Below the pieces are notes generated by a model, which ran no database searches, was not told where the DNA came from, and saw only the letters and a list, made by a program, of their open reading frames with translations. From Opitutales bacterium (lineage in GTDB: Bacteria > Verrucomicrobiota > Verrucomicrobiia > Opitutales > PNEW01), in the NCBI GenBank assembly GCA_965197745.1, contig CBDANS010000007.1, positions 32,001 to 96,000 of the forward strand: a stretch of 64,000 nucleotides of DNA, in the 5' to 3' direction. The number at the start of each line of letters is the position of its first letter. Position 1 is the first letter of the stretch. The position numbers and the translations under genes were made by a program. Positions 1-64,000 of the stretch are shown here, piece by piece.

Positions 1-781
1 CCACGCCACCAATCAGTTTATCATCGATGCCTGCATTATTATAAGAAAGCAGAAGACGCAGGCGTTTGCCTACCTGGGTCGCCAAAGCCTGGGTTTTTAA
101 CTCCTGGGCATGTCCCTCGGTCATAGCAAATTCACCTTCCAGAGCGAGCACTTTAAGTGAATCGGGGGCACCTAAAAGATCCCAGAATGTCGCTTTTCCC
201 GCGGAGGAAGCAATACCAAGGCCCGATGGCCCGCCGTTGACATCGTTAGTCATATCGGTTGATTCAGCATGACCTGCTAAAGAACGGATACCGCGCAATT
301 TTGCTTGTGCAAAGAGTGGATGGTCTTCCAGGCCGTGCTCTTTCAACAAGGTTTTTAGAGCGCCTGCACCGCGTCGAAAGCCCAACGCGTCGATAGGTAA
401 AAAGGTAACTTCCGGTGCAACATGGTAACGCGAATCACCTGTAGCCAAATGCTTGCGCGCCAGGGTCTCGCCCATAATCATCCACAGGGCATAGGCGGTA
501 GGAATGTTGTGCCCACCGGCAAGCATGAATTTGTCGCAGAACGGATGCTTAGGCCTGCGGTAGTCGTAACGTAGACCTCCGAGCTGGGGACCGGCTAAAT
601 GGATCGCCACATTGTAAGGCGTGTACGCTAACGGCCCGCCAAAATGGCCCGTCTGAGAATAATTACAAAAAAGCACCATCGTCATACAAGTCATGTAACC
701 GATGTCCTCTAATCGTTCACGATCATAAGCTACAGTTAGTGGCTCAACAGCTGACAATAAAGTGTCCGTATTCATGGTCAT
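1..781 (-). CDS. Transketolase-like TPP-dependent enzyme, N-terminal part (runs off window start)
   Basis: Manual translation of the minus strand gives ...TGHFGG...DKFMLAGGH...GHAES...NGGPSGLG...EGEFAMTEG...YNNAGID (TPP-binding-like motif). Absent from the ORF track because the stop lies outside the window. Confidence 0.75.
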   Translation of the reverse strand, partial: MTMNTDTLLSAVEPLTVAYDRERLEDIGYMTCMTMVLFCNYSQTGHFGGPLAYTPYNVAIHLAGPQLGGLRYDYRRPKHPFCDKFMLAGGHNIPTAYALWMIMGETLARKHLATGDSRYHVAPEVTFLPIDALGFRRGAGALKTLLKEHGLEDHPLFAQAKLRGIRSLAGHAESTDMTNDVNGGPSGLGIASSAGKATFWDLLGAPDSLKVLALEGEFAMTEGHAQELKTQALATQVGKRLRLLLSYNNAGIDDKLIGGV

Positions 782-993
782 CGCAATACCTCGGCAGTTT
801 GGTTTAGATATTAGGTTTTGGTAATTTTGAGTTGCTGAATTATTTCATTAAAGAGTACCTCTGTCAAAATCGTTGTATCCGCACTAATTGAAATACAATT
901 TTGGTGAAGTCAATCTGCACATATTTGAGTAGCTGCGCCTATAAGAAATAGCCAAATGATGCACTTTGGAAAGGAAGAAATAGGGTCAGAGTG

Positions 994-2566
994 GAATGGC
1001 GTTAAGATAAGGGATAGAATGAGTGCAATAGATGCTTGTACAGGGACCGTTGGAGAGCTACCCTAACGAGCATGCAAAAACAAAACTTAACTCGTTATTT
1101 TCCAGGATTTAATCAGGTCCTGTTCGGTCGTGCTCCCCGAACAGCCCTTGCACAGATGGAGGGTAAGCTGGTAGAAATACGGCGGTCAAGTCTTTCCGAG
1201 CTATCGGATATCTTCGGGCAGTGGGTGCCGCAAAAGTATTTACACCGGAAGCCTCGAGGGGCTAACAGCCGGCGGAGATTGTTCAGCCAAAACGTGACCT
1301 TCTGGGCATTTTTGTTCCAAGTGCTCTCACCACGGACTGCCTGCCGGGAAGTGGTGCGCAAGCTCCAGAGCTATTGCAGCATGAAGGGGCTGAAGTTGGC
1401 TAAAGGAACGGCCTCGGCCTACTGTCAGGCGAGGCAACGGCTGTTGGTGCAAGACCTGCACGGGATCCATGAAGCGATCAGTGAAGAGGTGGCCGGGAGA
1501 GTGACCGACGATCAACGGTGGAAAGGTCACGAGGTAAAAGTGGTCGACGGCACGGGTATCGCCACCGCCGATACGCCGTGCTTGCAGAGGTGTTACCCAC
1601 AGCCTTCGCAGCAACGAAGCGGCTGCGGCTTTCCGGTGGTGAAGCTGGTGGGCTGTTTTTCTTTAGCCAGTGGGGCGCTTTTACACTGGATGGAGTCCTC
1701 ACTAAGGCATCATGACAGTGTGCTGTTGCGGGGCATGATCGGATTTTTTCAAAAGGGTGATGTGGTCCTTGCCGACCGGGGATTTTGCTCTTACCTCAAT
1801 ATTGCCCTGCTTAAAGGCCGCGGTGCTGAAGCGGTCATGCGTTTGCATCAGCAACGAAGAAGCGACTTTCGTCAGGGCAGGTCCTTGGGTAGGTATGACC
1901 GGCTGATCATGTGGAAGAAGCCGCAAAATGTCTTCGGCTTCAGTCGCGAGCAGTGGCGGCAAATCCCTGATGAGATCCCCGTACGGCTGGTGAAGATTTT
2001 CATTTTCATCAAAGGTTTCCGCGCCCATAGCGTAGACCTCGTGACTACCTTGAGCGATCCTCACCAATACTCCCACCACGATCTCGGAGAATTATACTAT
2101 CGGCGCTGGGCAGTGGAGCTTTACTTTCGCCACATCAAAACCACCATGGGGATGGAGATCCTGCGCTCTCGCTCGGTCGCTCTCGTGCGCAAAGAGATTG
2201 CGATGTTTGCCATCGCCTACAATCTCTCATCCGCGCTCTTTTGCAGCAAGCTGCCAGTGCCTTCCACCGCGACCTCTCCCGGCTAAGCTTCAAGGGGGCT
2301 GTTGACACCCTCCGCCAATATCAAAGTGCGCTCGCGGCCACCCGGTTTAATCCCAGAGCCCAACGATCTGTCATTGACGAGATGATACACCTCATTGCCC
2401 TCGAATCGGTCCCCCTACGTCCCTTCCGATACGAACCAAGAGTCCTCAAACGTAGACCTATACCTTTCCAACGATTGACTCATCCACGAGCCATGATGAC
2501 CGTCTCTGCTTCACGAAAAAACAAAGGCTTTTATCATCCTAAACCACCCTTATCTTAACGCCATTC
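994..2566 (+). mobile_element. IS4-family insertion sequence, copy 1 (1573 bp)
   Basis: Terminal inverted repeats GAATGGCGTTAAGATAAGGG / CCCTTATCTTAACGCCATTC; encodes a DDE transposase; near-identical inverted copy at 14909-16481. Confidence 0.92.
1072..2558 (+). pseudogene. IS4-family DDE transposase, frameshifted near C-terminus (ORFs 1036-2286 and 2241-2558)
   Basis: VVDGT, LADRGF and Y-x2-R-W-x-VE-x2-FR (YREK-like) motifs. An extra TC at ~2224-2228 (aat ctc[tc]atc cgc) breaks YNLIRALLQQAA. Confidence 0.85.
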
Positions 2567-2738
2567 CAGTCTGACCCCTTTGAGAATGGCTAGATATGAC
2601 CCCTTTTGACTTCTCCTTTCATGTTACCTGACCCTTCTTAAAATTCCGATCCAACGAATTTTATTACCCTTTTTCCTGTAAAGGCCGACAAGCTCGGTGC
2701 TCACACTCTACTGAAAGGTTTATTGGGCAAATGCTTTG

Positions 2739-3995
2739 CTAGGTTGATTTAGGTAAAGATGTCTCCCATGTTCTCAAAATCTCCCTCAACTCGGCCACCA
2801 CACTAGGATTTAGAGAGAACAGGTTCCTGCGTTCACCAATATCTTCTTCAAGGTTGAACAGAAACTGAGTCTCTACAGAGCCGTCAACAAGATACTTCCA
2901 TGGTCCCTGTCGTACAGCTTTATGTCTACCAAAACTCCAAAATAATGGTCGCTCGTTAGTTACCGCACCCTCGCTGACGACAGGGATCAGGCTGGTACCG
3001 TCAAGAGAGGAGGGTAGGTTATCTAGACCAGCAGCATCAAGTATGGTAGCAGTGATATCCATTGAGATGGCTGGTTGAGACGAAGTCTTGTTAGCAGGAA
3101 TATGACCCGGCCAACGAAGGAGCATTGGCACACGTATTCCACCTTCCCACAGCGTTGCAAATCCGTGAAACAACGGATCAGAACGCACCAAGTGTCTGCC
3201 GCCATGATCGTAAGCGAAAATGACTAAGGTTTGTTCACTAAGTCTATTCTTATCTAAGGAGGTCAACACTTTTCCAATACCTGCATCCATGGCTTCAACC
3301 ATTGGTATATAATCTTGGCGACTGGCTTCATTGACATCCCATCCGCTATCCCATGCATCTTCAGGCATATCCGGTGGTTGATAAGGTGGGAGGGCTGTGT
3401 TGTAAGCGAGATACAAGAAAAAGGGTTCGTCTGCATTGGCTTGACGGTCGATGAAACCAAGTGATTCTTCCGTCAGGATATCCGTGAGATAGCCATGACG
3501 CTTAACAGGTAAATCGTTGTAGTAAAGTCCGGGCTCACCGTCCATTGTCTGGTGTGAATGGTAGCTGATGGTCCAGTCGTGGAAGCCTAGAAATTCATCA
3601 AACCCATGCGCATTTGGACTATGTGCCGGTTGAGATCCCAGATGCCATTTGCCGAAAAGTGCCGTTGTATAACCATCTTCTTTAAGATAACTGGCCAATG
3701 TTTTGTATGCGGTTGATAGGCCATCTTCACCGGACACGTTTCCTGTTATCCCAACTCGATTCGGATAAAATCCTGTAAGTAAAGCAGCCCGAGATGGGCT
3801 GCAGATTGGGGCAGCACCGAAGAAGTCCGTGAACTTGGTTCCTTCATGTGCCAACCTGTCCAGTGCCGGAGTAGTGATATCCTCTGCCCCAAACGGCCCT
3901 ATATCTCTGTAACCCATATAATCTGAAACAATCAAAATCACGTTAGGTGACTGGGATTTCGGATTTTTCTGTGTGTGGTCGAAATTTGAAGTCAA
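2739..3995 (-). CDS. Sulfatase (formylglycine-dependent, arylsulfatase-like)
   Basis: CSPSRAALLTG (CxPxR) and GKWHLG motifs. Confidence 0.92.
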   Translation of the reverse strand: MTSNFDHTQKNPKSQSPNVILIVSDYMGYRDIGPFGAEDITTPALDRLAHEGTKFTDFFGAAPICSPSRAALLTGFYPNRVGITGNVSGEDGLSTAYKTLASYLKEDGYTTALFGKWHLGSQPAHSPNAHGFDEFLGFHDWTISYHSHQTMDGEPGLYYNDLPVKRHGYLTDILTEESLGFIDRQANADEPFFLYLAYNTALPPYQPPDMPEDAWDSGWDVNEASRQDYIPMVEAMDAGIGKVLTSLDKNRLSEQTLVIFAYDHGGRHLVRSDPLFHGFATLWEGGIRVPMLLRWPGHIPANKTSSQPAISMDITATILDAAGLDNLPSSLDGTSLIPVVSEGAVTNERPLFWSFGRHKAVRQGPWKYLVDGSVETQFLFNLEEDIGERRNLFSLNPSVVAELREILRTWETSLPKST

Positions 3996-4072
3996 CGTAT
4001 ACCTCCTTATGCCATTTTAAATTATTCGTGCAATCACTGACCCCTAGATAGTGTCTACTACGTTTCGGTGTG

Positions 4073-4139
4073 GCCTAACGACTGAGTTCACATTATTGTG
4101 AAGCGTAAAAAAAATGTCAGGAGGAACGAATTGTTATAC
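4073..4139 (-). other. attC site
   Basis: Minus strand GTATAAC (R'', overlapping the upstream stop) ... GTTAGGC (R') with imperfect internal palindrome. Confidence 0.7.
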
Positions 4140-4808
4140 ATCTTCAATAAAAATCACTTTTACAGATTCCGTTATTACTCTACCCTTATGTTTATGCGCT
4201 GCTCCATCTGGAATAAATACCCCATCTCCTTCTTTATATATTAATTTTTCATTTGCGTATTCAATTTCTAATTCACCCTCAAGAATTAAACCATAGTGCC
4301 CTATTTCACACCAGTGTGGGGGCATTTTTTTTGTGTATTCTATAAGACGTATATGTCTGTTTTCGTAATTATATGTCTTACACTTCACTCCTTCCACGGG
4401 AGATTCCCATTCAATATTATCAAAATTAATTTTATATTGGAGCATTTGTCTTCCACCAAGCACGGTTCCATCCTCCGCCCTGAGTCTTTTTCCGGCATGG
4501 ATATTCCAATGTAAATGTTTTGAGTTCTGGTAACTACCCACATTCGAGCAAACTCGGCATCCCCCTAACTCTCGCTCGAGATCACTAGAAATTTCATGAA
4601 TTGCCTTCATGAAATCTTTCGCTAACTCCGGGTCAAGTGACTCCAGCGAGGAAAGGGAGTCAATATGAGACTTGGGTATGACTACAATGTGGCGCTCAAA
4701 ATACGGATTTGTGTGGTGAAAGGCTAGTATCTGTTCTGTTTCTAGAACTACCTCAACAGGAACCCTTCCAGGGAGAATTTGTTCGCAGTAAATATCGCTC
4801 ATATTCAA
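4134..4808 (-). CDS. HIT-family protein fused in frame to a cupin domain
   Basis: N-half has HLHWNIH (HIT-like); after ...GGRQM a cupin (HWCEIGHYG...H-K-H). Confidence 0.75.
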   Translation of the reverse strand: MNMSDIYCEQILPGRVPVEVVLETEQILAFHHTNPYFERHIVVIPKSHIDSLSSLESLDPELAKDFMKAIHEISSDLERELGGCRVCSNVGSYQNSKHLHWNIHAGKRLRAEDGTVLGGRQMLQYKINFDNIEWESPVEGVKCKTYNYENRHIRLIEYTKKMPPHWCEIGHYGLILEGELEIEYANEKLIYKEGDGVFIPDGAAHKHKGRVITESVKVIFIEDV

Positions 4809-5042
4809 TTACTGAAGCATAACAAGTGATCCTAAAATTCTGTATATTTGCGTAGAAGGATACTGTCTTCGAATATCACGGCTAGTGCAACAGGCAATAT
4901 CCAGAATTAATGATGGTACCTTCTTGAGGTAGCGCTCAAATGCAAGCCGACACATCGTTGGCGTTTCATCGTTTACTTCAGGATATAACTTCTCATAGAG
5001 CTCGGGACGGTCATAGAGTAGGTTCTTGACGCTCTTATCCAT
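4809..5042 (-). pseudogene. Truncated SAM-dependent methyltransferase fragment
   Basis: N-terminus up to ILDIACCTSRD (motif I-like), then runs into the attI-like element at 4821-4870. Confidence 0.65.
4821..4870 (-). other. attI-like element, family 1
   Basis: Minus strand ...AATATACAGAATTTTAGGATCACTT^GTTATGC; homologous to copies at 5061, 11791, 18450, 21020, 49002, 49770. Confidence 0.7.
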
Positions 5043-5060
5043 AGCTCAATTCCAGTGTCG

Positions 5061-5090
5061 AACAAGTGATCGTGTAGAAATGTTGTTTTC
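5061..5090 (-). other. attI-like element, family 1 (internally deleted)
   Basis: Plus strand aacaagtgatc-gtgtag equals the family consensus lacking ~18 bp; core GTTCGAC. Confidence 0.6.
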
Positions 5091-5150
5091 TCAGAGTTAT
5101 CGCTTCAGCAGCAGCAAGGTCAAGGTGTAATGCCCCCGTTTTCTAAGCTG

Positions 5151-5756
5151 CTATCGCAGCCGAAGTATCAGCACCCAGGCAATGAAGTCATTCTCCGACG
5201 TCACGCCGAATCTTTCTTGGGACACGGAATAGAACTGAAAGTGCGACTCGCACGCATCCACGAGTTCGGCGAGAGAGAGTCGTGGGTAACCTCGGGGGTC
5301 CGGTCCTCCGTCGCGACCACGATTGTCTGCGCAACCTGTCACGTCGATCCACCATCCCCTCGGCTTTAGTACACACGCAACTCGCTCGGCAAACTCGCCA
5401 CGTTGCGATTGGTCTTCGAAGTTGGAGATCACGCTTCTGTCAAACACTAGATCGTAGGGGCCGCCTGGATCATTGTGGAAAAAATCACTGACCGTAAACT
5501 CTACATCTAAGCCGCGACGAACTGCTTCGGAGCGCGCGGTATCAATAGCTGATTTTACAATATCGATCCCCCGAACCTTGAAACCTGCTGTTGCAAGGTG
5601 CAGCGCCTGTGTACCGACACCGCATCCAACATCAAGGATACGCCCACCATCTGGCAGAAGCTCTCGGACCATGTTCTCGAGTGGTGCCCACGGCATCCCA
5701 TCCTCCCAGGGTGTTTGACCCTGTCGGTACCACTCGTGCCAATCGAGAGAGGTCAT
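5151..5756 (-). CDS. Class I SAM-dependent methyltransferase (TPMT-like)
   Basis: ILDVGCGVG motif, N-terminal W..Y..G.TPW, YDLVFDRS. Confidence 0.85.
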   Translation of the reverse strand: MTSLDWHEWYRQGQTPWEDGMPWAPLENMVRELLPDGGRILDVGCGVGTQALHLATAGFKVRGIDIVKSAIDTARSEAVRRGLDVEFTVSDFFHNDPGGPYDLVFDRSVISNFEDQSQRGEFAERVACVLKPRGWWIDVTGCADNRGRDGGPDPRGYPRLSLAELVDACESHFQFYSVSQERFGVTSENDFIAWVLILRLR

Positions 5757-5768
5757 AGAGTTATCGTC

Positions 5769-6122
5769 TCACGGCTGCTGGCGGAGTTCAAATCCATTAC
5801 CTTCGCAATCTTGGAAACGGGCGACCCTATCGGATACTCTACCCCTGGGTTCGATAAGTTCGATCAAGCGCCCTCCAAGTTGCTCTATATCTGCTTGAAT
5901 CTCTTCAATATGGTTTACTTCAAGATTCAGACCGGCGTGAGGCAAAGGACCTTCATCATCAGAGGGAAGAATATGTAGCGCCAACTGAATGGCGCCGAAA
6001 TCCAGCATTGTCCAACCTGGAGATTCAACTGACGGCTTTACATCAAAGGCTTTCATATAGAAGTCCTTTGCTCGATTCATTTCATATACGTAATGAATTA
6101 CTATAGGATTTTTCGCTTTCAT
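5769..6122 (-). CDS. VOC/glyoxalase family protein
   Basis: AKDFY...F, LNLEV, FQDCEGNGFEL motifs; start moved to MKAKNP. Confidence 0.85.
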   Translation of the reverse strand: MKAKNPIVIHYVYEMNRAKDFYMKAFDVKPSVESPGWTMLDFGAIQLALHILPSDDEGPLPHAGLNLEVNHIEEIQADIEQLGGRLIELIEPRGRVSDRVARFQDCEGNGFELRQQP

Positions 6123-6123
6123 G

Positions 6124-6825
6124 TTACCTGACTCCTTTTGCAATTTCTGTATCGACCGATTTGTTCAGTCGATTTTTGTAAGCTGCTATTCCAAATGATA
6201 TGTCGGAGAATCTCTTCCAGACAACCTCGAATCCAAGCTTTTGTAGCTGCTCTAGCGACTCTTCAAGGTGCCAGAAGAATTCATCGCTCAGAGCCTCAGC
6301 AACGACTTCGTTTCCAAGCCTTCTGTATTCTTTGATCTTTTCGTTATTCGCTCTCGCGTTCTTAACCATGAGATCGCCGAAGACAGCCGCTCCACCATCG
6401 CCAAGGCTGGACCATAGTTCCTGAAAAAAGTGACTCTTCTCTTCTTCAGTCAAGTGATGAATTGTATACGTACTCAAAACTGCATCGAATAGTCCGAGAT
6501 CGCGCTCGAAAACTGCAAGAACGTCGTCGTTAATAAAGGTGCGATGATTTAGATGAGCGTTCTTATCGCGGGATAATTCCTCCATTCGGTCGGAAACGTC
6601 TACACAAACGACCTCTTTGCATTGAGGTATTCTCTTTGTCAGGTTGCCAGTGCCGGAGCCTAGCTCCAAGACTCTTGAGGAATCCTCTATACCAGCAACA
6701 GCTACAACCCAGTCGAGAACTGACTCGTAGTTGGTTCGGATGGGATCGGAATCGTTGAGAACGTCTGCATCGTAACCATCAGCTTCTTCGTCATGATTGA
6801 AGTAATCTGCGTGAGTGCTTCTCAT
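6124..6825 (-). CDS. Class I SAM-dependent methyltransferase
   Basis: VLELGSGTG, YTIHHL; start set after the attC at 6833. Confidence 0.85.
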   Translation of the reverse strand: MRSTHADYFNHDEEADGYDADVLNDSDPIRTNYESVLDWVVAVAGIEDSSRVLELGSGTGNLTKRIPQCKEVVCVDVSDRMEELSRDKNAHLNHRTFINDDVLAVFERDLGLFDAVLSTYTIHHLTEEEKSHFFQELWSSLGDGGAAVFGDLMVKNARANNEKIKEYRRLGNEVVAEALSDEFFWHLEESLEQLQKLGFEVVWKRFSDISFGIAAYKNRLNKSVDTEIAKGVR

Positions 6826-6832
6826 TTTTTTA

Positions 6833-6896
6833 CTCGAACGTCGAAGGTCTGGCATAGCAGCGCTAGCCTGCATTGTCCAGGAACGCTTGGTTATGT
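6833..6896 (-). other. attC site
   Basis: Minus strand ACATAAC...CTGG..GC/GC..CCAG...GTTCGAG. Confidence 0.8.
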
Positions 6897-6912
6897 CTGT
6901 TTCGTTTACCTC

Positions 6913-7938
6913 CTAGTGAGTCCGTTGGAATATGTAGCCGATCGAGTTCCTGGCAATCTCCTTTGTCACGGAGTTCGGTAATTCATTTGTATGCTCAGCT
7001 AGCTTCTTCAGCGCTTCGTCTGCGAGACGCACGGCTTCCTGCTGCGCATAATCGATTGATCCGAGTTCTTTAAATGTATCCAGAACCCACTTAATCTCCT
7101 GGTCGGTCCGGTCATTCCGCTGCTTTCCATATATTTTCCGCAACTCGTCCACCTTCGCGGATGATGCATGTTGTACGGCGTGCCAAAGGATCAATGTCTT
7201 AGCACCACTGCGGACATCATTCCCAATTGATTTTCCGAGAACCCTTTCTGTCGACGTGCAATCCAACACGTCGTCTGTCAACTGAAAGGCCTTGCCGGCC
7301 GGAACGCCATATTCTGGTATCGCATCGATAGCTGGCTGGGATGCACCGGCTATAATCGCTCCGCATTGCATCGGACCGTAAACACTATAATAGGCTGCCT
7401 TCGCATGAATCGATTCGTAATACATTTCAGGCGTAAAATCGGTGACTTCGGTCGTGCATTCGCTTAGGTTGATGTCTAGATATTGACCTTCGTGGGTCGT
7501 GTGCATGATGTCGTAGAATCGCTCAAGATACCTTCTACCTCGTTCCTTGCCGATCGTTTCCGCTGCGTCTATCGCCGCCTTCCAGCTAAATGCCTGAAGG
7601 TGGCTGCCGGCCAGAATGGCGTATCGCTCACCGTGCATGATGTGCGCAGCTGGTCCGTTCCGTCTGATTAGATTGCCATCCATCCAATCATCATGCATGA
7701 GAAAGTAGTCCTCAGACAGCTGTGCTGCAGCAGCGGGTAGAATCGCATCTTCATCATTCCCCCCATACAGGACAGTCCAAAGGATTAGGTAAACTGGCCT
7801 CCGGTATTGGCCTTGGCGGTCAACGTAGGTGCGAACCATGTTATGGTACGTCTCCGGCTCACCTCCGGGTAGGTATCTACATACAGTTTCGTAGATCCTA
7901 TCTCTGTAGGAACTCTTGAAGGATTGGAAGTCGTTCAT
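6913..7938 (-). CDS. Polyprenyl synthetase (trans-isoprenyl diphosphate synthase family)
   Basis: Two DDxxD motifs (HDDWMD, TDDVLD), RR loop, GQYLD, GK..GND. Confidence 0.9.
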   Translation of the reverse strand: MNDFQSFKSSYRDRIYETVCRYLPGGEPETYHNMVRTYVDRQGQYRRPVYLILWTVLYGGNDEDAILPAAAAQLSEDYFLMHDDWMDGNLIRRNGPAAHIMHGERYAILAGSHLQAFSWKAAIDAAETIGKERGRRYLERFYDIMHTTHEGQYLDINLSECTTEVTDFTPEMYYESIHAKAAYYSVYGPMQCGAIIAGASQPAIDAIPEYGVPAGKAFQLTDDVLDCTSTERVLGKSIGNDVRSGAKTLILWHAVQHASSAKVDELRKIYGKQRNDRTDQEIKWVLDTFKELGSIDYAQQEAVRLADEALKKLAEHTNELPNSVTKEIARNSIGYIFQRTH

Positions 7939-7946
7939 TTCAGTTG

Positions 7947-8019
7947 GTATAAAGATAAAGCTCTCAGGATTTCATGAAGTCCCAGCGAAATGAAATTCTT
8001 GTGCAGCGCATTGTTGGAT
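7947..8019 (-). other. attC site with mutated R' (TTTATAC)
   Basis: ATCCAAC AATGCGCTGCACAAGAATTTCAT...ATGAAATCCTGAGAGC TTTATC TTTATAC. Confidence 0.75.
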
Positions 8020-8040
8020 GTTCCATTTCTGTACAGTACA

Positions 8041-8469
8041 TCAGAGACACTCGCTTATCCTCGCAGCATAAGAATCCCGCGTTACCTGATCTGAAGTTGG
8101 CGGTTCCGCGGGATAGACGCGAAGGAATCCATCGGCGGTCTTTCGCGGATGAATATGAAAATGGAGATGCGGAACCTCCTGGAATGCCGCGGGCCCGATC
8201 GAGTGCCAGAGGCTGAGACCTTCGCCTGGGAAGGCTGTGTCGACAGCCCGCGTTATCCGTGAAATCGTTTCCATAAGAGCTGTGCCGGTGGGGGTGTCCA
8301 GTTCCCGTACGTCGGGAATATGCCGACGAGGGATCACCAGTGTGTGCCCGGCGTGGAACTGCCGAATATCCACGAAGGCCATTGTCAGGTCATCCTCGTA
8401 GACGATGCTGGCGGTACGTGTTCTCTGCGCGATTTCGCAAAACACACAGGCCTCATGTGTTCCGTTCAT
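8041..8469 (-). CDS. HIT family protein
   Basis: CVFC, GHTLVIPRRH, HLHFHIHP. Confidence 0.92.
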   Translation of the reverse strand: MNGTHEACVFCEIAQRTRTASIVYEDDLTMAFVDIRQFHAGHTLVIPRRHIPDVRELDTPTGTALMETISRITRAVDTAFPGEGLSLWHSIGPAAFQEVPHLHFHIHPRKTADGFLRVYPAEPPTSDQVTRDSYAARISECL

Positions 8470-8471
8470 CT

Positions 8472-9125
8472 TCAGCTTGTGACGATCCCTCGCCACACCC
8501 TTTTGAATGGTTTCCCTGTCTCTCTGTCAGGAATTTCAATATGTTCAAGCCGTAGAGATGCCCAGATTTGGAATAGAGATTCCAATTTTTCCCTGAAGAA
8601 GAAATGAACAGTCTGTCCATCTTTCTCAAGAATTAGGTTCTCACCCAGTTCTGCAAGTACTGGCTTTCTCAATGCGCGAAGCTCACGATCTTCAGTGGAG
8701 TTTACATGGAAAATAAACTGTCCTGAAAGTTTCAGCACCCGTTTCACCTCCATGATGATGCTCTGAGTTGTCGCGTCATCAAACATATGAAGGGTGACAT
8801 TTGAAAAAACAGCGTCGAAAAGGTCGTCAGGAAAGGGAAGCGTATGTGCCATGTCGGCTTGTATGAATTCAGCCCCCGGGATCGACTTCGATTTCGCCAT
8901 TGAAATCGCTTTATCGGAGAATTCAAGCCCTGTTACGCGAAAACCCGCTTTTGATAAACGAGCCACGTCATTTCCGGATCCGCAGCCAAGGTCCAGGATG
9001 CTCCGGCATCCACGCGCTCGAAGGACATCAATGAACGGGTCAATCCATAGACCACCCCAATTCAGGTCACCATATTGATCGAACCGCCTATCCCAGACGG
9101 AAGAGTCTGCATAAGATGAAGTCAT
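8472..9125 (-). CDS. Class I SAM-dependent methyltransferase
   Basis: ILDLGCGSG, FDAVFSNVTLH. Confidence 0.88.
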   Translation of the reverse strand: MTSSYADSSVWDRRFDQYGDLNWGGLWIDPFIDVLRARGCRSILDLGCGSGNDVARLSKAGFRVTGLEFSDKAISMAKSKSIPGAEFIQADMAHTLPFPDDLFDAVFSNVTLHMFDDATTQSIIMEVKRVLKLSGQFIFHVNSTEDRELRALRKPVLAELGENLILEKDGQTVHFFFREKLESLFQIWASLRLEHIEIPDRETGKPFKRVWRGIVTS

Positions 9126-9138
9126 AAATATATCTCTC

Positions 9139-9227
9139 AGCTAACGTTAGAGCTCACCGGCCTTGGCTTGTAGTTGCTGCACTGGAAGTGCAGCTAGCCG
9201 AGGCCCGTGTGCAGCTAATAGTTATAC
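9139..9227 (-). other. attC site (canonical, 89 bp)
   Basis: GTATAAC TATTA GCTGCAC...GGCCTCGGCT...GCTGCACT TCC AGTGCAGC...AGCCAAGGCC GGTGAGC TCTAAC GTTAGCT. Confidence 0.92.
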
Positions 9228-9232
9228 AAATC

Positions 9233-9679
9233 TTATAATTCATAAACATACTCAAAATTATGATCACCATCTAACTTTGCCCCTGTTGATTCATATAATT
9301 TCTGAGCTTCAATATTATTATGTCCTGTTCCAACCCATATTTCCATAATGTTTTCATTCTTACCTATATCTTTCATCAGTTGAATCATCGACTTCCCAAT
9401 TCCTTTTCTTCTATGTTTCTCATCTACTCCAATTTCATATAAGTACACCATATATTTATCTCTATCAATTCTTGGGAATTTATGTGCAATTAAAAAACCT
9501 ACAGGCTCATCATTTATTAACCCCAAAATCAAATAATTACATGGATTATGAAGTAATTCTAGGATGTGTATTGAACTTGGGTAGCGACTTTTCCCCTCAA
9601 CATTTATTTTTAGTTTGATGATCGCTTCAATAGCAAGCTGATCATCATTAGGGGATAGCCGTTTGACTTCAAAATTCAT
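9233..9679 (-). CDS. GNAT family N-acetyltransferase
   Basis: YEIGVDEKHRRKGIG, N..A..LYESTG; start after the attC. Confidence 0.88.
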   Translation of the reverse strand: MNFEVKRLSPNDDQLAIEAIIKLKINVEGKSRYPSSIHILELLHNPCNYLILGLINDEPVGFLIAHKFPRIDRDKYMVYLYEIGVDEKHRRKGIGKSMIQLMKDIGKNENIMEIWVGTGHNNIEAQKLYESTGAKLDGDHNFEYVYEL

Positions 9680-9687
9680 TTCTATTT

Positions 9688-9744
9688 GTATAACGTCAGC
9701 CATCAGGCGTGCCATTTGGCATCGCCTGCATGGCAGGGTTGGGA
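9688..9744 (-). other. attC site (57 bp)
   Basis: TCCCAAC CCTGCCATGCAGGCG ATGCCA AA TGGCA CGCCTGATGGC TGAC GTTATAC. Confidence 0.9.
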
Positions 9745-10571
9745 CTTTTCATTTCCTCATAGAGTTTGCCGGGGGAAAGAAACCTGAACCCAAGGTCCTT
9801 AGCTCGCACTAGAAAATCCGAAATCCACTTTCCTTTTGTCTTTTGGAATACCTCCACGGTCGGGGTGTCGTGGTCGTGACTGCATACGTTCCAGATCCAC
9901 TGCTTTTTCGATACCTCATGAAGCATCGCGACAAGATAGTCCTGATAGCTATCGCCGTGGCGCCGGTCGTCGAAACGATCCCAATAGAAATCATCCTGAT
10001 AGCCCTGAATCCCAAGCTCGAGGATATCCGGGAATCCCTGATCGTCATAGAAGAAGGGTTGTTCTGTGAAAGGCGTTGGCTGACAGTCACGAAAGTCACG
10101 CGCATTCGTGCGAATCCACCGGATGCCATTGTCCTGCAGGATTTGCAGGATATCAGGCCGATCAACCAGACCTCGGTAGTAACCCCAGGGACCGGTCAGT
10201 CCGTGGCACTCGACACTCAGCACATCGCCGATCAATGTCTGGGTCCTGGTGATTTCTTCACGGATTTCGCCTTAGCTGCCGCCTGCATTGAAAAAGTTCG
10301 GGTATGATCCATGTACCGGTTTGCCATCATGGGGCGTCATATAGACGGATTTTAGCAGTGTGTGGCTGTAGGTGTGCTGACCAATGGTTAAGAGCGGATT
10401 GTCTACCATCTTCTGAATCTCATCACCACACTTCTCGAGGGTTTTGCCCGTGAGGTAGATCGTCCATGGTACCTCCAACTTATTGTGTAGAATCTCTGCA
10501 CCCCGGAGGAATCCTATAGTGCTGTCTGACGCGGTTTCGACGTCGTATCCGCAGATTATGCTCGCGCTCAT
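9696..10571 (-). pseudogene. Polysaccharide deacetylase (NodB-like) interrupted by one in-frame TAA at 10272-10274
   Basis: ORFs 10272-10571 (GYDVE, IGQHTYSH) and 9696-10235 are in the same frame, joined by GGS*GEIREEITRTQTL. Confidence 0.8.
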
Positions 10572-10590
10572 AATTAGTGCCCCCTTGTAG

Positions 10591-11766
10591 TTACATTCTG
10601 GCTAGCTGTCTGTTAATCTTTTCGATTCCCTTATCAATACGCTGCTTGCTCCAACCATAGGGAGTAGGGCACAAAACCGTCTTTTTCAGGTACTTGTCTG
10701 TCTGCCTTAGCGGTTGCCGGTAGTTGGTCTTGATTTTCTTGTTCCTGGGGTGCCTGAAGCAATCCCAATCCGGATGGTGCCCCCCGACCTTGCTCTTAAC
10801 CACATCCCAGGCTGAATACACATGGCGACCTGAGTTGATGGGGCGGTGCACGCCAGGGACTAGATGCTTTACCATTATTGCTTCAAGTTTCTCGGCGGCT
10901 TTAATATTCTCTGCCTGGATTAGAAAGCACACACCACAGTTGCCGTTTTCATCATTGCTAATTACGAACTTGAAACCAACCGGTAAATTAATCCCTGCGA
11001 GGAACATCGATCGTGTTTTCCGAAGAGTCGTCAGTATCCTGTCCAACCGTTTGACCTGCTCTCTCATAATGACGGCGTTGAGATCATTGAATCTAAAGTT
11101 GCCCCCGCAAAAATAGCTTTCGTGCATCTTGCCTTTTTCCGGCCAGACACTACAGGCCCCGTCCTGCGCCATGTATGCTTTTTCACCGTATTTCCTGTTT
11201 GAGGTGGCGCATGCACCCCCTTCGCCGCAAGAAATAATCTTAAACTGATTGAAGCTGAAAGCGCCCATGTCGCCGATTGCCCCGAGTCGCTTCTTACCAT
11301 AACTACCACCGATGGCCTGGCAGCAATCCTCGAGAATGAGAATATTCTTTCCTTTTGCTATCTTTCGTATTGCCCGCATGTTGCACGGCATGCCCTGCAT
11401 GTGCACAGGAATTACGCAGGCAGTATGCTTTTCTATTTTCCGCTCCATATCGACGGGGCACAGCGTAAGGGTTTCGTCAACTTCCGTATATATGGGGATT
11501 GCACCCACAGCTGTCACGGCCAAGGCCGTGGAAATAAAGGTGTATCCTGGAACCAGAACAGAGTCTCCAGGGCCGATTCCCATTGCTTTCAAACTGATTA
11601 TGAGCGCGGCAGTTCCGGATGTAACTGCAATTGCCGACTTAACGCCGATCAGTTCTGCCCATTCTTTTTCGAACTTGACCGTTTCCGTGCCCAGGTATCG
11701 AAAGTACGTCCTCTTTTCGAGCGCACGTTTTACCGCATTCAATTCCTTTGTTCCAAGCTCGTACAA
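10591..11766 (-). CDS. DegT/DnrJ/EryC1/StrS PLP-dependent aminotransferase
   Basis: SGTAAL, EDCCQAIG, FSFNQFKIISCGEGG (PLP lysine). Confidence 0.93.
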   Translation of the reverse strand: MYELGTKELNAVKRALEKRTYFRYLGTETVKFEKEWAELIGVKSAIAVTSGTAALIISLKAMGIGPGDSVLVPGYTFISTALAVTAVGAIPIYTEVDETLTLCPVDMERKIEKHTACVIPVHMQGMPCNMRAIRKIAKGKNILILEDCCQAIGGSYGKKRLGAIGDMGAFSFNQFKIISCGEGGACATSNRKYGEKAYMAQDGACSVWPEKGKMHESYFCGGNFRFNDLNAVIMREQVKRLDRILTTLRKTRSMFLAGINLPVGFKFVISNDENGNCGVCFLIQAENIKAAEKLEAIMVKHLVPGVHRPINSGRHVYSAWDVVKSKVGGHHPDWDCFRHPRNKKIKTNYRQPLRQTDKYLKKTVLCPTPYGWSKQRIDKGIEKINRQLARM

Positions 11767-11790
11767 TGGTGATACCTCCTGTTAAGACCC

Positions 11791-11806
11791 AACAAGTGAT
11801 CCTAAA
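11791..11806 (-). other. attI-like element, family 1 (core only, cut by REPIN-like element)
   Basis: Minus strand TTTAGGATCACTT^GTTGGGT; GTTGGG complements R'' TCCCAAC of attC 9688-9744. Confidence 0.65.
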
Positions 11807-11817
11807 AAGATCAAAAA

Positions 11818-11961
11818 GAGTCGGGCTGTGTATTTGTAGATTGTTTTTCAATAAATAGTCAAAGTGAAGTAATAAAAAATAGTTATTTGAATTAGTTAAT
11901 TCTTAATATTTACAGGCTGTATTATTCTATTATGTAAATCTATAAATACACAGCTTGACCC
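11818..11961. repeat. REPIN/MITE-like element with 25-bp terminal inverted repeats
   Basis: GAGTCGGGCTGTGTATTTGTAGATT ... AATCTATAAATACACAGCTTGACCC (21/25 match), AT-rich interior; related arms at 21176-21201 and 62564-62589. Confidence 0.7.
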
Positions 11962-12056
11962 CATTTTCACTGACCCCTTCCACTCTCAGTCGGTACGGAT
12001 TGCGGAATGAACCTTACGGTTATTAAATATAATCCCCATCTTAGTAATCACACTCT

Positions 12057-12097
12057 TGTCATTGCGAAGGAGGTGAAGCCGACTGCGGCAATCCAGG
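12057..12097 (+). repeat. GTCATTGCGA...GCAATC palindromic (REP/RPE-type) element
   Basis: TGTCATTGCGAAGGAGGTGAAGCCGACTGCGGCAATCCA resembles a widespread palindromic repeat class. Confidence 0.5.
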
Positions 12098-12260
12098 TAA
12101 ATAGTCATTGTGTCTACGAATAGCAATCTCCGCGCAAGTCTTTCCAATGCGGGTTCGTCTCTTCAATTTAAGGTAATCGACCAGTTGAGAGTTAATCCTA
12201 ACATCCCGGGAAATACATGACGCAACAGACTTTCCCCTGGAATGGAAGATGTCGCTGCGC

Positions 12261-13859
12261 TTAAGCATATTGCACGAGAATCTCGACATGATCCAACTGC
12301 GGAGTCACGCAAATCGTCGGGTTGAGGCATTCCACGTCGATCTTCAATTCATTCTGGCCGAGCCTCAAGACATCGAGCAGTATGGGATAAGTCATGCGGG
12401 TAATATTATCCATGATAAACTGCGCCCGAGTGCTCCGCGCTTCTCCCGGCAATAGCCTTCCGTTAACTGAGACCTTATACTCATCCAGCTGCGTAAAGTT
12501 GTCTACCTGCAAGTGCAAGGTGACTCTCGGTGACAGCGCCTGTTGCCGCGCCGCTTCCAGATCATCGGCAATCCCGAACGGAATGACGTGTGACCCAACC
12601 GACAGCTCTACAGGGAGCACGATCGCGTCGATACCGCGGTAGATCCTGTGATTTTGTCCTGTTTCAGCGCCCTGGTTTGGGGCGCGCGGATGTGAATCGA
12701 GATCGTAATCACAGTTGAGAAAAGCAAGCACGCCCGGATCGTGGATCTCGTGCAGCACACTGTAATACTCCGGGTGCAGATCGTCATACCAGACCGTCCC
12801 TGTTCGCTCGGATTGCGGTGGCGTATCTTTTCCGTGTCCGTAGAGCAAGTGCCCGTAGTTGAACAGTTGCAACCCATGTGCTCCCCGGTGGTACATCAAC
12901 TTGGCCCAGGCGCGGGTTACTTCCGTCCTTTTCCAGTGATTTGAGCACGGGAAAATCCAGCAGTCATGCCCTTCAACCAGTTCCAACCACGGGTCGAGGT
13001 CCATATAGAATAACATGTATCCGGCGCCTGGCGCAATGACGTCAACCAATCCCTCTTTCACCCAGGTATGAACGTCCAGTCCTCGTTGCCAGCACGTGTC
13101 GATATCCGCCACCACCCGCACATGCAGGTACATGGGCCGACCACGTTCGCGGCTCATACGGTCGAGAATCTCGCGCGTCTGCCGTATTATGTCCGTAATA
13201 AGCGCAGCGTTTTTCGCTTTGCCGAACTCTTTGAAGTAGCGAGGATCTCGATCGAAATCAAGCGCGACGCCGTCGTTGTCCCATCTGGTGATGAACTCCT
13301 CGATGATGGCCATTTTGTGGTCGCGTACCTCTTTGTGTGCAAAATCAAACATTCCCCAATTGGTGGAGTCCATACTCTCGGGATTGGGGTGCGCTCGCCA
13401 CCAAGTCCCCCAAGGCGGCTGCCAATCCGGCCCAGTGTAACCCAAAAGCAGGTGCAGGTTGTTCATCTTGAACCGGCTGACTTCGTACTTGTAAATCTGG
13501 TCGTGTGCATCATTCATTCGAACGATCGGAATCACCTTTAAGCCCATGCGGTGCCCGTACTCACACGCCAGCTGCGGCGGGTTCGCGTTCGCCTCGATCA
13601 GCTTCTTGGTGTTCTCGCGATAGCGCCAAACCCAGGCGTCCTCGAATTGCTCGAACGCATCGCCCATAATTTCGCCGCTCTCCAGACCGCAGCAGTAAGC
13701 GTCCGACGAGCAGAGGTTGTAGAGCAGGCAGTCCACCTGTGTCTCCTCCAGCGGCCGTATGCATTCGCCCAGCCATTGCTCTGGCGTCAGCGGGTAATCC
13801 ACGCACGCAATATCGTTCCATTCAGCCTCCCATATCAGTCGAAACGGTTGATCCATCAT
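12261..13859 (-). CDS. Glycoside hydrolase-like protein (GHL10-like TIM barrel)
   Basis: IVRMNDAH, FDFAHKEVR, DGVALDFDR, GLDVHTWVKEGLVD motifs. Confidence 0.7.
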   Translation of the reverse strand: MMDQPFRLIWEAEWNDIACVDYPLTPEQWLGECIRPLEETQVDCLLYNLCSSDAYCCGLESGEIMGDAFEQFEDAWVWRYRENTKKLIEANANPPQLACEYGHRMGLKVIPIVRMNDAHDQIYKYEVSRFKMNNLHLLLGYTGPDWQPPWGTWWRAHPNPESMDSTNWGMFDFAHKEVRDHKMAIIEEFITRWDNDGVALDFDRDPRYFKEFGKAKNAALITDIIRQTREILDRMSRERGRPMYLHVRVVADIDTCWQRGLDVHTWVKEGLVDVIAPGAGYMLFYMDLDPWLELVEGHDCWIFPCSNHWKRTEVTRAWAKLMYHRGAHGLQLFNYGHLLYGHGKDTPPQSERTGTVWYDDLHPEYYSVLHEIHDPGVLAFLNCDYDLDSHPRAPNQGAETGQNHRIYRGIDAIVLPVELSVGSHVIPFGIADDLEAARQQALSPRVTLHLQVDNFTQLDEYKVSVNGRLLPGEARSTRAQFIMDNITRMTYPILLDVLRLGQNELKIDVECLNPTICVTPQLDHVEILVQYA

Positions 13860-14039
13860 ACCTTGCCTTTCTCTACTTATCCATCGTTAATTTGCCAACA
13901 AGCTTATTAGCATTTCTTTATATTTTCTAATATATTCAAGTAAATTTTCCCAACTTCAATAATTTGGTTTAAGACAATCATTTCTATTGTTTCGAGCCCA
14001 ATTTTGCGTTATAAAATAATTCAACTCCTCAGAAAAGGC

Positions 14040-14879
14040 ATGCTTACCGAACAGCAGATCCAACATTTTGAAACCTTCGGTTTTATTGTCCGTCGTCAAG
14101 TGTTTAGCGTTGAGGAAATTGCCAGGTACAATGAAGAGTTCGATAATCATCTCTCCACCTTAAAAGATGGGTTTGAAAAAATAAAAAATAGCCGTTCCCG
14201 TAAATGGCCTAATTGGTCTAACCTTATTCCGGAGACACCCTGTCTGGCAGGTATGTTGGAAGACTCACGCATTTGTGTGCCCACTGAGCAATTACAAGGA
14301 GAAGATACAGTTCCCGTGCGATCCAATGCCAACAGCTTTAGACATAACACTGACTGGCATCCGGATTCGAGGCAGCGGCATTTGCGCATGCTTAAAAATC
14401 TTGTTTATCTGCAACCCACGACCGGTGACCGTGGATCATTGCGTCTTATCCCGGGCTCTCATGTAAGTCCTTTGTTCGATGAGCTGATTCGTATCGGTCT
14501 GAATAAATCTGAAGGTAATGAATCGAAGTATCTCAAAGAATCCGGGATGAGCGGCGAAGACATTCCCTGTTATATATTCACTTCGCAGCCGGGTGACGTT
14601 ATCACTTTTAATATGAATGTATGGCACGCGGCTTTTGGTGGTTATGAAGATCGCAGGAATTGTTCCCTTGCTTTTTACAGCAATCCCAGGACTGCTCAAG
14701 AAGAAGAGGATCTACGTGCTCAGGTGGATAATGCCAAAAATATCAGTCCTAATATGGATTTGCAGGATGCGCAATACTATCATCCCTGGTGGCTATCCAA
14801 CCCAGAAGGCAGCGCCAGGCGAGCACGCTGGATAGAATGGCTGGATCAATGGGGCTTTATCGAAGCGATGAGTAATTAA
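14040..14879 (+). CDS. Phytanoyl-CoA dioxygenase (PhyH) family protein
   Basis: MLTEQQIQHFETFGF, WHPD, GSLRLIPGSH, WH motifs. Confidence 0.88.
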   Translation: MLTEQQIQHFETFGFIVRRQVFSVEEIARYNEEFDNHLSTLKDGFEKIKNSRSRKWPNWSNLIPETPCLAGMLEDSRICVPTEQLQGEDTVPVRSNANSFRHNTDWHPDSRQRHLRMLKNLVYLQPTTGDRGSLRLIPGSHVSPLFDELIRIGLNKSEGNESKYLKESGMSGEDIPCYIFTSQPGDVITFNMNVWHAAFGGYEDRRNCSLAFYSNPRTAQEEEDLRAQVDNAKNISPNMDLQDAQYYHPWWLSNPEGSARRARWIEWLDQWGFIEAMSN

Positions 14880-14908
14880 TAATAATATTTAAGACTACAC
14901 TCTGACCC

Positions 14909-16481
14909 GAATGGCGTTAAGATAAGGGTGGTTTAGGATGATAAAAGCCTTTGTTTTTTCGTGAAGCAGAGATGGTCATCATGGCTCGTGGATGAGTCAA
15001 TCGTTGGAAAGGTATAGGTCTACGTTTGAGGACTCTTGGTTCGTATCGGAAGGGACGTAGGGGGACCGATTCGAGGGCAATGAGGTGTATCATCTCGTCA
15101 ATGACAGATCGTTGGGCTCTGGGATTAAACCGGGTGGCCGCGAGCGCACTTTGATATTGGCGGAGGGTGTCAACAGCCCCCTTGAAGCTTAGCCGGGAGA
15201 GGTCGCGGTGGAAGGCACTGGCAGCTTGCTGCAAAAGAGCGCGGATGAGAGATTGTAGGCGATGGCAAACATCGCAATCTCTTTGCGCACGAGAGCGACC
15301 GAGCGAGAGCGCAGGATCTCCATCCCCATGGTGGTTTTGATGTGGCGAAAGTAAAGCTCCACTGCCCAGCGCCGATAGTATAATTCTCCGAGATCGTGGT
15401 GGGAGTATTGGTGAGGATCGCTCAAGGTAGTCACGAGGTCTACGCTATGGGCGCGGAAACCCTTGATGAAAATGAAAATCTTCACCAGCCGTACGGGGAT
15501 CTCATCAGGGATTTGCCGCCACTGCTCGCGACTGAAGCCGAAGACATTTTGCGGCTTCTTCCACATGATCAGCCGGTCATACCTACCCAAGGACCTGCCC
15601 TGACGAAAGTCGCTTCTTCGTTGCTGATGCAAACGCATGACCGCTTCAGCACCGCGGCCTTTAAGCAGGGCAATATTGAGGTAAGAGCAAAATCCCCGGT
15701 CGGCAAGGACCACATCACCCTTTTGAAAAAATCCGATCATGCCCCGCAACAGCACACTGTCATGATGCCTTAGTGAGGACTCCATCCAGTGTAAAAGCGC
15801 CCCACTGGCTAAAGAAAAACAGCCCACCAGCTTCATCACCGGAAAGCCGCAGCCGCTTCGTTGCTGCGAAGGCTGTGGGTAACACCTCTGCAAGCACGGC
15901 GTATCGGCGGTGGCGATACCCGTGCCGTCGACCACTTTTACCTCGTGACCTTTCCACCGTTGATCGTCGGTCACTCTCCCGGCCACCTCTTCACTGATCG
16001 CTTCATGGATCCCGTGCAGGTCTTGCACCAACAGCCGTTGCCTCGCCTGACAGTAGGCCGAGGCCGTTCCTTTAGCCAACTTCAGCCCCTTCATGCTGCA
16101 ATAGCTCTGGAGCTTGCGCACCACTTCCCGGCAGGCAGTCCGTGGTGAGAGCACTTGGAACAAAAATGCCCAGAAGGTCACGTTTTGGCTGAACAATCTC
16201 CGCCGGCTGTTAGCCCCTCGAGGCTTCCGGTGTAAATACTTTTGCGGCACCCACTGCCCGAAGATATCCGATAGCTCGGAAAGACTTGACCGCCGTATTT
16301 CTACCAGCTTACCCTCCATCTGTGCAAGGGCTGTTCGGGGAGCACGACCGAACAGGACCTGATTAAATCCTGGAAAATAACGAGTTAAGTTTTGTTTTTG
16401 CATGCTCGTTAGGGTAGCTCTCCAACGGTCCCTGTACAAGCATCTATTGCACTCATTCTATCCCTTATCTTAACGCCATTC
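14909..16481 (-). mobile_element. IS4-family insertion sequence, copy 2, with 11-bp target duplication CACTCTGACCC
   Basis: Same TIRs as copy 1; direct repeat at 14898-14908 and 16482-16492; at least 3 SNPs versus copy 1. Confidence 0.93.
14917..16403 (-). pseudogene. IS4-family transposase with the same C-terminal frameshift as copy 1
   Basis: ORFs 15189-16439 and 14917-15234. Confidence 0.85.
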
Positions 16482-16502
16482 CACTCTGACCCCTTTTATG
16501 AT

Positions 16503-17057
16503 TCAGCGGTGATCAAGTATCCAGTCGACCGCGGTGGAGACATCTTCAGCAATATGATCCGCATTGATTTCTGCCCATAAATGGCGATACTTACCTAACG
16601 ATCTATTTCCGACGCCAGTCTTGACGAGAACTGCGCGGCTTCCAATGTGGCGAGCGAGATGCATGTCACTTGACCCGTTGTCACCTACCACACACGACGT
16701 GCCAATATCGATGGGGAAATCTTTGAGAGCGCGATCGATAAGGCCTCGTTCGGGCTTTCGGCATTGGCACTGATCACGTCGGGTATGTGGGCAGCAATAC
16801 ACGCGGTCCCATCGAGCTCCAAGACGGGCGAGCTCTGCTGTCAGCGTGGCGACACGTTCATCAAAAGCCTCTTGCGTAATTACCCTCTTGCCGATTCGAC
16901 TTTGATTGGTAACCACGATTGTTAAAATACCTGCTTCGTTGAGACGTTGGAGCGCTGCTGGGGCGTAGGGAAAAAACTCAAATGACGTGATGTCGCCAAG
17001 ACCATCACCTTCAAGTGTGCCCTGCAAATCGAAAAAGATGGCTGACACTTGGGTCAC
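16503..17057 (-). CDS. HAD-IIIA hydrolase (GmhB/histidinol-phosphatase-like)
   Basis: FFDLQGTL, VVTNQS, CPH...C.CRKP, VGD motifs. Confidence 0.85.
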   Translation of the reverse strand: MTQVSAIFFDLQGTLEGDGLGDITSFEFFPYAPAALQRLNEAGILTIVVTNQSRIGKRVITQEAFDERVATLTAELARLGARWDRVYCCPHTRRDQCQCRKPERGLIDRALKDFPIDIGTSCVVGDNGSSDMHLARHIGSRAVLVKTGVGNRSLGKYRHLWAEINADHIAEDVSTAVDWILDHR

Positions 17058-17062
17058 TGTGC

Positions 17063-17119
17063 AGCTAATGTTTAAGGGGAGGCACAACTTCAGGTGTTGT
17101 CTCCTTCGACTGGTTCAGC
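17063..17119 (-). other. attC site with R' ATTAGCT
   Basis: GCTGAAC CAGTCGAAGGAGACAAC...GTTGTGCCTCCCCTTAAAC ATTAGCT; R'' complements cassette start GTTCGGC. Confidence 0.7.
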
Positions 17120-17626
17120 CATTGCATCGATAACCATGTCAATTAGTTCTGGCAGGGAGCGTTCTCCATCGAGCTTGAGAATGGGACATGTGAGGCCCTC
17201 CAACCACTTCTCGTTCAAAACGCGACTTCGCATATCCATCCCCCCGGTATCGTATTGGGAAGCCCAATTAATGAACTCGCTATCCACAAATCCGACTTCT
17301 GCCTGTTCACGCTCCTTTAGTCTAGCGATTCTCACCTCCGTTCGAACAGATAAATAAACAACAGCATCAAAGGACTGCTCAAGCGGGGGATCCCATCTAC
17401 AGATCGATCCAGAGAGGATGTGTGATTTGTTTTGCTGTAGCTCGTTGAGGATGAGAGCAAGCCGCTCCCTGGGACTCCTTTTCTCTTGGTATGGCGGTGA
17501 TGTTGTTTTCCAGAAGAAATCATCGCTATCGAAGAACGGAACCCCGAGACGCGCTGCTAAGGCGCGTCCCAGAGAAGTGGTCCCGCTGCCCGAAGCCCCG
17601 GTTATGTGAATCTTTTGCCACATCAT
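17090..17626 (-). CDS. P-loop kinase (adenylate kinase-like)
   Basis: GASGSGTTS Walker A variant, DSDDFFW. Confidence 0.85.
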   Translation of the reverse strand: MMWQKIHITGASGSGTTSLGRALAARLGVPFFDSDDFFWKTTSPPYQEKRSPRERLALILNELQQNKSHILSGSICRWDPPLEQSFDAVVYLSVRTEVRIARLKEREQAEVGFVDSEFINWASQYDTGGMDMRSRVLNEKWLEGLTCPILKLDGERSLPELIDMVIDAMAEPVEGDNT

Positions 17627-17631
17627 TTCCT

Positions 17632-17716
17632 GCCGAACGTTAAAAATGAATGGTTTCCTGACCAGAGTGACGAAGGAGCAACGGGAAGGGAATCCATCTC
17701 CATTTGCTTGTTAAAT
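17632..17716 (-). other. attC site (85 bp)
   Basis: ATTTAAC AAGC AAATGGAGATGG...CCATTCATTT TTAAC GTTCGGC. Confidence 0.88.
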
Positions 17717-17720
17717 ATTT

Positions 17721-18428
17721 TTATTCGATTAATTCAACAATACTCTTAATGATTCGATTGGGAACAATTTTTGAGGATAATGGAAGTCCTTTGTCTTTAT
17801 AGTCATTCCAGATACTATAAATTCCTAATTGTTGAGGTCCCCAGACATCCCATTCGAGATTATCTCCCACTGCCCAAACCCTCTCAGGTGCTAATTTTAA
17901 GGCATTCAACGCATCATAATAAACTTGTTGTTTAGGCTTACCATAGCCCAATTCTCCCTCGATTAAAATAACATCAAAAATTTGTTCTAGGCCAAATCTG
18001 TTAATTTTAGCTCTTTGTGTTTCAGCTTCTCCATTGGTCAAGAGAGCCAGGGAAACCTTCTTGTTTCTCAAATGCTTTAAGGTATCCTTAGCTCTCGGAA
18101 ACAAGTGAATTAATTCTGTTCTTCTTGTTGAATATGCATTCGCTATTTTATCAGTTAGATCGAGGTTGGTTATCCCTAATTCTTTCAATGCCAAGTGGAC
18201 AATTTCATTTCTTGTTTTATCTAGATTGTTGCGTCCCCTTTTATGTCGTTCTCGATCAGACCAATACCACTGCCGAATTTTTGAAATGGATTGAAATAAG
18301 TCATTTGAATCAGATAATCCACAATTCTGATAATATTTTTCACAAACCTGAGACCATGCTGCATCAGCAACTAGATCAAATGAGATGATCGTGTCATCTA
18401 AATCAAATAGGATACCCTTCGGTAGCAA
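17721..18428 (-). CDS. HAD-superfamily hydrolase (subfamily IA)
   Basis: LFDLDDT, LTNG, GKP, VGDNLEWD. Confidence 0.9.
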   Translation of the reverse strand: MLPKGILFDLDDTIISFDLVADAAWSQVCEKYYQNCGLSDSNDLFQSISKIRQWYWSDRERHKRGRNNLDKTRNEIVHLALKELGITNLDLTDKIANAYSTRRTELIHLFPRAKDTLKHLRNKKVSLALLTNGEAETQRAKINRFGLEQIFDVILIEGELGYGKPKQQVYYDALNALKLAPERVWAVGDNLEWDVWGPQQLGIYSIWNDYKDKGLPLSSKIVPNRIIKSIVELIE

Positions 18429-18449
18429 TTGAGTTTTCTATGAAAATTT

Positions 18450-18504
18450 AACAAGTGATCCTAAAGTTCTGTATATTCGTGTAGGGGGATAATGTTGTCA
18501 ATGC
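18450..18504 (-). other. attI-like element, family 1 (full-length)
   Basis: GCATTGACAACATTATCCCCCTACACGAATATACAGAACTTTAGGATCACTT^GTTAAAT; GTTAAAT is the exact complement of R'' ATTTAAC at 17710-17716. Confidence 0.78.
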
Positions 18505-18549
18505 GGGGATAATGCCCCCATCCGACTTCAATATAATTCTACCTAAGGA

Positions 18550-19122
18550 TTAAGAGGGGTTGCCTCCCTTGATTGGTTTTTCCTTGGATCTCTTGATTGC
18601 GTCGATTATCAACGAGGCAAAGCCAAATTTCCCGTACCTATTTCGGTGGTCAAGTTTCGATGAACGGTAAACTGGGGCTTCGTCTACGTTCCATTCGTTT
18701 AAATGAAATCTACCTTTTTCATCGTGATACTCAAGAAGCCTGACTTCAAATTCAGCCGCCTCAAATACCTTTACTAACTCTCTATATCCGTAGACTACCT
18801 TGTGGTTCGCTGCCGGATGGTCCCTAGGACCTGGGCCACCTACTTGCACCCATCTTTGGTATTCTTCATCTGGGAAGTGCCTATCAGGTACGGCGACGCG
18901 GATGAATCCTCCCGGTTTCAAATAGGCGAATATAGTCTTCGCGGCTTTTGCTCCTTCCTCAACGGTCAAATGCTCGAACACATGTTCGCAAAGCAAGGCG
19001 TCCGCTCGTTTTTTACCGAAGAACCTTTCCCAAGAGCTGGGATCCAGTAGATTCAGCTGATCTCCCTGGGTGGCCACCCATCCATCCCATTCCTGCATTC
19101 CAGCGCCAATGATGACTTTCAT
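18550..19122 (-). CDS. Predicted SAM-dependent methyltransferase (type 11-like)
   Basis: IIGAG, EHVFEHL, LKPGGFIRVAVPD. Confidence 0.82.
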   Translation of the reverse strand: MKVIIGAGMQEWDGWVATQGDQLNLLDPSSWERFFGKKRADALLCEHVFEHLTVEEGAKAAKTIFAYLKPGGFIRVAVPDRHFPDEEYQRWVQVGGPGPRDHPAANHKVVYGYRELVKVFEAAEFEVRLLEYHDEKGRFHLNEWNVDEAPVYRSSKLDHRNRYGKFGFASLIIDAIKRSKEKPIKGGNPS

Positions 19123-19123
19123 T

Positions 19124-19150
19124 GTATAACGACTAAACTAAGGTGCTAGT
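19124..19150 (-). other. attC right-arm remnant
   Basis: CCTTAGTTTAGTC GTTATAC immediately before the ATG of the next gene; left arm absent. Confidence 0.5.
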
Positions 19151-20259
19151 CGACGTTGCCTGTACTGTCTTGTTCGCCCCTGTTTTTTCGATACATGACA
19201 TTTGATTGGTTTTCAGCCAGCAAAAGCTTTCTACAATCTTTGTCCTTCAGATAAATGTCGAAAAATTCGACAATCACCGCTCCCAATCTTTCCACGCGTT
19301 CCTTCGGGCGAAATGAAATTAACGATTTGGCCTCTTTAGCGCCACTGTTCATAGGGAAGATAGTTGGCAGTCGAAAAATTGTTATGGTCCCAACCTTCGA
19401 AAATCACGAAATTGAATTCCCCATTAAAGTCTTTGGCATCGTCAGCGAACAGTTGAGCGATTCCATCCAAATTTGGTCTGCCTCTAATTCTCAGCATCGG
19501 GGAAAAGCTACTTCTGAGTTTTCTCTGTGTGCTTTCCGGTCATCGGTTAATACCCGATGTTCCGTCATTCGTCATATAGGCATAGAGAAATCCGTCGATA
19601 TTTACGGCTGCTTTAATTCTTTCATCCTCGGCGTCGAGTAATGTGGAGACATAGCCACCGCGAGAATGCCCAAATATGCCGATAGTATCTAGATTGACGG
19701 CATTGGCCAGCGCCTCGGGGGAATTGCTTCCGAAAATGAAATCGAGGACTTTCTGAGCATCAACAACCCGATCTTCAGTCATTTTAATGAAATCGTCAAC
19801 ATCTGCGATTTCTATGCAAAGGTGACCGTTGGGGTATGTGATCAGGATTCCTTCATGAGGATGGTCTATTGAAACAATGACATAACCCGATAATACAATC
19901 TGCCTGAGAACCGGAAGGTTTGAAAAGCGATTTCCATTTCCGGAAGGCGAGTACAAAAGCAGCGGATAGGGATTTTGCCCTGAAAGCAGTTCGGCGTTCT
20001 CATAGCACCCGGTTGCGATCTTCATTGAGTCTTCAATGATTCGCCCCTTATCCCCTTCGGATAGAAGCGTGCCATTCAGGATACAGTCAAGTGCTGGTTT
20101 TATGGAAGGCCTGAAGAGGTCAATGTACATCATCTCACGCGAGACCGCATCTCGTGAAGCCGGATAAAAGATCGAAATCGGTATCGTTCTTGAAGGATAC
20201 GAAGCAACAGAACTTCGGTTGCCATCTTCGATAAAGCAGTGTTCAACGCCTACATCCAT
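19146..20259 (-). pseudogene. Alpha/beta hydrolase (PAF-acetylhydrolase-like), disrupted
   Basis: GHSRGG nucleophile motif; in-frame TGA at 19540-19542 followed by ...GWDHNNFS; C-terminal VEFFDIYLK in another frame (19146-19352). Confidence 0.75.
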
Positions 20260-20304
20260 CTGATTGTATGCTTCTCATGTCGTGGGAATCTCATTTTCTG
20301 GTGA

Positions 20305-20375
20305 ACCTACCTGCAAGCTCACTGGATTTCACGGAGCGTAGCGGATTGTAGTACCAGTGAAGCGCCTTGTTAGCG
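20305..20375 (-). other. attC site with R' GGTAGGT
   Basis: CGCTAAC AAGGCGCTTCACTGG...CCAGTGAGC TTGCA GGTAGGT. Confidence 0.8.
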
Positions 20376-21008
20376 ATTCTCATCCTTCCTTGCAAGCATC
20401 AAGGAATGGCCTACATCTCCTTCAGGAATGAACTTATCCCAAATAATCACAAAACCTGTTTCCTCAAGCCATTGAATGTAAGTGTCACGATCAGCATGAC
20501 TCCAATACATATTGGCGCCGTCAACCCCAAGCCAGTTAGCTTCTTCACCTGTCCATTCCCGCTGACCTGCAGAAAGAAGAAACAGGTTCTCAGGTTTCAA
20601 CCATGTCCCTATCCTCGCCAGGAGTTGTCGTTGCTGTGCAAGCGGCACATGGATTATGGTATAGAGGCAAACTACAGCATCGAAACCTTCGGATGCAAAG
20701 TCCATTTCGCATATATCACCCCAGACAAATGATGCATCTGGAACCAGTTCTCGTGCCCGTTCAATTTGCACCGTAGATATGTCAGCACCGGTAACCTTGA
20801 ATTTCTGACTCAACAGTTGTGTCGTCGGCACACCGCAACCACATCCAAGATCTAGAACAGAACATCCTTCTTCCAGCTGAGCTGATAATTCGTCAATCCA
20901 GCCTTTGTACTCCTTGTAGCTCTCACCTGACTTCTCAGGATTGTCTTCACGGTAGGCGAAAGAAACCTTGTCGTAACCTTCTCTTACAATATCCTTTGGG
21001 TTGCTCAT
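20370..21008 (-). CDS. Class I SAM-dependent methyltransferase
   Basis: VLDLGCGCG, FDAVVCLYTIIHVP; stop overlaps attC R''. Confidence 0.9.
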   Translation of the reverse strand: MSNPKDIVREGYDKVSFAYREDNPEKSGESYKEYKGWIDELSAQLEEGCSVLDLGCGCGVPTTQLLSQKFKVTGADISTVQIERARELVPDASFVWGDICEMDFASEGFDAVVCLYTIIHVPLAQQRQLLARIGTWLKPENLFLLSAGQREWTGEEANWLGVDGANMYWSHADRDTYIQWLEETGFVIIWDKFIPEGDVGHSLMLARKDENR

Positions 21009-21019
21009 GTCTTATCACT

Positions 21020-21072
21020 ATCAAGTGATTCTAAAGTTCTGTGTATTCGCGTGTGGGGATAATGTTATCAGG
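21020..21072 (-). other. attI-like element, family 1
   Basis: Plus strand atcaagtgattctaaagttctgtgtattcgcgtgtggggataatgttatc; core GATAGTG. Confidence 0.7.
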
Positions 21073-21251
21073 TTAAAGCTTGGCAATTTCAAATCGTTAC
21101 CAACAATATCCGTTTACATACCTGACAGTTGATATTTATTTTTCATATCTTCACATTTATGACTCATGTAGATCTAATTTATAAATACACGGCGCGACCT
21201 CTTTTATTTTCTTAAAAAATCGATATACGAGATACGAAAAAAGAGATTTGT

Positions 21252-22004
21252 ATGGATATACCTGGAAGAGTGGCGATTGTCACAGGAGGGGCGTCTGGTA
21301 TCGGCCGAGCCGTTGCCGAAGTGCTGGCGGAAGCCGGGGCTGCTGGCATTGTAATCGCGGACATCGATGAAAAAGGGGCAAAGGAATCCATCTCCCTCGT
21401 AGAATCCGGTTCTACTGCAAAGTGTCTCTTTCAACAAGCCGATATCTCAGACGAAGACCAGGTTAACAAGGCAGTGGAAGCAACGGTAGAGCACTTTGGT
21501 AAGGTGGATATATTAGTAAACAACGCTGGAATCTGCCCCACTACACCTTGGGATGAGACGACGCTTGAAAACTGGAACCACATAATCGGAGTTAATCTCA
21601 CGGGAGCTTATCTGTGCAGCAAAGCGGTACTACCCCATATGAAAAAAAATAAATACGGAAGGATCGTTTACATTTCATCGGTCGGAGCTTTTATCGGCAG
21701 CGTTACGGGACATGCTGCTTATGGGGCAAGTAAAGCGGGCATGATCGCCCTGATGAAAGTAGTGGCAAAAAATTTTGCCTCCGAGGGTATCCTGGCTAAC
21801 GCCATCGCGCCCGGAAGCATCGATACTCCTCTAACCAATAGTTTCGGCCCGGAGGCAAAAAAAAATTTCGCAGAGACTTCACCTCTTAAGCGCCAGGGAA
21901 GTGCCAGGGAACTTGCAGATACCGTGCTTTATCTCGTATCCAATCGCGCAACTTATGTAACCGGCGCGACCTTTCACATCAATGGGGGTTCCCTGTTGGT
22001 ATAA
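21252..22004 (+). CDS. SDR family oxidoreductase
   Basis: TGGASGIG, NNAG, YGASK. Confidence 0.93.
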   Translation: MDIPGRVAIVTGGASGIGRAVAEVLAEAGAAGIVIADIDEKGAKESISLVESGSTAKCLFQQADISDEDQVNKAVEATVEHFGKVDILVNNAGICPTTPWDETTLENWNHIIGVNLTGAYLCSKAVLPHMKKNKYGRIVYISSVGAFIGSVTGHAAYGASKAGMIALMKVVAKNFASEGILANAIAPGSIDTPLTNSFGPEAKKNFAETSPLKRQGSARELADTVLYLVSNRATYVTGATFHINGGSLLV

Positions 22005-22032
22005 TATTACATGACATCAAAAGGAAAATAGT

Positions 22033-22431
22033 ATGAGAAAACATCCCGAATGGGTTATAGATCAAAATGATTATCCAATATGGCAGGCTCCAAATTTATC
22101 GAGAAAAGTGAGCCTCCTCGTGAGCAAGGAAAATTGTGGAGCGGAGCATATCTCTGCGGGTTCATTCTGGTTGGCCCCGGGTCACGAGACGGTGGCCGAT
22201 ATACATCCAGACGCTGAGGAACTATACTACGTCGTCAGTGGTGAAGGAAGGCTCGTTATGGATGGAGAGGAGTTCAGAGTGTCCAAGGGCATGACGGTTT
22301 ACATTCCCGCCGGAGTCACGCACCAAAGCTTTAATGATGGGGATGAAGAACTCTGCTATTTTTATGCTTTCGGCCCACCTCCAACCGGGCCTTCAAAACA
22401 GGAGGGAGAAGGATGGGTGAAAATACAGTAA
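22033..22431 (+). CDS. Cupin domain protein
   Basis: HPDAEELYYVVSGEG, IPAGVTH. Confidence 0.88.
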   Translation: MRKHPEWVIDQNDYPIWQAPNLSRKVSLLVSKENCGAEHISAGSFWLAPGHETVADIHPDAEELYYVVSGEGRLVMDGEEFRVSKGMTVYIPAGVTHQSFNDGDEELCYFYAFGPPPTGPSKQEGEGWVKIQ

Positions 22432-22459
22432 ACGCTGGTAGAAGTTTGGAGTAATCCCC

Positions 22460-22825
22460 ATGAATGATACCCAACGACAGAGTATTGAAGATTGCATCGA
22501 GGCGTTAAGCCAGGGGAAACTCACCGAAGAGAAACTTCGCAAGGTCCTTGAAGACTTAAGCGAGACGGGAACAAAATACCAGGATTTGCTCTACCTTCAA
22601 ACGAGTAATACATCTTTAGACTCCAGTGTTCATGGCATGTCCATCGTAGAGGGCGGTGAGATCTCTGCAGGGCCTCCTGACTCGAAAGATTGGCCCTATA
22701 AAACACTGCTCGAGGCGATTCTCGACGGATGGAGAGTGATACAATTTCCCAATATGGCGCTTATTATGGATGAGTCGAAAACCTATGGACTCGGATGCGA
22801 ATTTATCCTGGAAAGATGGAGGTAA
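22460..22825 (+). CDS. Hypothetical protein
   Basis: ORF with RBS in operon context; GWRVIQFP motif. Confidence 0.7.
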   Translation: MNDTQRQSIEDCIEALSQGKLTEEKLRKVLEDLSETGTKYQDLLYLQTSNTSLDSSVHGMSIVEGGEISAGPPDSKDWPYKTLLEAILDGWRVIQFPNMALIMDESKTYGLGCEFILERWR

Positions 22826-22831
22826 GTTAAA

Positions 22832-23707
22832 TTGAGAATACCCGATATCGAACCCACCTTGACCGATACCCAGGTTCTCGAATTCTGTAACCAGGGATAC
22901 CTCATGTTGGAAGCTGTCGTTCCGGATGAGATCAACAGCAGGGTTACCGAATTCATCCGTGATAACCCATACGATACCGACGATGGGGGTGATTTTGAAG
23001 ATGAAAAGCTTCTCAAAGAGGATTGGTTCGTCGAAAATGTAATCCTCAACCCGCAAGCGGCAGGCGCGGTCCGCTCACTTTTAGGAAAGAACGCTGCTTT
23101 ACCAACCTGGATGTACAATCATCAGTCTCAAAAACCAAAACCGGCTCAACGATGGCATCGGGATGGCTGCTCCCGTGTCGGCTCTGAAGTAAATCACCTC
23201 CAGGTATTTTATTATCCACAAGTCACACCCGTGGAGTTCGGACCGACGGAGGTGCTGCCGGGCTCTCATTTTCTTTTCAATCTTGGAAAATATATGGGCC
23301 ACTATGGTAATATCAGCTGGTCGGAGCAAACGGCGGCACCGGCGGGCTCAATTTTTGTCACTGTCTATTCAATCTGGCACCGGCGGTCCGCATGCAGTGC
23401 ACAGGGCGTCCGCAACATGCTTAAGTACCTCTACTGGCGCATGGAACCACCCCAAAGGGATTGGATAATCGAACCCGATTTTGACCTTGATGATCTTAAT
23501 GACCTGGAAAATGCCTCCTATGGTGATGGTGAGGTAAGACCGGCTCAGGAGCAGTTACGCAATTGGCACGATGTCGCCGAGATGTTCTTCTGGTTGAGTG
23601 GCAAGATGGAGGATTTCCCGGCATTCCTGAGAACGGAGAGATGGCCGATGGGACATCCCCCCCGCAAGAGACCTAAGGATTTTCACACATTTCCAGGGAA
23701 GCGCTAG
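22832..23707 (+). CDS. Phytanoyl-CoA dioxygenase (PhyH) family protein
   Basis: WHRDG, GPTEVLPGSH, IWHR. Confidence 0.85.
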   Translation: MRIPDIEPTLTDTQVLEFCNQGYLMLEAVVPDEINSRVTEFIRDNPYDTDDGGDFEDEKLLKEDWFVENVILNPQAAGAVRSLLGKNAALPTWMYNHQSQKPKPAQRWHRDGCSRVGSEVNHLQVFYYPQVTPVEFGPTEVLPGSHFLFNLGKYMGHYGNISWSEQTAAPAGSIFVTVYSIWHRRSACSAQGVRNMLKYLYWRMEPPQRDWIIEPDFDLDDLNDLENASYGDGEVRPAQEQLRNWHDVAEMFFWLSGKMEDFPAFLRTERWPMGHPPRKRPKDFHTFPGKR

Positions 23708-23862
23708 AGTGAAAAACTAAAGTGCATTGAATTACCAACACAACTAATCGAAAGGAAAATTAAATGGACACGGGTATTGTTGACATGCCTATGCACATCT
23801 GGGGCCCTGAGCGGATTGATTGTGTTCTGGCTCATGCCCGAATCCGGGATCCTCATTAATAG

Positions 23863-26781
23863 TTGCCTGACATCTTCCTTTCAGCTCTGAACACAAGGTC
23901 AATTCTGATACTGCATACCCTATCTTTTGCGATCATCATCACGTTCACAGCTGCTGTTGGGGCGCAGACGTGGGTTGAAGACAGCTTCGAGGACTTTGCT
24001 GACGGTACGTTTGATGCCGCCGGTCATAATCTATACACCTCAGCCAGGGGTCGCATCACGACCATCCATCGATTCGACCTGAACACCGACGGCTATCTCG
24101 ACTTGTCGATCAATTCCTCGCACGATTTTATTACCACACCTAAACCTACGCTTTATACTTTACCCGCTGGCAGAGGTACGGGCACAGCGAGTGAGCTGCC
24201 GCTTTTCGGTATGGCTCATGTCGCGGTCGCCGACCTGAACAACGATGGATTTCTGGATGCCGTGTTTGCCCCCAAGCATAACTGGGTCACACACCGAAGG
24301 TATCTGTTTATCCTGTGGGGAAATGACCACGGCTTTTCGGCGCGTCGGATGAGCAACCTGATCAGCTCCTTACCCCAGAGCGTGCAGATCGCCGATCTGG
24401 ACAGTAACGGCTGGTTAGACATCATCGTACTCAACGGAATGCGATGGTCGCCGGAGGACGGTAATGAGAAACTGCTGAGGATCTACTGGGGCAGCGAAAA
24501 CTCTTTTGAGCAAAGTAATTACACCGATCGTCTGATTGAGGGCGCCAATGACCTGCGGGTTGCGGATATCGATGGCGACGGCAAGGCTGATCTGGCCGTG
24601 CTGCACAGTGAGCCACCGGCTGTTTCCATTTTTTGGAATGACCACATCACCTGGGTTGATCCCGGCACTATAAAAAAATTGAAGAATGCCGATGTGGACG
24701 AGCAAACGAAAAGAGAACCATCGCCGGTACTGCCAGATCCAGTGCGGTTGGAACTGGAATCTGAAAACGTCCAGGCTTTGCGTTTTATCGATTATAACCG
24801 AGATGGGAAGATGGACATGATCATGCGTGGCGGTAAGCGTGAGGTGGTCGGTGTCGATCCAACGACAAAAGAAGCCAAGTATCGCTCATCCGGTGTCATT
24901 CTCATTCCTGCCGGCCACAGTGACCGTCAATGGGGCCAACCGGTAAACATCGATGCTCCGCCAGCATCCAGAATGCTTGTGAACGATTTTAATCACGATG
25001 GACTGGCCGATCTCTTGTTGGCCGATGCGTCGGCCGAAAAAAACAGTGTGAACATTCTTTGGGGTGACAAGGAGAAGATTTTTGACACCGCTGACACCAC
25101 CGTCTTGCCAATCGCCCGAGCGTCGGCCCTGGCAGACGGCGATCTGGACGGCGACGGCCATCCGGACCTGGTTGTGGGTCTGGACAGAGGCGAAGAAACC
25201 TACCAGTCGCTGTCGCGCGTCTTCTACGGTGACGGCAAAGGTGAGTTTGAACAGGCGTATTTTGGCATTCCCACCAGCTCGGTTCAAGACATCGCGATCG
25301 TGCCCGATAGCCAAGGCGAAGGGAATCGGCTGCTTTTCTGCAACACCATGTGGGGGCGTATAAACGAAGACGTGCCGGTGCGCGTCTTCTGGGGCGGCCG
25401 CAGCGGATTCGACCCGAAACGATTTGATCGCTACTCCATACGCTCAGGCCACTCATCCAACGCGGCAGATCTCAATGACGATGGTTTCCCTGACCTGATC
25501 CTAACATCGATCGTCCACAACGTGACAGATGTTCATCCCGGAATCGGCATCAATATCCTTTGGGGCGGTAAGGATGGATTGAGGGACGATCGACGCACCG
25601 TCGTCAGCGAGTATGGTGTGTACGGCACGAACGTAGCCGATCTGAATCGCGACGGCTACCTGGACATCGCCACAAGCTGCAACTTGCCGAACGATGAGGG
25701 CGAGCCCAAACGGCTGGTCATCTGGCACGGATCAGCCAATGGCTTTGTTTATACGAATCGCGTAATTCTTCCGTTCGACCAGGGGCTGGGTCATACGGCT
25801 ATCGCCGATTACAACAATGACGGTCGTTTGGATATCGCGGTTGCCTGCATGGAAGCCAACCGCATTTTCATTTTCTGGGGCACTGCCGAAGGGTATTCAC
25901 TCGATCGCCTAATGGCATTACCGATGATGGCCGCCGATGATATCAAAGCCGCCGATCTCGACGGCAATGGTTGGGTGGATCTGATCTCGACGAGTTACAT
26001 CCTTCCCAAGACTAACAACTATGACTATGGTACGCATATATTTTGGGGTTCACCTGACGGATTCGATCCAACCCACGCCCAGCGTCTGCCGGGCAGTGCA
26101 GGTTATGGGATTACCGTTGCCGACTATGACACCGACGGGCACTTGGACCTGTTTGTGGCCAATTACAAGAACACCTTAACCCGCCAGTCGATTCCCTCGT
26201 ACCTGTTCTGGGGCGGCCGAGCCGGATTCGCCGAAGAGCGCCGCACGGAATTGATTGCCGATTCCGGCACCGGTGCCCTGTCGGCTGATTTCAACGGGGA
26301 TGGGTTGATCGATATTGCCGTGGCGGCCCACTCGCTCGACGGCAACCATGAGGTCAACTCGAGGGTGTACTACAACGATGCTGCCCGATTTTCCCACCCC
26401 AAAGTCACACTGCTGCCGACCCTTGGTCCGCACCACATGTATCACGCCGATGTGGGTCACGTGTATGACCGATCGTACCGCCAACGTTACGTATCATCTG
26501 TCTTTCGCTGGGACCGGCCGCGCACGAAAGCTTTGCTCACGTTCGTCGCTACGACACCGGGTAATACGCGGCTGGAAATGGAAGTTCGTACCGCCGCGAC
26601 CGAGCGTAGTTTGACGGATCAATTGTGGGCGTCGTTGCAAAAATCCACCATCGATACCGACGAACAGTTTATTTCCTTACATCCGACCGATCTATTTCTG
26701 CAGTATCGCGCCACGTTCATTTCCGACAACGGCGATCGCTATCCGGTGCTGGAGAAAGTGCATGTTCGTATGATCGAATGA
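23863..26781 (+). CDS. Secreted FG-GAP/VCBS-repeat (beta-propeller) protein
   Basis: Many DxNxDGxxD repeats with IxWG motifs; N-terminal hydrophobic signal. Confidence 0.88.
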   Translation: MPDIFLSALNTRSILILHTLSFAIIITFTAAVGAQTWVEDSFEDFADGTFDAAGHNLYTSARGRITTIHRFDLNTDGYLDLSINSSHDFITTPKPTLYTLPAGRGTGTASELPLFGMAHVAVADLNNDGFLDAVFAPKHNWVTHRRYLFILWGNDHGFSARRMSNLISSLPQSVQIADLDSNGWLDIIVLNGMRWSPEDGNEKLLRIYWGSENSFEQSNYTDRLIEGANDLRVADIDGDGKADLAVLHSEPPAVSIFWNDHITWVDPGTIKKLKNADVDEQTKREPSPVLPDPVRLELESENVQALRFIDYNRDGKMDMIMRGGKREVVGVDPTTKEAKYRSSGVILIPAGHSDRQWGQPVNIDAPPASRMLVNDFNHDGLADLLLADASAEKNSVNILWGDKEKIFDTADTTVLPIARASALADGDLDGDGHPDLVVGLDRGEETYQSLSRVFYGDGKGEFEQAYFGIPTSSVQDIAIVPDSQGEGNRLLFCNTMWGRINEDVPVRVFWGGRSGFDPKRFDRYSIRSGHSSNAADLNDDGFPDLILTSIVHNVTDVHPGIGINILWGGKDGLRDDRRTVVSEYGVYGTNVADLNRDGYLDIATSCNLPNDEGEPKRLVIWHGSANGFVYTNRVILPFDQGLGHTAIADYNNDGRLDIAVACMEANRIFIFWGTAEGYSLDRLMALPMMAADDIKAADLDGNGWVDLISTSYILPKTNNYDYGTHIFWGSPDGFDPTHAQRLPGSAGYGITVADYDTDGHLDLFVANYKNTLTRQSIPSYLFWGGRAGFAEERRTELIADSGTGALSADFNGDGLIDIAVAAHSLDGNHEVNSRVYYNDAARFSHPKVTLLPTLGPHHMYHADVGHVYDRSYRQRYVSSVFRWDRPRTKALLTFVATTPGNTRLEMEVRTAATERSLTDQLWASLQKSTIDTDEQFISLHPTDLFLQYRATFISDNGDRYPVLEKVHVRMIE

Positions 26782-26926
26782 CAAAGGAAATATGCGTATA
26801 CGCGTACCGAGGGCGAAGCCCGACACACTCAAATGCGTGTATGCGATATAGCCGTTATATATGGGGTTTGATAAAAATTCCTGCCTCAACCGCAGATCAA
26901 TCCGACATTCACATTCCGAAATTGCC

Positions 26927-29137
26927 TCACTCAATCGTTAACTCTTCTGTCGTCACCGTGACTTCATCCCCGTCTTCGTTGGCGAATGTGGCATCGATAC
27001 TTAGTGTCGGTTGTGGGGTGTTGTCGGACTTGAAATTGTTCTGCGTGATCAGGGTTTCAAAACCGGGCGTTGTCGATCCGCTCTCCGCGACTACGACCGA
27101 GGCGCTGTTCGTCTGAGACAGATCGCCTCCTGTTATCCTCAACCCGGGGTTGCCCGCCGGCACCGTGAAGGACCCTTCACCAAACAAAAGGTGGGGTACC
27201 GCATCGCCACTGGCATCGATGTCGCCTACGGTTAGGCGTACCGCGATCGGTATTCCGCGCGCATCGACACCGGTCTTACCGGTACTCCCACTAAAGACCG
27301 TGTTCGACAGCTGCATTCCGCCCATTCCCGTGGAATTAACGACTTCCACCAGGGTCACGTCGGCTTGTGCATCATAGACCTGTCCCTCGGGGAACAGCGC
27401 CTGGTTCACGGCATTGATCGATCCCACGGTGAAGATACTGAAGAAGGTACTGGAGCCCGCTCCATCGATGATCACGCTGGGTTTGCCGGTTACGTACTCT
27501 ACTGCCTGGTTGTAGCGTGGGGGAATAGCTGGGGGCAGGAAGGTGGCCGGGTCGAGGGTTACGGTAAAGGTCCCTGCGCCCGAGAATTCTACTTGCACAA
27601 TGTCCTCGGTTTCATCCATGAAAGAGACGCGTGTAATTTGTCCCGGTCTTGCCTGGAGCTGGATGGATTCACCCGTGAGTAAAATCTGGTCGAAGACGTT
27701 ACCGTTGGGGTGTTGAATGTTCTCTCCCGCGATATCACCCGTGCCATCGAGGACGAGGGGCACGGAGGGTGCTGCTACCGTTATGACCGCTGTATCGCTG
27801 TCAGCACTACCTCCGGCGTTAGTTATCTGTGCCCAGTAGTTAATGCTCGCGGTGAGAGCCCCGGTAGTTAAAGTGCCACTAGTGGCTCCGGCGACGGGGT
27901 TGGAAGTGTCACCGCTGTTACCGGTATACCATTGGTAAGCTAGATCATCGCCGCTGGCGGCTACTGATAACACGACAGCCGTCCCGGACTGCACTTCCTG
28001 GCTCGCGGGCTGGGTCGTGATGGAGGGGCCTTGTGCGGTAGGGGGTCCATCTTCGAAACCCGGAGCTCCAACTGGGGAAAAGCCAAAGTTGTCGACGGCG
28101 GTATTGCTGAACAATGGATTTATATTTACTTTATCGTGTATAACAATTTTGGCAATGCCACCTACGGCTCCCAATTCGCTGGCAATAAATGTAAAAGGAG
28201 GAACTAATGATTGCGCATTGATATTAGACTGCAGGTTTATTTCCCTGACGAGTAAATTATCTTCAGTATCAAATACCTCAATAGTCCCATCCGATTCTTC
28301 GAGACCGCTGCTGCTGGATGTCACGATGGTTGCGGCAAAAAATTGCACCCGCGCTGCCGGTGTTTCAAAAGTGATCGTTCCGGTTTTTCCATTCGAAACT
28401 CTCCAGTGATTACGAGCTGTGCGGTATTGAATTCCTAATTCTTCAGATTCTTGGGATATCGCTCCTCCTGAAAAAGTAGCTGTATACGGCGATACTCCTA
28501 AGATAACGTCATCAGTTGTCTGGGGAAATTCTCTAAAATAGGTGAATACCGTATTATTAGTTGGCCCATCGATGAAGGTAAAACCCAGATCGTCGATGGA
28601 TAGTTTACCGGTAACATTTAAGAATTTAATTTCGTGCATGCCGTCAAAGTAGTTGAGATCCTCTAAATCCTGGAAAAACCCACTGAAGGCGACGGCACGT
28701 TGTAGTGGTGGATTCGTATCGGGACTGATACTTTGCGGCAGGCCCGTTATTATACCTGACATACTATTTATTCCAAATACTATTTGGCTAGTGTCACTGA
28801 GTTGAATTGATCGGATTTCATACTTGCCCGCGCCGGTGCTCTCAGCTGCGTAGAATTCGATTTCAGCAATCCCCTTATCAGTGAAGATCTTCCCTTCCTG
28901 TCCGGGGCCCAGGGTTAATGCTTTGGTCCCCGAGTGCAGCAGACTTGGGTCCTCTAATGTCTCTACAGTGAAACCAATAAAACGGATATCAACGGGTGGG
29001 TCACCGAGGGAAAAGTCTACCGAACCTTCAGCATCTTCAAAATCTAAAAATACTTCCTGGTCCTGTGGAAGAGCGCGAAGAAGAAGAGGAAAAATCAGTG
29101 AAATTAGCAATACGGATACAATACTTTTAAAATGCAT
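26927..29137 (-). CDS. Secreted modular protein with Ig-like domain and a distinct C-terminal domain
   Basis: Signal peptide; PSITTQP...YQWY Ig module; C-terminal GENIQHPNGNVFDQILLTG domain. Confidence 0.8.
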   Translation of the reverse strand: MHFKSIVSVLLISLIFPLLLRALPQDQEVFLDFEDAEGSVDFSLGDPPVDIRFIGFTVETLEDPSLLHSGTKALTLGPGQEGKIFTDKGIAEIEFYAAESTGAGKYEIRSIQLSDTSQIVFGINSMSGIITGLPQSISPDTNPPLQRAVAFSGFFQDLEDLNYFDGMHEIKFLNVTGKLSIDDLGFTFIDGPTNNTVFTYFREFPQTTDDVILGVSPYTATFSGGAISQESEELGIQYRTARNHWRVSNGKTGTITFETPAARVQFFAATIVTSSSSGLEESDGTIEVFDTEDNLLVREINLQSNINAQSLVPPFTFIASELGAVGGIAKIVIHDKVNINPLFSNTAVDNFGFSPVGAPGFEDGPPTAQGPSITTQPASQEVQSGTAVVLSVAASGDDLAYQWYTGNSGDTSNPVAGATSGTLTTGALTASINYWAQITNAGGSADSDTAVITVAAPSVPLVLDGTGDIAGENIQHPNGNVFDQILLTGESIQLQARPGQITRVSFMDETEDIVQVEFSGAGTFTVTLDPATFLPPAIPPRYNQAVEYVTGKPSVIIDGAGSSTFFSIFTVGSINAVNQALFPEGQVYDAQADVTLVEVVNSTGMGGMQLSNTVFSGSTGKTGVDARGIPIAVRLTVGDIDASGDAVPHLLFGEGSFTVPAGNPGLRITGGDLSQTNSASVVVAESGSTTPGFETLITQNNFKSDNTPQPTLSIDATFANEDGDEVTVTTEELTIE

Positions 29138-29477
29138 TTTTGCTCCCCCTTTAATTTAACCCCTTTTGTTAATAAGACTGCTGTGCTTTGACAGGTAACC
29201 GTAAAAAATGCAGGTTTCAACAGTTATATTAGATTTCAGTAAATTTATTACTAAACCCAAATGTCTTAAAGTGTGCTATTTCCCTTCAGTGATCATTTTA
29301 TTAAATTAAACTAAAGTAATAGACAATTTCATCAATTATTCCTGGTTCATGATTATATTCTACATAAGTTATATTAGGGAGGATAAGCTTGAGAGCCGGA
29401 TTGATACACGATCCTTGATCCTTGATGCTGGATAATTCTAGTGGTTTCCGCATATCCTCTTATACGCTTTATCGCAT

Positions 29478-30479
29478 TTACGCTTTTCCGCTCATTTCCA
29501 ACCGGAAAGAGGGTACTTTTCGTCCGTTGATATCAAAATCATCACCGGGACCGATCTCATTAAATCCCAAAGACTCAAAAAGCGATTTTTTCTCGATATC
29601 TTCAGCTGATACCGTGGCGAAACAGGAAGGTGCTCCCTTGGAAAAACCCCAATTAATTGCTTTCATCATCAAGTCTTCCCATGCATCGATAAAATGATGT
29701 TGGGTGAAGCCATCCACCTGGCACTGATTGTTCTCATTATTAATTCGCACCGTTGATAAACCAGTAAGAATACCGCTGACACTTCGAGCACCAAACCAGG
29801 TCCCGAGCCCATTCTCTTGCATTGCCTCGTAAAGAAAGTAAAGGCCCATGCATGAATTTTGATCCACGTAACGTGTTGAATAGATACCTGTGTTGGCATC
29901 TAATACCTGCCAATCGTGCGGAACAACAATCAATGGAATCATTGGAATACGATCGGAACAGGTTGCGGGTGTGAATATTACGGATTCGCTTTTGCGGAAG
30001 TAATCAACGAGAAAATCTTCTGGTGGTTCACCACTGGTAATACAGGCCATCAATGGAGTTCCAGCAAGCTTACGCCACCCCAGTCGAAAGTAGACACGCG
30101 CAGCTACCGGATTACCTGTCCCTAGAAAGATAGCCTTTCCTCCATGCTTTTGAAACTCATCTCGTGCGGCTTTGCAAACTGCTCCTGCAATTCCCAGGTT
30201 TGAGAATTCCGGGTCAGTCACTACTTCACCCAATCCACCTAATTCGGGATTAACTATAGAATGTGTTAAATGGCACGTGCCTCCCAGTTTATTTCCTTTT
30301 CGAATCATATAAACGATATCGTGGTTAAATTCTTTTTCCTCGGCATTAAAAACACCATTATAAGCAGCATAGTTAGTTCCAAATGTACTTTCCCAGAAAT
30401 TGACAAACTCTCCATGCAGATCTTCAGGCAGTGGGACTCCTAATTCTGTGATATCATGTATCGAATTCTTCATACGCAT
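29478..30479 (-). CDS. GNAT family N-acetyltransferase
   Basis: GEVVTDPEFSNLGIAG, AARVYFRLGW. Confidence 0.75.
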   Translation of the reverse strand: MRMKNSIHDITELGVPLPEDLHGEFVNFWESTFGTNYAAYNGVFNAEEKEFNHDIVYMIRKGNKLGGTCHLTHSIVNPELGGLGEVVTDPEFSNLGIAGAVCKAARDEFQKHGGKAIFLGTGNPVAARVYFRLGWRKLAGTPLMACITSGEPPEDFLVDYFRKSESVIFTPATCSDRIPMIPLIVVPHDWQVLDANTGIYSTRYVDQNSCMGLYFLYEAMQENGLGTWFGARSVSGILTGLSTVRINNENNQCQVDGFTQHHFIDAWEDLMMKAINWGFSKGAPSCFATVSAEDIEKKSLFESLGFNEIGPGDDFDINGRKVPSFRLEMSGKA

Positions 30480-30647
30480 GCGTTCTAATTCGAACTCATC
30501 ACTCAGGGTTAAGGGTAAAGTTCAGGTAAGCGTTTAGATCTAAACCGGAAGTCTTCTAGATATATTTTTAAATTTCCGTGTAATGACTTAAAACTTATCA
30601 TTAAAAAATTAATCTTAATCAAATTAAACCTGTTAACAATTTGATAA

Positions 30648-30858
30648 ATTGCCGATCCCAAGGACAAAAAAGTCAACAGGGCCCCACAGAATAATCCAGC
30701 TGTGCTTGAAAAAATCAAACACCACGTCGAAGAGACCAAACAGAAACTTGACACCGTTTGCGTCGTTCAACAGCGTCGGACGGAGCGTCGGTAAAAGCAC
30801 ACTGGAGTTTATGTCGGACACCAAAACCATCGCTATTGATATCGGTCAGCTGTCATGA
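30648..30858 (+). pseudogene. Aldehyde dehydrogenase remnant (internally deleted)
   Basis: IADP...PQNNPAVLEKIKHHVEE in one frame, then TPF...VGRSVGKSTLEFMSDTKTIAID (ALDH C-terminus-like) overlapping the next ATG. Confidence 0.55.
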
Positions 30859-31322
30859 GCGCTACAAGTATCCACCACACCAAGATCAGTGTCAGCGACA
30901 TGGATCGCTCGCTGCGTTTTTATCGTGGTCTATTAGGCTTTGAACTAATCTACGATGTGTTCCGTGACGATCCGCCAGCATACCGCACGATCATGGGCTA
31001 CGAAAAGGTCAAAGTGCGCATCGCCATGTTGCGCGACAAGAACCAGCGATCCATGATCGGCTTGCTCCAGTTTGTTGAACCTGAGCCGATGGGCAGCCCG
31101 CCACCTTTGCACAGCATCGGGTTTGTCACACTCGCGGTGGAGGTCGAGAATATCCAGGCAGATTACGAGCGTATGCAACCTGAGAATATCAAAACTATCA
31201 GCCCGCCGGTGAATATCGAGCGCAACGGCAAGTGCGTCGCCCGAGCAATGTATGTGTTCGATCCCGACGGCTTACAAATTGAATTGTATCAGCCCATGGT
31301 GGCGATTGAGGATGCGTTGTGA
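30855..31322 (+). CDS. VOC family protein
   Basis: HHTKISVSDMDRSLRFY, DPDGLQIEL. Confidence 0.9.
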   Translation: MSATSIHHTKISVSDMDRSLRFYRGLLGFELIYDVFRDDPPAYRTIMGYEKVKVRIAMLRDKNQRSMIGLLQFVEPEPMGSPPPLHSIGFVTLAVEVENIQADYERMQPENIKTISPPVNIERNGKCVARAMYVFDPDGLQIELYQPMVAIEDAL

Positions 31323-32086
31323 GTAAAACCACTTTAGTCACCGGTGCTGCTCGTGGGATCGGTAAAGCCACCGCGCAACGATTGCTTGGGTTAAACCATC
31401 ACGTGATCGCGCTGGATCGCCCCGGAACAAACTGGTGGCCCCCGGAAGCAAAAAACAGGTTGACCACCGTGGAATATGACCTGGCACAGCCAGATCAGAT
31501 AAGCGAACTCGTAAGTCAACTGATAAAGGATCACGTGCCAATCACCGGCCTGGTCAACAATGCAGGCATCGTAACCAGCAATCCGCTTATTGAAACCACC
31601 GATCTCGATTGGCATCGAACACTGACAGTCAATGTGACTTCGCCATTTATCTTGATACGCAATCTTGCACCGCATATGCAGCAGATTGGTGGCGGCGCCA
31701 TCGTCAACGTCGCCAGTCGCAACGCCTTTAGATCCAGTACCGGTAAGTGCACCTACGATGCTTCCAAAGCAGCTCTCATGGCATTGACACGTACCGCTGC
31801 GGGTGAACTGGCAGCAGCTAACATCCGCGTCAACGCAGTTTGCCCCGGCGTTATCGACACACCCGCTGAAGCGTCGGTGCTGCATGAACCAATCTTTAAC
31901 GCCACCTATAAAAAGCTGATTCCGATGGATCGTTTTGGTCAACCTGATGAAATCGCTTCAGTCATTACCTTTTTACTATCCGAAGAAGCGGCCTTTTTAA
32001 CCGGTCAGGGCTTGATCGTCGATGGCGGCCAAATCGCCTGTCAGGATAATCAGCGATTCATGGAGATTGTAAAGAAGAGCTCGTAA
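31319..32086 (+). CDS. SDR family oxidoreductase
   Basis: TGAARGIG, NNAG, YDASK. Confidence 0.92.
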   Translation: MSKTTLVTGAARGIGKATAQRLLGLNHHVIALDRPGTNWWPPEAKNRLTTVEYDLAQPDQISELVSQLIKDHVPITGLVNNAGIVTSNPLIETTDLDWHRTLTVNVTSPFILIRNLAPHMQQIGGGAIVNVASRNAFRSSTGKCTYDASKAALMALTRTAAGELAAANIRVNAVCPGVIDTPAEASVLHEPIFNATYKKLIPMDRFGQPDEIASVITFLLSEEAAFLTGQGLIVDGGQIACQDNQRFMEIVKKSS

Positions 32087-32225
32087 GCTGACAGAATGCA
32101 TTGCTTATTAGCAAAGAGCATCACGAAATGCCACTTAACGTACCCATTAAAACACCGACAACGAAGCGCTCGACATCAGTATTTTTTTAGATTTCCTGAC
32201 ATCGTTTCCTTTCAGGGTTAATGTT

Positions 32226-33488
32226 TTACGAGTGATGAAATAATTCCAAATCAGTGAGACGCTCACTTTCTAATAATTGCTTATGACGTTTATTGAAAGC
32301 TGAACTGCGGTCATTTTCGATGACCTCAAGGGAAACGCCGCGTTCGAAGCCCGGTAGATTTCCCTGGTAATACTCCTTCTGGTAGACGGCTTCGTCAGTG
32401 AATTCCCATATCCGTTTTTTCTTTCCGCTCCCCGGCCAGGTAATACGGTGAATTCTTTTTTTTCGGCGATAAAGGTCGGTGGGGGTGGGATCATCCTGGT
32501 TGACGGTATATTTTGTGAGGGCTTTCTCGTCCACTTCTATTCCAAGCCCCGGCGCTTCCGGTACTTCAATATAACCATCTACTACTTTAAATTTCTCAGA
32601 GAGGAGATCGTGTTTCCATAGATCATGACAAGTAATATAGGGTAACCGGGCATGAGAAAGGACCGAACCCAGATGAATGGCAAAAGCGGTAGTGATTCCG
32701 GTTCCTACCATTTGCAACCAGAAAGGTTTGTTGAAGGATGCGGCTAAAGTCGCCTGGCGAAGCGTCTCTATTATACCAATGCCGATAACAAATCCATCGC
32801 ACGCATTAGCGTGAAGGTATGCTTCATTGAAATGTTCGACGATGGGTTTTCGAATACGCTCACATAATAGCTTTGCTCCGGGTAAATCACGTTCCAGGTA
32901 AAAGGGGCTTTCGAAAATCCCCACATTGGGGTGTTCGCCAAGCTGCTGAAGAACAGTCTCAGCCCTGGGCTCATTCAGGAGGAATCCATTGAAGTCCAAA
33001 TCGAATTTATAGTCTGCGGGAACAACGTTTCCCACGGCTTCCACCTGTCGGAAAATATCACGCCAGGGCCTGGCTTTCATCTTGAAAGAAGTATAACCAC
33101 GTTTAAGCGATTCTTTTGCTTCTGCAGCCCAGTCTTCATGCGGCATGTCAATGTCCCACCAGGATATCGGGCAACGATTGCGAACCTTTCTCCCCAACAG
33201 GGCATGAACCGGTGTGCCAACGGATTTACCGACTGCATCCAAAACAGCCACTTGAGGTCCAAAACCGATGCGGTCATCATGCATAAGGGTAAAGGGGTTA
33301 TGTCCTATCAATTGATCTGAGTCGTGTACCGATAGACAATCGCCGTAACCGACGATACCGTTATCAAGTTCAATTCGGTAAACATAAACCCGTTCACTGT
33401 AGGCTAAAGCCCGGTTCATCGCCCTTGTAACACGCGCGGAGTAAAATGGAATATTTAAAGCTAACCGTGTTGCGTGTTTTATTTTCAT
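32226..33488 (-). CDS. Mandelate racemase/muconate lactonizing enzyme family protein
   Basis: KMK, DFN, ESP, PGLGIEVD. Confidence 0.85.
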   Translation of the reverse strand: MKIKHATRLALNIPFYSARVTRAMNRALAYSERVYVYRIELDNGIVGYGDCLSVHDSDQLIGHNPFTLMHDDRIGFGPQVAVLDAVGKSVGTPVHALLGRKVRNRCPISWWDIDMPHEDWAAEAKESLKRGYTSFKMKARPWRDIFRQVEAVGNVVPADYKFDLDFNGFLLNEPRAETVLQQLGEHPNVGIFESPFYLERDLPGAKLLCERIRKPIVEHFNEAYLHANACDGFVIGIGIIETLRQATLAASFNKPFWLQMVGTGITTAFAIHLGSVLSHARLPYITCHDLWKHDLLSEKFKVVDGYIEVPEAPGLGIEVDEKALTKYTVNQDDPTPTDLYRRKKRIHRITWPGSGKKKRIWEFTDEAVYQKEYYQGNLPGFERGVSLEVIENDRSSAFNKRHKQLLESERLTDLELFHHS

Positions 33489-33687
33489 TTTTATATCACC
33501 TTTAGGTTAAAGATCATGATCGTGTTTTATTCCCCCCGCTGGAAATCTTTCTTAGTTCTGTTTTAAAGTTTTATTTCTTAAGGGTGCTATATTTTTTAAA
33601 TAGACCTTCTTCTTCATTTAAAATTTAGCAAACTATAAAATTGTAAGCAATATGTGGACGAGGATGAAGATTAAAAATTCAAGCTGA

Positions 33688-33764
33688 TCACCCCGGAGGG
33701 GTGTAACAATCGAAGCCCGCAGCGCAAGCTGTGGGCTAAGCCTATGCCGCCCCTCCGGGGCTGA
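33688..33764. repeat. REP-like palindrome (CCCCGGAGGGG...CCCCTCCGGGG) with inner hairpin
   Basis: Outer inverted repeat plus inner AGCCCGCAGC GCAA GCTGTGGGCT. Confidence 0.7.
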
Positions 33765-33893
33765 TTGAGTATGGTAAGTTTAAGTTTTTAACATCTACCT
33801 TTTTACTTTATTTCGTAAGTATCTAAGAGGAACGAGGAGGAAGACGAAGACGAGGATTACCTTGATTATACTGTGTCTTAAAGCCCTTAATAA

Positions 33894-34766
33894 TCACCCT
33901 TTAAGGGCACCGGCGGCAACACCTTTAACAATATGGCGTTGGAGTAAAATATAAAAGATAAGCGTGGGGATGAGCACTAAGACAAGTCCCGCGAAACAGA
34001 CGCCCCAGTCGCTGCGATATTGTGAAGTAATCGCAATATTTGCCAGACCAAGTGGTAGGGTCCTAATACTTTCACTGCTTTCACCGGAAAGGAACATGTA
34101 GGCTATAAAGTACTCATTCCAGAACGAGAGAAAGGTAAAAATGGCCACGGTTACTAATCCCGGTCGGGCGAGGGGCAACATAATGCTCCAGAAAATTCGC
34201 CATTCACTACAACCATCAATTTGCGCGGCTTCGTGGAGCGATCGGGGTAACGTTTTAAAAAACCCGGCGAGGATAAAGATGGCAAAGGGCAGTCCTCCGG
34301 TAATATAGACAAGGGTCAAGCCCAGGCGCGAATTCAGCAAACCCCACTCGCGCATCTGAAAGAAGAGAGGGATGATCGATAACTGCACGGGAATCATGAG
34401 TCCGGAGAGAAAGAGGTAAAACATTACCGTGCTCCCCGGGAATCGAAATCGACTCAGGGCATAGGCTGCCATCGATGCCAGGATGAGGCAGAGAGTAAGC
34501 GCGCACGCCGTTACGAGCGCACTATTGAGAAAATACTTCGAGAAGTGTGCCCCTACCCAGGCACGCTCAAAATTTTCCCATTGCAGATTTTCAAAATCAG
34601 GAAGAGCAAAAGGTTCCAGGAATATTTCCTGGTCCGTTTTCAAAGCGGTATAGTTCATCCAAATTAAAGGGTAAACAACAACTATAAGATAGCTCAGGAG
34701 TACACTAAAAATCAGCATCTTCACGATAGGTTCAATGATTTGCTTTCGGCCGGGTTTGTTTTTCAT
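33894..34766 (-). CDS. Carbohydrate ABC transporter permease (MalG-like)
   Basis: EAAQIDG loop, six TM segments, WNEY. Confidence 0.93.
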   Translation of the reverse strand: MKNKPGRKQIIEPIVKMLIFSVLLSYLIVVVYPLIWMNYTALKTDQEIFLEPFALPDFENLQWENFERAWVGAHFSKYFLNSALVTACALTLCLILASMAAYALSRFRFPGSTVMFYLFLSGLMIPVQLSIIPLFFQMREWGLLNSRLGLTLVYITGGLPFAIFILAGFFKTLPRSLHEAAQIDGCSEWRIFWSIMLPLARPGLVTVAIFTFLSFWNEYFIAYMFLSGESSESIRTLPLGLANIAITSQYRSDWGVCFAGLVLVLIPTLIFYILLQRHIVKGVAAGALKG

Positions 34767-37042
34767 TGATAGACCTCCACCGTTTCCCGTTTCATCAATC
34801 GTATCGTAACCATCGCGCCAAAGAAAACTAAGACAAATAATAGGACCGCGATCGCCGTCGCCTGACCTACCTTAAATTCCTTAAACATTGTGGTTACCAT
34901 GTAGGTGCCAATGACATGTGTGTTCGAAGTCGGCCGTTGGCTCGTCAGCAACCAGATATTTTCAAACGCTTTTAAGCCGCCGATGACCATGAAGACTGCA
35001 GAGATAGTAAGCGCTTCCCAGATCTGCGGTATGGTAATGAAAATAAACTGCTGCCAGGTGCTGGCACCATCAATCGACGCTGCATCGTATAAAACGGTGT
35101 CCACGTTTTCCATCGCGGCGAGGTAAAGAATCATGTTGAACCCACAGGCGCCCCAGATGGCCATAGGTATTAACGACCAGTATAAATGATCCTGTGAGAG
35201 CCAGGGATAATTCTCAAACTGCGTGAAACCCAGGCCGACAAACGCACCATTGACCAGTCCCCCCTGGGGATCATAAGCGTTCATCCACAAAAGGGTAATG
35301 GCGATGCCCCCCATGATGTTCGGAAAGAAAAAACAGATGCGAAACAAATTGCTGCCCCAGATCCGACGGCTGATAAGAAAAGAAATAAAAAGGGCGATGG
35401 GAATGACGAAGAGAGTCGGAACAAACATCACGAATAAATTATTTTTCAGTGCCTTCCAAAATATATCACTCTCAAACAAAAGCCGTTTGAAGTGAAGCAG
35501 CCCCAAATACTCACGATCGGTAATTCCATCCCACCGGGTAAAGGCCCAGACAAAAGATTCCAATGATGGTTTAATGGAAAAAACCAGATACATTACCATC
35601 GCCGGTCCTATGAATAAAAGCACATAGTGCGCTTTCAACTTGCCCGGAGAATGACTGACCGTCTTTATTTTTCTTCTTGCTTTAAGCTGGCTGTAAACTG
35701 TGTAGGTTAAAGCGGCTACAATAATGAAAATAAGAAGGGATCCAGCCGTGGTATGACGATAGACAACTTTCTTGGGATTAATTCTGATAATCCTTTCTTT
35801 CTCTGCTGCCGCTTCGAGAAAATCACCGAATGCTTCTGGAGAAATTTCACCATACATGAGCATCGCCCGCGCATCTTCTTCTGCTTGAGCCATCCCTGGA
35901 TATGGGGGTGATGAGCCCAATGGTGAGCCGTAGGCATCGGTTGAGTTCTCAATGATCCTTGCCATATCATGCATCAAAGGTGAGTAGCTTTCCAGAGGTG
36001 TTCCTATGATCGCGGTGGGGGAATCCTGTCTCTCGGTGAAGGCTTTCGCCCATCGACGGGAGGTCAGAAAACGAAAAAAATCAACGGTCACATCACTATT
36101 TTCCACCTCTTTAAAAAGGAAGAAATAATCACTTCCGGCATCGACTGCATTCTTAGATCCTTTTCCCTCCGGGAAAACTGGCATTCTAAAAGCTCCGAGC
36201 TCAAAATCCTCGGGAATTTTTCCTGCCATTTCGCTCACTATCCATGAGCCGTTGGCGATCATCGCGGTATTGCCTTGAAAAAACTGTAACTGGGAACCGG
36301 TATGACTCATCCCTTCCCACCCGTCCTGGAAATACTGGGTGGAAAGCCTCTGAAGAATCCCCGCGGCTTTTTTGAATTGAGGATCGGAACGTGTCCCTAT
36401 CTCGAGAAGATTATAACGTCGATACAAATCCGGCCCAGCCAAGTTGTAATAGGCCGCTCTTAAGATCATATCGCCATAGCCCATGTAAACACCGGGGAAT
36501 GCGAATGGCGCAATATTGACTGCTTGGACTTGATCGCAAAGGCTGAAAAGCTCATCCCAGGTTTGAGGAATTTCCCAATCATTATCTCTGAACAGAGTTT
36601 TGTTATACAAAATCAGCTTGGTGGCATAAGCAAAAGGCAATGCCCAGACATGTTCGCCGTCCTGCCAATGTTCAATTGCCCCAGGAAGAAAAGTATCACG
36701 CCACCGGGCATCATTCTCCCAATTGGGTCCTTCCAGGTAAGGTGCCAGGTCAAGAATTTTCCCGGCTTTAATTAAGTTATAGTAGGACAGGTCTGATGCT
36801 GTCGCGTTAGGATAATTACCTTCTATGACACGAATACGCACCTGATCCGGCATGCGTGGATCGCCGTATAGATTGATCTTAACACCGGGATGTCCTTTCT
36901 CAAATGTGCGCGCAACATCCTGATAAAATTTAACGCCATACCCACCCTCAAATATAGGAATATCAATCTCAATTGGTTCTTCGGCAAAGAGAGTGAATGC
37001 AAAAATCAAAGTGAGGCAGAGGGTGACGACTTTGATTTTCAT
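34763..37042 (-). CDS. Fused extracellular solute-binding protein / carbohydrate ABC permease
   Basis: N-terminal SBP family-1 features; C-terminal TM domain with DAASIDGA loop. Confidence 0.88.
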   Translation of the reverse strand: MKIKVVTLCLTLIFAFTLFAEEPIEIDIPIFEGGYGVKFYQDVARTFEKGHPGVKINLYGDPRMPDQVRIRVIEGNYPNATASDLSYYNLIKAGKILDLAPYLEGPNWENDARWRDTFLPGAIEHWQDGEHVWALPFAYATKLILYNKTLFRDNDWEIPQTWDELFSLCDQVQAVNIAPFAFPGVYMGYGDMILRAAYYNLAGPDLYRRYNLLEIGTRSDPQFKKAAGILQRLSTQYFQDGWEGMSHTGSQLQFFQGNTAMIANGSWIVSEMAGKIPEDFELGAFRMPVFPEGKGSKNAVDAGSDYFFLFKEVENSDVTVDFFRFLTSRRWAKAFTERQDSPTAIIGTPLESYSPLMHDMARIIENSTDAYGSPLGSSPPYPGMAQAEEDARAMLMYGEISPEAFGDFLEAAAEKERIIRINPKKVVYRHTTAGSLLIFIIVAALTYTVYSQLKARRKIKTVSHSPGKLKAHYVLLFIGPAMVMYLVFSIKPSLESFVWAFTRWDGITDREYLGLLHFKRLLFESDIFWKALKNNLFVMFVPTLFVIPIALFISFLISRRIWGSNLFRICFFFPNIMGGIAITLLWMNAYDPQGGLVNGAFVGLGFTQFENYPWLSQDHLYWSLIPMAIWGACGFNMILYLAAMENVDTVLYDAASIDGASTWQQFIFITIPQIWEALTISAVFMVIGGLKAFENIWLLTSQRPTSNTHVIGTYMVTTMFKEFKVGQATAIAVLLFVLVFFGAMVTIRLMKRETVEVYQ

Positions 37043-37084
37043 CGATCATCCATGGTAGTTGATTATCTGCTACTTTTAATATCT

Positions 37085-38113
37085 TTACCTCTTGGTATTT
37101 TCAAAAAAAAATACCTTGGGAGGTTTAACACCTGTTTCTTTCGCGGTTCTCTTAAGCAGCTCTATGTCATCCAGCCCTAAAGGTACACCATCGCGCCGAT
37201 ATTCCTGTTCCCTATGGAATTCAACGGTACCAGGCAAAGTGGCTTCATCGTAACCGCGCACAGGTTCCATATTCTCTCGCACGCCTCGCACCAAACTGTC
37301 GATTCCTGAACGGAACTGTGAAGGTTCAGTAAACATTCCTATATCCATAATTAGGATCATTCCCCCTAAATAAGCTTCCGGCCATTTCCTGGTTACTTCT
37401 ACAGCTTGAGGGCTATCTACGCCAACAAAAACACCGCCGAGTGCCCAGGCCACACCCGTATAACCCATGGACTTAAAAAAGGCTGCCGGTATGAGTTCTT
37501 GTAAATAATCGAATTCTCCTTCGATTTGGTCGTCACCCAAAATTCGAGTGGCTACATCCAGGACCAGGGGTGGTTCGTCCCGGCCAGGTAAACCAAAGCA
37601 CAGAGCTCGATTGCCCCAATAGGCAGACTGCGGACGTTTGTTTGAATTTGTTTTGCTGATAAAGCTTGGTAGGCCTTGGACCGACATAGCAGTGTAACCT
37701 TTTTCCATGGCTCTGCGGACATAGTGGCCGGCAGCGCCGTAATGACCAATATGACAGGTCGCTCCTACGGCAATGCCTTTTTCAGCAGCCTTGTTCAAAG
37801 CAAGTTCTGTGGCCATCATCATCGGCGTATACCCCAGGCCACCATCTCCGTCTATCAGAACAGTATTATCAGTTTCCTTAATTACCTTAGGATTTGGCTC
37901 TGGGTTTATCACTTTATCTCTAAGGTGCTGGCAATACGGATTAAGCTGTCGAGTGCCATGGGAGCGTACACCGCGCAAGTCGGCGTTTGTTAGTAACTCG
38001 GCTACCTGTTCTGCGTGATTCACCCGCAGGCCAGCGGTTCTGAGGCAGGTAGCTGCAAATTGGTAGAGCTGATCCGAGGGAACACGTATGAATTTATCAG
38101 GAGGACTGTTCAT
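37085..38113 (-). CDS. Ldh_2 (malate/L-lactate dehydrogenase-like) oxidoreductase
   Basis: ADLRGVRSHG, DGDGGLG, HYGAAGHY, LPG. Confidence 0.88.
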   Translation of the reverse strand: MNSPPDKFIRVPSDQLYQFAATCLRTAGLRVNHAEQVAELLTNADLRGVRSHGTRQLNPYCQHLRDKVINPEPNPKVIKETDNTVLIDGDGGLGYTPMMMATELALNKAAEKGIAVGATCHIGHYGAAGHYVRRAMEKGYTAMSVQGLPSFISKTNSNKRPQSAYWGNRALCFGLPGRDEPPLVLDVATRILGDDQIEGEFDYLQELIPAAFFKSMGYTGVAWALGGVFVGVDSPQAVEVTRKWPEAYLGGMILIMDIGMFTEPSQFRSGIDSLVRGVRENMEPVRGYDEATLPGTVEFHREQEYRRDGVPLGLDDIELLKRTAKETGVKPPKVFFFENTKR

Positions 38114-38348
38114 CCAGACTCGTTGAATCAGGCACAATATCACTTATTATGCAATTTTAAGTTTTGTATTTCAAAATAAGCACTTCTTTATATCAACGTC
38201 GACACCCGCACTGACAGTAGGATCAACCATATGACAGGTAGGCTGCTTGATTCCAATCGATTTTCTCAATTCGTCGAGATGACGAAATTCTTTGAATGCG
38301 GAATCTATAAGGATCACTTAATGATAGAACTGAAAACGCTTTCAATCA

Positions 38349-39566
38349 TCAGGGGCGGACCGGTGTTCCATCAGAGATGCGGGTCTGCGTCCCCCATTGC
38401 AATAATTGCATGGCTTCATCTTTACAGGGGTGTTTGGCCGCAAGCGATTCATCGATGTCGATGCCGAGTCCAGGTTTATCACTTGGATACAAGTACCCAT
38501 CGCGGACTTCAGGTATGCCGGGAAACATGTCACAGGTTAAATTATTAAAACGGCACCACTCCTGTATTCCAAAATTCGGAGCCCAAAGATCGAGGTGGAG
38601 ATTGGCGGTGTGGCCGATAGGTGAGACGTCACCCGGACCGTGCCAGGCAGTACGAACGCCATACATCCTGGCAAAAGCGGCAACGTTTCGAGCTGGAGTA
38701 AGACCACCCATGACGCTGATGTGCATACGGATGAAATCGATGAGGCGATCCTGGATAAGGGGGGTCCACTCAAGGGGGTGGGTAAAGAGCTCACCCATAG
38801 CGAGAGGAGTGGAAGACTGATTTCTTAGATGGCGAAACCATTCAAGGTCCTCGGGTGCAAGTGCATCTTCGAGGAAAAATAGTTTATAAGGTTCTACATT
38901 TTTGGCAAAAGCAATGGCGTCGATGGGCTGGAGTCGTTCATGAACATCGTGAATGAGTTCTATTCCTGGTCCTACGGATTTCCGGATATGCTCAATCATC
39001 TCGACTACTTCCCGAGCATAGGCTCGAGGATCAAAGTAAACACCATCGGGCGCGCCTTCAGGCTTGCGCAGTTTCGATGATTGACCACCATAGCCGCCCA
39101 TCTGAATGCGAATATATTTGTAACCCTGCTCGATAAATTGATTTACGCTATCTTCAACTTCATGCCTATCCTTTCCGTCCGCGTGGACATACACCGCCGC
39201 GCCCTCCCGGCATTTTCCCCCGAATAGTTGATAGACCGGCATGCCCGCGCGTTTACCTTTAATATCCCAGAGGGCTATATCCACTCCGGAAATGGCATTG
39301 TTTAAGACTGGACCGTTGCGCCAGTAAGCGTTGACCATCGACATCTGCCAGATCTCCTCAATCTTATCAACGTCTCTTCCGATGAGGAAGGGGCGAAGGT
39401 GGTCCTCGATAGTTTTATGAACCGCGTGAAATCGAGGAGAAAGAGAGGCACAACCCAATCCATAAAGTCCGGATTCAGAGGTGATGATTTTTACAACGAG
39501 AAGAGGTAAGCCTTCCGGCTGGGTCAAAATCGGTTTTACATCTTTTATCGTTACGGTCGAAGCCAT
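38349..39566 (-). CDS. RspA/ManD-like acid-sugar dehydratase (enolase superfamily)
   Basis: YWRNGPV, HDVHERL, FLED, MGELF, WHGPGDVSP, NFGIQE. Confidence 0.9.
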   Translation of the reverse strand: MASTVTIKDVKPILTQPEGLPLLVVKIITSESGLYGLGCASLSPRFHAVHKTIEDHLRPFLIGRDVDKIEEIWQMSMVNAYWRNGPVLNNAISGVDIALWDIKGKRAGMPVYQLFGGKCREGAAVYVHADGKDRHEVEDSVNQFIEQGYKYIRIQMGGYGGQSSKLRKPEGAPDGVYFDPRAYAREVVEMIEHIRKSVGPGIELIHDVHERLQPIDAIAFAKNVEPYKLFFLEDALAPEDLEWFRHLRNQSSTPLAMGELFTHPLEWTPLIQDRLIDFIRMHISVMGGLTPARNVAAFARMYGVRTAWHGPGDVSPIGHTANLHLDLWAPNFGIQEWCRFNNLTCDMFPGIPEVRDGYLYPSDKPGLGIDIDESLAAKHPCKDEAMQLLQWGTQTRISDGTPVRP

Positions 39567-39639
39567 ATCATTTTTTAACTTTTATTTTATTGTTTAATTA
39601 TTCCACTCATGAGCGAATATAAAATGTTGCGATTAATTA

Positions 39640-39750
39640 TGAACTGTCCCTGTAAAACTGGACCAGCAAAGATTTAGTCTGACGTGGGTGTAAAACCTAA
39701 TAAAAAAATAGGAGATAGAACCACTCATGAAAAGGGTGCGCCAATACCTC
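39640..39750 (+). mobile_element. IS3-family left-end remnant
   Basis: TGAACTGTCCCTGTAAAACTGGACCA TIR-like end, RBS GGAG and truncated orfA-like start MKRVRQY at 39727. Confidence 0.55.
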
Positions 39751-39932
39751 AAAAGTTCCTGCCAATTCCTGTCAAAATACTACCAAAATATGTGATTCCT
39801 GTCCATTCCTGCCAGACATTTTGAGGCAACGTAGGAAACCAAAGGAAAATATAAATTATTTTTCAGTCGTTATTTATACCGAACTTTTTATTAATAAACA
39901 GCTTCCGTGGTATTAAAAAGTCCCGTTTATAC

Positions 39933-39960
39933 ACGAATTCAAGTCCCGTCTGTCTCGCCA
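39933..39960 (+). other. tRNA 3'-end fragment (Asp-like), probable att site
   Basis: GAATTCAAGTCCCGTCTGTCTCGCCA = T-loop + 3' acceptor strand + CCA; no 5' half present. Confidence 0.55.
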
Positions 39961-40126
39961 AAATTTGCATTCGCAAATTTTACCCACCGAAGTTCGCATG
40001 GAAAATGTCGGCATGCGATAGAGGGACTCGGAACTAGCAAAAAATAAAAATGCTAAAATGAGAAGCCTAACCCCCTTTTGACTTCGCATCTATTCAAGAA
40101 TTAATTGATCCATTGAAGGAGTTGAA

Positions 40127-42970
40127 ATGAACGATTTAAAGAGAATCGGTTGGAATCTCGGATTGGTAGAGTGTGCCATTATACTGACCGTGTTAACGTG
40201 CAGTGTTTATGGCGAACAGACGCAGACCATCACCGCCAATCATGCAGGGCAGATTGAAGAGAAGGATTTCGCTTTCACCCTGCTCAAGAAGGAAGACGCC
40301 TCCGGATATGCGAAGCACCTCATGACCGATCTCCCCCCCAGGTTGCAAAAAAAGCCATTCTCAATTCCGGAAGGAAGTGATGCCGCCGACATCTTTTCTC
40401 ACCCGTTGGTTTCGGTCAACAACATCCCATTCCGAATCCCCAATATCAAAGATGTTCCTGAAACAGGGCTTCTGATTGAGGAACAAAAAGCGCTGGAGAT
40501 CGCCCTTCCCAATACCGCCCGGGAACTCTTTCTTCTCATCTGGTCAACAATCCCGCCTTATGATACTGACGGCGGACCATCCAAGCCGCCTATTGCCCCG
40601 ATTAACCAGAGTGAGCGTTTCACTGCAGAAATCGTGTATGAAGACGGCACTAGTGAACAGGTAATCCCTTTCGATGTAGTAAAGAAGAGTTACGGACTGG
40701 ATAACGGACTCAGGCTCTACGTGCTCCATACCGGCTCCGGGAAGGTGCCGCAACGGCTGGCTTTTCACGACAAGGTGTACAAGTGTTCCTTTGCCGTGGT
40801 GGCGCTTACCTGTAACCAGGAGAAACCCATCTGGCCGGAGCCCGGGCCGGGAGAGACTTTCGCCTGGTATCCGGCAGTTGAGAAGAAGTTTCCCGCAGTC
40901 ACCAGGAAGGTGGAAACGAGAGTCAAAAAGAACAGCGCCAGGGTATCAGACGGAATCATCGCTGCGGAATTGAGTCTTACGGATGGCATGCAATGGAACC
41001 GTCTCGGCTCGCCGGTATACGGAGAGGTGCGGCTCGATAAGTCCTCTGTGTTTGCCGTCAGGCATACAGACAACACAGGTGCATACCACTGGATCGGGTC
41101 GGAAAAGTGGAAAGTGGTGAAGAGAGAATCCTCAGATAAGAGGATTCTTGTTAACCTTGAGTATAAAGAGGGCGCTATAGATCTCCAAGGGTCAGTCAAA
41201 CTAGCCCCGGCTGGAGATGGAAAGATAAAGGTGGGCCTTTCCCTGATGAATAAAGGAACCCAGCCCTTTTTAGGGAGGGTCAGGTTCCCGATCCTGGAAG
41301 GTCTCAGGCTTGGTCCGCTTCAGGATACCTGGTATTTCTTACCGGAAACGGGTCGTGCCATGATCAATAACACCGAGGTTAATATCTATCCATCCCATGG
41401 GGCGGAACACCCGCTCCAAGTGGATTCGTTCTTCAATCCAAGGGAATGGTATACGTTGACTCTGTTGAGCAACGACCTGAAAGGGCAGTTCCACTGGTAC
41501 GATGCGGGCAAGAGCGAAGAGGGAGGCTGGTACCGTCTGGAATACCTTGAGAAATTGCTCAAACCCGGTGCTACCTGGAAGTTTCCTGATTGCATTATCG
41601 CCATTTCGCCCGGTGATTGGCGTGAGAGTTTCCGTTTATACCGGGATTGGGTCAGCACCTGGTACAAGCCGAAGCCTCCAGCTCAGGACTGGTACAGAGA
41701 GTCATTTGTTATCGGGACGTGGTACGTTTATTGTGAACTGGATCGTCTGATTGCCGGAGCCCGGAAGATTCGTGATCTCTTCGGATACTGTGATGCCATG
41801 GTCCTCGCTGGGTGGCATGCCCGGGAGCATAAAGACGATCCTACTCATCATCCTGAGTATAAGGTTTTGACTGGTGGTCGAGGTGGTGACTACTTGCATA
41901 GGCATGAGTACTCCGGCGAATATGATCGGGATGCCCTGTTCCCGGTAGGTGGCGCAGAAAATTTCAGGTCCATCATCAATAAGGCCTACGAGGCCGGCAT
42001 TCCCATCAGCCCCTACACCAACGGTATGCTCATCAACGAGAACGCATACCACTTTGGTGCGAAGCGGTCCGAATGGGGTTTGGGATTTGAGTATAGACCT
42101 GTCGACTACGGGAATATGATGGGATATATTTCCTGCCTTTCCCATAAAGAATGGAAGGACTATATGGTGGACTGTGAAAAGTTCCTTGCTCAAGACCTCG
42201 GCGTCAAAATTATCTACCTGGACCAATTTGGAAAGGGTTCCAGAATATGCCAAAGAAAGGACCACCCACACGAATCACCGGAGCCGCACTTCTACGGTGA
42301 ACGCGAACTGACCAGGAGAATCAGGGCGGCTATCCCGGACGACGTGGTAATCTGTTCAGAGTACCAGCCGGAAGATACCCGATTCCAGTTCCAGAATGCT
42401 TATTACCAGAGTGGAATTCTCAGTGAGTTCACAGGGGGGGTAATCGTCCCCATGAACATGACAAGATTTGCCTTTCCCGATACTAAGTGTTTTAACAATA
42501 TCTACAACTATGTCCTAAAAGACAACAACTGGGAGTTACTCAAGTTCCTTCTTTTCAGCGGAGACTCTTTCTTTATGCCGCGGGGCTATGATCCGGAGGC
42601 ATGGTTTGGGAATGAAGCAACCCGGGAATTCAGGAAGCTGTTTCGAATCCTGCACGAAAATGCGGACGCATTCACCTCATCCGACGTCGATCCCCTCATC
42701 CCCACCTTGATACCGGGGACCTTTGTCAATCGGTTCAGGACAGATGAAAAGGTCGTTTGGACGGTGTTTAATGCCAACTATAAAACGGTCAAAGGAAGAC
42801 TGCTTGAGATCACAGGCACGCCGGGTGACAGGTACGTCGATTTGTGGAACGGCGCCCCGATCACCACCAGCACCGAAGGTGGCACCGCCTCGCTCGTGGT
42901 GGAAATCGGTCCAAGGGATGTAGCCTGCATAGCAGAGGGAGTTGGAAAGGGGTCAGGCCCTGCATTCTGA
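40127..42970 (+). CDS. Large secreted glycoside hydrolase-like protein (DUF6259-like)
   Basis: Signal peptide; GDWRE..YRDW, IYLDQFG, C...HPH, CSE motifs. Confidence 0.65.
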   Translation: MNDLKRIGWNLGLVECAIILTVLTCSVYGEQTQTITANHAGQIEEKDFAFTLLKKEDASGYAKHLMTDLPPRLQKKPFSIPEGSDAADIFSHPLVSVNNIPFRIPNIKDVPETGLLIEEQKALEIALPNTARELFLLIWSTIPPYDTDGGPSKPPIAPINQSERFTAEIVYEDGTSEQVIPFDVVKKSYGLDNGLRLYVLHTGSGKVPQRLAFHDKVYKCSFAVVALTCNQEKPIWPEPGPGETFAWYPAVEKKFPAVTRKVETRVKKNSARVSDGIIAAELSLTDGMQWNRLGSPVYGEVRLDKSSVFAVRHTDNTGAYHWIGSEKWKVVKRESSDKRILVNLEYKEGAIDLQGSVKLAPAGDGKIKVGLSLMNKGTQPFLGRVRFPILEGLRLGPLQDTWYFLPETGRAMINNTEVNIYPSHGAEHPLQVDSFFNPREWYTLTLLSNDLKGQFHWYDAGKSEEGGWYRLEYLEKLLKPGATWKFPDCIIAISPGDWRESFRLYRDWVSTWYKPKPPAQDWYRESFVIGTWYVYCELDRLIAGARKIRDLFGYCDAMVLAGWHAREHKDDPTHHPEYKVLTGGRGGDYLHRHEYSGEYDRDALFPVGGAENFRSIINKAYEAGIPISPYTNGMLINENAYHFGAKRSEWGLGFEYRPVDYGNMMGYISCLSHKEWKDYMVDCEKFLAQDLGVKIIYLDQFGKGSRICQRKDHPHESPEPHFYGERELTRRIRAAIPDDVVICSEYQPEDTRFQFQNAYYQSGILSEFTGGVIVPMNMTRFAFPDTKCFNNIYNYVLKDNNWELLKFLLFSGDSFFMPRGYDPEAWFGNEATREFRKLFRILHENADAFTSSDVDPLIPTLIPGTFVNRFRTDEKVVWTVFNANYKTVKGRLLEITGTPGDRYVDLWNGAPITTSTEGGTASLVVEIGPRDVACIAEGVGKGSGPAF

Positions 42971-43042
42971 CATACGATTAAAAATGTCAGTTCCGAGTCT
43001 CACAGTCACGGGACGACATTTCCCAATGCAGAGCCTAACCCC
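42949..43042. repeat. REPIN/MITE-like element (GGGGTCAGG...CCTAACCCC)
   Basis: 18-bp inverted repeat, 16/18 match; left arm forms the last codons of the upstream gene. Confidence 0.7.
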
Positions 43043-43055
43043 TTTTGGATACTCT

Positions 43056-43160
43056 CGCACGTCTTCAGGCGGATAGGTGTAGCGCTGTGGTAAGGTCAGC
43101 CAGGAGTCCCGGGGTTTATTGCTGAACCGCACCGCGGCGTCCGGGCGTTCACTAACCTCG
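43056..43160 (-). repeat. 105-bp duplicate of the 3' end of the 45042-46259 gene (45064-45168)
   Basis: Direct repeat with 4 mismatches. Confidence 0.9.
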
Positions 43161-43198
43161 GGCCGCTCTTGGCAACTTGTCGCAGTAATGGGTAAGTT

Positions 43199-44638
43199 TT
43201 ATCCGGAATTGCTGGAGAACTTTTCTCTTTTAAAACAGAGCGCGATCAAAGCGATAATCCAGACAACGAGCATGACAAAGAGAATAGGACCTATCACAAG
43301 CAGGTCGCTTCGAATTGGTGCAACCACGTTAGGCAGCCAAAAGAGCTGCAGACAGGTTTCATAGATTCCATAAATCGTCCATAGAATAACCGGTGACCAT
43401 AACATCCAACGGAGAATTCGATACTTACTCCTGCGACCTTCCCGGAGAGAAAGAGGAAGAAGAATAACGGGAACAATAAATACCAGCCCTGGAATGGATA
43501 TGAGAAGTGCAAGCGAGCTATATATAACATCGAGTAGCATCGCTTTGGATCGAAAGAAGCGAGTTGATTGTAATGCCCGAGGAGTACCAATCTTGACCAG
43601 GGCTTCGGCAGAGATTTTTTGCAAGTAGGAATGCTCAGGTCCATCCTTGATTTCAATCAGGTGGGGAACTGCCTCGTGTGCGTCAGGTCCAATTTTCCCC
43701 AGAGCTTCAATGGAATGAATCTGTAGCGTCAGGTCTTCAAGTCTCTTAATAAGTTCTGGTACCGTATCTTTTGCGCTGCTCCCCATCTCACCTAGTGCAT
43801 ACACGGCATACATACGACGAATCGCATCTTCATTTGAGTGTTCGATTATGCTCAATAGGGCAGGGATAGCCTTTGGCCCAATGTTTCCTAGAGCGCTGGC
43901 ATATATGTGTGGCCGCTTATCTTTATCTGATAACTTCTCAATGAGTGCAGGAATAGCAGCTTCGGCGTCTGCTCCGATTTCTCCAAGTGTCTTTGCCACG
44001 CCCTCACGAATCCTGAAGTTTTCAGTTTCAAGAGCGGTAATGAGATATGGCACTGCCTGAGGACCAATGTTTGCAATCGCCTGAGCAATTTGGCCGGGGT
44101 AAACATGGTACTCCTGTGGGTCATCCAATGCTTGAACCAATTGAGGGAGCGCATCTATCGCTGCTGGTCCAATTTTTCCCAGGGCCAAAGCCCTCGCCCG
44201 ACGTACAGGGTACCCCTTGTTTCCGAGTAACTGAGTTAACTCAGGAACGGCCGGGGCTGCAGCGGGTCCCAACTCACCGAGAGCTTCTGCAATATAGTAT
44301 TTCTCATTTCTCTTACTGAGAATCTCACGCAAGAGTGGAACACTTACGCTATCCGGGCCAATTGCAATCACCGCCCTCGCAGCTAATTCGCCAACCGAGT
44401 CATCACCTTTGCGATCGAGGATTTTCGTTAGGACCGGAATAGCTTGACGCGCTTGAGGTCCGAGTTCAGTGAGCTTCTTCACCGCCGCTCTTCGTTTACT
44501 ATACTCGGCACCCCAAGCCTGTTTCGAGAGTCTTTGGACCTCATCATCGTCTGCATCTACGGTTCCGGTAATAGCCGAGCTGATCAGCACCATCAAGATG
44601 CCAATCCCTATCCATTTATGTCGATTCTTGAGAGCCAT
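43199..44638 (-). CDS. HEAT/PBS-lyase repeat protein with N-terminal signal and C-terminal TM helices
   Basis: Repeated ALG.IGP.A..AVP.L units. Confidence 0.88.
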   Translation of the reverse strand: MALKNRHKWIGIGILMVLISSAITGTVDADDDEVQRLSKQAWGAEYSKRRAAVKKLTELGPQARQAIPVLTKILDRKGDDSVGELAARAVIAIGPDSVSVPLLREILSKRNEKYYIAEALGELGPAAAPAVPELTQLLGNKGYPVRRARALALGKIGPAAIDALPQLVQALDDPQEYHVYPGQIAQAIANIGPQAVPYLITALETENFRIREGVAKTLGEIGADAEAAIPALIEKLSDKDKRPHIYASALGNIGPKAIPALLSIIEHSNEDAIRRMYAVYALGEMGSSAKDTVPELIKRLEDLTLQIHSIEALGKIGPDAHEAVPHLIEIKDGPEHSYLQKISAEALVKIGTPRALQSTRFFRSKAMLLDVIYSSLALLISIPGLVFIVPVILLPLSLREGRRSKYRILRWMLWSPVILWTIYGIYETCLQLFWLPNVVAPIRSDLLVIGPILFVMLVVWIIALIALCFKREKFSSNSG

Positions 44639-45041
44639 TTTCTAATATTGATGTTATCGGAAAGAAAGCTGGAAAGTAGGCAAAGGGGTCATCATTAATA
44701 TATGAATTTAATAAGCTAGAAGGGTGCCAAGACTATTGATATTATTATAAGTATTGGATAACCAGTAACATACAGTATTTCATAAACTTTCTTTTATATG
44801 GGGATTAAAAGTATATGCACACAAATTGTCAGAGTCTTTACATTTTATGTGCATAACCTGAATTAGATTAACCTACAAAACTTACTCTATCTCAACCTTA
44901 CAAAACGCTCATAAAAATCTCGTCAGCGAGCTTCAGCACTCACCAGCACTGAGATGGGGCTGGTAGTAGGCAAAGAGTTCATCCTTCATATTTTAAGATA
45001 GGGCAGATGACCCCTTTTAATCTCGAACGGCAGACAGATGA

Positions 45042-46259
45042 TCACTCCTGCGAGAATTCTGTGCGCACGTCTTCAGGCGGATAGGTGTAGCGCTGTGGCG
45101 AGGTCAGCCAGGAGTCCCGGGGTTCATTGCTGAATCGCACCGCGGCGTCCGGGCGTTCACTAACCTCGCGCCGGAGTCGCGTGCCCAGTCCCGGCCCTTC
45201 GGGTGCCATCAGAAAACCGTCTATGACCTCAAACATGGGCTCCACGAATTCGTTGTACCAGCCGCGGGCCATCGCCCGGTTGTACTCCATGATCATCACG
45301 TTTGACTGCGACACGCAGATGTGGGCGCAGGCGAACATATTCACGGGGCCGACGCAATCGTGAGGGGCGATCGGGAGCTGGTGCGTCGACGCCAGGATTG
45401 CGATCTTTCGGGTCTCAGAAATGCCGCCGGTCCACGTCAGGTCCGGCATGACGATGCGTGCCGCGCCTGACTCGATGAAACGGCGGTGCTGGTAGCGAGT
45501 CATCAGGCGTTCTGCCACGGCTATCGGCATATTTGTCTCTCGCTGAAGCCGCAAATGCGCGTCTTCGTTCAGCGGTGAAATCAGCTCCTCGTGCCACATT
45601 GGCTTAAGAGGTTCCATTTCCTTTACGATTCGAATCGCATTAGGCAGGTTCCACTTGCCATGCCCGTCGTTGGCAATCTGGATGTCCATCCCCAGCGCAT
45701 CTCTGATTTCTCGAACCGGCTTTAGCGCCCGATCGAGGTCTTCCTTGAATAAGAGTTGGCCATCTGATGTGCGAGCGATGAAATCGGTCGGCGACATCTT
45801 CATTCCTTTGATGCCCTCGTCCAGCAGGTTCTTCGCCACACCGACCGGGTCAAGCCAGACGTCGTGGCCGTCGGTAATGTCGCCATATACACCGAGTGTG
45901 TTGTAGACCCGAATCCGTTGATGAGTGACTCCACCGAGCAACTCGTAGATTGGCAGTTTCAGCGCCTGTCCTTTAATGTCCCAAAGGGCGATGTCCAGCG
46001 CCGATATCGCTCGCATCTCTGCGCCTCCGTAGCCCGCGTGGTCTGATAGTCGGAACATCGTTTGCCAGTGGCCTTCGACCTCGTGAGGGTCTTTGTCAAT
46101 GAGCAGGGGACCGAAGTAATCGTGGATAGCTGCTTCGACGGTCGTAGCGGCATACCAAGTCTCGCCAAGCCCAATTATCCCGGCATCGGTGTGAACCTGG
46201 ACCCAGATGACGTTCGGGAACCGGGCAACGCGGATGGTTTCGATCTGTGTGATCTTCAT
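45042..46259 (-). CDS. Mandelate racemase/muconate lactonizing enzyme family protein
   Basis: GLGET, AISALDIALWDIKG, NDGH, ERL, PHDC. Confidence 0.92.
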   Translation of the reverse strand: MKITQIETIRVARFPNVIWVQVHTDAGIIGLGETWYAATTVEAAIHDYFGPLLIDKDPHEVEGHWQTMFRLSDHAGYGGAEMRAISALDIALWDIKGQALKLPIYELLGGVTHQRIRVYNTLGVYGDITDGHDVWLDPVGVAKNLLDEGIKGMKMSPTDFIARTSDGQLLFKEDLDRALKPVREIRDALGMDIQIANDGHGKWNLPNAIRIVKEMEPLKPMWHEELISPLNEDAHLRLQRETNMPIAVAERLMTRYQHRRFIESGAARIVMPDLTWTGGISETRKIAILASTHQLPIAPHDCVGPVNMFACAHICVSQSNVMIMEYNRAMARGWYNEFVEPMFEVIDGFLMAPEGPGLGTRLRREVSERPDAAVRFSNEPRDSWLTSPQRYTYPPEDVRTEFSQE

Positions 46260-47539
46260 GATTGATCACTATCGGACTCGATAATCTGCTGCTTGCGATA
46301 GCGCCAGATATCATGGACCTCGGCCGCCATTTCTTCCGACCACCCATCAGGTGTAGTATAGGCACCCGCTTTAAAGCGCAGCTCTTCGCTGTAGCACTCC
46401 AAATTCTCGTCAGGAAGGCCGACTCGGACGTCCTCGTCACTCATTTTTACGGTGACGTCGGAGCGCTCGAACACCTGCGCTTTAAGGCGGGTGCCTATAC
46501 CGGGTTCCTGGGGGGCATGAAGCCAGCCCTGTTCTATTGGCAGATTAGGTTCAACGAAGTCACTGTACCAACCATGGAAGAAGGGACGGACGTGTTCCAT
46601 GATCATGGCATTTGGAATGCTCATACAGATCTGGGCGCAGGCAAAGATATTCACTGGTCCTGTTGCATCATGAGGTGCCACCGGGACCTGGTGAGCGGAA
46701 GCCATCACGGCAATTTTGTAAACTTCGGATATTCCGCCGGTCCAGATCAGATCAGGCATGACGATTCTGGCGGCACCATTTTCAATGAACTCCCGGAATT
46801 GCCAGCGGCTGAGTAAGCGCTCCGAGATGCAGACAGGTGCTGACGTTGCTTCCTGCAGGCGCAGCAGGGCAGAGGGATTCATCAGTGGCATCAGGTCTTC
46901 CTGCCACATGATGTCGTAAGGCTCCATCGCCTCCGCAATCTGAATCGCCTGTGGCAATGCCCATTTGCCGTGTCCGTCATTGGCAATCATAATGTCATCG
47001 CCTACGGCATCGCGAATATCGCGGATCGGCTTGAGGGCGAAGTCCAGGTCTTTCGGGTGAAGAAGCTGACCGTCTGTGGGGGTTGCGATTGTAATCGTAG
47101 GTCCATGCTTCATGGCGATGATACCGTCGTCGATGAGCTCTTTAGCCAGGTCACCTGCTCCATTGAAAGGACCACCCGTAGCATAGACACGAATTTTCTT
47201 TCGGACGGCACCCCCCAACAGCTCGTATATCGGCACTCCGGCGTGCTGGCCCTTGATATCCCAGAGGGCCATGTCGATTGCCGAAATCGCCCGCATCTCT
47301 GCGCCGCCGTACCCGGCATGGTCTGACAGTTTGAACATGTCAGTCCAGTGCCGTTCCGTGGCAAGCGGATCGCGGCCCACGAGCATGCAACCAAAGTGGT
47401 CGTGAACTGCGCTTTCTATGGTGCTTGCTGCGTAAAAGCTTTCGCCAAGGCCGATCAAGCCAGTATCGGTGTGAACCCGAACCCAGATGATATGAGGCAG
47501 CTCGCTGACGCGCACAGTTTCAAATTTTGTTATCCGCAT
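46256..47539 (-). CDS. Mandelate racemase/muconate lactonizing enzyme family protein (paralog of neighbour)
   Basis: Same motifs; shares LSDHAGYGGAEMRAISA with the neighbouring gene. Confidence 0.92.
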   Translation of the reverse strand: MRITKFETVRVSELPHIIWVRVHTDTGLIGLGESFYAASTIESAVHDHFGCMLVGRDPLATERHWTDMFKLSDHAGYGGAEMRAISAIDMALWDIKGQHAGVPIYELLGGAVRKKIRVYATGGPFNGAGDLAKELIDDGIIAMKHGPTITIATPTDGQLLHPKDLDFALKPIRDIRDAVGDDIMIANDGHGKWALPQAIQIAEAMEPYDIMWQEDLMPLMNPSALLRLQEATSAPVCISERLLSRWQFREFIENGAARIVMPDLIWTGGISEVYKIAVMASAHQVPVAPHDATGPVNIFACAQICMSIPNAMIMEHVRPFFHGWYSDFVEPNLPIEQGWLHAPQEPGIGTRLKAQVFERSDVTVKMSDEDVRVGLPDENLECYSEELRFKAGAYTTPDGWSEEMAAEVHDIWRYRKQQIIESDSDQS

Positions 47540-47638
47540 TTTTTTTTGTCATAAAATTAACTATACTTTTATATATCATAATACACCTCTTTAGAGTAAT
47601 TATAACTATTGATGACCCCTTTGAATTACTCTTTATTT

Positions 47639-48988
47639 TCAGTTTGTATAGGGGACTGTTCCGCTCTCGTCAATGGGGTACCCCCACTTCTCGATGTAAG
47701 CCTTCCCTGGTAAGAACTGATCCATCTGCTCGTCGAGTTTCTTCTGGAGTGCTTCATCCAGTTCGGCTCGGATTTTAACGGAACTGGGATCATGAGCGAG
47801 GTTTAGTAATTGGAACGGATCAGAATCATTATCATAGAGCAGCCACGGACCATTGAGATCACGCACATAGGTGTAGCGCTTTGTGCGAAGCCCGCGGTAC
47901 TCCTTTCCTCCATGTTGTTCAACAGTCCATTCGCCAAAAGTGTGTGGACACGTGAGAAGCGCCGCTCCGTCTGTGGGGTCGATTCCTCCCAATATATGGT
48001 CGGAGAAATCCAGTCCCTCAACCTGGTCGGGAATAGGCAAGGCGCACAAGCTAAGAAGAGTTGGCATGATATCCTGTGCGTCAATCAGGGCGTCGGTTTC
48101 CCGCGGCTGCCAACCTGGAAGGTTTGGGTACTTGAAGAGAAAGGGCACTCGGATGGATTCTTCCCAGGGCCGTTGTTTCCTGATCTGGCCATGGGAACCG
48201 AGCATATCGCCGTGGTCAGATGTGAAGATGACAATCGTGTCTTCAGAAAGGCCACATTCTTCGATAGTGTTCAGAATCCTTCCCATACAGGTATCCAGCG
48301 CTGAGCAGTGAGCGTAGTATCCCGCCAGCCACTCTCGCGCCTGGGGTGCAAGGGTGTCAGGGACATTAGGGCGCAACTGGATCTTATCGGTCTCATAGAG
48401 TCTTCGATATTCTTCTGGTGCTGTCTCGTAGGGATTGTGAGGGGGCCCCCAGGAGAGCATAAGGAAGAAAGGTTTCTTTCCTGTGTGAGAGCGGATGTAC
48501 GATTCCGCATCATGCGTCTGTGCTATAGTGTCGTAGCCATCCCATTCGTGCTTTTCGTCTGAATTACCCGCATAGTAAGAAGAATGATTGTAATCGTGTG
48601 TACACTCGAGCACTTTCCAATAATCAAATCCAAGGCGTCGTTGTGGCGGAATGTACTTGGATCGACCGTGCCCACCCACATGCCATTTACCAATGTAGGC
48701 AGTATCGTATCCCCCACCGGAGAATGACTCGGCAATGCTCGTAGTGTTGATCTGAAGATGAACGTCATTCACGAATATGCCGTGTGTCAACGGGCGCAGA
48801 CCGGTTAATAGACTGGCTCGGTATGGCGAACAAACCGGACATCCGGAAACGGCATTCGTGAAGTTCAAACTATCCGCAGCGAAGGCATCAAGATTCGGTG
48901 TCTTGACGTTCGGATCACCGGCATATCCGGTTGCTTGTTGTCTCCACTGATCACCGAAGACAAACACTATGTTTGGTTTTTTATTCAT
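47639..48988 (-). CDS. Sulfatase
   Basis: CSPYRASLLTG, GKWH, SDHG. Confidence 0.93.
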   Translation of the reverse strand: MNKKPNIVFVFGDQWRQQATGYAGDPNVKTPNLDAFAADSLNFTNAVSGCPVCSPYRASLLTGLRPLTHGIFVNDVHLQINTTSIAESFSGGGYDTAYIGKWHVGGHGRSKYIPPQRRLGFDYWKVLECTHDYNHSSYYAGNSDEKHEWDGYDTIAQTHDAESYIRSHTGKKPFFLMLSWGPPHNPYETAPEEYRRLYETDKIQLRPNVPDTLAPQAREWLAGYYAHCSALDTCMGRILNTIEECGLSEDTIVIFTSDHGDMLGSHGQIRKQRPWEESIRVPFLFKYPNLPGWQPRETDALIDAQDIMPTLLSLCALPIPDQVEGLDFSDHILGGIDPTDGAALLTCPHTFGEWTVEQHGGKEYRGLRTKRYTYVRDLNGPWLLYDNDSDPFQLLNLAHDPSSVKIRAELDEALQKKLDEQMDQFLPGKAYIEKWGYPIDESGTVPYTN

Positions 48989-49001
48989 TCTGCCTTCTGC
49001 G

Positions 49002-49056
49002 AACAAGTGGTTCTAAAGTTCTGGATATTTGCTATGGGAATATTGTTGTCAATGCA
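49002..49056 (-). other. attI-like element, family 1
   Basis: Plus strand aacaagtggttctaaagttctggatatttgctatgggaatattgttgtcaatgc; core GTTCGCA just upstream of the sulfatase ATG. Confidence 0.7.
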
Positions 49057-49097
49057 GGGGGGGGGCAGGGTGATGTCGATCTTTTTACTTCACCCAA

Positions 49098-49760
49098 TCA
49101 GATTCTCCGCAAGGCATCACTCAAGTCTAATTCGCGAAATGTTTGACACAGGGTACCGGTGGCCATTCGTTCCTGCCATCGTCCGCGTTGCTCCCGCACT
49201 GCATCGTCGGCAGGTATGGAGTCGAGAACGGCTATTGCAAAGTCGCGGAGTAGATGACTCTGACACTCTATGACAAGATCGGATGACGCCGTAGTACCGG
49301 TTTCGGAGTATGCAAAGCAGCGCTTGACATTGCGTCTGGCGCTTTCCCATTCAACGGGTGCAATCGTTATCTCGCCTACGTCGTTGTCTGGAACCAGTAG
49401 GACGGTCACACCCCGACCGGTAATGGCCTCTACTGTCTGCTGTGCATCGGGGGGAACATGGACATTCTTATGGTAAGGCCAGATATCAAACATGCCATAG
49501 TCGGCACACGGGCTTACACGCTGAAAGGTGAAGAAATCCGGGTAGGCAAAGAACTCCGATCCTCGCTCGCGATAGCGATCATAGAATGCCGTCACATATG
49601 ACATGATAAGGGTGATGGCGCCAATGCCCTCGAGTCGATGGGGAATGACGATGCCGACACGATCCGTATCCCGAACCGACGAAAAAAAATCAACATGCGG
49701 GATGGCCTTTCCACGCCACGCGATCTTGAAATCTGTGCCTCGGATGCTGCTGCTGTGCAT
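49098..49760 (-). CDS. Hypothetical protein
   Basis: 220-aa ORF directly after an attI-like site. Confidence 0.7.
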   Translation of the reverse strand: MHSSSIRGTDFKIAWRGKAIPHVDFFSSVRDTDRVGIVIPHRLEGIGAITLIMSYVTAFYDRYRERGSEFFAYPDFFTFQRVSPCADYGMFDIWPYHKNVHVPPDAQQTVEAITGRGVTVLLVPDNDVGEITIAPVEWESARRNVKRCFAYSETGTTASSDLVIECQSHLLRDFAIAVLDSIPADDAVREQRGRWQERMATGTLCQTFRELDLSDALRRI

Positions 49761-49769
49761 GGTATGTCA

Positions 49770-49798
49770 AATAAGTGATCCTAATGTTCTGTATATTC
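49770..49798 (-). other. attI-like element, family 1 (truncated next to REPIN-like element)
   Basis: Plus strand aataagtgatcctaatgttctgtatattc. Confidence 0.62.
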
Positions 49799-49811
49799 AA
49801 GAGTATTAGCA

Positions 49812-50003
49812 GGGGTCATCCTTCATATTTTAATATTTTAAATTTTGGTAGGAAGGATGATTCTACATTCGCTCGACGATAAATGCGACGAATGTTTTTT
49901 GCTAATACTGTCATGACTCACTTTGAAAAAATTAAATGGTGTGCCCTGTTCTTTCGATTCAAAGAAATTGCTATTCATATATTAAAATATGGAGGATGAC
50001 CCC
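49812..50003. repeat. REPIN/MITE-like element with 24-bp inverted repeats
   Basis: GGGGTCATCCTTCATATTTTAATA ... TATTAAAATATGGAGGATGACCCC (23/24); related arms at ~44684, 44974-45015, 47606-47619. Confidence 0.8.
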
Positions 50004-50074
50004 CTTTTGATTTCGATATGAGTTTACCAACCATGATGGAATATTAGTCATCGATTCACCGCCATGTCGCACTC

Positions 50075-50842
50075 TTACTTCATCGGGGTGAACAGGAGGA
50101 GCGTACCGATTTGTTCGTAACCAACAACCGGATATAGCTTAGCGCCGGTGTGACTGGCCAGCAGTACCGCGCTCTTTGCACCGCCTGTGCGGTCGTCGCG
50201 CAGCATCCGGCATAACAAAGCCCGGGCAATCCCGCGGCGGCGGTACGCCGGGACTACATGCATATTCGAGCACCATGTCGCGTTGCCGACAACGATGCTG
50301 CAAACCCAACCCACGGGCTCGTTATCGACTAGGGCGACATAGGCTCGCATAGGTGAATTTTTTGGCAGATATTCAGGAAGAATCTGCCGCGAACGTGCCG
50401 CCTTTGCCAATTGATCTGCCATGTCCTCGGTCGTGATTCGCTCGATTGTGGCGGGTGCGTTATTGCGCGGGATTCGTCGCAACTTGTGAATCATCAGCGA
50501 CTCAGATAACCCGAGTCGGTATCCGAGTTTTTTGAAGCCAATGCGGAGCGGTTCATCAGGATCGTCGATACCATGAATCGCACAGACGGAGAACCGCCCA
50601 CGCGTGTGCTTGCGGGCGATCCGGTTAATCTCCTTTGGTGCCACCCCGTAAGCAATCCATTCTTCATTGCGGTAGTTGTTGCGCTTCCGCGGTGCATCGC
50701 GCACCACCCATAAGGGTTCGACGCGATCGGCCAGATACGGATGGGTAAAACTTCGTGTGAAGCAAAACCCTCGTGCGAACACCTCAATCGCCCGATTTAT
50801 GTCGGACGGTGTGCCAACTCGCGTTTGGTGCTGTTGCGTCAT
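50075..50842 (-). CDS. GNAT family N-acetyltransferase
   Basis: VVPAYRRRGIA, GAKLYPVVGY. Confidence 0.88.
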   Translation of the reverse strand: MTQQHQTRVGTPSDINRAIEVFARGFCFTRSFTHPYLADRVEPLWVVRDAPRKRNNYRNEEWIAYGVAPKEINRIARKHTRGRFSVCAIHGIDDPDEPLRIGFKKLGYRLGLSESLMIHKLRRIPRNNAPATIERITTEDMADQLAKAARSRQILPEYLPKNSPMRAYVALVDNEPVGWVCSIVVGNATWCSNMHVVPAYRRRGIARALLCRMLRDDRTGGAKSAVLLASHTGAKLYPVVGYEQIGTLLLFTPMK

Positions 50843-50905
50843 CCACTGATCACTGCTTCCCTTCCTATATTAAAATATTAACCCTGAACCTTGAACCCCG
50901 AACCC

Positions 50906-52024
50906 TTATCTTCTCCGGGCGAAGCGGACGACACAGGGATTCGGATCGTGAAGTGCTATCTCGAAGAGGGACCGATTGGCCTCGCGATCAATGCCGCCGA
51001 GGAGTGCCGCCGTCTCGATACGGACGGTTGCGCTTGGATCTTTCAAACCTTGCTTAAACCATTGCGTTGCCCCCTGACCACCGTGCCTGGCGAGTGCAGC
51101 TGTGGCCGCAGCCCGGATTCGGACGTCGTCTGATTCAACGAACGGTTCTAAGATACTGCAGTCAATTTCATCGCAGTGAATCATCCCCTGAAGCGCGGCG
51201 ACGCGGACATCCCTGGACTCATCATCCAGAAAGAGCAGGCACCATTCGAATAAATCTGGGACCTTCAATTCCGACAGGCGCTTCAATCCGCGGACGCGCC
51301 GTTTGGTATTGGAAGACTCCAAACAATCTAGCGCTTCCTCATGCGGTTCCGCCTTCGGGAGTTCTTGTGCCGGCATCTCCTTTTTTGCCTTTGGCGGCGG
51401 GCGACTCAACTCCAGTTTTCCAAGATCGACATCTGCATTGCGGAAGAATTCCGGAAGCCATTGTCGCGCCTTTTTCAAAAATTCGTTGGGGTCAGTACCG
51501 CGCTCGGGCTGAAAGGTAATGCGATGGTGATGCCAGCGCCATAGGCGTAGGAGGCCGGGGTGGCGCGGGTTGACGCCTCCTGGCTGCCGGTGGCCAAGTA
51601 ACGCGTTCACCCAGTCAACCAGCTCATTGGGCGTGTTCAGTTCGAGGATCCTTCTTACCTTTTTACAATGGGCAGCTGGTGTGAGACCCCCTGCCACTTT
51701 GGCGTCATGTTGAACCTGCTGGCGCAATAACTTACAGGCTTCCGGATCGGACATAACACTGTTCAGTTCAGTCGATAGATCCTTAAGCACCGCGCGCCAT
51801 CGCTGACTTTTTTCAGCGCGTTGAAGGAGTGTGGCAATAGCATGAAGTGCCGGACCCTTAACCCGTTTGCCCGGCTGATGGACTGCCTGGAACACCTTTC
51901 GCCACAGTTGTATATCCTGGACATGACTCCGGCAGGGGCAGATACTTCGCATCACCATTGACCGCTTGTCGCAGGAACCCTCCTCGAGGGCGTGGATAAG
52001 TTCTGGGATTTTTAGTAGGGGCAT
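50906..52024 (-). CDS. HEAT-repeat domain protein
   Basis: C-terminal D..VR.AA repeats; N-terminal CPC motif. Confidence 0.75.
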   Translation of the reverse strand: MPLLKIPELIHALEEGSCDKRSMVMRSICPCRSHVQDIQLWRKVFQAVHQPGKRVKGPALHAIATLLQRAEKSQRWRAVLKDLSTELNSVMSDPEACKLLRQQVQHDAKVAGGLTPAAHCKKVRRILELNTPNELVDWVNALLGHRQPGGVNPRHPGLLRLWRWHHHRITFQPERGTDPNEFLKKARQWLPEFFRNADVDLGKLELSRPPPKAKKEMPAQELPKAEPHEEALDCLESSNTKRRVRGLKRLSELKVPDLFEWCLLFLDDESRDVRVAALQGMIHCDEIDCSILEPFVESDDVRIRAAATAALARHGGQGATQWFKQGLKDPSATVRIETAALLGGIDREANRSLFEIALHDPNPCVVRFARRR

Positions 52025-52104
52025 TTGAGATCAAAAACAACTAATGGGGATATGATGGATTTACAAGCTTGATATAGCTTTTTCTGAATCTCCATCTGGA
52101 GAGC

Positions 52105-52620
52105 TTAACGTTTCCTAACGACACCACCGATGAACGAATGCTTTGCCTCACCGTACGCGTCGCGGTCAAAGCGAAAACGTCGAGCCAGTTCGCGCTTCAG
52201 TGCAGCATATTCCTGTGCAACATTGGGGTGTGTGCGCAAGTAATCGCGAAATGCTATACGCATTTTCCAGCAATCACTGTGATACGGAATAAGCTGAAGG
52301 TTATACGGCTGCTTGCCTGGCGCCCTCTTGTCAAAGAAATGCATGACATGCGAGCAGACAGAATCATAGTAGCTGTATCCAATTGCCTCCAGAGAACCGA
52401 AGGCTGGACGAGATTCGTCGAGGCCAGCCACCCCGACTTGAATATCGACTATAGGTTTTGCCGCAAGCCCTGGCACTGAAGTACTGCCGACGTGTTCAAT
52501 ACTGCCAGTTACATATTCACCGATCGCACTGTTTAGCATTTCACGTTCTTTCATGAATGCCACGACCCATGATTCATCGTAAGCAGCGATTTCAACTTTC
52601 TCTATTTCAGTAGCGGTCAT
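52105..52620 (-). CDS. GrpB family protein (nucleotidyltransferase fold)
   Basis: IEHVGSTSVPGLAAKPIVDI, FRDYLR, Y..LK..LA. Confidence 0.92.
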   Translation of the reverse strand: MTATEIEKVEIAAYDESWVVAFMKEREMLNSAIGEYVTGSIEHVGSTSVPGLAAKPIVDIQVGVAGLDESRPAFGSLEAIGYSYYDSVCSHVMHFFDKRAPGKQPYNLQLIPYHSDCWKMRIAFRDYLRTHPNVAQEYAALKRELARRFRFDRDAYGEAKHSFIGGVVRKR

Positions 52621-52691
52621 GACCTCTTTCTTATTTTCTTTTTGAGAATTGTTGCAGTGAGCTAATAGGTGACATAGGAAGATCAGTAGCT

Positions 52692-53699
52692 TCACATCTG
52701 ACTTATTACAATATACAGTGCAATTTCACCTTCTTCCACTCCCTTCTCCACGAATCCCAGGCTTTTGTAAAGAGAATGTGCCGGTGTGTTATTAGGAAGA
52801 GTAGAAATTCTGACGACATCAACTTTCGGTTCAAATTTTCGTATCCAGCTTAGAGTGGTTTCAAGGAGGTTACGTCCTAGTCCTCGACGTTGGAATCGAT
52901 AATCAATCGCCAACCGAACGATATTTACGTATTGCCGCTGTACTGATTGATATGGATATACAAGCAGATATCCCACAGGTTTGTCGCCGTAGTAGGCAAT
53001 TCTAAAAAGAGATCGTTTATAAACATAAGCATCAGCCAAAGTCTTTTGGACCGATGCGACTAGATCTTGTTGATCAGGTCGCACAGTTAACGCCATGGCG
53101 AGATCGTAGTTGTCAGGAGTAATAGGTACGAGATCAATCTTATTTTGTTTCTCATGTGCCGTCTGTTGGTGATTATTAGAAATCAGAATTTCGAATTCGC
53201 TTCGAAGCATCGAATATATCAATCTGTTGCTTACAGAGTCGTTGTTCCAGTCGGACTCACGCAATTCGCCTTCTTTATGATACCCGCATTTTTCTGCTAT
53301 CTGCCATGATGCAATGTTGCTTGGATTTGTCATGATCTGCAAACGGTTTAAATTATCTCGTTCTTCGAAAAGATAATGAGTCAGCAATGTGACTCCTTCA
53401 GTCATATACCCTTTTCGTCTATCTGATTCCGAATGAATAATGTATCCCAACTCTAAACCGTCGATTCCCCAATCAGATTGATAAAATTGAATGCTCCCAA
53501 CTAATCGCGAACTTTCATTTTCAATAAGAGCCACAGCGCCCGATTGTTCTGTCCAAAATTCGGTCTTCGCGTATAATTCCCTGATTCGTTCGACATCAAT
53601 AAGCGGCTCTGTAATCGACAATGTGTAGTGATGTTTCGATACATGCTCGAAATCAGCTGGTTCTATTTTTCGTATGGAAACTAACTTTCCGGATCTCAT
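52692..53699 (-). CDS. Double GNAT protein (RimJ/RimL-like fused to a second GNAT)
   Basis: Two complete GNAT motif sets joined at ILISNNHQQTAHE (attC remnant). Confidence 0.82.
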   Translation of the reverse strand: MRSGKLVSIRKIEPADFEHVSKHHYTLSITEPLIDVERIRELYAKTEFWTEQSGAVALIENESSRLVGSIQFYQSDWGIDGLELGYIIHSESDRRKGYMTEGVTLLTHYLFEERDNLNRLQIMTNPSNIASWQIAEKCGYHKEGELRESDWNNDSVSNRLIYSMLRSEFEILISNNHQQTAHEKQNKIDLVPITPDNYDLAMALTVRPDQQDLVASVQKTLADAYVYKRSLFRIAYYGDKPVGYLLVYPYQSVQRQYVNIVRLAIDYRFQRRGLGRNLLETTLSWIRKFEPKVDVVRISTLPNNTPAHSLYKSLGFVEKGVEEGEIALYIVISQM

Positions 53700-53702
53700 T
53701 AT

Positions 53703-53767
53703 TTCTAACGATGAAAGGAGCTGCATTATGGCGTAGCAAAAATGCTAGCTCACCTGATTTGCTGACT
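53703..53767 (-). other. attC site (degenerate R'')
   Basis: AGTCAGC AAATCAGGTGAGCTAGCATT...AATGCAGCTCCTTTCATC GTTAGAA. Confidence 0.65.
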
Positions 53768-54577
53768 CCTTTCCAGCATAAGATAATTGTAGGCAAGTCT
53801 GAATCCACACTTTTGTAAGCTCATTGAACTGGGAATATTGAAATCTGTAACCGAAAACACCAATTCACATCCCGACGCAAAAGCATCTCCGCATCTCGCG
53901 AAGACGTGCTCACCATGGTGGCCTTTCCTGCGATATTCCTTTAATGTATAACCCCACGCTAGATAACCAATTTCATTTTTGATGAACAGTTTTGAAATGC
54001 TGACCGGATTATTGTTTTCAAATCCAATATAATTCATCCAGCTATTTGTGAAACCGTGCTTGATCGCATTTTTTTCTTTCTCCATATCCTCATCATTAAC
54101 TGGCTCAACCTTAAGCTTTACTTCAATAAACTCATTAGCTTCATCACATGAAAACCGCCTGATTCGTCCCGCTACTCTTTCCTTTGCATTTTGTTCACCT
54201 AGATGGTCGAGATACCAAACACATCGGAACATACCTGGATAGTACCCCAACTCAAGCAAGGCAGGTAAGATTTCAGATTTCCAAGAAAAAGGCTTAGTTC
54301 TATAGAAATTGGCAGGGTTTAGCTCGAAATAGCCATCTACTCCCTTCTTGTCAAAAAGAGAGGTAACTTCTTTTAATTCCTCTATTGTCTCATTTCCTGT
54401 GAAAATAGCTCGATTTTCCAAACGATTTTCATTCGAGAGAAATATCCGTGTATCACCTACTTTTATTATCTCTACTCCCTTGGGATTCCCCGGCAATAGA
54501 GACAATTGCCGATAATCTGATTCAATATGATCGGCATGAGCGTTTTGAAGTCGTCTTACGATGTCCCGAGTATGCAT
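53750..54577 (-). CDS. GNAT family N-acetyltransferase
   Basis: TLKEYRRKGHH, S..SLQKCGFRLAY. Confidence 0.8.
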   Translation of the reverse strand: MHTRDIVRRLQNAHADHIESDYRQLSLLPGNPKGVEIIKVGDTRIFLSNENRLENRAIFTGNETIEELKEVTSLFDKKGVDGYFELNPANFYRTKPFSWKSEILPALLELGYYPGMFRCVWYLDHLGEQNAKERVAGRIRRFSCDEANEFIEVKLKVEPVNDEDMEKEKNAIKHGFTNSWMNYIGFENNNPVSISKLFIKNEIGYLAWGYTLKEYRRKGHHGEHVFARCGDAFASGCELVFSVTDFNIPSSMSLQKCGFRLAYNYLMLERSQQIR

Positions 54578-54726
54578 TTTTCTATTAGTTTAAAGTGTGT
54601 TTTCAACGTACTGCTCTGGTTCTTTTTCTTCTCATATTCCTTCTTCATATATTCTCCTTTACTAGTTTATTCGAAGAAAGCGTCTCCACATGTTTGTGTC
54701 ACGCCCATAGCTCGGATCCGAAGAAG

Positions 54727-54752
54727 AAAAAAGCCGTTCCAGGCGGAACGGC
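54727..54752 (-). terminator. Rho-independent terminator
   Basis: GCCGTTCC-GCCT-GGAACGGC followed by TTTTTT on the minus strand. Confidence 0.85.
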
Positions 54753-54783
54753 CAAACTGCTCTTGATAGCTTGCTGGTGCTAC

Positions 54784-54843
54784 CTAGTGTCGGGACCTAC
54801 CTGGGAGTGACAACGCGACGAATTGAATCTTAGCTGCAATCAT
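54784..54843 (-). CDS. Putative 19-aa leader peptide MIAAKIQFVALSLPGRSRH
   Basis: Strong AAGGAG RBS, TTGACA at 54923-54928, terminator ~30 nt after the stop. Confidence 0.5.
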   Translation of the reverse strand: MIAAKIQFVALSLPGRSRH

Positions 54844-55002
54844 GATATGTCTCTCCTTTTATAGGTGTAGGTTTCGAGTTCTTGGGTAATGTTCATAATA
54901 ATTCATTCGATAGTAACTTCGGTGTCAATAAATATCCGTGGCTACTTCATGCTGGTTGCACCGGCAGTCGGGACCGTTCCAATGAGTGTTAGGCGTCCGG
55001 CT

Positions 55003-55812
55003 TCAATTTCCCACTTTGCTTCCCACATAAAGTAGATGGCCACCACTACCCAGGATAGATGGATCGCGAGAGACACGGTATAGTATCTCAAACCATTCTG
55101 TGTACACTTCCGGCTTTGCACTGTAGAGTTTCTCGTAATTTTCATGAGTTAGACAATCCATCGCTGCAAGATCCAGTTTTGTAAATCCACCCTCCTCCAT
55201 CAGGGGTTCGATCTGGTCGGGGTGAGCACACCATGCATCAGTGAATCCGCTCGAGTCCTTGGGACTAATATGCACGCCATCAGCAACAATTTTCCTGATG
55301 TCATCACCTTCTCGAAGGATGTACTCTGGATCTCGATAGAGTGCCCACTGAAGAATGCTGTAGCGGGTTAAAAAATCGACAAATATAATACCATTCGGTT
55401 TCAAAATACGCCAAGACTCTCGAACAGCTTGCAGGCGTTCACTGTGGGATGGCAAATGGTAGATCGGACCCATTAACAGTACCGTATCAAAGGAAGCATC
55501 CTGAATTACCGACAGGTCTCTTGCGTCTGATTTTAAAGTGCGAAATAGAGTCACCCCCGCTTCCAGTGCTTTATTCTCAGCAAAACCGAGTGCCTCTGCC
55601 GATAGATCGACCAAAGTGACTTTGTACCCCTGCTTCGTTAATTCGATCGCATACCTACCGACACCACCACCGATATCTGCGATTTCAGCCAACGTTTCTG
55701 GTAAGTAATCAGAAAACATGCGCATCGCGATATCGTACTGCAGTCGCATGCGCTCAAGCCTCTGCCACTCGCGCTCTGTTACTGAGTCATAGAATTTCTC
55801 TACATTTTTCAT
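55003..55812 (-). CDS. Class I SAM-dependent methyltransferase
   Basis: DIGGGVGRY, LLMGPIYHL. Confidence 0.9.
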   Translation of the reverse strand: MKNVEKFYDSVTEREWQRLERMRLQYDIAMRMFSDYLPETLAEIADIGGGVGRYAIELTKQGYKVTLVDLSAEALGFAENKALEAGVTLFRTLKSDARDLSVIQDASFDTVLLMGPIYHLPSHSERLQAVRESWRILKPNGIIFVDFLTRYSILQWALYRDPEYILREGDDIRKIVADGVHISPKDSSGFTDAWCAHPDQIEPLMEEGGFTKLDLAAMDCLTHENYEKLYSAKPEVYTEWFEILYRVSRDPSILGSGGHLLYVGSKVGN

Positions 55813-55832
55813 GTAATCTATGAAGTTCTGGA

Positions 55833-56264
55833 TTATATCGATAATAGAGCAGCGATACGATCCAACTCTTGTCGATCGGTAATCTCGATATGTTTATCGC
55901 TGAATCGTACTTTGCCGTCTTCAATATAAGCATGTCGACTGGATACAATATCATGCGGGTCCTGCTGCGGAACCAGGATAAGATGAGCGTGAGGTAGACC
56001 GAACCCATGGATCACCATTCCAATGCGCAAGGGCGATAGAACTTCCATCATTTTACGTCCGATTTGCTGAGAGATCACCATAATATGTGATACCAGATCA
56101 TCTGGTATATCAGTAAAATGATCGATATGCTCTTTTGGTAGGACGGTGCACTCTCCATTTCGTGTAGGTCGCAAGGTCATAAAGGAGATAATCCGGTCAT
56201 CTTCATAGACACGACTGGCAGGTGCTTGCCCGGCTATGATTTGGCAGAAAATACACTCATCCAT
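55833..56264 (-). CDS. HIT family protein
   Basis: CIFC, PKEH, HAHLILVP. Confidence 0.9.
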   Translation of the reverse strand: MDECIFCQIIAGQAPASRVYEDDRIISFMTLRPTRNGECTVLPKEHIDHFTDIPDDLVSHIMVISQQIGRKMMEVLSPLRIGMVIHGFGLPHAHLILVPQQDPHDIVSSRHAYIEDGKVRFSDKHIEITDRQELDRIAALLSI

Positions 56265-56286
56265 GGCGTTTCATTTGGACAATTCT

Positions 56287-56337
56287 AACATCATATTATC
56301 CAACCGGTTATTGCGGTGAGAAAAACAAGAAGCAAAT
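56287..56337 (-). other. attI-like element, family 2 (shortened)
   Basis: Minus strand TTGGATAAT ATGAT^GTTAGAA; shares the gagaaa...caa..caaatc tail with the 58342 and 60207 copies. Confidence 0.55.
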
Positions 56338-56774
56338 CATTTCGGTTTTTCTAAATAGTCAATCACGGCATTCCAAAGTGGGTGGTCCGGCTGCATGTGC
56401 ATTCGATAGAAATCCACAGTTTTGCTCCATACTGGCCTACCCAACACCTCAGTAATAGTTCTATCCGACGCTTCCCCAATTCCTGTAGTGCTTGGATAGG
56501 TCGTTACATGCACGCTCAAATCTCCAACCTTGAATTTAAATGAGGGTGGGTTCGAGGGGGTGATCTGCGTAGGTCCATATTCTTTGAACACTTCCCTTGT
56601 TTCTTCGATGCATCCCCACTTCACGGTTATGTCCAGATCATCCATATCAAAGTTGATTCCATGAGCGAATAGGGCAGTGGAACCATCGAGATGATAGGTG
56701 ATCTTGTTCAATTCCAAATCGCAAACGATGCGCACTATCAGATTTCCCCAATCTCTTCTCCGTGGAATCTCCAT
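56337..56774 (-). CDS. Nucleotidyltransferase-like protein
   Basis: GSTALFAHG...DDLDI (GS...DxD). Confidence 0.7.
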   Translation of the reverse strand: MEIPRRRDWGNLIVRIVCDLELNKITYHLDGSTALFAHGINFDMDDLDITVKWGCIEETREVFKEYGPTQITPSNPPSFKFKVGDLSVHVTTYPSTTGIGEASDRTITEVLGRPVWSKTVDFYRMHMQPDHPLWNAVIDYLEKPK

Positions 56775-56788
56775 ATCAGTAATCGCTT

Positions 56789-56845
56789 GGCTGACGCTTA
56801 ATTCATCGGTGTTGTTTTCTCATCCGCTGGAGCGCCTTGTTGGGA
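56789..56845 (-). other. attC site with R' GTCAGCC
   Basis: TCCCAAC AAGGCGCTCCAGCGG...CCGATGAATTAAGC GTCAGCC. Confidence 0.7.
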
Positions 56846-57402
56846 GTCTTTGGTGCTCCCGCATGGTAACGTTCATATCCGAAGAATTCGAAGTCTTCCC
56901 TTGAACCGTTCCACACAAGCTCTTCATCTCCTTCGGCCATAATCTCAATGAAGTTCCCTGATGGTCGATATCCACCCGCGTTCAAGTGAGGAAAAGATGC
57001 AACATCATTAGAATTCACAAAAGGAAGTTCCTTGAGGCACTCAGGTAAATCTTCGAAGTAGAGTATTTGAGTGATACCTGACCATTCAACGAATTCCTTC
57101 TGGCTTATAGGCTGGTCCTTTGGTCGAACCCAGTTGCTGACTGCTTCAGCGTAGCTTTTCGGTTTCTTATAGTCCTCGGGTTTGTCAACCGGCTCAAAAT
57201 ACCAACCGCTTGCCTGGATCTCATATGGATTTCTGATTAGTGTAAATACCAGGAAATCACTGAATTCTACCGGCACGATCCATTCGTGATGTCGACCATA
57301 CCACTCGCCCTGGTAGTGTTCCACGAGCCACTGTGACATGGATTTTGAACCCGTGCGTGGAATTGAAATATATATGTACTTAAGGGCTTTAGAAATAATC
57401 AT
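56803..57402 (-). CDS. Sulfotransferase family 2-like protein
   Basis: IPRTGSKS (5'-PSB-like), IRNPYE; start after the attC. Confidence 0.75.
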   Translation of the reverse strand: MIISKALKYIYISIPRTGSKSMSQWLVEHYQGEWYGRHHEWIVPVEFSDFLVFTLIRNPYEIQASGWYFEPVDKPEDYKKPKSYAEAVSNWVRPKDQPISQKEFVEWSGITQILYFEDLPECLKELPFVNSNDVASFPHLNAGGYRPSGNFIEIMAEGDEELVWNGSREDFEFFGYERYHAGAPKTPNKALQRMRKQHR

Positions 57403-57411
57403 ATCGTTTAC

Positions 57412-57512
57412 GTCCAACGTTCCAGATGAGCGACTGAAGAGAGAATAACCAAGAACGAGAGCGTCGCAAGCCAACATCGGAACTGAAAGCACCCGCTCCA
57501 TCTGGTCTAATT
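57412..57512 (-). other. attC site (R'' degenerate)
   Basis: CCAGATGGAGCG...CGCTCATCTGG AAC GTTGGAC. Confidence 0.72.
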
Positions 57513-57545
57513 ATTTCATTCACTGGATGTTCCCGAGTGAGGCGC

Positions 57546-58346
57546 CTAGCCGGATAGCGAAACTGAACCAGTCAGAATGTGCCCGCAGGGAACGAAGCCG
57601 GCTTTCTGAAGCGTGTTGCGAGAAGAGATATTAGTGATGTGGCAACGTGCTGCGGGAACGCTTCCTTGCTCGTAACAAACCCGTTTCAACTCTTGCACCA
57701 GGTAACAGCCAAGTCCACGCCTCCAGAACGGTTCCGCCACTTCCATGTAAATGTCGCCATAAGGGCGATTATAGTGAAATAAAATGCCTCCAGTCGCCGC
57801 GATCTCGCCCTCGACATCTAATACCCAATCTCCAACCGGCTCCACTCGGTGTGGAAAAATATGTTCGGTATCGTCTTCTGTCGCTCTCCGAAAAACGGAG
57901 CCGTTCGAAGAGTGAGCAGTTGTCAGTTTATCGTGGAAGAGGATGGACTCGGGCTTCACTTTTTTAGCGAACGTGTGCAACATTACGGTCAACCATGGAT
58001 CATTGCTCTGGGTTCTGATCCTGTTCGAGCCGCAGGTGGTAAGCAGCACAACAAACAGGTCGAACATGCGCGAGCGATAAGGCGGTGCTACATAGAACTC
58101 GAACACCGCTGGGTTCTTCTTCCAAGATCCACCGACCATAATCGAGCCATATCCCGCAATGACGTCGCCTACAATGAGAAGATAGGGTTTGCTCCAACCT
58201 TTACGAGAGTGTAATGAGTCATGAATGATCTGGCAATTCATCTCCTGCCGGTAACGATCGCGCCAGGGTAAAATGTTCTCAAGCGTTGTAGTTCTCGCCG
58301 TGTTTTTTTGAATTCTCTCTACGGGAGTGGCAATGCCTTTTAACAT
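57546..58346 (-). CDS. GNAT family N-acetyltransferase
   Basis: EVAEPFWRRGLG, N..S..TLQKAGF; the nearest in-frame ATG lies in the attI-like core. Confidence 0.8.
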   Translation of the reverse strand: MLKGIATPVERIQKNTARTTTLENILPWRDRYRQEMNCQIIHDSLHSRKGWSKPYLLIVGDVIAGYGSIMVGGSWKKNPAVFEFYVAPPYRSRMFDLFVVLLTTCGSNRIRTQSNDPWLTVMLHTFAKKVKPESILFHDKLTTAHSSNGSVFRRATEDDTEHIFPHRVEPVGDWVLDVEGEIAATGGILFHYNRPYGDIYMEVAEPFWRRGLGCYLVQELKRVCYEQGSVPAARCHITNISSRNTLQKAGFVPCGHILTGSVSLSG

Positions 58347-58416
58347 TAGATTAGCCAATAGGTTTTCAATATAGTCTCCGCTATCGAGGGGAGAAAGGCA
58401 ACAGACAAATCTCAAC
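58342..58416 (-). other. attI-like element, family 2
   Basis: Minus strand ...AACCTATTGGCTAAT CTAAT^GTTAAAA. Confidence 0.7.
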
Positions 58417-58446
58417 AGTGGGTCCGCTTCAGCGTGTTGTCAGGCG

Positions 58447-59334
58447 TCATTTTATCTCCTCATCCGCGAGGATATCATCGATCACCTGCATTGCCCTGGC
58501 AGCTTCAGCGGGATTGCTTCCGCGATGCTCCCTTAGTTCCAGTAATGCCTTCCAAATACCCCAACCTCGCCCTCGCACCCAGGTCGCTTCGTCGACGTTC
58601 AGTTCAGAGTGGAAATATTCCCTGCTTGATCCGGATAAGAATGTCCACGCGATGGTGACGTCGCAGGAAGGATCTCCCGCTCCCAGTTGTCCGAAATCGA
58701 TCACGGCGCAAAGTCGTCCCCCTTGCACGAGGAGATTATCGAACGCGACGTCACCGTGGACCCAAACGGGTTGGCGATCCCATTTTGCTTTTAAAGCCGA
58801 TTCCCAAATAGAGGTCGCCGCCTGCGCATCAATTACATCTTCCAGTGCCTCTATGCACTCGCGGGTCTGAGAGTCATACACCGATAAATCTCCGCCTCGA
58901 TAGTGGTTGTCTGGTCCCGCCAGTGGTGCATGGGTTGTATCAATCGTTTGCAGTATATTCAAAAAGTTGGCGATATCTTTCGCGAATTCATTCAAATCAG
59001 AAATACGCTCGATGGAAGCATTTTCACCTTGAAGCCACTTGTTCACGGACCAGGGCCACGGGTACCCCAGTCCCGGAATACCTCTTCCGAGAGGGACTGG
59101 AATTGGTAGTGGAAGATGGGGGGCGAGTTTAGGGAGCCACTCATGCTCTGTGTTGACGTGCTTCATGTAATTCTTTCCGCTCGGCATTCGAACACTCATT
59201 TCATCGCCAAGATGGAATGTTCTATTGTCGTGTCCATCGATCTCGACTGGGGTTATCGCCAGATTTGCCCACTGGGAAAACTGCGCAGCGACCAACCGCT
59301 GCACGAGGGATACATTAATTTCCACTATGTCCAT
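58447..59334 (-). CDS. Aminoglycoside phosphotransferase (APH) family kinase
   Basis: HGDV...N, IDFG, GHDNRTFHLG; start after the attC. Confidence 0.9.
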   Translation of the reverse strand: MDIVEINVSLVQRLVAAQFSQWANLAITPVEIDGHDNRTFHLGDEMSVRMPSGKNYMKHVNTEHEWLPKLAPHLPLPIPVPLGRGIPGLGYPWPWSVNKWLQGENASIERISDLNEFAKDIANFLNILQTIDTTHAPLAGPDNHYRGGDLSVYDSQTRECIEALEDVIDAQAATSIWESALKAKWDRQPVWVHGDVAFDNLLVQGGRLCAVIDFGQLGAGDPSCDVTIAWTFLSGSSREYFHSELNVDEATWVRGRGWGIWKALLELREHRGSNPAEAARAMQVIDDILADEEIK

Positions 59335-59342
59335 TTCTTGTT

Positions 59343-59397
59343 GCCTAACGTTTAGCTTGATCCTCAAATGGCCCGCTAGGCATGGGTCCAATTATAG
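59343..59397 (-). other. attC site (degenerate)
   Basis: CTATAAT (overlaps stop) ... TCAAGCTAAAC GTTAGGC. Confidence 0.6.
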
Positions 59398-60189
59398 CGG
59401 TCGATGCTTTTGCTTTTCCAGTTCATACATCCAGTAGTCTCGATCGTAACCAAAGGTTTCGAAATCAGCCTCGTAAATGTCGTAGACCAGATCCGCCTGC
59501 TCGCGGTCGTAAACGATAGCCGGCGGATACACCTGGGTGGTCGGATTTTTGACAACGGAAGCCGTAGCAAGAATGTCTGGCGGTGCATTCAGGCGTGTCA
59601 GCACATGCTCAAAATCGCTCTGGAACGTCTCGAACCGGCCAATAAAGTCATAAGCAATCAGATCCGGCACGAGGATACGTGCCTGGACATTGAAGTGACC
59701 ATCGCGACGCACACGGTCTCCCGCATCATGCAGGTAGCGTACGAAGTCGCGGAAGGGCACAAGCCTCTCGAGGCCATCCTCGTCTGGTGAGTAAGCGAGG
59801 CTCATCCTGATATCATCCTTAAGCCACTGGTACTCTTTGTTCCATGTGTTACCCACTTGCGTCTTGTACGCTGAGAGCAGTCGGTCATAGGGATTCCTGA
59901 CGAAGCAGAATCTAAACCACTCAGGGGATGTCAACATTTCGAGAATTTGGTCTCTTTCGAAGGAACTCAAACGCAAACCCACTTTGCTAGCAGCTCCAGG
60001 TTCGTGGAGTTCGGGATTCCCGTTCAACATGTGTAGTGTCATTAAAATCCGGGAACTGGCGATCTTCGGAACAGTGACACAGACACACCTGTGCTCAACA
60101 GATACCCTTGAGAAGTAAGTCAAAGTATTGTTCGTGTTATGGTCGAGGATGGCATCGACCCACTTAGATAGCTGTTTTTCCACCATCAT
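59392..60189 (-). CDS. Sulfotransferase family 2 protein
   Basis: VPKIASS, FVRNPYDRLLSAY, YDFIGRFE. Confidence 0.88.
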   Translation of the reverse strand: MMVEKQLSKWVDAILDHNTNNTLTYFSRVSVEHRCVCVTVPKIASSRILMTLHMLNGNPELHEPGAASKVGLRLSSFERDQILEMLTSPEWFRFCFVRNPYDRLLSAYKTQVGNTWNKEYQWLKDDIRMSLAYSPDEDGLERLVPFRDFVRYLHDAGDRVRRDGHFNVQARILVPDLIAYDFIGRFETFQSDFEHVLTRLNAPPDILATASVVKNPTTQVYPPAIVYDREQADLVYDIYEADFETFGYDRDYWMYELEKQKHRPL

Positions 60190-60206
60190 TCAATTCTTCT
60201 CCGCAT

Positions 60207-60280
60207 AACATTAGATCGGCCAACAGGTTTTTATGGAGGATCGGCTATTACGGTTAGAAAGACAACGAACAAATCTCAAG
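60207..60280 (-). other. attI-like element, family 2
   Basis: Minus strand ...AACCTGTTGGCCGAT CTAAT^GTTATGC. Confidence 0.7.
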
Positions 60281-60331
60281 TTGAGATAGCCGCAAACTAA
60301 ATCGCCGCTTCCAATGGTTTGATTGAATCTT

Positions 60332-60988
60332 TTATTCTGTGTAAGCCTTCAAATCCTTTTTGCTTAGAGGAGACTCAAACCAAATGATATGTCGATCCGG
60401 GTCTTTAACGAATATCTGCCTCATCCCATAAGGAGCGATGCAGGGTTCGTCAATGGAAAGACCATTAGCGATCAATTGATGGTAGACCCTATCAACATCT
60501 TTTGTAATAAAGCAGAGCTTTATCGGATCATCGCTGACAACGAAATTTTTTCTTCCTTCTTCAATCATTATTTGAATGCCATCTCGTTTCAATCGACACC
60601 AATAGAGGGAATTGCCATTCATAGCACTGCTTACTCTATGAAATCCTAAAATCCCTTCATAGAATTTTAAGGAGTTCTGGATATTTGAAACCGGAATCAA
60701 TGGAATGATGCGGCGTATATTGAATTGTTCATCTACTCTCATTTCGATTTCGGTTTTCAATTTTTCCCAGCTTTTGTATCCATATTCCCTGGCCAGAACA
60801 TATTGAGTGTCCGAGATTTTCCATTCGTATTGCTCCGCTTCCTCTAAGGATTTATTATGGAACTCAGGATGCGAATCCAACACGCGTATGAACGCCTGTC
60901 TTTGTTTCGATTTCAGACTTTTAAGTAATTCTTTAGCCTGATTTTTGAGCTGCTCTAAATTTGCCTTTTCTGGCAATTGCTTATTCAT
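60332..60988 (-). CDS. VOC/bleomycin-resistance-like protein with N-terminal LPxxANLEQLK helical domain
   Basis: QYVLAREYGYKSW..LK domain followed by a VOC domain (YGMRQIFVKDPD). Confidence 0.85.
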   Translation of the reverse strand: MNKQLPEKANLEQLKNQAKELLKSLKSKQRQAFIRVLDSHPEFHNKSLEEAEQYEWKISDTQYVLAREYGYKSWEKLKTEIEMRVDEQFNIRRIIPLIPVSNIQNSLKFYEGILGFHRVSSAMNGNSLYWCRLKRDGIQIMIEEGRKNFVVSDDPIKLCFITKDVDRVYHQLIANGLSIDEPCIAPYGMRQIFVKDPDRHIIWFESPLSKKDLKAYTE

Positions 60989-61229
60989 GATACCTCCTTG
61001 CTTCTAAGCCATAGACTCACAACATGGCAGCAATTAGGTTTGCTCTTTAAAAATGAAGGTAAGCTCAGCTCTTTCCGTGAGTCCAGATGCGTCCTCTACG
61101 CTAATTAAATAGATTGATATCCGATCCTTCACTGTCAACGTCATTTTCTAATTCCAAATAAAATTCAAAAGTCATCTTAACGGTTCCTAAGTCCATTATA
61201 TGCGCTCACCAAAGGTCATCACCGAAATT

Positions 61230-61811
61230 TTATAAGGCCCGATTTGTTGTTGATTTCCATTTTTCAGGAGTGAAAGGCCATCGAAGACGATTACATATAA
61301 CCTTCCAGCGATCCGACATCGCTTTTGTATTCAATAAAGGGACATAACCAAGGCGCAAATAAATCTTCAATGCGGGCAGGCGATAGTCCTCTGAGTAGAG
61401 ATGAATGATACGGTAACCTTCCTCGATGAAGCGGGCGGTCACAGCCGCACTGACAGATAAACCTAATCCTTTTCCTGAATGTGTCGGAGCTCCCGCAAGC
61501 CAGCCAAGTTCACCTCCTGAAGAATATGCTTCTGATCTCAAGGCCATACAGCTTGCTACCATTTGGCCGCTCATCTCGTGAATTGCCACATACCATCCAC
61601 CAGGTAACAACCGCTGGAACCACGGATCAAGCCGCTGTTTATCCCAGTCATTCCATCCAGCCATTTTCATCAAATTTAAAAAAGGGTCTTCGTCACCCGG
61701 CTGGTAGGTCCGCATTAAATATCCAGGACATAGACGAACAGCCGGTGGTGTGTGCAAAAGATACACCGGCCATGCCATTTGTAACTGAAGGTCATGCTGC
61801 TCTTTGCTCAT
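61230..61811 (-). CDS. GNAT family N-acetyltransferase
   Basis: HSGKGLG, RLPALKIYLRLGY. Confidence 0.85.
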   Translation of the reverse strand: MSKEQHDLQLQMAWPVYLLHTPPAVRLCPGYLMRTYQPGDEDPFLNLMKMAGWNDWDKQRLDPWFQRLLPGGWYVAIHEMSGQMVASCMALRSEAYSSGGELGWLAGAPTHSGKGLGLSVSAAVTARFIEEGYRIIHLYSEDYRLPALKIYLRLGYVPLLNTKAMSDRWKVICNRLRWPFTPEKWKSTTNRAL

Positions 61812-61871
61812 TATTTCCCTATGGCAAAGTCTGACCCTTTTTGACTTTCTTAATACCAATAAACGTACCGC

Positions 61872-62411
61872 TTAATCTTTATGGGGTTCGTCGATTAGAA
61901 TGTAAGTAACAGGGGGTGTATGCTTCTTAAAATGCTTCCTCGTATCATTAGACAGTTTTCTAAATAACTGCGGTGTCATTGAGAAACCGTATGTCTTCTG
62001 TAAGAACATGGTGTTTACAGTAGAGCCAAAAATATCAAATCGCTTATCTTTCCTCGTTCCAATTTCACCACAGACAACACTTCCGAAATGGGCTTTGAGG
62101 TGATGCCTGCTGGGGATATTTTTACGATTTAACCACTCATCTCCTTTTTCTTTCAGAGATAATAGCGCCAGCACCCCTTCATCGATCGAATCGGATGGAA
62201 ATAAAAGGAGATTTGCATCCCCTATAAATTTTACCACTCGGCCATTAGCGCGCCCTATTATATCACCAATGAGTTCATAGTATTGAGATAGCATTGCGAA
62301 TAGATCAATTTCCGATAATTGCCTTGCGAAACGCGCAAAATTAGAGAGATCGGAAGAGGCAACCAATGCCTCGATACACGTAATATTTTCAGTTAATGGA
62401 TTCTGTTCCAT
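61872..62411 (-). CDS. Class III adenylate/guanylate cyclase catalytic-domain protein
   Basis: SDLSNF, VVKFIGD, FDIFGSTVN. Confidence 0.85.
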   Translation of the reverse strand: MEQNPLTENITCIEALVASSDLSNFARFARQLSEIDLFAMLSQYYELIGDIIGRANGRVVKFIGDANLLLFPSDSIDEGVLALLSLKEKGDEWLNRKNIPSRHHLKAHFGSVVCGEIGTRKDKRFDIFGSTVNTMFLQKTYGFSMTPQLFRKLSNDTRKHFKKHTPPVTYILIDEPHKD

Positions 62412-62589
62412 TTTATTGTTCCTTCAGGTTGTTATGATTGATTTCGACGACCTGTGAATTCGTCAGGTATGGAAGGAATCGCCAGCTCAAAAGTCTGGCA
62501 GTTATAGATTATAAGGTATTATTTTTTGATTTATGACGCAATTCTTTTCTCCTTCTCTCTTTCAACCTATTAATACACAGCCTGACACC

Positions 62590-63150
62590 TTATAACTTGC
62601 TTGTGCTAAGTAGATAGCGGTCGGCTCCCTTTTTGGATTCACCTGTTGGTGCGAATCGAAACCTGTGAATAAGCCTGATGGACGCAAGATTCCCGGGTTC
62701 GATATAGGCATCGATCGAATGGGACCCGTAGGTTGAAGTGGCCCATGATATTGCAGCACGACAGGCTTCTGACATAATCCCTTTACCCCAAAAACGTGGG
62801 TGTAAGTGAAAAGCGATTTCAGAACATCGACCCAGCGAGTTGAAGCCTACTGCTCCGGTGAATTGAGGTTTGTCTTTTAATAATAACGCCCACCTGAAGG
62901 CAGTTCCCTGTTCTTGATGTCGCATAAAGAAGTCCAGGATCTTGTCGCTTTCCTGGGAGTTTGTTGCCGGCAGCTCTATGGGGTTGCCCCAAAAGTCGAT
63001 CGCGGGACCTGAATAACATGACACTTCCGGACTTGACCAGAGTTCGAACATCCCAAGTGAATGATCTTTTGAGAAGGGCTCTAAGACCAGCCGCTCCGTT
63101 TGCAGATGTGGCACTTCCAGCATAGTGCATATCAATTTTTCGGCATCCAA
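62590..63150 (-). CDS. GNAT (RimJ/RimL-like) acetyltransferase
   Basis: LQTERLVL, FWGKGIMSEA, N.ASIRL. Confidence 0.9.
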   Translation of the reverse strand: MDAEKLICTMLEVPHLQTERLVLEPFSKDHSLGMFELWSSPEVSCYSGPAIDFWGNPIELPATNSQESDKILDFFMRHQEQGTAFRWALLLKDKPQFTGAVGFNSLGRCSEIAFHLHPRFWGKGIMSEACRAAISWATSTYGSHSIDAYIEPGNLASIRLIHRFRFAPTGESKKGADRYLLSTSKL

Positions 63151-63159
63151 ATCTAAAAC

Positions 63160-63921
63160 TCAGCGGTGCGGCTTATTCACGTCAGGTTTCAGCCGAGGGG
63201 GGATGATTTTTCTGGCACGTATGCACATAAAAAGCGGCTTCCGCAAGAGCTTATGGTAAAACTCTGGATCAGTATTCTTAATCGCTTCTGTTGGCATTGG
63301 TTCGTGAACATTTTCAATCAAAAATCCAGCATCCGTTACAGAGGATATCACTTCCGTTAACGGTCGGCGTACACTTTGCATCTCGAATTTTTTTTTGAAT
63401 CCGGAACCCCATACACTCTTGACTAATTCGGTCTCAAAGTAATTGTCCGTTCCGTAATCCTCAAAAGCGAAACAAGGATGCCCTACTGAAAAAAGCACAA
63501 TTCCGTCATTTTTAAGAATCCGGTGCAATTCTTGAAATAATTGCTTCCAGTCCCAAACGTAATCAAAAACCAAAGGAGATAAAACCAGGTCAAGGGAACT
63601 GTTTTCTATAAAATCCAGAGGCTTAGACAAATCGGCCACTTTGACTTCACATTTCCCCTTTGTCCTTTTCTTTGTGATGTCAACCATGCGTTGACTGTAA
63701 TCAATCGCCAATACTTTGGCCCCATGTTCCAGTAACCACTCGGTATAAACCCCGGGACCACATCCGGCATCGAGGACATATTTCCCTTTCACCTCCGGCA
63801 TAATCGACAGCATTGCCGGTTTCTCATACAAGGCGTTTGCGTCCTTTGTCTCTACCATAGAGGCATAATCTTCAGCGATATCTTCGTAGATAGCGTGCGC
63901 GATCGATTGCTTTGTTTTCAT
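63160..63921 (-). CDS. Class I SAM-dependent methyltransferase
   Basis: VLDAGCGPG; start after the attI-like site. Confidence 0.9.
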   Translation of the reverse strand: MKTKQSIAHAIYEDIAEDYASMVETKDANALYEKPAMLSIMPEVKGKYVLDAGCGPGVYTEWLLEHGAKVLAIDYSQRMVDITKKRTKGKCEVKVADLSKPLDFIENSSLDLVLSPLVFDYVWDWKQLFQELHRILKNDGIVLFSVGHPCFAFEDYGTDNYFETELVKSVWGSGFKKKFEMQSVRRPLTEVISSVTDAGFLIENVHEPMPTEAIKNTDPEFYHKLLRKPLFMCIRARKIIPPRLKPDVNKPHR

Positions 63922-63934
63922 TTTGTCATCACCC

Positions 63935-64000
63935 AACAATTGATTAGCCAATAGTTTTTTATCGAATCTCGGTTAATGCCCGGAGAAAGTCGATTTCAAA
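63935..64000 (-). other. attI-like element, family 2 (runs to window end)
   Basis: Minus strand ...AAACTATTGGCTAAT CAATT^GTTGGGT. Confidence 0.68.

Follow-up and report, generated by a model that had tools for sequence, protein, structure and literature searches.

The window, by which we mean the whole 64,000-nucleotide stretch of DNA that was analysed, contains gene cassettes with attC sites, copies of two short repeat families that precede genes (called heads here), insertion sequences and MITEs. The earlier note on this DNA had described at least 11 attI-like elements of two families, all on the minus strand, and nhmmer searches and alignment confirmed 11, namely five clear and two weak copies of family A and four copies of family B (E-values of head copies, 1e-11 to 1e-24; reversed-pattern controls, 0-1 matches per genome). 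In the sequences below, a slash marks the crossover point.

4817-4892, minus strand: family A head, followed by a HIT-cupin gene and the by-eye attC 4073-4139 (nhmmer E 5e-15)
about 5061-5125, minus strand: weak or decayed family A copy, from the family A alignment
about 11788-11836, minus strand: weak family A copy reduced to its 3' part and lying behind a MITE; heads a three-gene DegT block that ends at attC 9688-9744 (nhmmer E 0.45)
18447-18519, minus strand: family A head ending CACTTG/TT, followed by the HAD cassette and attC 17632-17716 (nhmmer E 3e-17)
21016-21092, minus strand: family A head with its terminal GTT mutated to GAT; downstream come a methyltransferase gene and then the by-eye attC 20300-20375 (nhmmer E 1e-15)
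48999-49062, minus strand: family A head before a sulfatase gene, 47639-49006 (nhmmer E 3e-13)
49766-49832, minus strand: family A head with its 5' side cut by a MITE, before orf220 (nhmmer E 7e-11)
56283-56370, minus strand: family B head before a HIT gene (nhmmer E 6e-12)
58336-58435, minus strand: family B head before a GNAT gene (nhmmer E 4e-24)
60201-60297, minus strand: family B head before sulfotransferase and APH genes (nhmmer E 3e-24); no hairpin, z +0.65
63930-64000, minus strand: family B head truncated where the window ends, before a methyltransferase gene (nhmmer E 9e-16)

The genome as a whole contains about 21 copies of family A and about 10 of family B (about 31 in total). In the searches described below, both were confined to one bacterial family. 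For 16 of the 21 A copies and seven of the ten B copies, an ORF starts no more than 60 nt downstream of the head. The two repeat families are unrelated, and the ending TG/TT plus a purine is found in 18 of the 21 A copies and in all nine B copies that could be aligned.

Sites of the attC type, imperfect palindromes with R''...AAC and GTT...R' boxes and an L''/L' stem, were sought with a covariance model (R2) trained on 92 attC sites from seven intI-linked Opitutales arrays, and by eye.

4073-4139, minus strand: attC-like site called by eye (boxes R'' GTATAAC, R' GTTAGGC), at the array's left end; uncalled by R2
6833-6897, minus strand: attC after a polyprenyl synthase gene (R2 18.0 bits)
7960-8019: decayed attC candidate, by eye
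9140-9227, minus strand: attC after a GNAT gene (R2 12.9 bits); the sole site passing a strict hairpin scan
9688-9744, minus strand: attC with a strong hairpin (R2 16.5 bits; DNA fold -15.6 kcal/mol, z -5.1)
17063-17119, minus strand: 57-nt attC at the junction of a kinase and a HAD gene (R2 23.5 bits, E 9e-4)
17632-17716, minus strand: attC of the HAD cassette (R2 16.9 bits)
19124-19178, minus strand: attC after orf68 (R2 17.2 bits)
20300-20375, minus strand: attC-like site called by eye; its R' GTTCACC matches the next R'' GGCGAAC at 3/4; uncalled by R2
57504-57551: decayed attC candidate, by eye

The model returned 11 matches in the window at E<=10, ten of them on the minus strand; seven had E<0.5, all on the minus strand. 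Six of these seven best matches lie at gene junctions, with low scores of 12.9-23.5 bits, and the seventh, within a gene at 24391-24420, is probably spurious. Genome-wide, R2 gave eight matches, seven of them within two arrays; between 21 and 64 kb of the window it found nothing above 9 bits. Naive hairpin scans of the window gave no excess over shuffles, and 9688-9744 is the only attC site that folds strongly. The total is therefore about ten (six supported by R2 and about four called by eye) rather than the roughly 15 intact or decayed sites first claimed, and all but one decayed candidate lie between 4 and 21 kb. At internal attC-to-attC junctions, R' matches the next R'' at 3-4 of 4 positions in six of six cases, including R' GTTATAC of 9688-9744 against R'' GTATAAC (7/7) and R' GTTCGGC of 17632-17716 against R'' GCTGAAC (3/4). 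Judged by the model and by this R'/R'' pairing, the attC sites of the window are real and of integron type. The array had also been described as co-oriented and spread over 60 kb; the minus-strand orientation of the heads stands, but the spread was overstated, as the stretch from 21 to 49 kb is taken up by large, ordinary genes lying on both strands.

The window was also said to lack a tyrosine recombinase, and this was borne out by comparing its 65 ORFs with Pfam and by tblastn with an IntI. The genome as a whole yielded no integron integrase, its best match scoring 80 bits against a cut-off of 265 bits (TIGR02249). Nor did any of the four genomes of the family, this one and three relatives, hold one over the cut-off (best 84 bits against 265), while 92 of 401 genomes of the order do. 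With at least two clustered attC sites and no integrase nearby, the window fits the definition of a CALIN, its attC sites forming two clusters (6833/9140/9688 and 17063/17632/19124) under the 4-kb threshold given in the available extract of Cury et al. 2016 (PMC4889954). No intI adjoins the array, so that it does not qualify as a complete integron. Heads next to intI, which the earlier note had thought worth seeking here and in relatives, never appeared in the genomes and loci searched: family A was beside intI in none of the 401 Opitutales genomes, and both families were absent from the 19 intI loci searched. An exact-pattern scan with family A matched only two JGI metagenome contigs, neither with IntI, and one with family B matched no GTDB genome. 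An HMM of five real Opitutales attI sites gave no match on A or B, even in a database of those copies alone. Across integron classes, attI sites are in any case not known to resemble one another.

Insertion by an integron integrase leaves a signature that can be read at the head junctions. Over 11 independent pairs, failures included, 31 of the 44 bases that follow G/TT of the heads (four per pair) are complementary to their counterparts in R'' of the first attC downstream, against about 17 of 44 expected at random (permutation p ~1e-4). Matches per pair were 4, 3, 4, 3, 3, 3, 4, 4, 1, 1 and 1 of 4; four pairs are thus perfect, two of them from other genomes (G032 and G060), and three fail at 1/4. 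Non-cognate head/R'' pairs average 1.55 of 4, and none of 110 reaches 4/4. Within the window, GTT+AAAT after head 18447-18519 matches R'' ATTTAAC at 7/7, GTTATGC after 4817-4892 matches R'' GTATAAC at 6/7, the weak copy 11788-11836 has GTTGGGT against R'' TCCCAAC (3/4), and the mutated head 21016-21092 agrees with the by-eye R'' CGCTAAC at 3/4 variable bases. Head 48999-49062 has no attC downstream, and no cognate R'' was found for it. Two attC sites that entered the test are by-eye calls, and the test covers about a third of head copies: a model-called attC lies downstream of only about 10 of the 31 genome copies and of none of the four family B copies in the window, which fall outside the test because that half of the window is without attC.

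The same junction rule pinpoints the attI beside intI in seven Opitutales integrons, and at least eight different cassettes entered at the identical nucleotide of two unrelated repeat families. Since the bases after G/TT pair with the first R'', an integron-type integrase would have used one and the same nucleotide of many heads to insert different cassettes. The heads appear, on this pairing, to have behaved as attI-type or hot-spot sites.

The structure of the heads is consistent with such a role. No consensus fold was found among heads A and B, and single-copy DNA folding of six heads gave minimum free energies of 0 to -3.3 kcal/mol (z -0.6 to +1.4), head 18447-18519 having no hairpin at all (0 kcal/mol, z +1.4). 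R2 called none of the heads. That the heads are themselves attC sites was ruled out by the absent fold and the lack of an R2 match. Being non-hairpin, as attI is, they would have recombined as double-stranded DNA. Family A contains by eye a promoter-like sequence, TTGACA, 17 nt and GAATAT (9/12), and may carry a sigma-70-like promoter reading into the first cassette, like Pc before attI. A promoter scan (28 hits against 24.5 +/- 4.3 in shuffles, no excess) did not list it, because the second hexamer matches at only 3/6 positions. Family B has no recognisable promoter.

Mobile elements lie among the cassettes and at the edges of the array.

983-2581, plus strand: IS4-family insertion sequence (Pfam DDE_Tnp_1), with a 92% identical copy in G032
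11817-11962: MITE
14902-16496, minus strand: second IS4 copy, interrupting the array (Pfam and IS comparison; about 9-fold contig depth)
42955-43041: MITE
44680-45013: MITE
49810-50002, minus strand: MITE with inverted ends starting GGGGTCA

The first of these sits at a synteny break, with homology to relatives ending at window base 902. Comparison between genomes, as the earlier note had proposed, showed polymorphism at the heads in a pattern that fits homologous recombination between head copies. Where G032 and G000 differ by 7.7 kb, a head copy lies at either end of the difference, and the head stays linked to its downstream gene in six of six comparisons. Head 49766-49832 and orf220 are retained as a unit in G032 and G060, head 58336-58435 and the same GNAT gene in G060, and the block 9694-11768 behind the weak head 11788-11836 is a single conserved unit in three relatives.

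We put at roughly 0.6 the probability that the window holds CALIN-type integrase-less cassette arrays behind two multi-copy attI-like head families, the integrase having since been lost or never having been chromosomal and the arrays being largely frozen. In the clearest array, at 4-21 kb, cassettes sit behind short, unstructured heads. An integron-type integrase would have inserted them at the head G/TT, the heads acting as equivalents of attI. With that integrase gone from the chromosome, or never on it, the arrays would now change by homologous recombination between heads and by IS and MITE activity. Integrase-less arrays with such multi-copy heads are probably relics. For the right-hand row at 49-64 kb, which has heads and no recognisable attC, an integron origin is only inferred.

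Possible, though doubtful, is an account that takes the heads for promoter modules, resident or mobile, which cassettes entered by off-target attG insertion and which are hot spots favoured by selection instead of dedicated attI sites. The promoter-like sequence of family A, the linkage of heads to their downstream genes, and the lack of both a neighbouring intI and homology to real attI would all agree with it, as would the GWT-consensus attG sites, expression of inserted cassettes near resident promoters and single-attC elements (SALINs) reported in the available extract of bioRxiv 10.1101/2022.09.11.507474. Entry of at least eight cassettes at exactly the same nucleotide of two repeat families is instead the pattern of a dedicated site, and family B offers no recognisable promoter. 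In practice, this account and the reading of the heads as attI equivalents differ only in specific integrase binding of the heads.

It is rather unlikely that A and B are the live multi-copy attI of a distributed integron, with some 30 promoter-equipped sites per chromosome served in trans either by another recombinase or by an off-chromosome integrase, whose gene might lie on an unbinned plasmid or phage. Of the original proposal of attI-like capture sites serviced in trans, the recipient-type behaviour holds up (unstructured heads, G/TT end, R'' pairing at p ~1e-4), while the service in trans stays conjectural, no integrase having been found in four of four family genomes.

The heads might alternatively be only promoter or leader modules that duplication and gene conversion have spread in a co-regulated set of accessory genes, with the GTT and the attC-box match a coincidence. 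About two thirds of copies are without a downstream attC and the right half of the window has none; heads stay with their downstream gene, and two of them bound the G032/G000 difference. Coincidence is nevertheless hard to reconcile with the permutation result, with four 4/4 matches against 0/110 non-cognate ones, and with two unrelated families that both end in TG/TT plus purine, and we consider it quite unlikely. A cassette system other than an integron, with some unknown recombinase or transposase as its enzyme, is very unlikely. It could draw on the absence of IntI from the family, on the MITEs and IS with GGGGTCA ends that crowd the same intergenic spots, and on a further junction repeat family at C7 1.098-1.108 Mb in which R2 found no attC; the testable sites, however, obey integron rules (attC model, R'/R'' pairing, G/TT crossover), and the arrays have no candidate enzyme linked to them. 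That assembly joined repeats into a chimera is scarcely credible: contigs of other runs do break at each repeat (family A copies, MITE, IS) and synteny ends at an IS, but single contigs from three other studies are collinear with 4665-12259 with 0-17 differences, and G032 and G060, whose genomes are closed or near-closed, contain these same head-cassette-attC modules.

Several known systems resemble these arrays. In the extract of Cury et al. 2016 (PMC4889954), attC alone defines a CALIN, and half of CALINs sit in genomes lacking IntI. The arrays here share with CALINs, as described there, co-oriented attC cassettes and the absence of intI both from their vicinity and from the whole genome. 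They differ in that two conserved non-hairpin sites with an insertion scar, in about 31 copies per genome, stand at their heads and interrupt them, and most of their junctions have lost, or never had, attC. Like the attI and Pc of a complete integron, the heads are unstructured, have a G/TT end followed by cassette-specific bases and, in family A, carry a promoter-like sequence; unlike that attI, they are not beside intI and occur in many copies as opposed to one per integrase. They also differ from the attI common to five family-f23 integrons in having no sequence homology, and integrase binding of the heads is only putative. The attG sites, described in the preprint extract (bioRxiv 10.1101/2022.09.11.507474) as very numerous and as resembling att sites neither in sequence nor in structure, and the SALINs likewise place cassettes outside a classical integron, at GWT near a promoter, with a single or few attC and no integrase; in contrast to attG as presented there, the same nucleotide of conserved repeat families is reused here.

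Integrase-less attC clusters are common, and their origin is debated between decayed integrons, split arrays and secondary-site insertions. As attI is not generically searchable, any docking site that such clusters keep would escape ordinary searches. The junction rule, in which the bases pair with R'' of the first attC, exposes a docking site without an integrase and could be run over all CALINs for hidden attI. So far it shows orphan attI heading separate arrays in integrase-bearing Opitutales and some 30 attI-like heads in one integrase-less family; if confirmed, the integron platform need not be one intI plus one attI.

In two integrase-bearing Opitutales, G218 and G244, orphan copies of the attI 3' end lie far from intI and head integrase-less arrays of 1-14 attC, with a junction match of 7/7 in all four copies. 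They resemble the heads in being dispersed before attC cassettes and in their junction match, and differ in numbering only two per genome, in being homologous to the attI beside intI in the same genome and in having an integrase present. If the distributed-integron reading were true, these orphan copies would show dispersed capture sites to be general in Opitutales.

Of the 65 chosen ORFs of the window scanned against Pfam, small co-oriented minus-strand genes form two rows (4-21 kb and 49-64 kb), separated at 21-49 kb by large ordinary genes on both strands. The row genes encode small-molecule-modifying enzymes (GNAT, methyltransferase, HIT, glyoxalase, HAD, APH and sulfotransferase families), and the intervening segment holds a 972-aa FG-GAP protein, an Ig-like protein, an ABC transporter, four enolase-superfamily genes, sulfatases and HEAT proteins. 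NCBIfam returned no matches for 12 unnamed ORFs, and Rfam at the gathering threshold returned none within the window. The window corresponds to positions 32001-96000 of contig C7 in a genome (G000) that comprises 4.45 Mb in 7 contigs, with an estimated completeness of 92%.

The cassette rows are headed by copies of two short multi-copy repeats, families A and B ('heads'), each ending between the G and the TT of a GTT triplet (G/TT). Repeat finding and alignment recovered five clear and two weak copies of A and four copies of B in the window, all on the minus strand, in agreement with the earlier note, which had counted at least 11 attI-like elements of two families. Profile searches of the whole genome identified 21 copies of A (E<1e-3) and 10 of B (E<=1.1e-3), clustered in few arrays. 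Copy-to-copy similarity ends exactly at G/TT in both families; a purine follows in 18/21 A copies and in all nine alignable B copies, and in 16/21 A and 7/10 B copies the head is followed within 60 nt by the start of a co-oriented ORF. No consensus fold was found in either family, and the six copies tested fold no better than shuffles. Family A contains TTGACA, a 17-nt spacing and GAATAT, which is promoter-like by eye and unlisted by a promoter scan whose counts were not above shuffles. A near-palindrome overlapping the -35 raised the idea that A is the attC (cassette recombination site) of an ORF-less promoter cassette, which was rejected given no fold, no match to the attC covariance model and a left half that varies uncompensated.

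A 22-nt pattern of family A, searched with up to three mismatches in 401 Opitutales genomes, matches 19 times in the genome studied and 21 and 10 times in its relatives G032 and G060. Outside these three, 15 genomes carry one or two three-mismatch matches, about the level of a reversed-pattern control. The family B pattern is present in all four genomes of the bacterial family (8, 5, 9 and 1 matches) and has no exact match in GTDB species genomes. The exact A pattern matches two JGI metagenome contigs, neither of which carries IntI.

Three home-made hairpin scans for attC (AAC...GTT) gave mostly coding-region noise with no excess over shuffles, and were replaced by a trained covariance model. 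This model was built from seven intI-adjacent Opitutales arrays, seeded with 10 sites and rebuilt from the 92 sites gathered; an integron integrase exceeds the cut-off in 92/401 Opitutales genomes. With filters off, the model matches the window 11 times at E<=10, all but one of these on the minus strand. The minus strand holds all seven of the best matches (E<0.5), six of which coincide with gene junctions in the 6.8-19.2 kb stretch, and nothing at 21-64 kb scores above 9 bits. Genome-wide, 7/8 matches come either from the window or from a single array of contig C6. The attC signal is real but sparse and low-scoring, the low scores being due to sites only 55-88 nt long. About 15 intact or decayed attC sites had been claimed; such sites exist, but number about 10 (six model-called and four by eye).

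The bases that follow G/TT at the 5′ edge of a cassette in an integron array derive from that cassette's own attC, and are thus complementary to the RYYY of its R'' box. This rule holds at the internal attC-to-attC junctions (4, 3, 4, 4, 4 and 3 of 4). At the head 18447-18519 (minus strand), the terminal GTT with the following AAAT agrees at 7/7 positions with the ATTTAAC that opens the attC of the following cassette; the C6 array has attC-model matches and a 7/7 junction. We scored all independent pairs of a head with the nearest model-called attC downstream of it, both in this genome and at G032 and G060 loci, entering repeated copies of a PF05635 four-helix-bundle cassette once; two of the attC sites used were by-eye calls. 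Only about one third of head copies are testable in this way, with no family B copy inside the window. The 11 pairs scored 4, 3, 4, 3, 3, 3, 4, 4, 1, 1 and 1 of 4 (31/44), whereas non-cognate pairs averaged 1.55 of 4 and reached 4/4 in 0/110 cases (permutation p ~1e-4). It follows that an integron-type reaction inserted different cassettes at one and the same nucleotide in many copies of these two unrelated repeats. Our preferred reading, with a probability of roughly 0.6, is that these are relic integron arrays in which cassettes docked at multi-copy heads equivalent to attI (the integron docking site), family A supplying a putative promoter.

The statement that no tyrosine recombinase is encoded in the window holds for both the Pfam scan of the 65 ORFs and an IntI similarity search. 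Against a TIGR02249 cut-off of 265 bits, the best match reaches 80 bits in this genome and 84 bits across the four genomes of the bacterial family. The strongest matches are proteins of 312-319 aa, which we read as XerC/XerD-like, and none lies in or beside the arrays examined.

In seven intI-linked Opitutales integrons the junction rule pinpoints attI, and five of them have one 3′ end in common (family f23). A profile of these five sites matches neither family A nor family B, so the heads show no homology to f23 attI; a by-eye resemblance of the family B 3′ end to real attI was likewise dropped, as the profile search gives it no support. The f23 motif occurs in 0-3 copies per f23 genome. Two integrase-bearing Opitutales genomes, G218 and G244, each hold two motif copies far from intI.

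Orphan attI loci
G218:C1:1097001-1109500, locus L047
G218:C1:3965001-3977800, locus L048
G244, locus L049
G244, locus L050

All four orphan copies have attC sites downstream on the same strand (14 in one case, one in each of the other three), the junction matches at 7/7 in 4/4, and no IntI similarity was found near them. Orphan attI copies heading integrase-less arrays exist in Opitutales, and the bacterial family of the genome studied is the extreme, integrase-less case.

There are other possible explanations for the junction pattern. The main rival, which we hold to be possible at best, would have the cassettes enter promoter modules by off-target attG insertion of the kind reported by Loot et al. 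(bioRxiv 10.1101/2022.09.11.507474); it differs from attI-equivalent docking solely in whether the integrase recognises the heads specifically. Coincidence is unlikely, with the permutation result against it. A non-integron system is very doubtful, the missing integrase weighing for it and the junction matches against. That the window is an assembly artefact is hardly credible: single contigs from three other studies span 4665-12259, and contig breaks fall at repeats only. In run X6 the stretch at 17.6-19.6 kb is nearly uncovered and no contig bridges it, so this gap was left out of the evidence. CALINs (attC clusters without integrase) are defined by attC only, and the attI of most integrons is unknown and hence not searchable, according to Cury et al. 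2016 (PMC4889954). No account of multi-copy attI turned up in the literature searched on attI-like sites, CALINs and integrons in Verrucomicrobiota.

Homologues of window genes are dispersed across G032 and G060, alone or in small blocks. Upstream flanks retain a head in 6/14 cases, and the downstream gene retains its A head in the genome studied in 6/6 cases where the flank alignment starts at GTT, two of these being the same gene in two genomes. In one 97% identical pair, homology starts inside A, just past the -35. Content at orthologous sites, which the earlier note had proposed to compare, does differ at one site, where G032 has 7.7 kb extra (7 heads, ~9 genes) between two head copies and the genome studied has one hybrid head. 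Homologous recombination between heads would account for this pattern. In the contig mapping, joints between 4.8 kb and 18.4 kb have sides of only 21-36 letters and reflect cross-matching of family A copies rather than deletions.

Mobile and repeated features of the window
983-2581, IS4-family copy
11817-11962, MITE
12053-13911, probable insertion sequence, with a 532-aa ORF at 12261-13859
14004-14879, plus strand, PhyH-family dioxygenase gene
14902-16496, IS4-family copy
42955-43041, MITE
43056-43165, enolase-superfamily gene fragment
44680-45013, MITE
45064-45173, enolase-superfamily gene fragment
49810-50002, MITE

The two IS4-family copies have ~9-fold contig depth. Synteny with G032 and G060 stops at window base 902, beside the first copy, and the gene flanking this break lies in the relatives inside the equivalent of the C6 array; an IS-linked rearrangement is therefore likely. 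The MITEs (several families, ~90-330 nt) crowd the regions upstream of heads, favouring spots just upstream of heads and unit borders, and their inverted ends all begin (AAAA)GGGGTCA, resembling IS4-family element ends. The idea that family A forms a MITE's left end was rejected: contiguity with A holds for just 1/19 GGGGTCAGGC-type inverted ends, and a matching right end is absent from A.

Element 12053-13911 is probably an unclassified insertion sequence. Neither Pfam nor NCBIfam matches its ORF, of which G060 holds two copies at 91% identity and which has 4-5-fold contig depth; downstream lies a ~210-nt stretch (12053-12261), both ends of which are high-copy repeats of ~30-45 nt. The 110-nt enolase-superfamily fragments are a duplicated 3′ gene end (95% identity), and a MITE end of the GGGGTCA or GGGGTTA type follows each copy. 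The PhyH gene, within the minus-strand array, belongs to a large paralogue family arranged in tandem rows in G032 and G060.

Elsewhere in the genome, the PF05635 cassette (23S rRNA intervening-sequence protein) recurs with its own attC behind family A heads; it is found at 7553-7990 of locus L039 (G000:C6:753553-753990) and behind A heads on contig C7 at 1.605 Mb and 2.044-2.055 Mb, is often decayed, and has tandem remnants in G032. Locus L042 (G000:C7:1098001-1116000), in which the attC model has no match, carries a third strand-locked junction repeat of ~70 nt.

Copies of the junction repeat in L042 (locus coordinates)
74-114
1299-1373
4959-5033
9845-9919

Comparison of two related metagenome contigs (L035 1-700 and L036 5983-7150) with the genome revealed a ~1.1-kb gene family that numbers over 60 copies (72-82% identity) across its contigs.

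Follow-up and report, generated by a model that had tools for sequence, protein, structure and literature searches.

A repeated promoter-like element at cassette starts in an integrase-less integron cassette array of Opitutales

Two questions remain open in integron biology: how genes lying deep within large cassette arrays are expressed, and how arrays that lack an integrase arise and persist. Both bear on the 64,000-nucleotide stretch of Opitutales DNA analysed here (the window), in which an intergenic repeat of about 56 bases stands before several unrelated genes. The original prediction held that this element ends at a GTT triplet at which cassette circles had been integrated, and that two of its copies may also act as promoters. 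Is the element an attachment site, a promoter or both? The host genome is described as marine-type Verrucomicrobia.

The cassette array

The window carries a true integron-type cassette array. Several attC sites lie on one strand of the surrounding region without an integrase, an arrangement described in the IntegronFinder paper as a CALIN, that is, a set of clustered attC sites with no integrase (PMC4889954). Six of ten hand-picked attC sites fold with z-scores between -2.4 and -4.6. A covariance model built from hairpins of the window (R1, seven seeds) returned ten hits there at E ≤ 5, nine of them on the cassette strand, and beside real integron integrase genes from the same order all 28 of its 28 hits were cassette-oriented. 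Whole-genome runs, in which 150 of 541–595 first-look candidates were scored, gave at least 12 hits, with five of the eight non-seed hits falling inside clusters of the element. The individual sites are listed in Table 1. That of the HAD cassette reads, in order, R'', a 5-base spacer, L'' with extra-helical bases, L', a 6-base spacer and R', whilst the degenerate site after the methyltransferase cassette was missed by R1 at E ≤ 5. Plain attC-to-attC junctions with 7/7 pairing of R' and R'' occur three times, once in the window between the sites at 9688 and 9139 and a further two times at 754153–756283 of contig 6.

Table 1. Coordinates of element copies, cassette genes and attC sites in the window
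Feature	Position	Strand	Evidence or remark
attC of HIT/cupin cassette	4073..4139	-	R1 E 3.7e-12, but an R1 seed
HIT + cupin gene, cassette behind copy 4821	4134..4808	-	
Element copy, diverged -35 region	4821..4876	-	core search, alignment, profile search
3' core only, 3 mismatches	5061..5076	-	before truncated methyltransferase fragment
attC-like site	7947..8019	-	R1 E 0.0054
89-base attC	9139..9227	-	z -4.07; R1 E 0.0047, not a seed
57-base attC ending DegT cassette	9688..9744	-	z -4.36; R1
DegT aminotransferase gene and two more frames, one cassette behind core 11791	9696..11766	-	
3' core only, exact	11791..11806	-	before three-gene DegT aminotransferase cassette
Further copy of companion motif	11937-11966		
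attC of HAD cassette, weak fold	17632..17716	-	z 0.28; R1 E 0.72
HAD-family hydrolase gene, cassette behind copy 18450	17721..18428	-	
Full element copy	18450..18505	-	TTGACA, 17-base spacer, GAATAT, 3' core to GTT; nhmmer E 2.4e-13
attC-like site directly upstream of second methyltransferase gene	19124..19178	-	R1 E 0.058
Degenerate attC after methyltransferase cassette, R' GTA not GTT	20304..20375	-	z 0.88
Methyltransferase gene, cassette behind copy 21020	20370..21008	-	
Element copy heading sub-array, GAT replaces GTT	21020..21075	-	core search, alignment, profile search
Upstream companion motif	21176..21205	-	ahead of many genomic copies
Element copy with TTGACA before sulfatase gene	49002..49057	-	core search, alignment, profile search
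3' 47 bases of element, ATT replaces GTT	49770..49816	-	core search, alignment, profile search
Further copy of companion motif	62564-62593		

The element and its promoter-like half

All seven places at which the original prediction put the repeat (4821, 5061, 11791, 18450, 21020, 49002 and 49770) hold it, on the minus strand throughout, and a search with its 16-base core finds every one. Seven core matches compare with 0.63 expected, a number reached in none of 100 shuffles; the core is free of mismatches at 4821, 11791 and 18450 and carries two at 21020, 49002 and 49770 and three at 5061. Alignment extends the likeness to about 56 bases in copies 18450, 21020, 4821 and 49002 and to about 47 in 49770. 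Only the 3' core is left of copies 5061 and 11791, in agreement with their earlier description as deleted and core-only, respectively. Beyond the window, a profile search of the same genome (21 matches at E ≤ 0.012) points to about 21 full copies in five clusters.

Aligned with one another, these 21 copies cease to be similar at the GTT, as had been claimed, and no similarity extends past it. The end triplet is GTT in 17 copies, GAT in two, ATT in one and GTC in one, and 18 of the 21 have a purine as the next base. The best conserved part of the element is its 3' 22–25 bases, and its 3' end carries a GTTRRRY feature resembling an R' box, with the border at G/TT. A co-oriented frame of at least 60 amino acids starts within 130 bases of 19 of the 23 copies considered.

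Could the element itself be an attC site? We reject this, for it has neither palindrome nor hairpin. Folds of 23 copies with 60–140 upstream bases gave z-scores of about 0, three copies of the element folded at 0 to -2.5 kcal/mol (z +0.5 to +1.8), and an inverted partner of the element's tail was sought within 600 bases and none was found above control level. Lacking both a fold and an inverted partner, the element is not an attC, and the original prediction was right to call it non-palindromic.

The 5' half of the element resembles a sigma-70 promoter, with TTGACA, 17 bases and GAATAT or a close variant. TTGACA is present in 14 of the 21 genomic copies, at a 17-base spacing from the -10 hexamer; in the window the two full copies correctly said to begin with it are 18450 and 49002. 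The hexamer GAATAT is weak, a 3/6 match in which A2 and T6 are kept. A promoter scan of positions 17500–21500 called neither 18450 nor 21020, and the reading of this half as a putative promoter draws on its sequence and its position.

Upstream of copies 18450, 4821 and 49002 lies the end of a gene or a truncated gene, with no attC. At 4821 this neighbour is a truncated methyltransferase fragment (a 77-amino acid frame), whilst copy 21020 has a divergent short-chain dehydrogenase gene upstream; array heads in general are preceded by ordinary genes (short-chain dehydrogenase, PhyH dioxygenase). On the downstream side, many copies are followed by four-helix-bundle genes (PF05635) or by ordinary operons that have no attC. 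No attC was found after the sulfatase gene behind copy 49002, and the gene behind copy 49770 encodes 220 amino acids without a Pfam match.

Cassette starts at the GTT triplet

Were a cassette circle integrated at the GTT, the bases that follow the triplet would be expected to pair with the R'' of the next downstream attC. The four pairs on which the original prediction was built read as claimed: 7/7 for copy 18450, 6/7 for 11791 (with its R'' partner at 9738–9744), 6/7 for 4821 and 5/7 for 21020, where three of the four variable bases pair. The shuffled-pair comparison over all genomic copies that had been proposed as a check also favours the rule. In a loose first version (23 copies) P was 0.012; in a second version, the settings of which were picked after that result was known, the four variable bases of 19 testable copies gave 31 summed matches against 19.05 ± 2.9 in permuted pairs (P 6e-5). 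Amongst the same 19 copies, two pair perfectly at 4/4 against 0.16 expected (P 0.008) and six at 3/4 or better against 2.0 expected (P 0.004). In relatives, where 15 copies were compared, perfect pairs number three and 0.34 would be expected (P 0.003), the P of the summed matches being 0.04; two of the three are orthologues of cassettes already counted and one is an unrelated cassette.

The GTT of the element is thus a real cassette 5' boundary in a subset of copies, and for about a third of them the element is a non-palindromic site whose G/TT takes attC cassettes, as an attI does. The broader claim of the original prediction, that cassette circles were integrated at this triplet, stands in part: pairing exceeds that of permuted pairs and recurs in two relatives, but the rule is followed by a minority of copies (6 of 19 in the window's genome, 4 of 15 in relatives and none of four distinct junctions in metagenomes), in a family in which no integrase was found.

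As regards the integrase, the cut-off of model TIGR02249 is 265 bits, and the best score was 80 amongst the window's genome, itself 92% complete, and three relatives of the same family (G001–G003), one of them a single contig of 4.49 Mb. Of 301 genomes from the phylum searched as a positive control, 86 exceeded the cut-off. None of 14 tyrosine recombinase matches adjoins a cluster of the element, and the element profile found no match in 900 bases beside each of 16 integrase genes from the same order.

Outside a single family of the Opitutales, an order of the Verrucomicrobiota, the element was not found. Its pattern occurs in three of the 41 genomes searched, namely the window's own and two of the three family relatives (G001 with 11 matches, G002 with seven), and in none of 37 genomes from other Opitutales families. 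It is conserved in two genera, and comparison between them brings out where blocks of sequence break. One block, the 158-amino acid one, is 96.8% identical between the genera and spans from the inside of an element to the exact GTT of its own attC. Another, comprising a 242-amino acid gene and the element, breaks off in both genomes with the final T of the element's GTT, and the neighbouring units are permuted. The 3' core also stands without the promoter half beside cassette starts, at 11791 and 5061 in the window and in three copies in G002.

G001 has one array of about 18 copies, most of them ahead of a four-helix-bundle gene or of what deletion has left of such a gene. Similarity between those copies continues through the element into a common leader, and the leader of the bundle gene always starts directly after GTT. 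In G001 a remnant and a second element lie between an element and a 188-amino acid gene, and the tandem order element, remnant, element, gene is seen both in G001 and in the window's genome.

Possible explanations and known systems

We suggest, with a probability of about one half, that the element combines a putative promoter with an attI-like insertion point, acting as Pc and attI jointly, and that it has been multiplied within an integrase-less array. The element is a two-part, double-stranded intergenic module, the 3' part of which ends exactly at the integron-type crossover triplet G/TT, with purine-rich bases next. It sits inside true but integrase-less (CALIN-like) cassette arrays and also before accessory genes of other kinds. 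An attC cassette that comes next begins at the TT, so that the element fills the place held in an integron by attI and Pc; it would have taken in the cassette and would now transcribe the promoterless gene. The junctions were probably made by an integron integrase, which may since have been lost or have been supplied in trans, integrases being common in the order, and the element would be a preferred rather than an accidental site.

Several other explanations must be weighed against this. According to the first, the element is a propagated promoter and 5' leader native to the multi-copy PF05635 four-helix-bundle family and borrowed by accessory genes, with no dedicated recombination site; cassettes would have arrived at its GTT opportunistically, in the manner of attG, or been fused to it when copies recombined by homology. 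Most of the roughly 18 copies in the G001 array do precede a bundle gene or remnant, with similarity reaching into the leader, two thirds of junctions are without the R'' rule, the GAT of two copies agrees with the GWT target in the literature, the 158-amino acid block has its left border inside an element as after a homologous crossover, and an integrase was not found in the family. Against it, eight or more different attC cassettes, spread over three genomes, begin at one triplet of the element and not at nearby GWTs, which points to site preference, and the 3' core is retained where the promoter half has gone. We regard this explanation as tentative and, on balance, unlikely.

A more far-reaching proposal is that the element is a new kind of attachment site: double-stranded, hairpinless, with a putative outward promoter, multiplied to over 20 copies in a genome and passed from genus to genus along with cassettes. 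Combined with four-helix-bundle gene units that have G/TT at either end, it would form a self-propagating promoter cassette that wires up silent attC cassettes and ordinary genes alike, by the agency of an integrase in trans or of an unrecognised recombinase. This seems to us improbable.

Slightly less probable again is that the element is the 3'-terminal attachment site of a cassette kind of its own (bundle gene, companion motif and element, with G/TT on both sides), which would move by recombination between elements or between element and attC and so deliver a promoter to the next gene. The tandem order shared by G001 and the window's genome would fit such units, as would the constant start of the bundle-gene leader right at the end of GTT, the movement of the element with the upstream 242-amino acid gene and the remnant plus second element before the 188-amino acid gene in G001. 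Plain tandem genes with identical promoters would look alike, however, neither a circular form nor an empty site was observed, there is no recombinase to hand, and the upstream partners are often truncated genes (as at 4821), which fits deletion better than clean insertion.

That the element is instead the shared promoter, operator or leader of one regulon, its complementarity to R'' being chance aided by TAA-C stop codons, is very unlikely. All 56 bases are conserved, spacer included, as in a protein-binding region, the genes behind it encode enzymes of accessory metabolism (sulfatase, methyltransferases, HAD and PhyH proteins) and several R'' boxes overlap a TAA stop; yet the permutations retain the stop-codon bias and are exceeded nonetheless, perfect pairs occur again in other genomes, and blocks break exactly at GTT. 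The least credible candidate is one end of a miniature transposable element or of an insertion sequence, with its promoter facing outwards, for although insertion sequences and short repeats abound in the islands, and a GGGGTCAG-type motif, present also at the ends of an IS4-like element, often lies upstream in either orientation, the element has no terminal inverted repeats, no partner for its tail, a ragged left end and no linked transposase.

If the promoter-plus-insertion-point reading is true, a conserved promoter-bearing site that recurs at cassette starts would illustrate one means by which a lineage can go on expressing captured genes once its integrase is lost. The element would also offer a concrete sequence for an integrase-binding test outside the classical attI and attC sites, and detailed integron anatomy is extended to the Verrucomicrobiota, in which integrases are frequent (86 of 301 sampled genomes).

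How does the element compare with known systems? Like attI and Pc it is non-palindromic and double-stranded and ends at G/TT, with the first cassette directly 3' and a start that pairs with the cassette's own R'', and its putative promoter would face into the cassettes. Unlike them, it does not lie beside an integrase gene, it belongs to a family in which no integrase was found, it occurs in at least 21 copies in the window's genome rather than once per integron, and it bears no sequence likeness to the 16 integrase-adjacent regions from the same order.

Integron integrases are described as inserting cassettes at GWT outside att sites, where their expression follows if a resident promoter lies close by (Loot et al., bioRxiv 10.1101/2022.09.11.507474). 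As at these attG sites, cassettes at the element sit at GWT outside attI and attC, 19 of its 21 copies having GTT or GAT as the triplet, and might be expressed from a resident promoter, but attG is described there as a very broad landscape of unrelated places, whereas here one conserved 56-base sequence has the same triplet reused. Gene-less cassettes that carry promoters have been reported from Vibrio chromosomal integrons (Blanco et al., Nucleic Acids Res 2024, PMC11014356) and from oral metagenomes (PMC6557892). They too are short non-coding units in arrays that drive downstream cassettes, as the element putatively does; as described, however, they have an attC hairpin of their own. The element itself possesses neither a hairpin nor an attC, there is no upstream attC at 18450, 4821 or 49002, and we reject its identity with such cassettes.

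The array in the window fits the description of a CALIN, a term that names the array; a repeated promoter-like site at cassette starts lies outside that definition as described. Matus-Garcia and co-workers reportedly drew attention in 2012 to putative mobile promoters, homologous promoters standing before unrelated genes. The element is like these in that one upstream sequence precedes unrelated genes within one genome, and unlike them in that its 3' end is the integron crossover point and follows the cassette pairing rule.

Sequence, distribution and neighbours of the element

A search with the 16-base core of the element recovered all seven copies originally described in the window (copy names are start coordinates), every one of them on the minus strand, where 0.63 matches were expected and none of 100 shuffled sequences reached seven. 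Minus-strand alignment reveals about 56 bases common to copies 18450, 21020, 4821 and 49002, with copy 49770 sharing about 47 bases and copies 5061 and 11791 retaining the 3' core only. The element comprises TTGACA, a 17-base spacer, GAATAT and a 22-25-base core with a terminal GTT, and a start codon usually lies 10-60 bases 3' of it. In the 4.45-Mb assembly, where the window spans positions 32001-96000 of contig 7, a profile of the element identified 21 copies at E<=0.012 in five clusters (see table). When all 21 are aligned, conservation ends at GTT, bearing out the proposal that homology stops right after this triplet. Manual counts give GTT as the terminal triplet in 17 copies (GAT in two, ATT and GTC in one each), an intact TTGACA in 14 and a purine directly after the triplet in 18.

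Two thirds of copies carry a perfect -35 hexamer, and the spacing is correct; the -10 hexamer matches at only three of six positions, and a simple promoter scan listed neither of the two copies within its range. From sequence, orientation and distance to start codons, we infer that the element would act as a promoter. Members of a second conserved upstream family, also on the minus strand, have TGTT at their end and then A or G, with a start codon a few bases on; one more copy occurs on contig 7 near 1467720, immediately upstream of an attC match. These sequences may form another promoter-like element where cassettes begin.

The element is narrowly distributed. A 22-letter core pattern was present in three of 41 genomes, these being the window's own and two of its three family relatives (11 and seven matches; one family relative is a single 4.49-Mb contig), and in none of the 37 genomes from other families of the order. 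A degenerate pattern run against a genome collection returned eight loci, six of them from one Opitutales assembly, with the other two, from Marinamargulisbacteria and Heimdallarchaeota, taken as chance matches. A metagenome scan gave 20 loci, only six with a full-length element, representing four distinct junctions.

Outside the window, many copies stand before a gene of the PF05635 family (23S rRNA intervening-sequence, four-helix-bundle proteins) or one of its many internally deleted remnants, often in the tandem order element, remnant, element, gene, and a strong terminator-like hairpin ends each such gene or remnant. The idea that some copies drive a small RNA was rejected, since what follows these copies is a PF05635 gene with its 5' leader, or else a remnant of that unit left by deletion. 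Rfam gave no matches in the window or in six loci.

Other mobile and repeated sequences lie nearby. The IS4-family transposase has a 92% identical copy in the main array of one relative (G001), and the ends of this IS4-family element carry GGGGTCAG-type sequence. The insertion-sequence-like unit has 91% identical copies in a second relative (G002), and its end, 12053-12261, is a high-copy short repeat in relatives and metagenome contigs. A motif of several A residues followed by GGGGTCA recurs between genes in both orientations, sometimes as inverted pairs and often upstream of the element; the bare 7-mer GGGGTCA is not over-represented in the genome.

Positions of element clusters and associated features
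Feature	Sequence	Position	Strand	Remark
Element cluster	contig 7	26.8-81.8 kb		profile search
Element cluster	contig 7	1108-1110 kb		profile search
Element cluster	contig 7	1601-1606 kb		profile search
Element cluster	contig 7	2044-2054 kb		profile search
Element cluster	contig 6	752-754 kb		profile search
PF05635 genes/remnants behind element	locus L010 (contig 6)	7553-7990		
PF05635 genes/remnants behind element	loci L008, L007			
PF05635 genes/remnants behind element	relative G001	2856000-2910000		
Second upstream family	window	56286-56311; 58341-58366; 60206-60231; 63934-63959	minus	
IS4-family transposase gene, copy 1	window	1036-2286	plus	DDE_Tnp_1
IS4-family transposase gene, copy 2	window	15189-16439	minus	DDE_Tnp_1
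Insertion-sequence-like unit	window	12053-13911		532-aa frame without Pfam match
A-run + GGGGTCA motif	window	2547-2603, 4044, 11962-11977, 16493, 45014, 47619, 50003, others		

attC sites and integrases

Minus-strand intergenic stretches of the window hold sites with full attC geometry, in which an R'' box ending AAC is separated by five bases from an L'' box carrying an extra-helical base, and a following L' box by six bases from an R' box beginning GTT. Six of ten hand-picked sites fold at z-scores of -2.4 to -4.6, the other four being weak. Two home-made finders were tried: one based on hairpin energy gave 26 minus-strand and 25 plus-strand matches against 25-29 in shuffles, and one applying a strict L-box rule missed most hand-picked sites and returned about 25 matches per Mb everywhere. 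Because neither was specific, both were dropped in favour of a covariance model, R1, seeded with seven of the sites showing this attC geometry.

With filters off, R1 made ten matches in the window at E<=5, all but one on the minus strand. Whole-genome runs each scored 150 of some 540-1030 first-look candidates, and among those scored there were at least 12 matches in the window's genome (five of the eight non-seed matches lying inside element clusters), and at least ten and at least two in two relatives; two genomes from other families gave none. As a positive control, R1 was applied to sequence flanking 16 integron integrase genes, taken from 13 genomes of this order, where all 28 matches at E<=1 fell on the strand pointing away from the integrase gene. 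The model recognises correctly oriented sites beside real integrases, and the window's hairpin sites are therefore integron-type attC sites.

Once a cassette is excised, its R'' box pairs with the bases after G|TT. This rule is obeyed at 7/7 positions at the attC-to-attC junction of 9688-9744 with 9139-9227, and again at 7/7 at each of the two junctions of a three-site array on contig 6 (754153-756283; locus L010). The latter array abuts an inverted copy of the element at its start, and no forward-oriented element accompanies it. The hairpin at 9688-9744 closes the three-gene DegT aminotransferase unit and is kept in relatives (loci L040 and L041), with changes on both sides of the inner stem; the relatives' versions have no GTT, and one of them has no AAC either, and the gene context of the unit differs. 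It could be an attC site being born or decaying. Assembled contigs from four DNA runs are not counted as evidence here: one run leaves about 18716-19983 uncovered, contig pieces break off at 17633 and resume at 20316, both ends lying some 5 bases from a predicted attC junction, and joints between element copies (4848 to 18481, and others) have sides of only 21-56 letters.

An integron integrase model scored at most 80 bits (cut-off 265) in the window's genome and three relatives. The same model exceeded the cut-off in 86 of 301 sampled genomes of the phylum, including 18/26 and 10/21 genomes in two families of the same order. None of the 14 tyrosine recombinase matches in the window's genome adjoins an element cluster, and no integrase was found among the 16 frames scanned of the 26 of at least 180 aa at the metagenome loci. 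Integrase open frames from Verrucomicrobia of the same order (loci L081-L096), mostly 410-570 aa, extend about 400 bases past the N-terminal end of the 315-position model, which suggests that these integrases may carry a long N-terminal extension.

Complementarity at the element and borders of shared blocks

The original prediction held that the bases after the element's GTT are complementary to R'' of the next attC, citing four pairs that do read 7/7, 6/7, 6/7 and 5/7. A first permutation design, which covered 23 genomic copies and accepted any AAC close to a stop of the first three frames, gave a sum of 47 versus 38.4 +/- 3.5 (P 0.012). A second considered no gene beyond the first real one, required AAC between -6 and +30 relative to that gene's stop, and left out four of the 23 copies that had no frame of at least 60 aa starting within 130 bases. 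Here the sum was 31 versus 19.05 +/- 2.9 (P 6e-5), with two perfect matches against 0.16 expected (P 0.008) and six matches of 3/4 or better against 2.0 (P 0.004), P values that are optimistic because the design was chosen after the first result was seen.

When the second design was applied to the two relatives, 26 copies reached the profile end, of which 11 lacked such a gene. The remaining 15 yielded three perfect matches against 0.34 expected (P 0.003) and a sum of 20 versus 14.8 (P 0.04), with no significant excess at 3/4 or better (four versus 2.3). Two of these three perfect pairs come from orthologues of cassettes already counted and the third from an unrelated cassette. A proposed compensatory change between two 141-aa cassettes was withdrawn, since the cassettes are unrelated and represent two separate perfect pairs. 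None of the four distinct metagenomic junctions matches the rule. The complementarity is thus real, in that it beats permuted pairings over the genomic copies, yet it is limited to about a third of them.

Some blocks shared between genomes have borders at the GTT of an attC or of the element, and others have borders that are less clean. A block with a 158-aa gene, 96.8% identical over 602 bases to a relative of another genus, runs from within the element through the gene and attC to exactly after the attC's GTT. A second block, comprising a 242-aa gene, a short companion motif and the element, is 88.4% identical over 811 bases and in both genomes extends as far as the last T of the element's GTT; on its other side in the relative is a unit of element and 188-aa gene, separated from it by a four-helix-bundle gene remnant. 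Three relatives share the three-gene DegT unit at 77-78% identity, and with one of these similarity ends at the G of the attC; at the left border, conservation in relatives does not reach G|TT. A 178-aa kinase cassette was rejected as a clean cassette border, as similarity begins 4 bases past the predicted junction and ends inside the next gene.

Interpretation and relation to known systems

The simplest account, to which we assign a probability of about one half, is that the element is a promoter joined to a preferred cassette insertion point. It would work like Pc and attI combined, and would have multiplied and been kept in a lineage now without an integrase. Alternatively, the element might be no more than a promoter that has spread and has caught cassettes by chance or through homologous exchange; we regard this as unlikely.

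A third explanation makes the element the attachment site of its own cassette type, which we consider distinctly improbable. That the element is a regulon operator is very improbable.

DNA folding of 23 copies, each extended upstream by 60, 100 or 140 bases, gave z-scores scattered around zero, three copies folded at 0 to -2.5 kcal/mol, weaker than their own shuffles, and the reverse complement of the tail found no consistent partner within 600 bases upstream. The earlier claim that the element is not an attC site holds on these folds and on the missing inverted partner. The genes 3' of window copies encode a HIT/cupin protein, a HAD hydrolase, a methyltransferase, a DegT aminotransferase, a sulfatase and a 220-aa protein without family; elsewhere, some copies head ordinary operons. 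The upstream side follows no pattern: copy 18450 borders the end of a gene, copy 4821 a truncated methyltransferase and copy 21020 a divergently transcribed dehydrogenase operon.

Within 900 bases of 16 integrase genes from this order, the element profile had no matches, and the element therefore resembles attI in position and behaviour, not in sequence. A literature search found no description of such an element, which is not proof of its absence from print. Loot et al. (bioRxiv 10.1101/2022.09.11.507474) show that GWT sites other than att sites also receive cassettes from integrases, and that cassettes placed there are expressed near resident promoters. Promoters on gene-less cassettes can, according to Blanco et al. 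(PMC11014356), switch on downstream cassettes. From both systems the element differs in being one conserved hairpin-free sequence in which the same triplet is reused.
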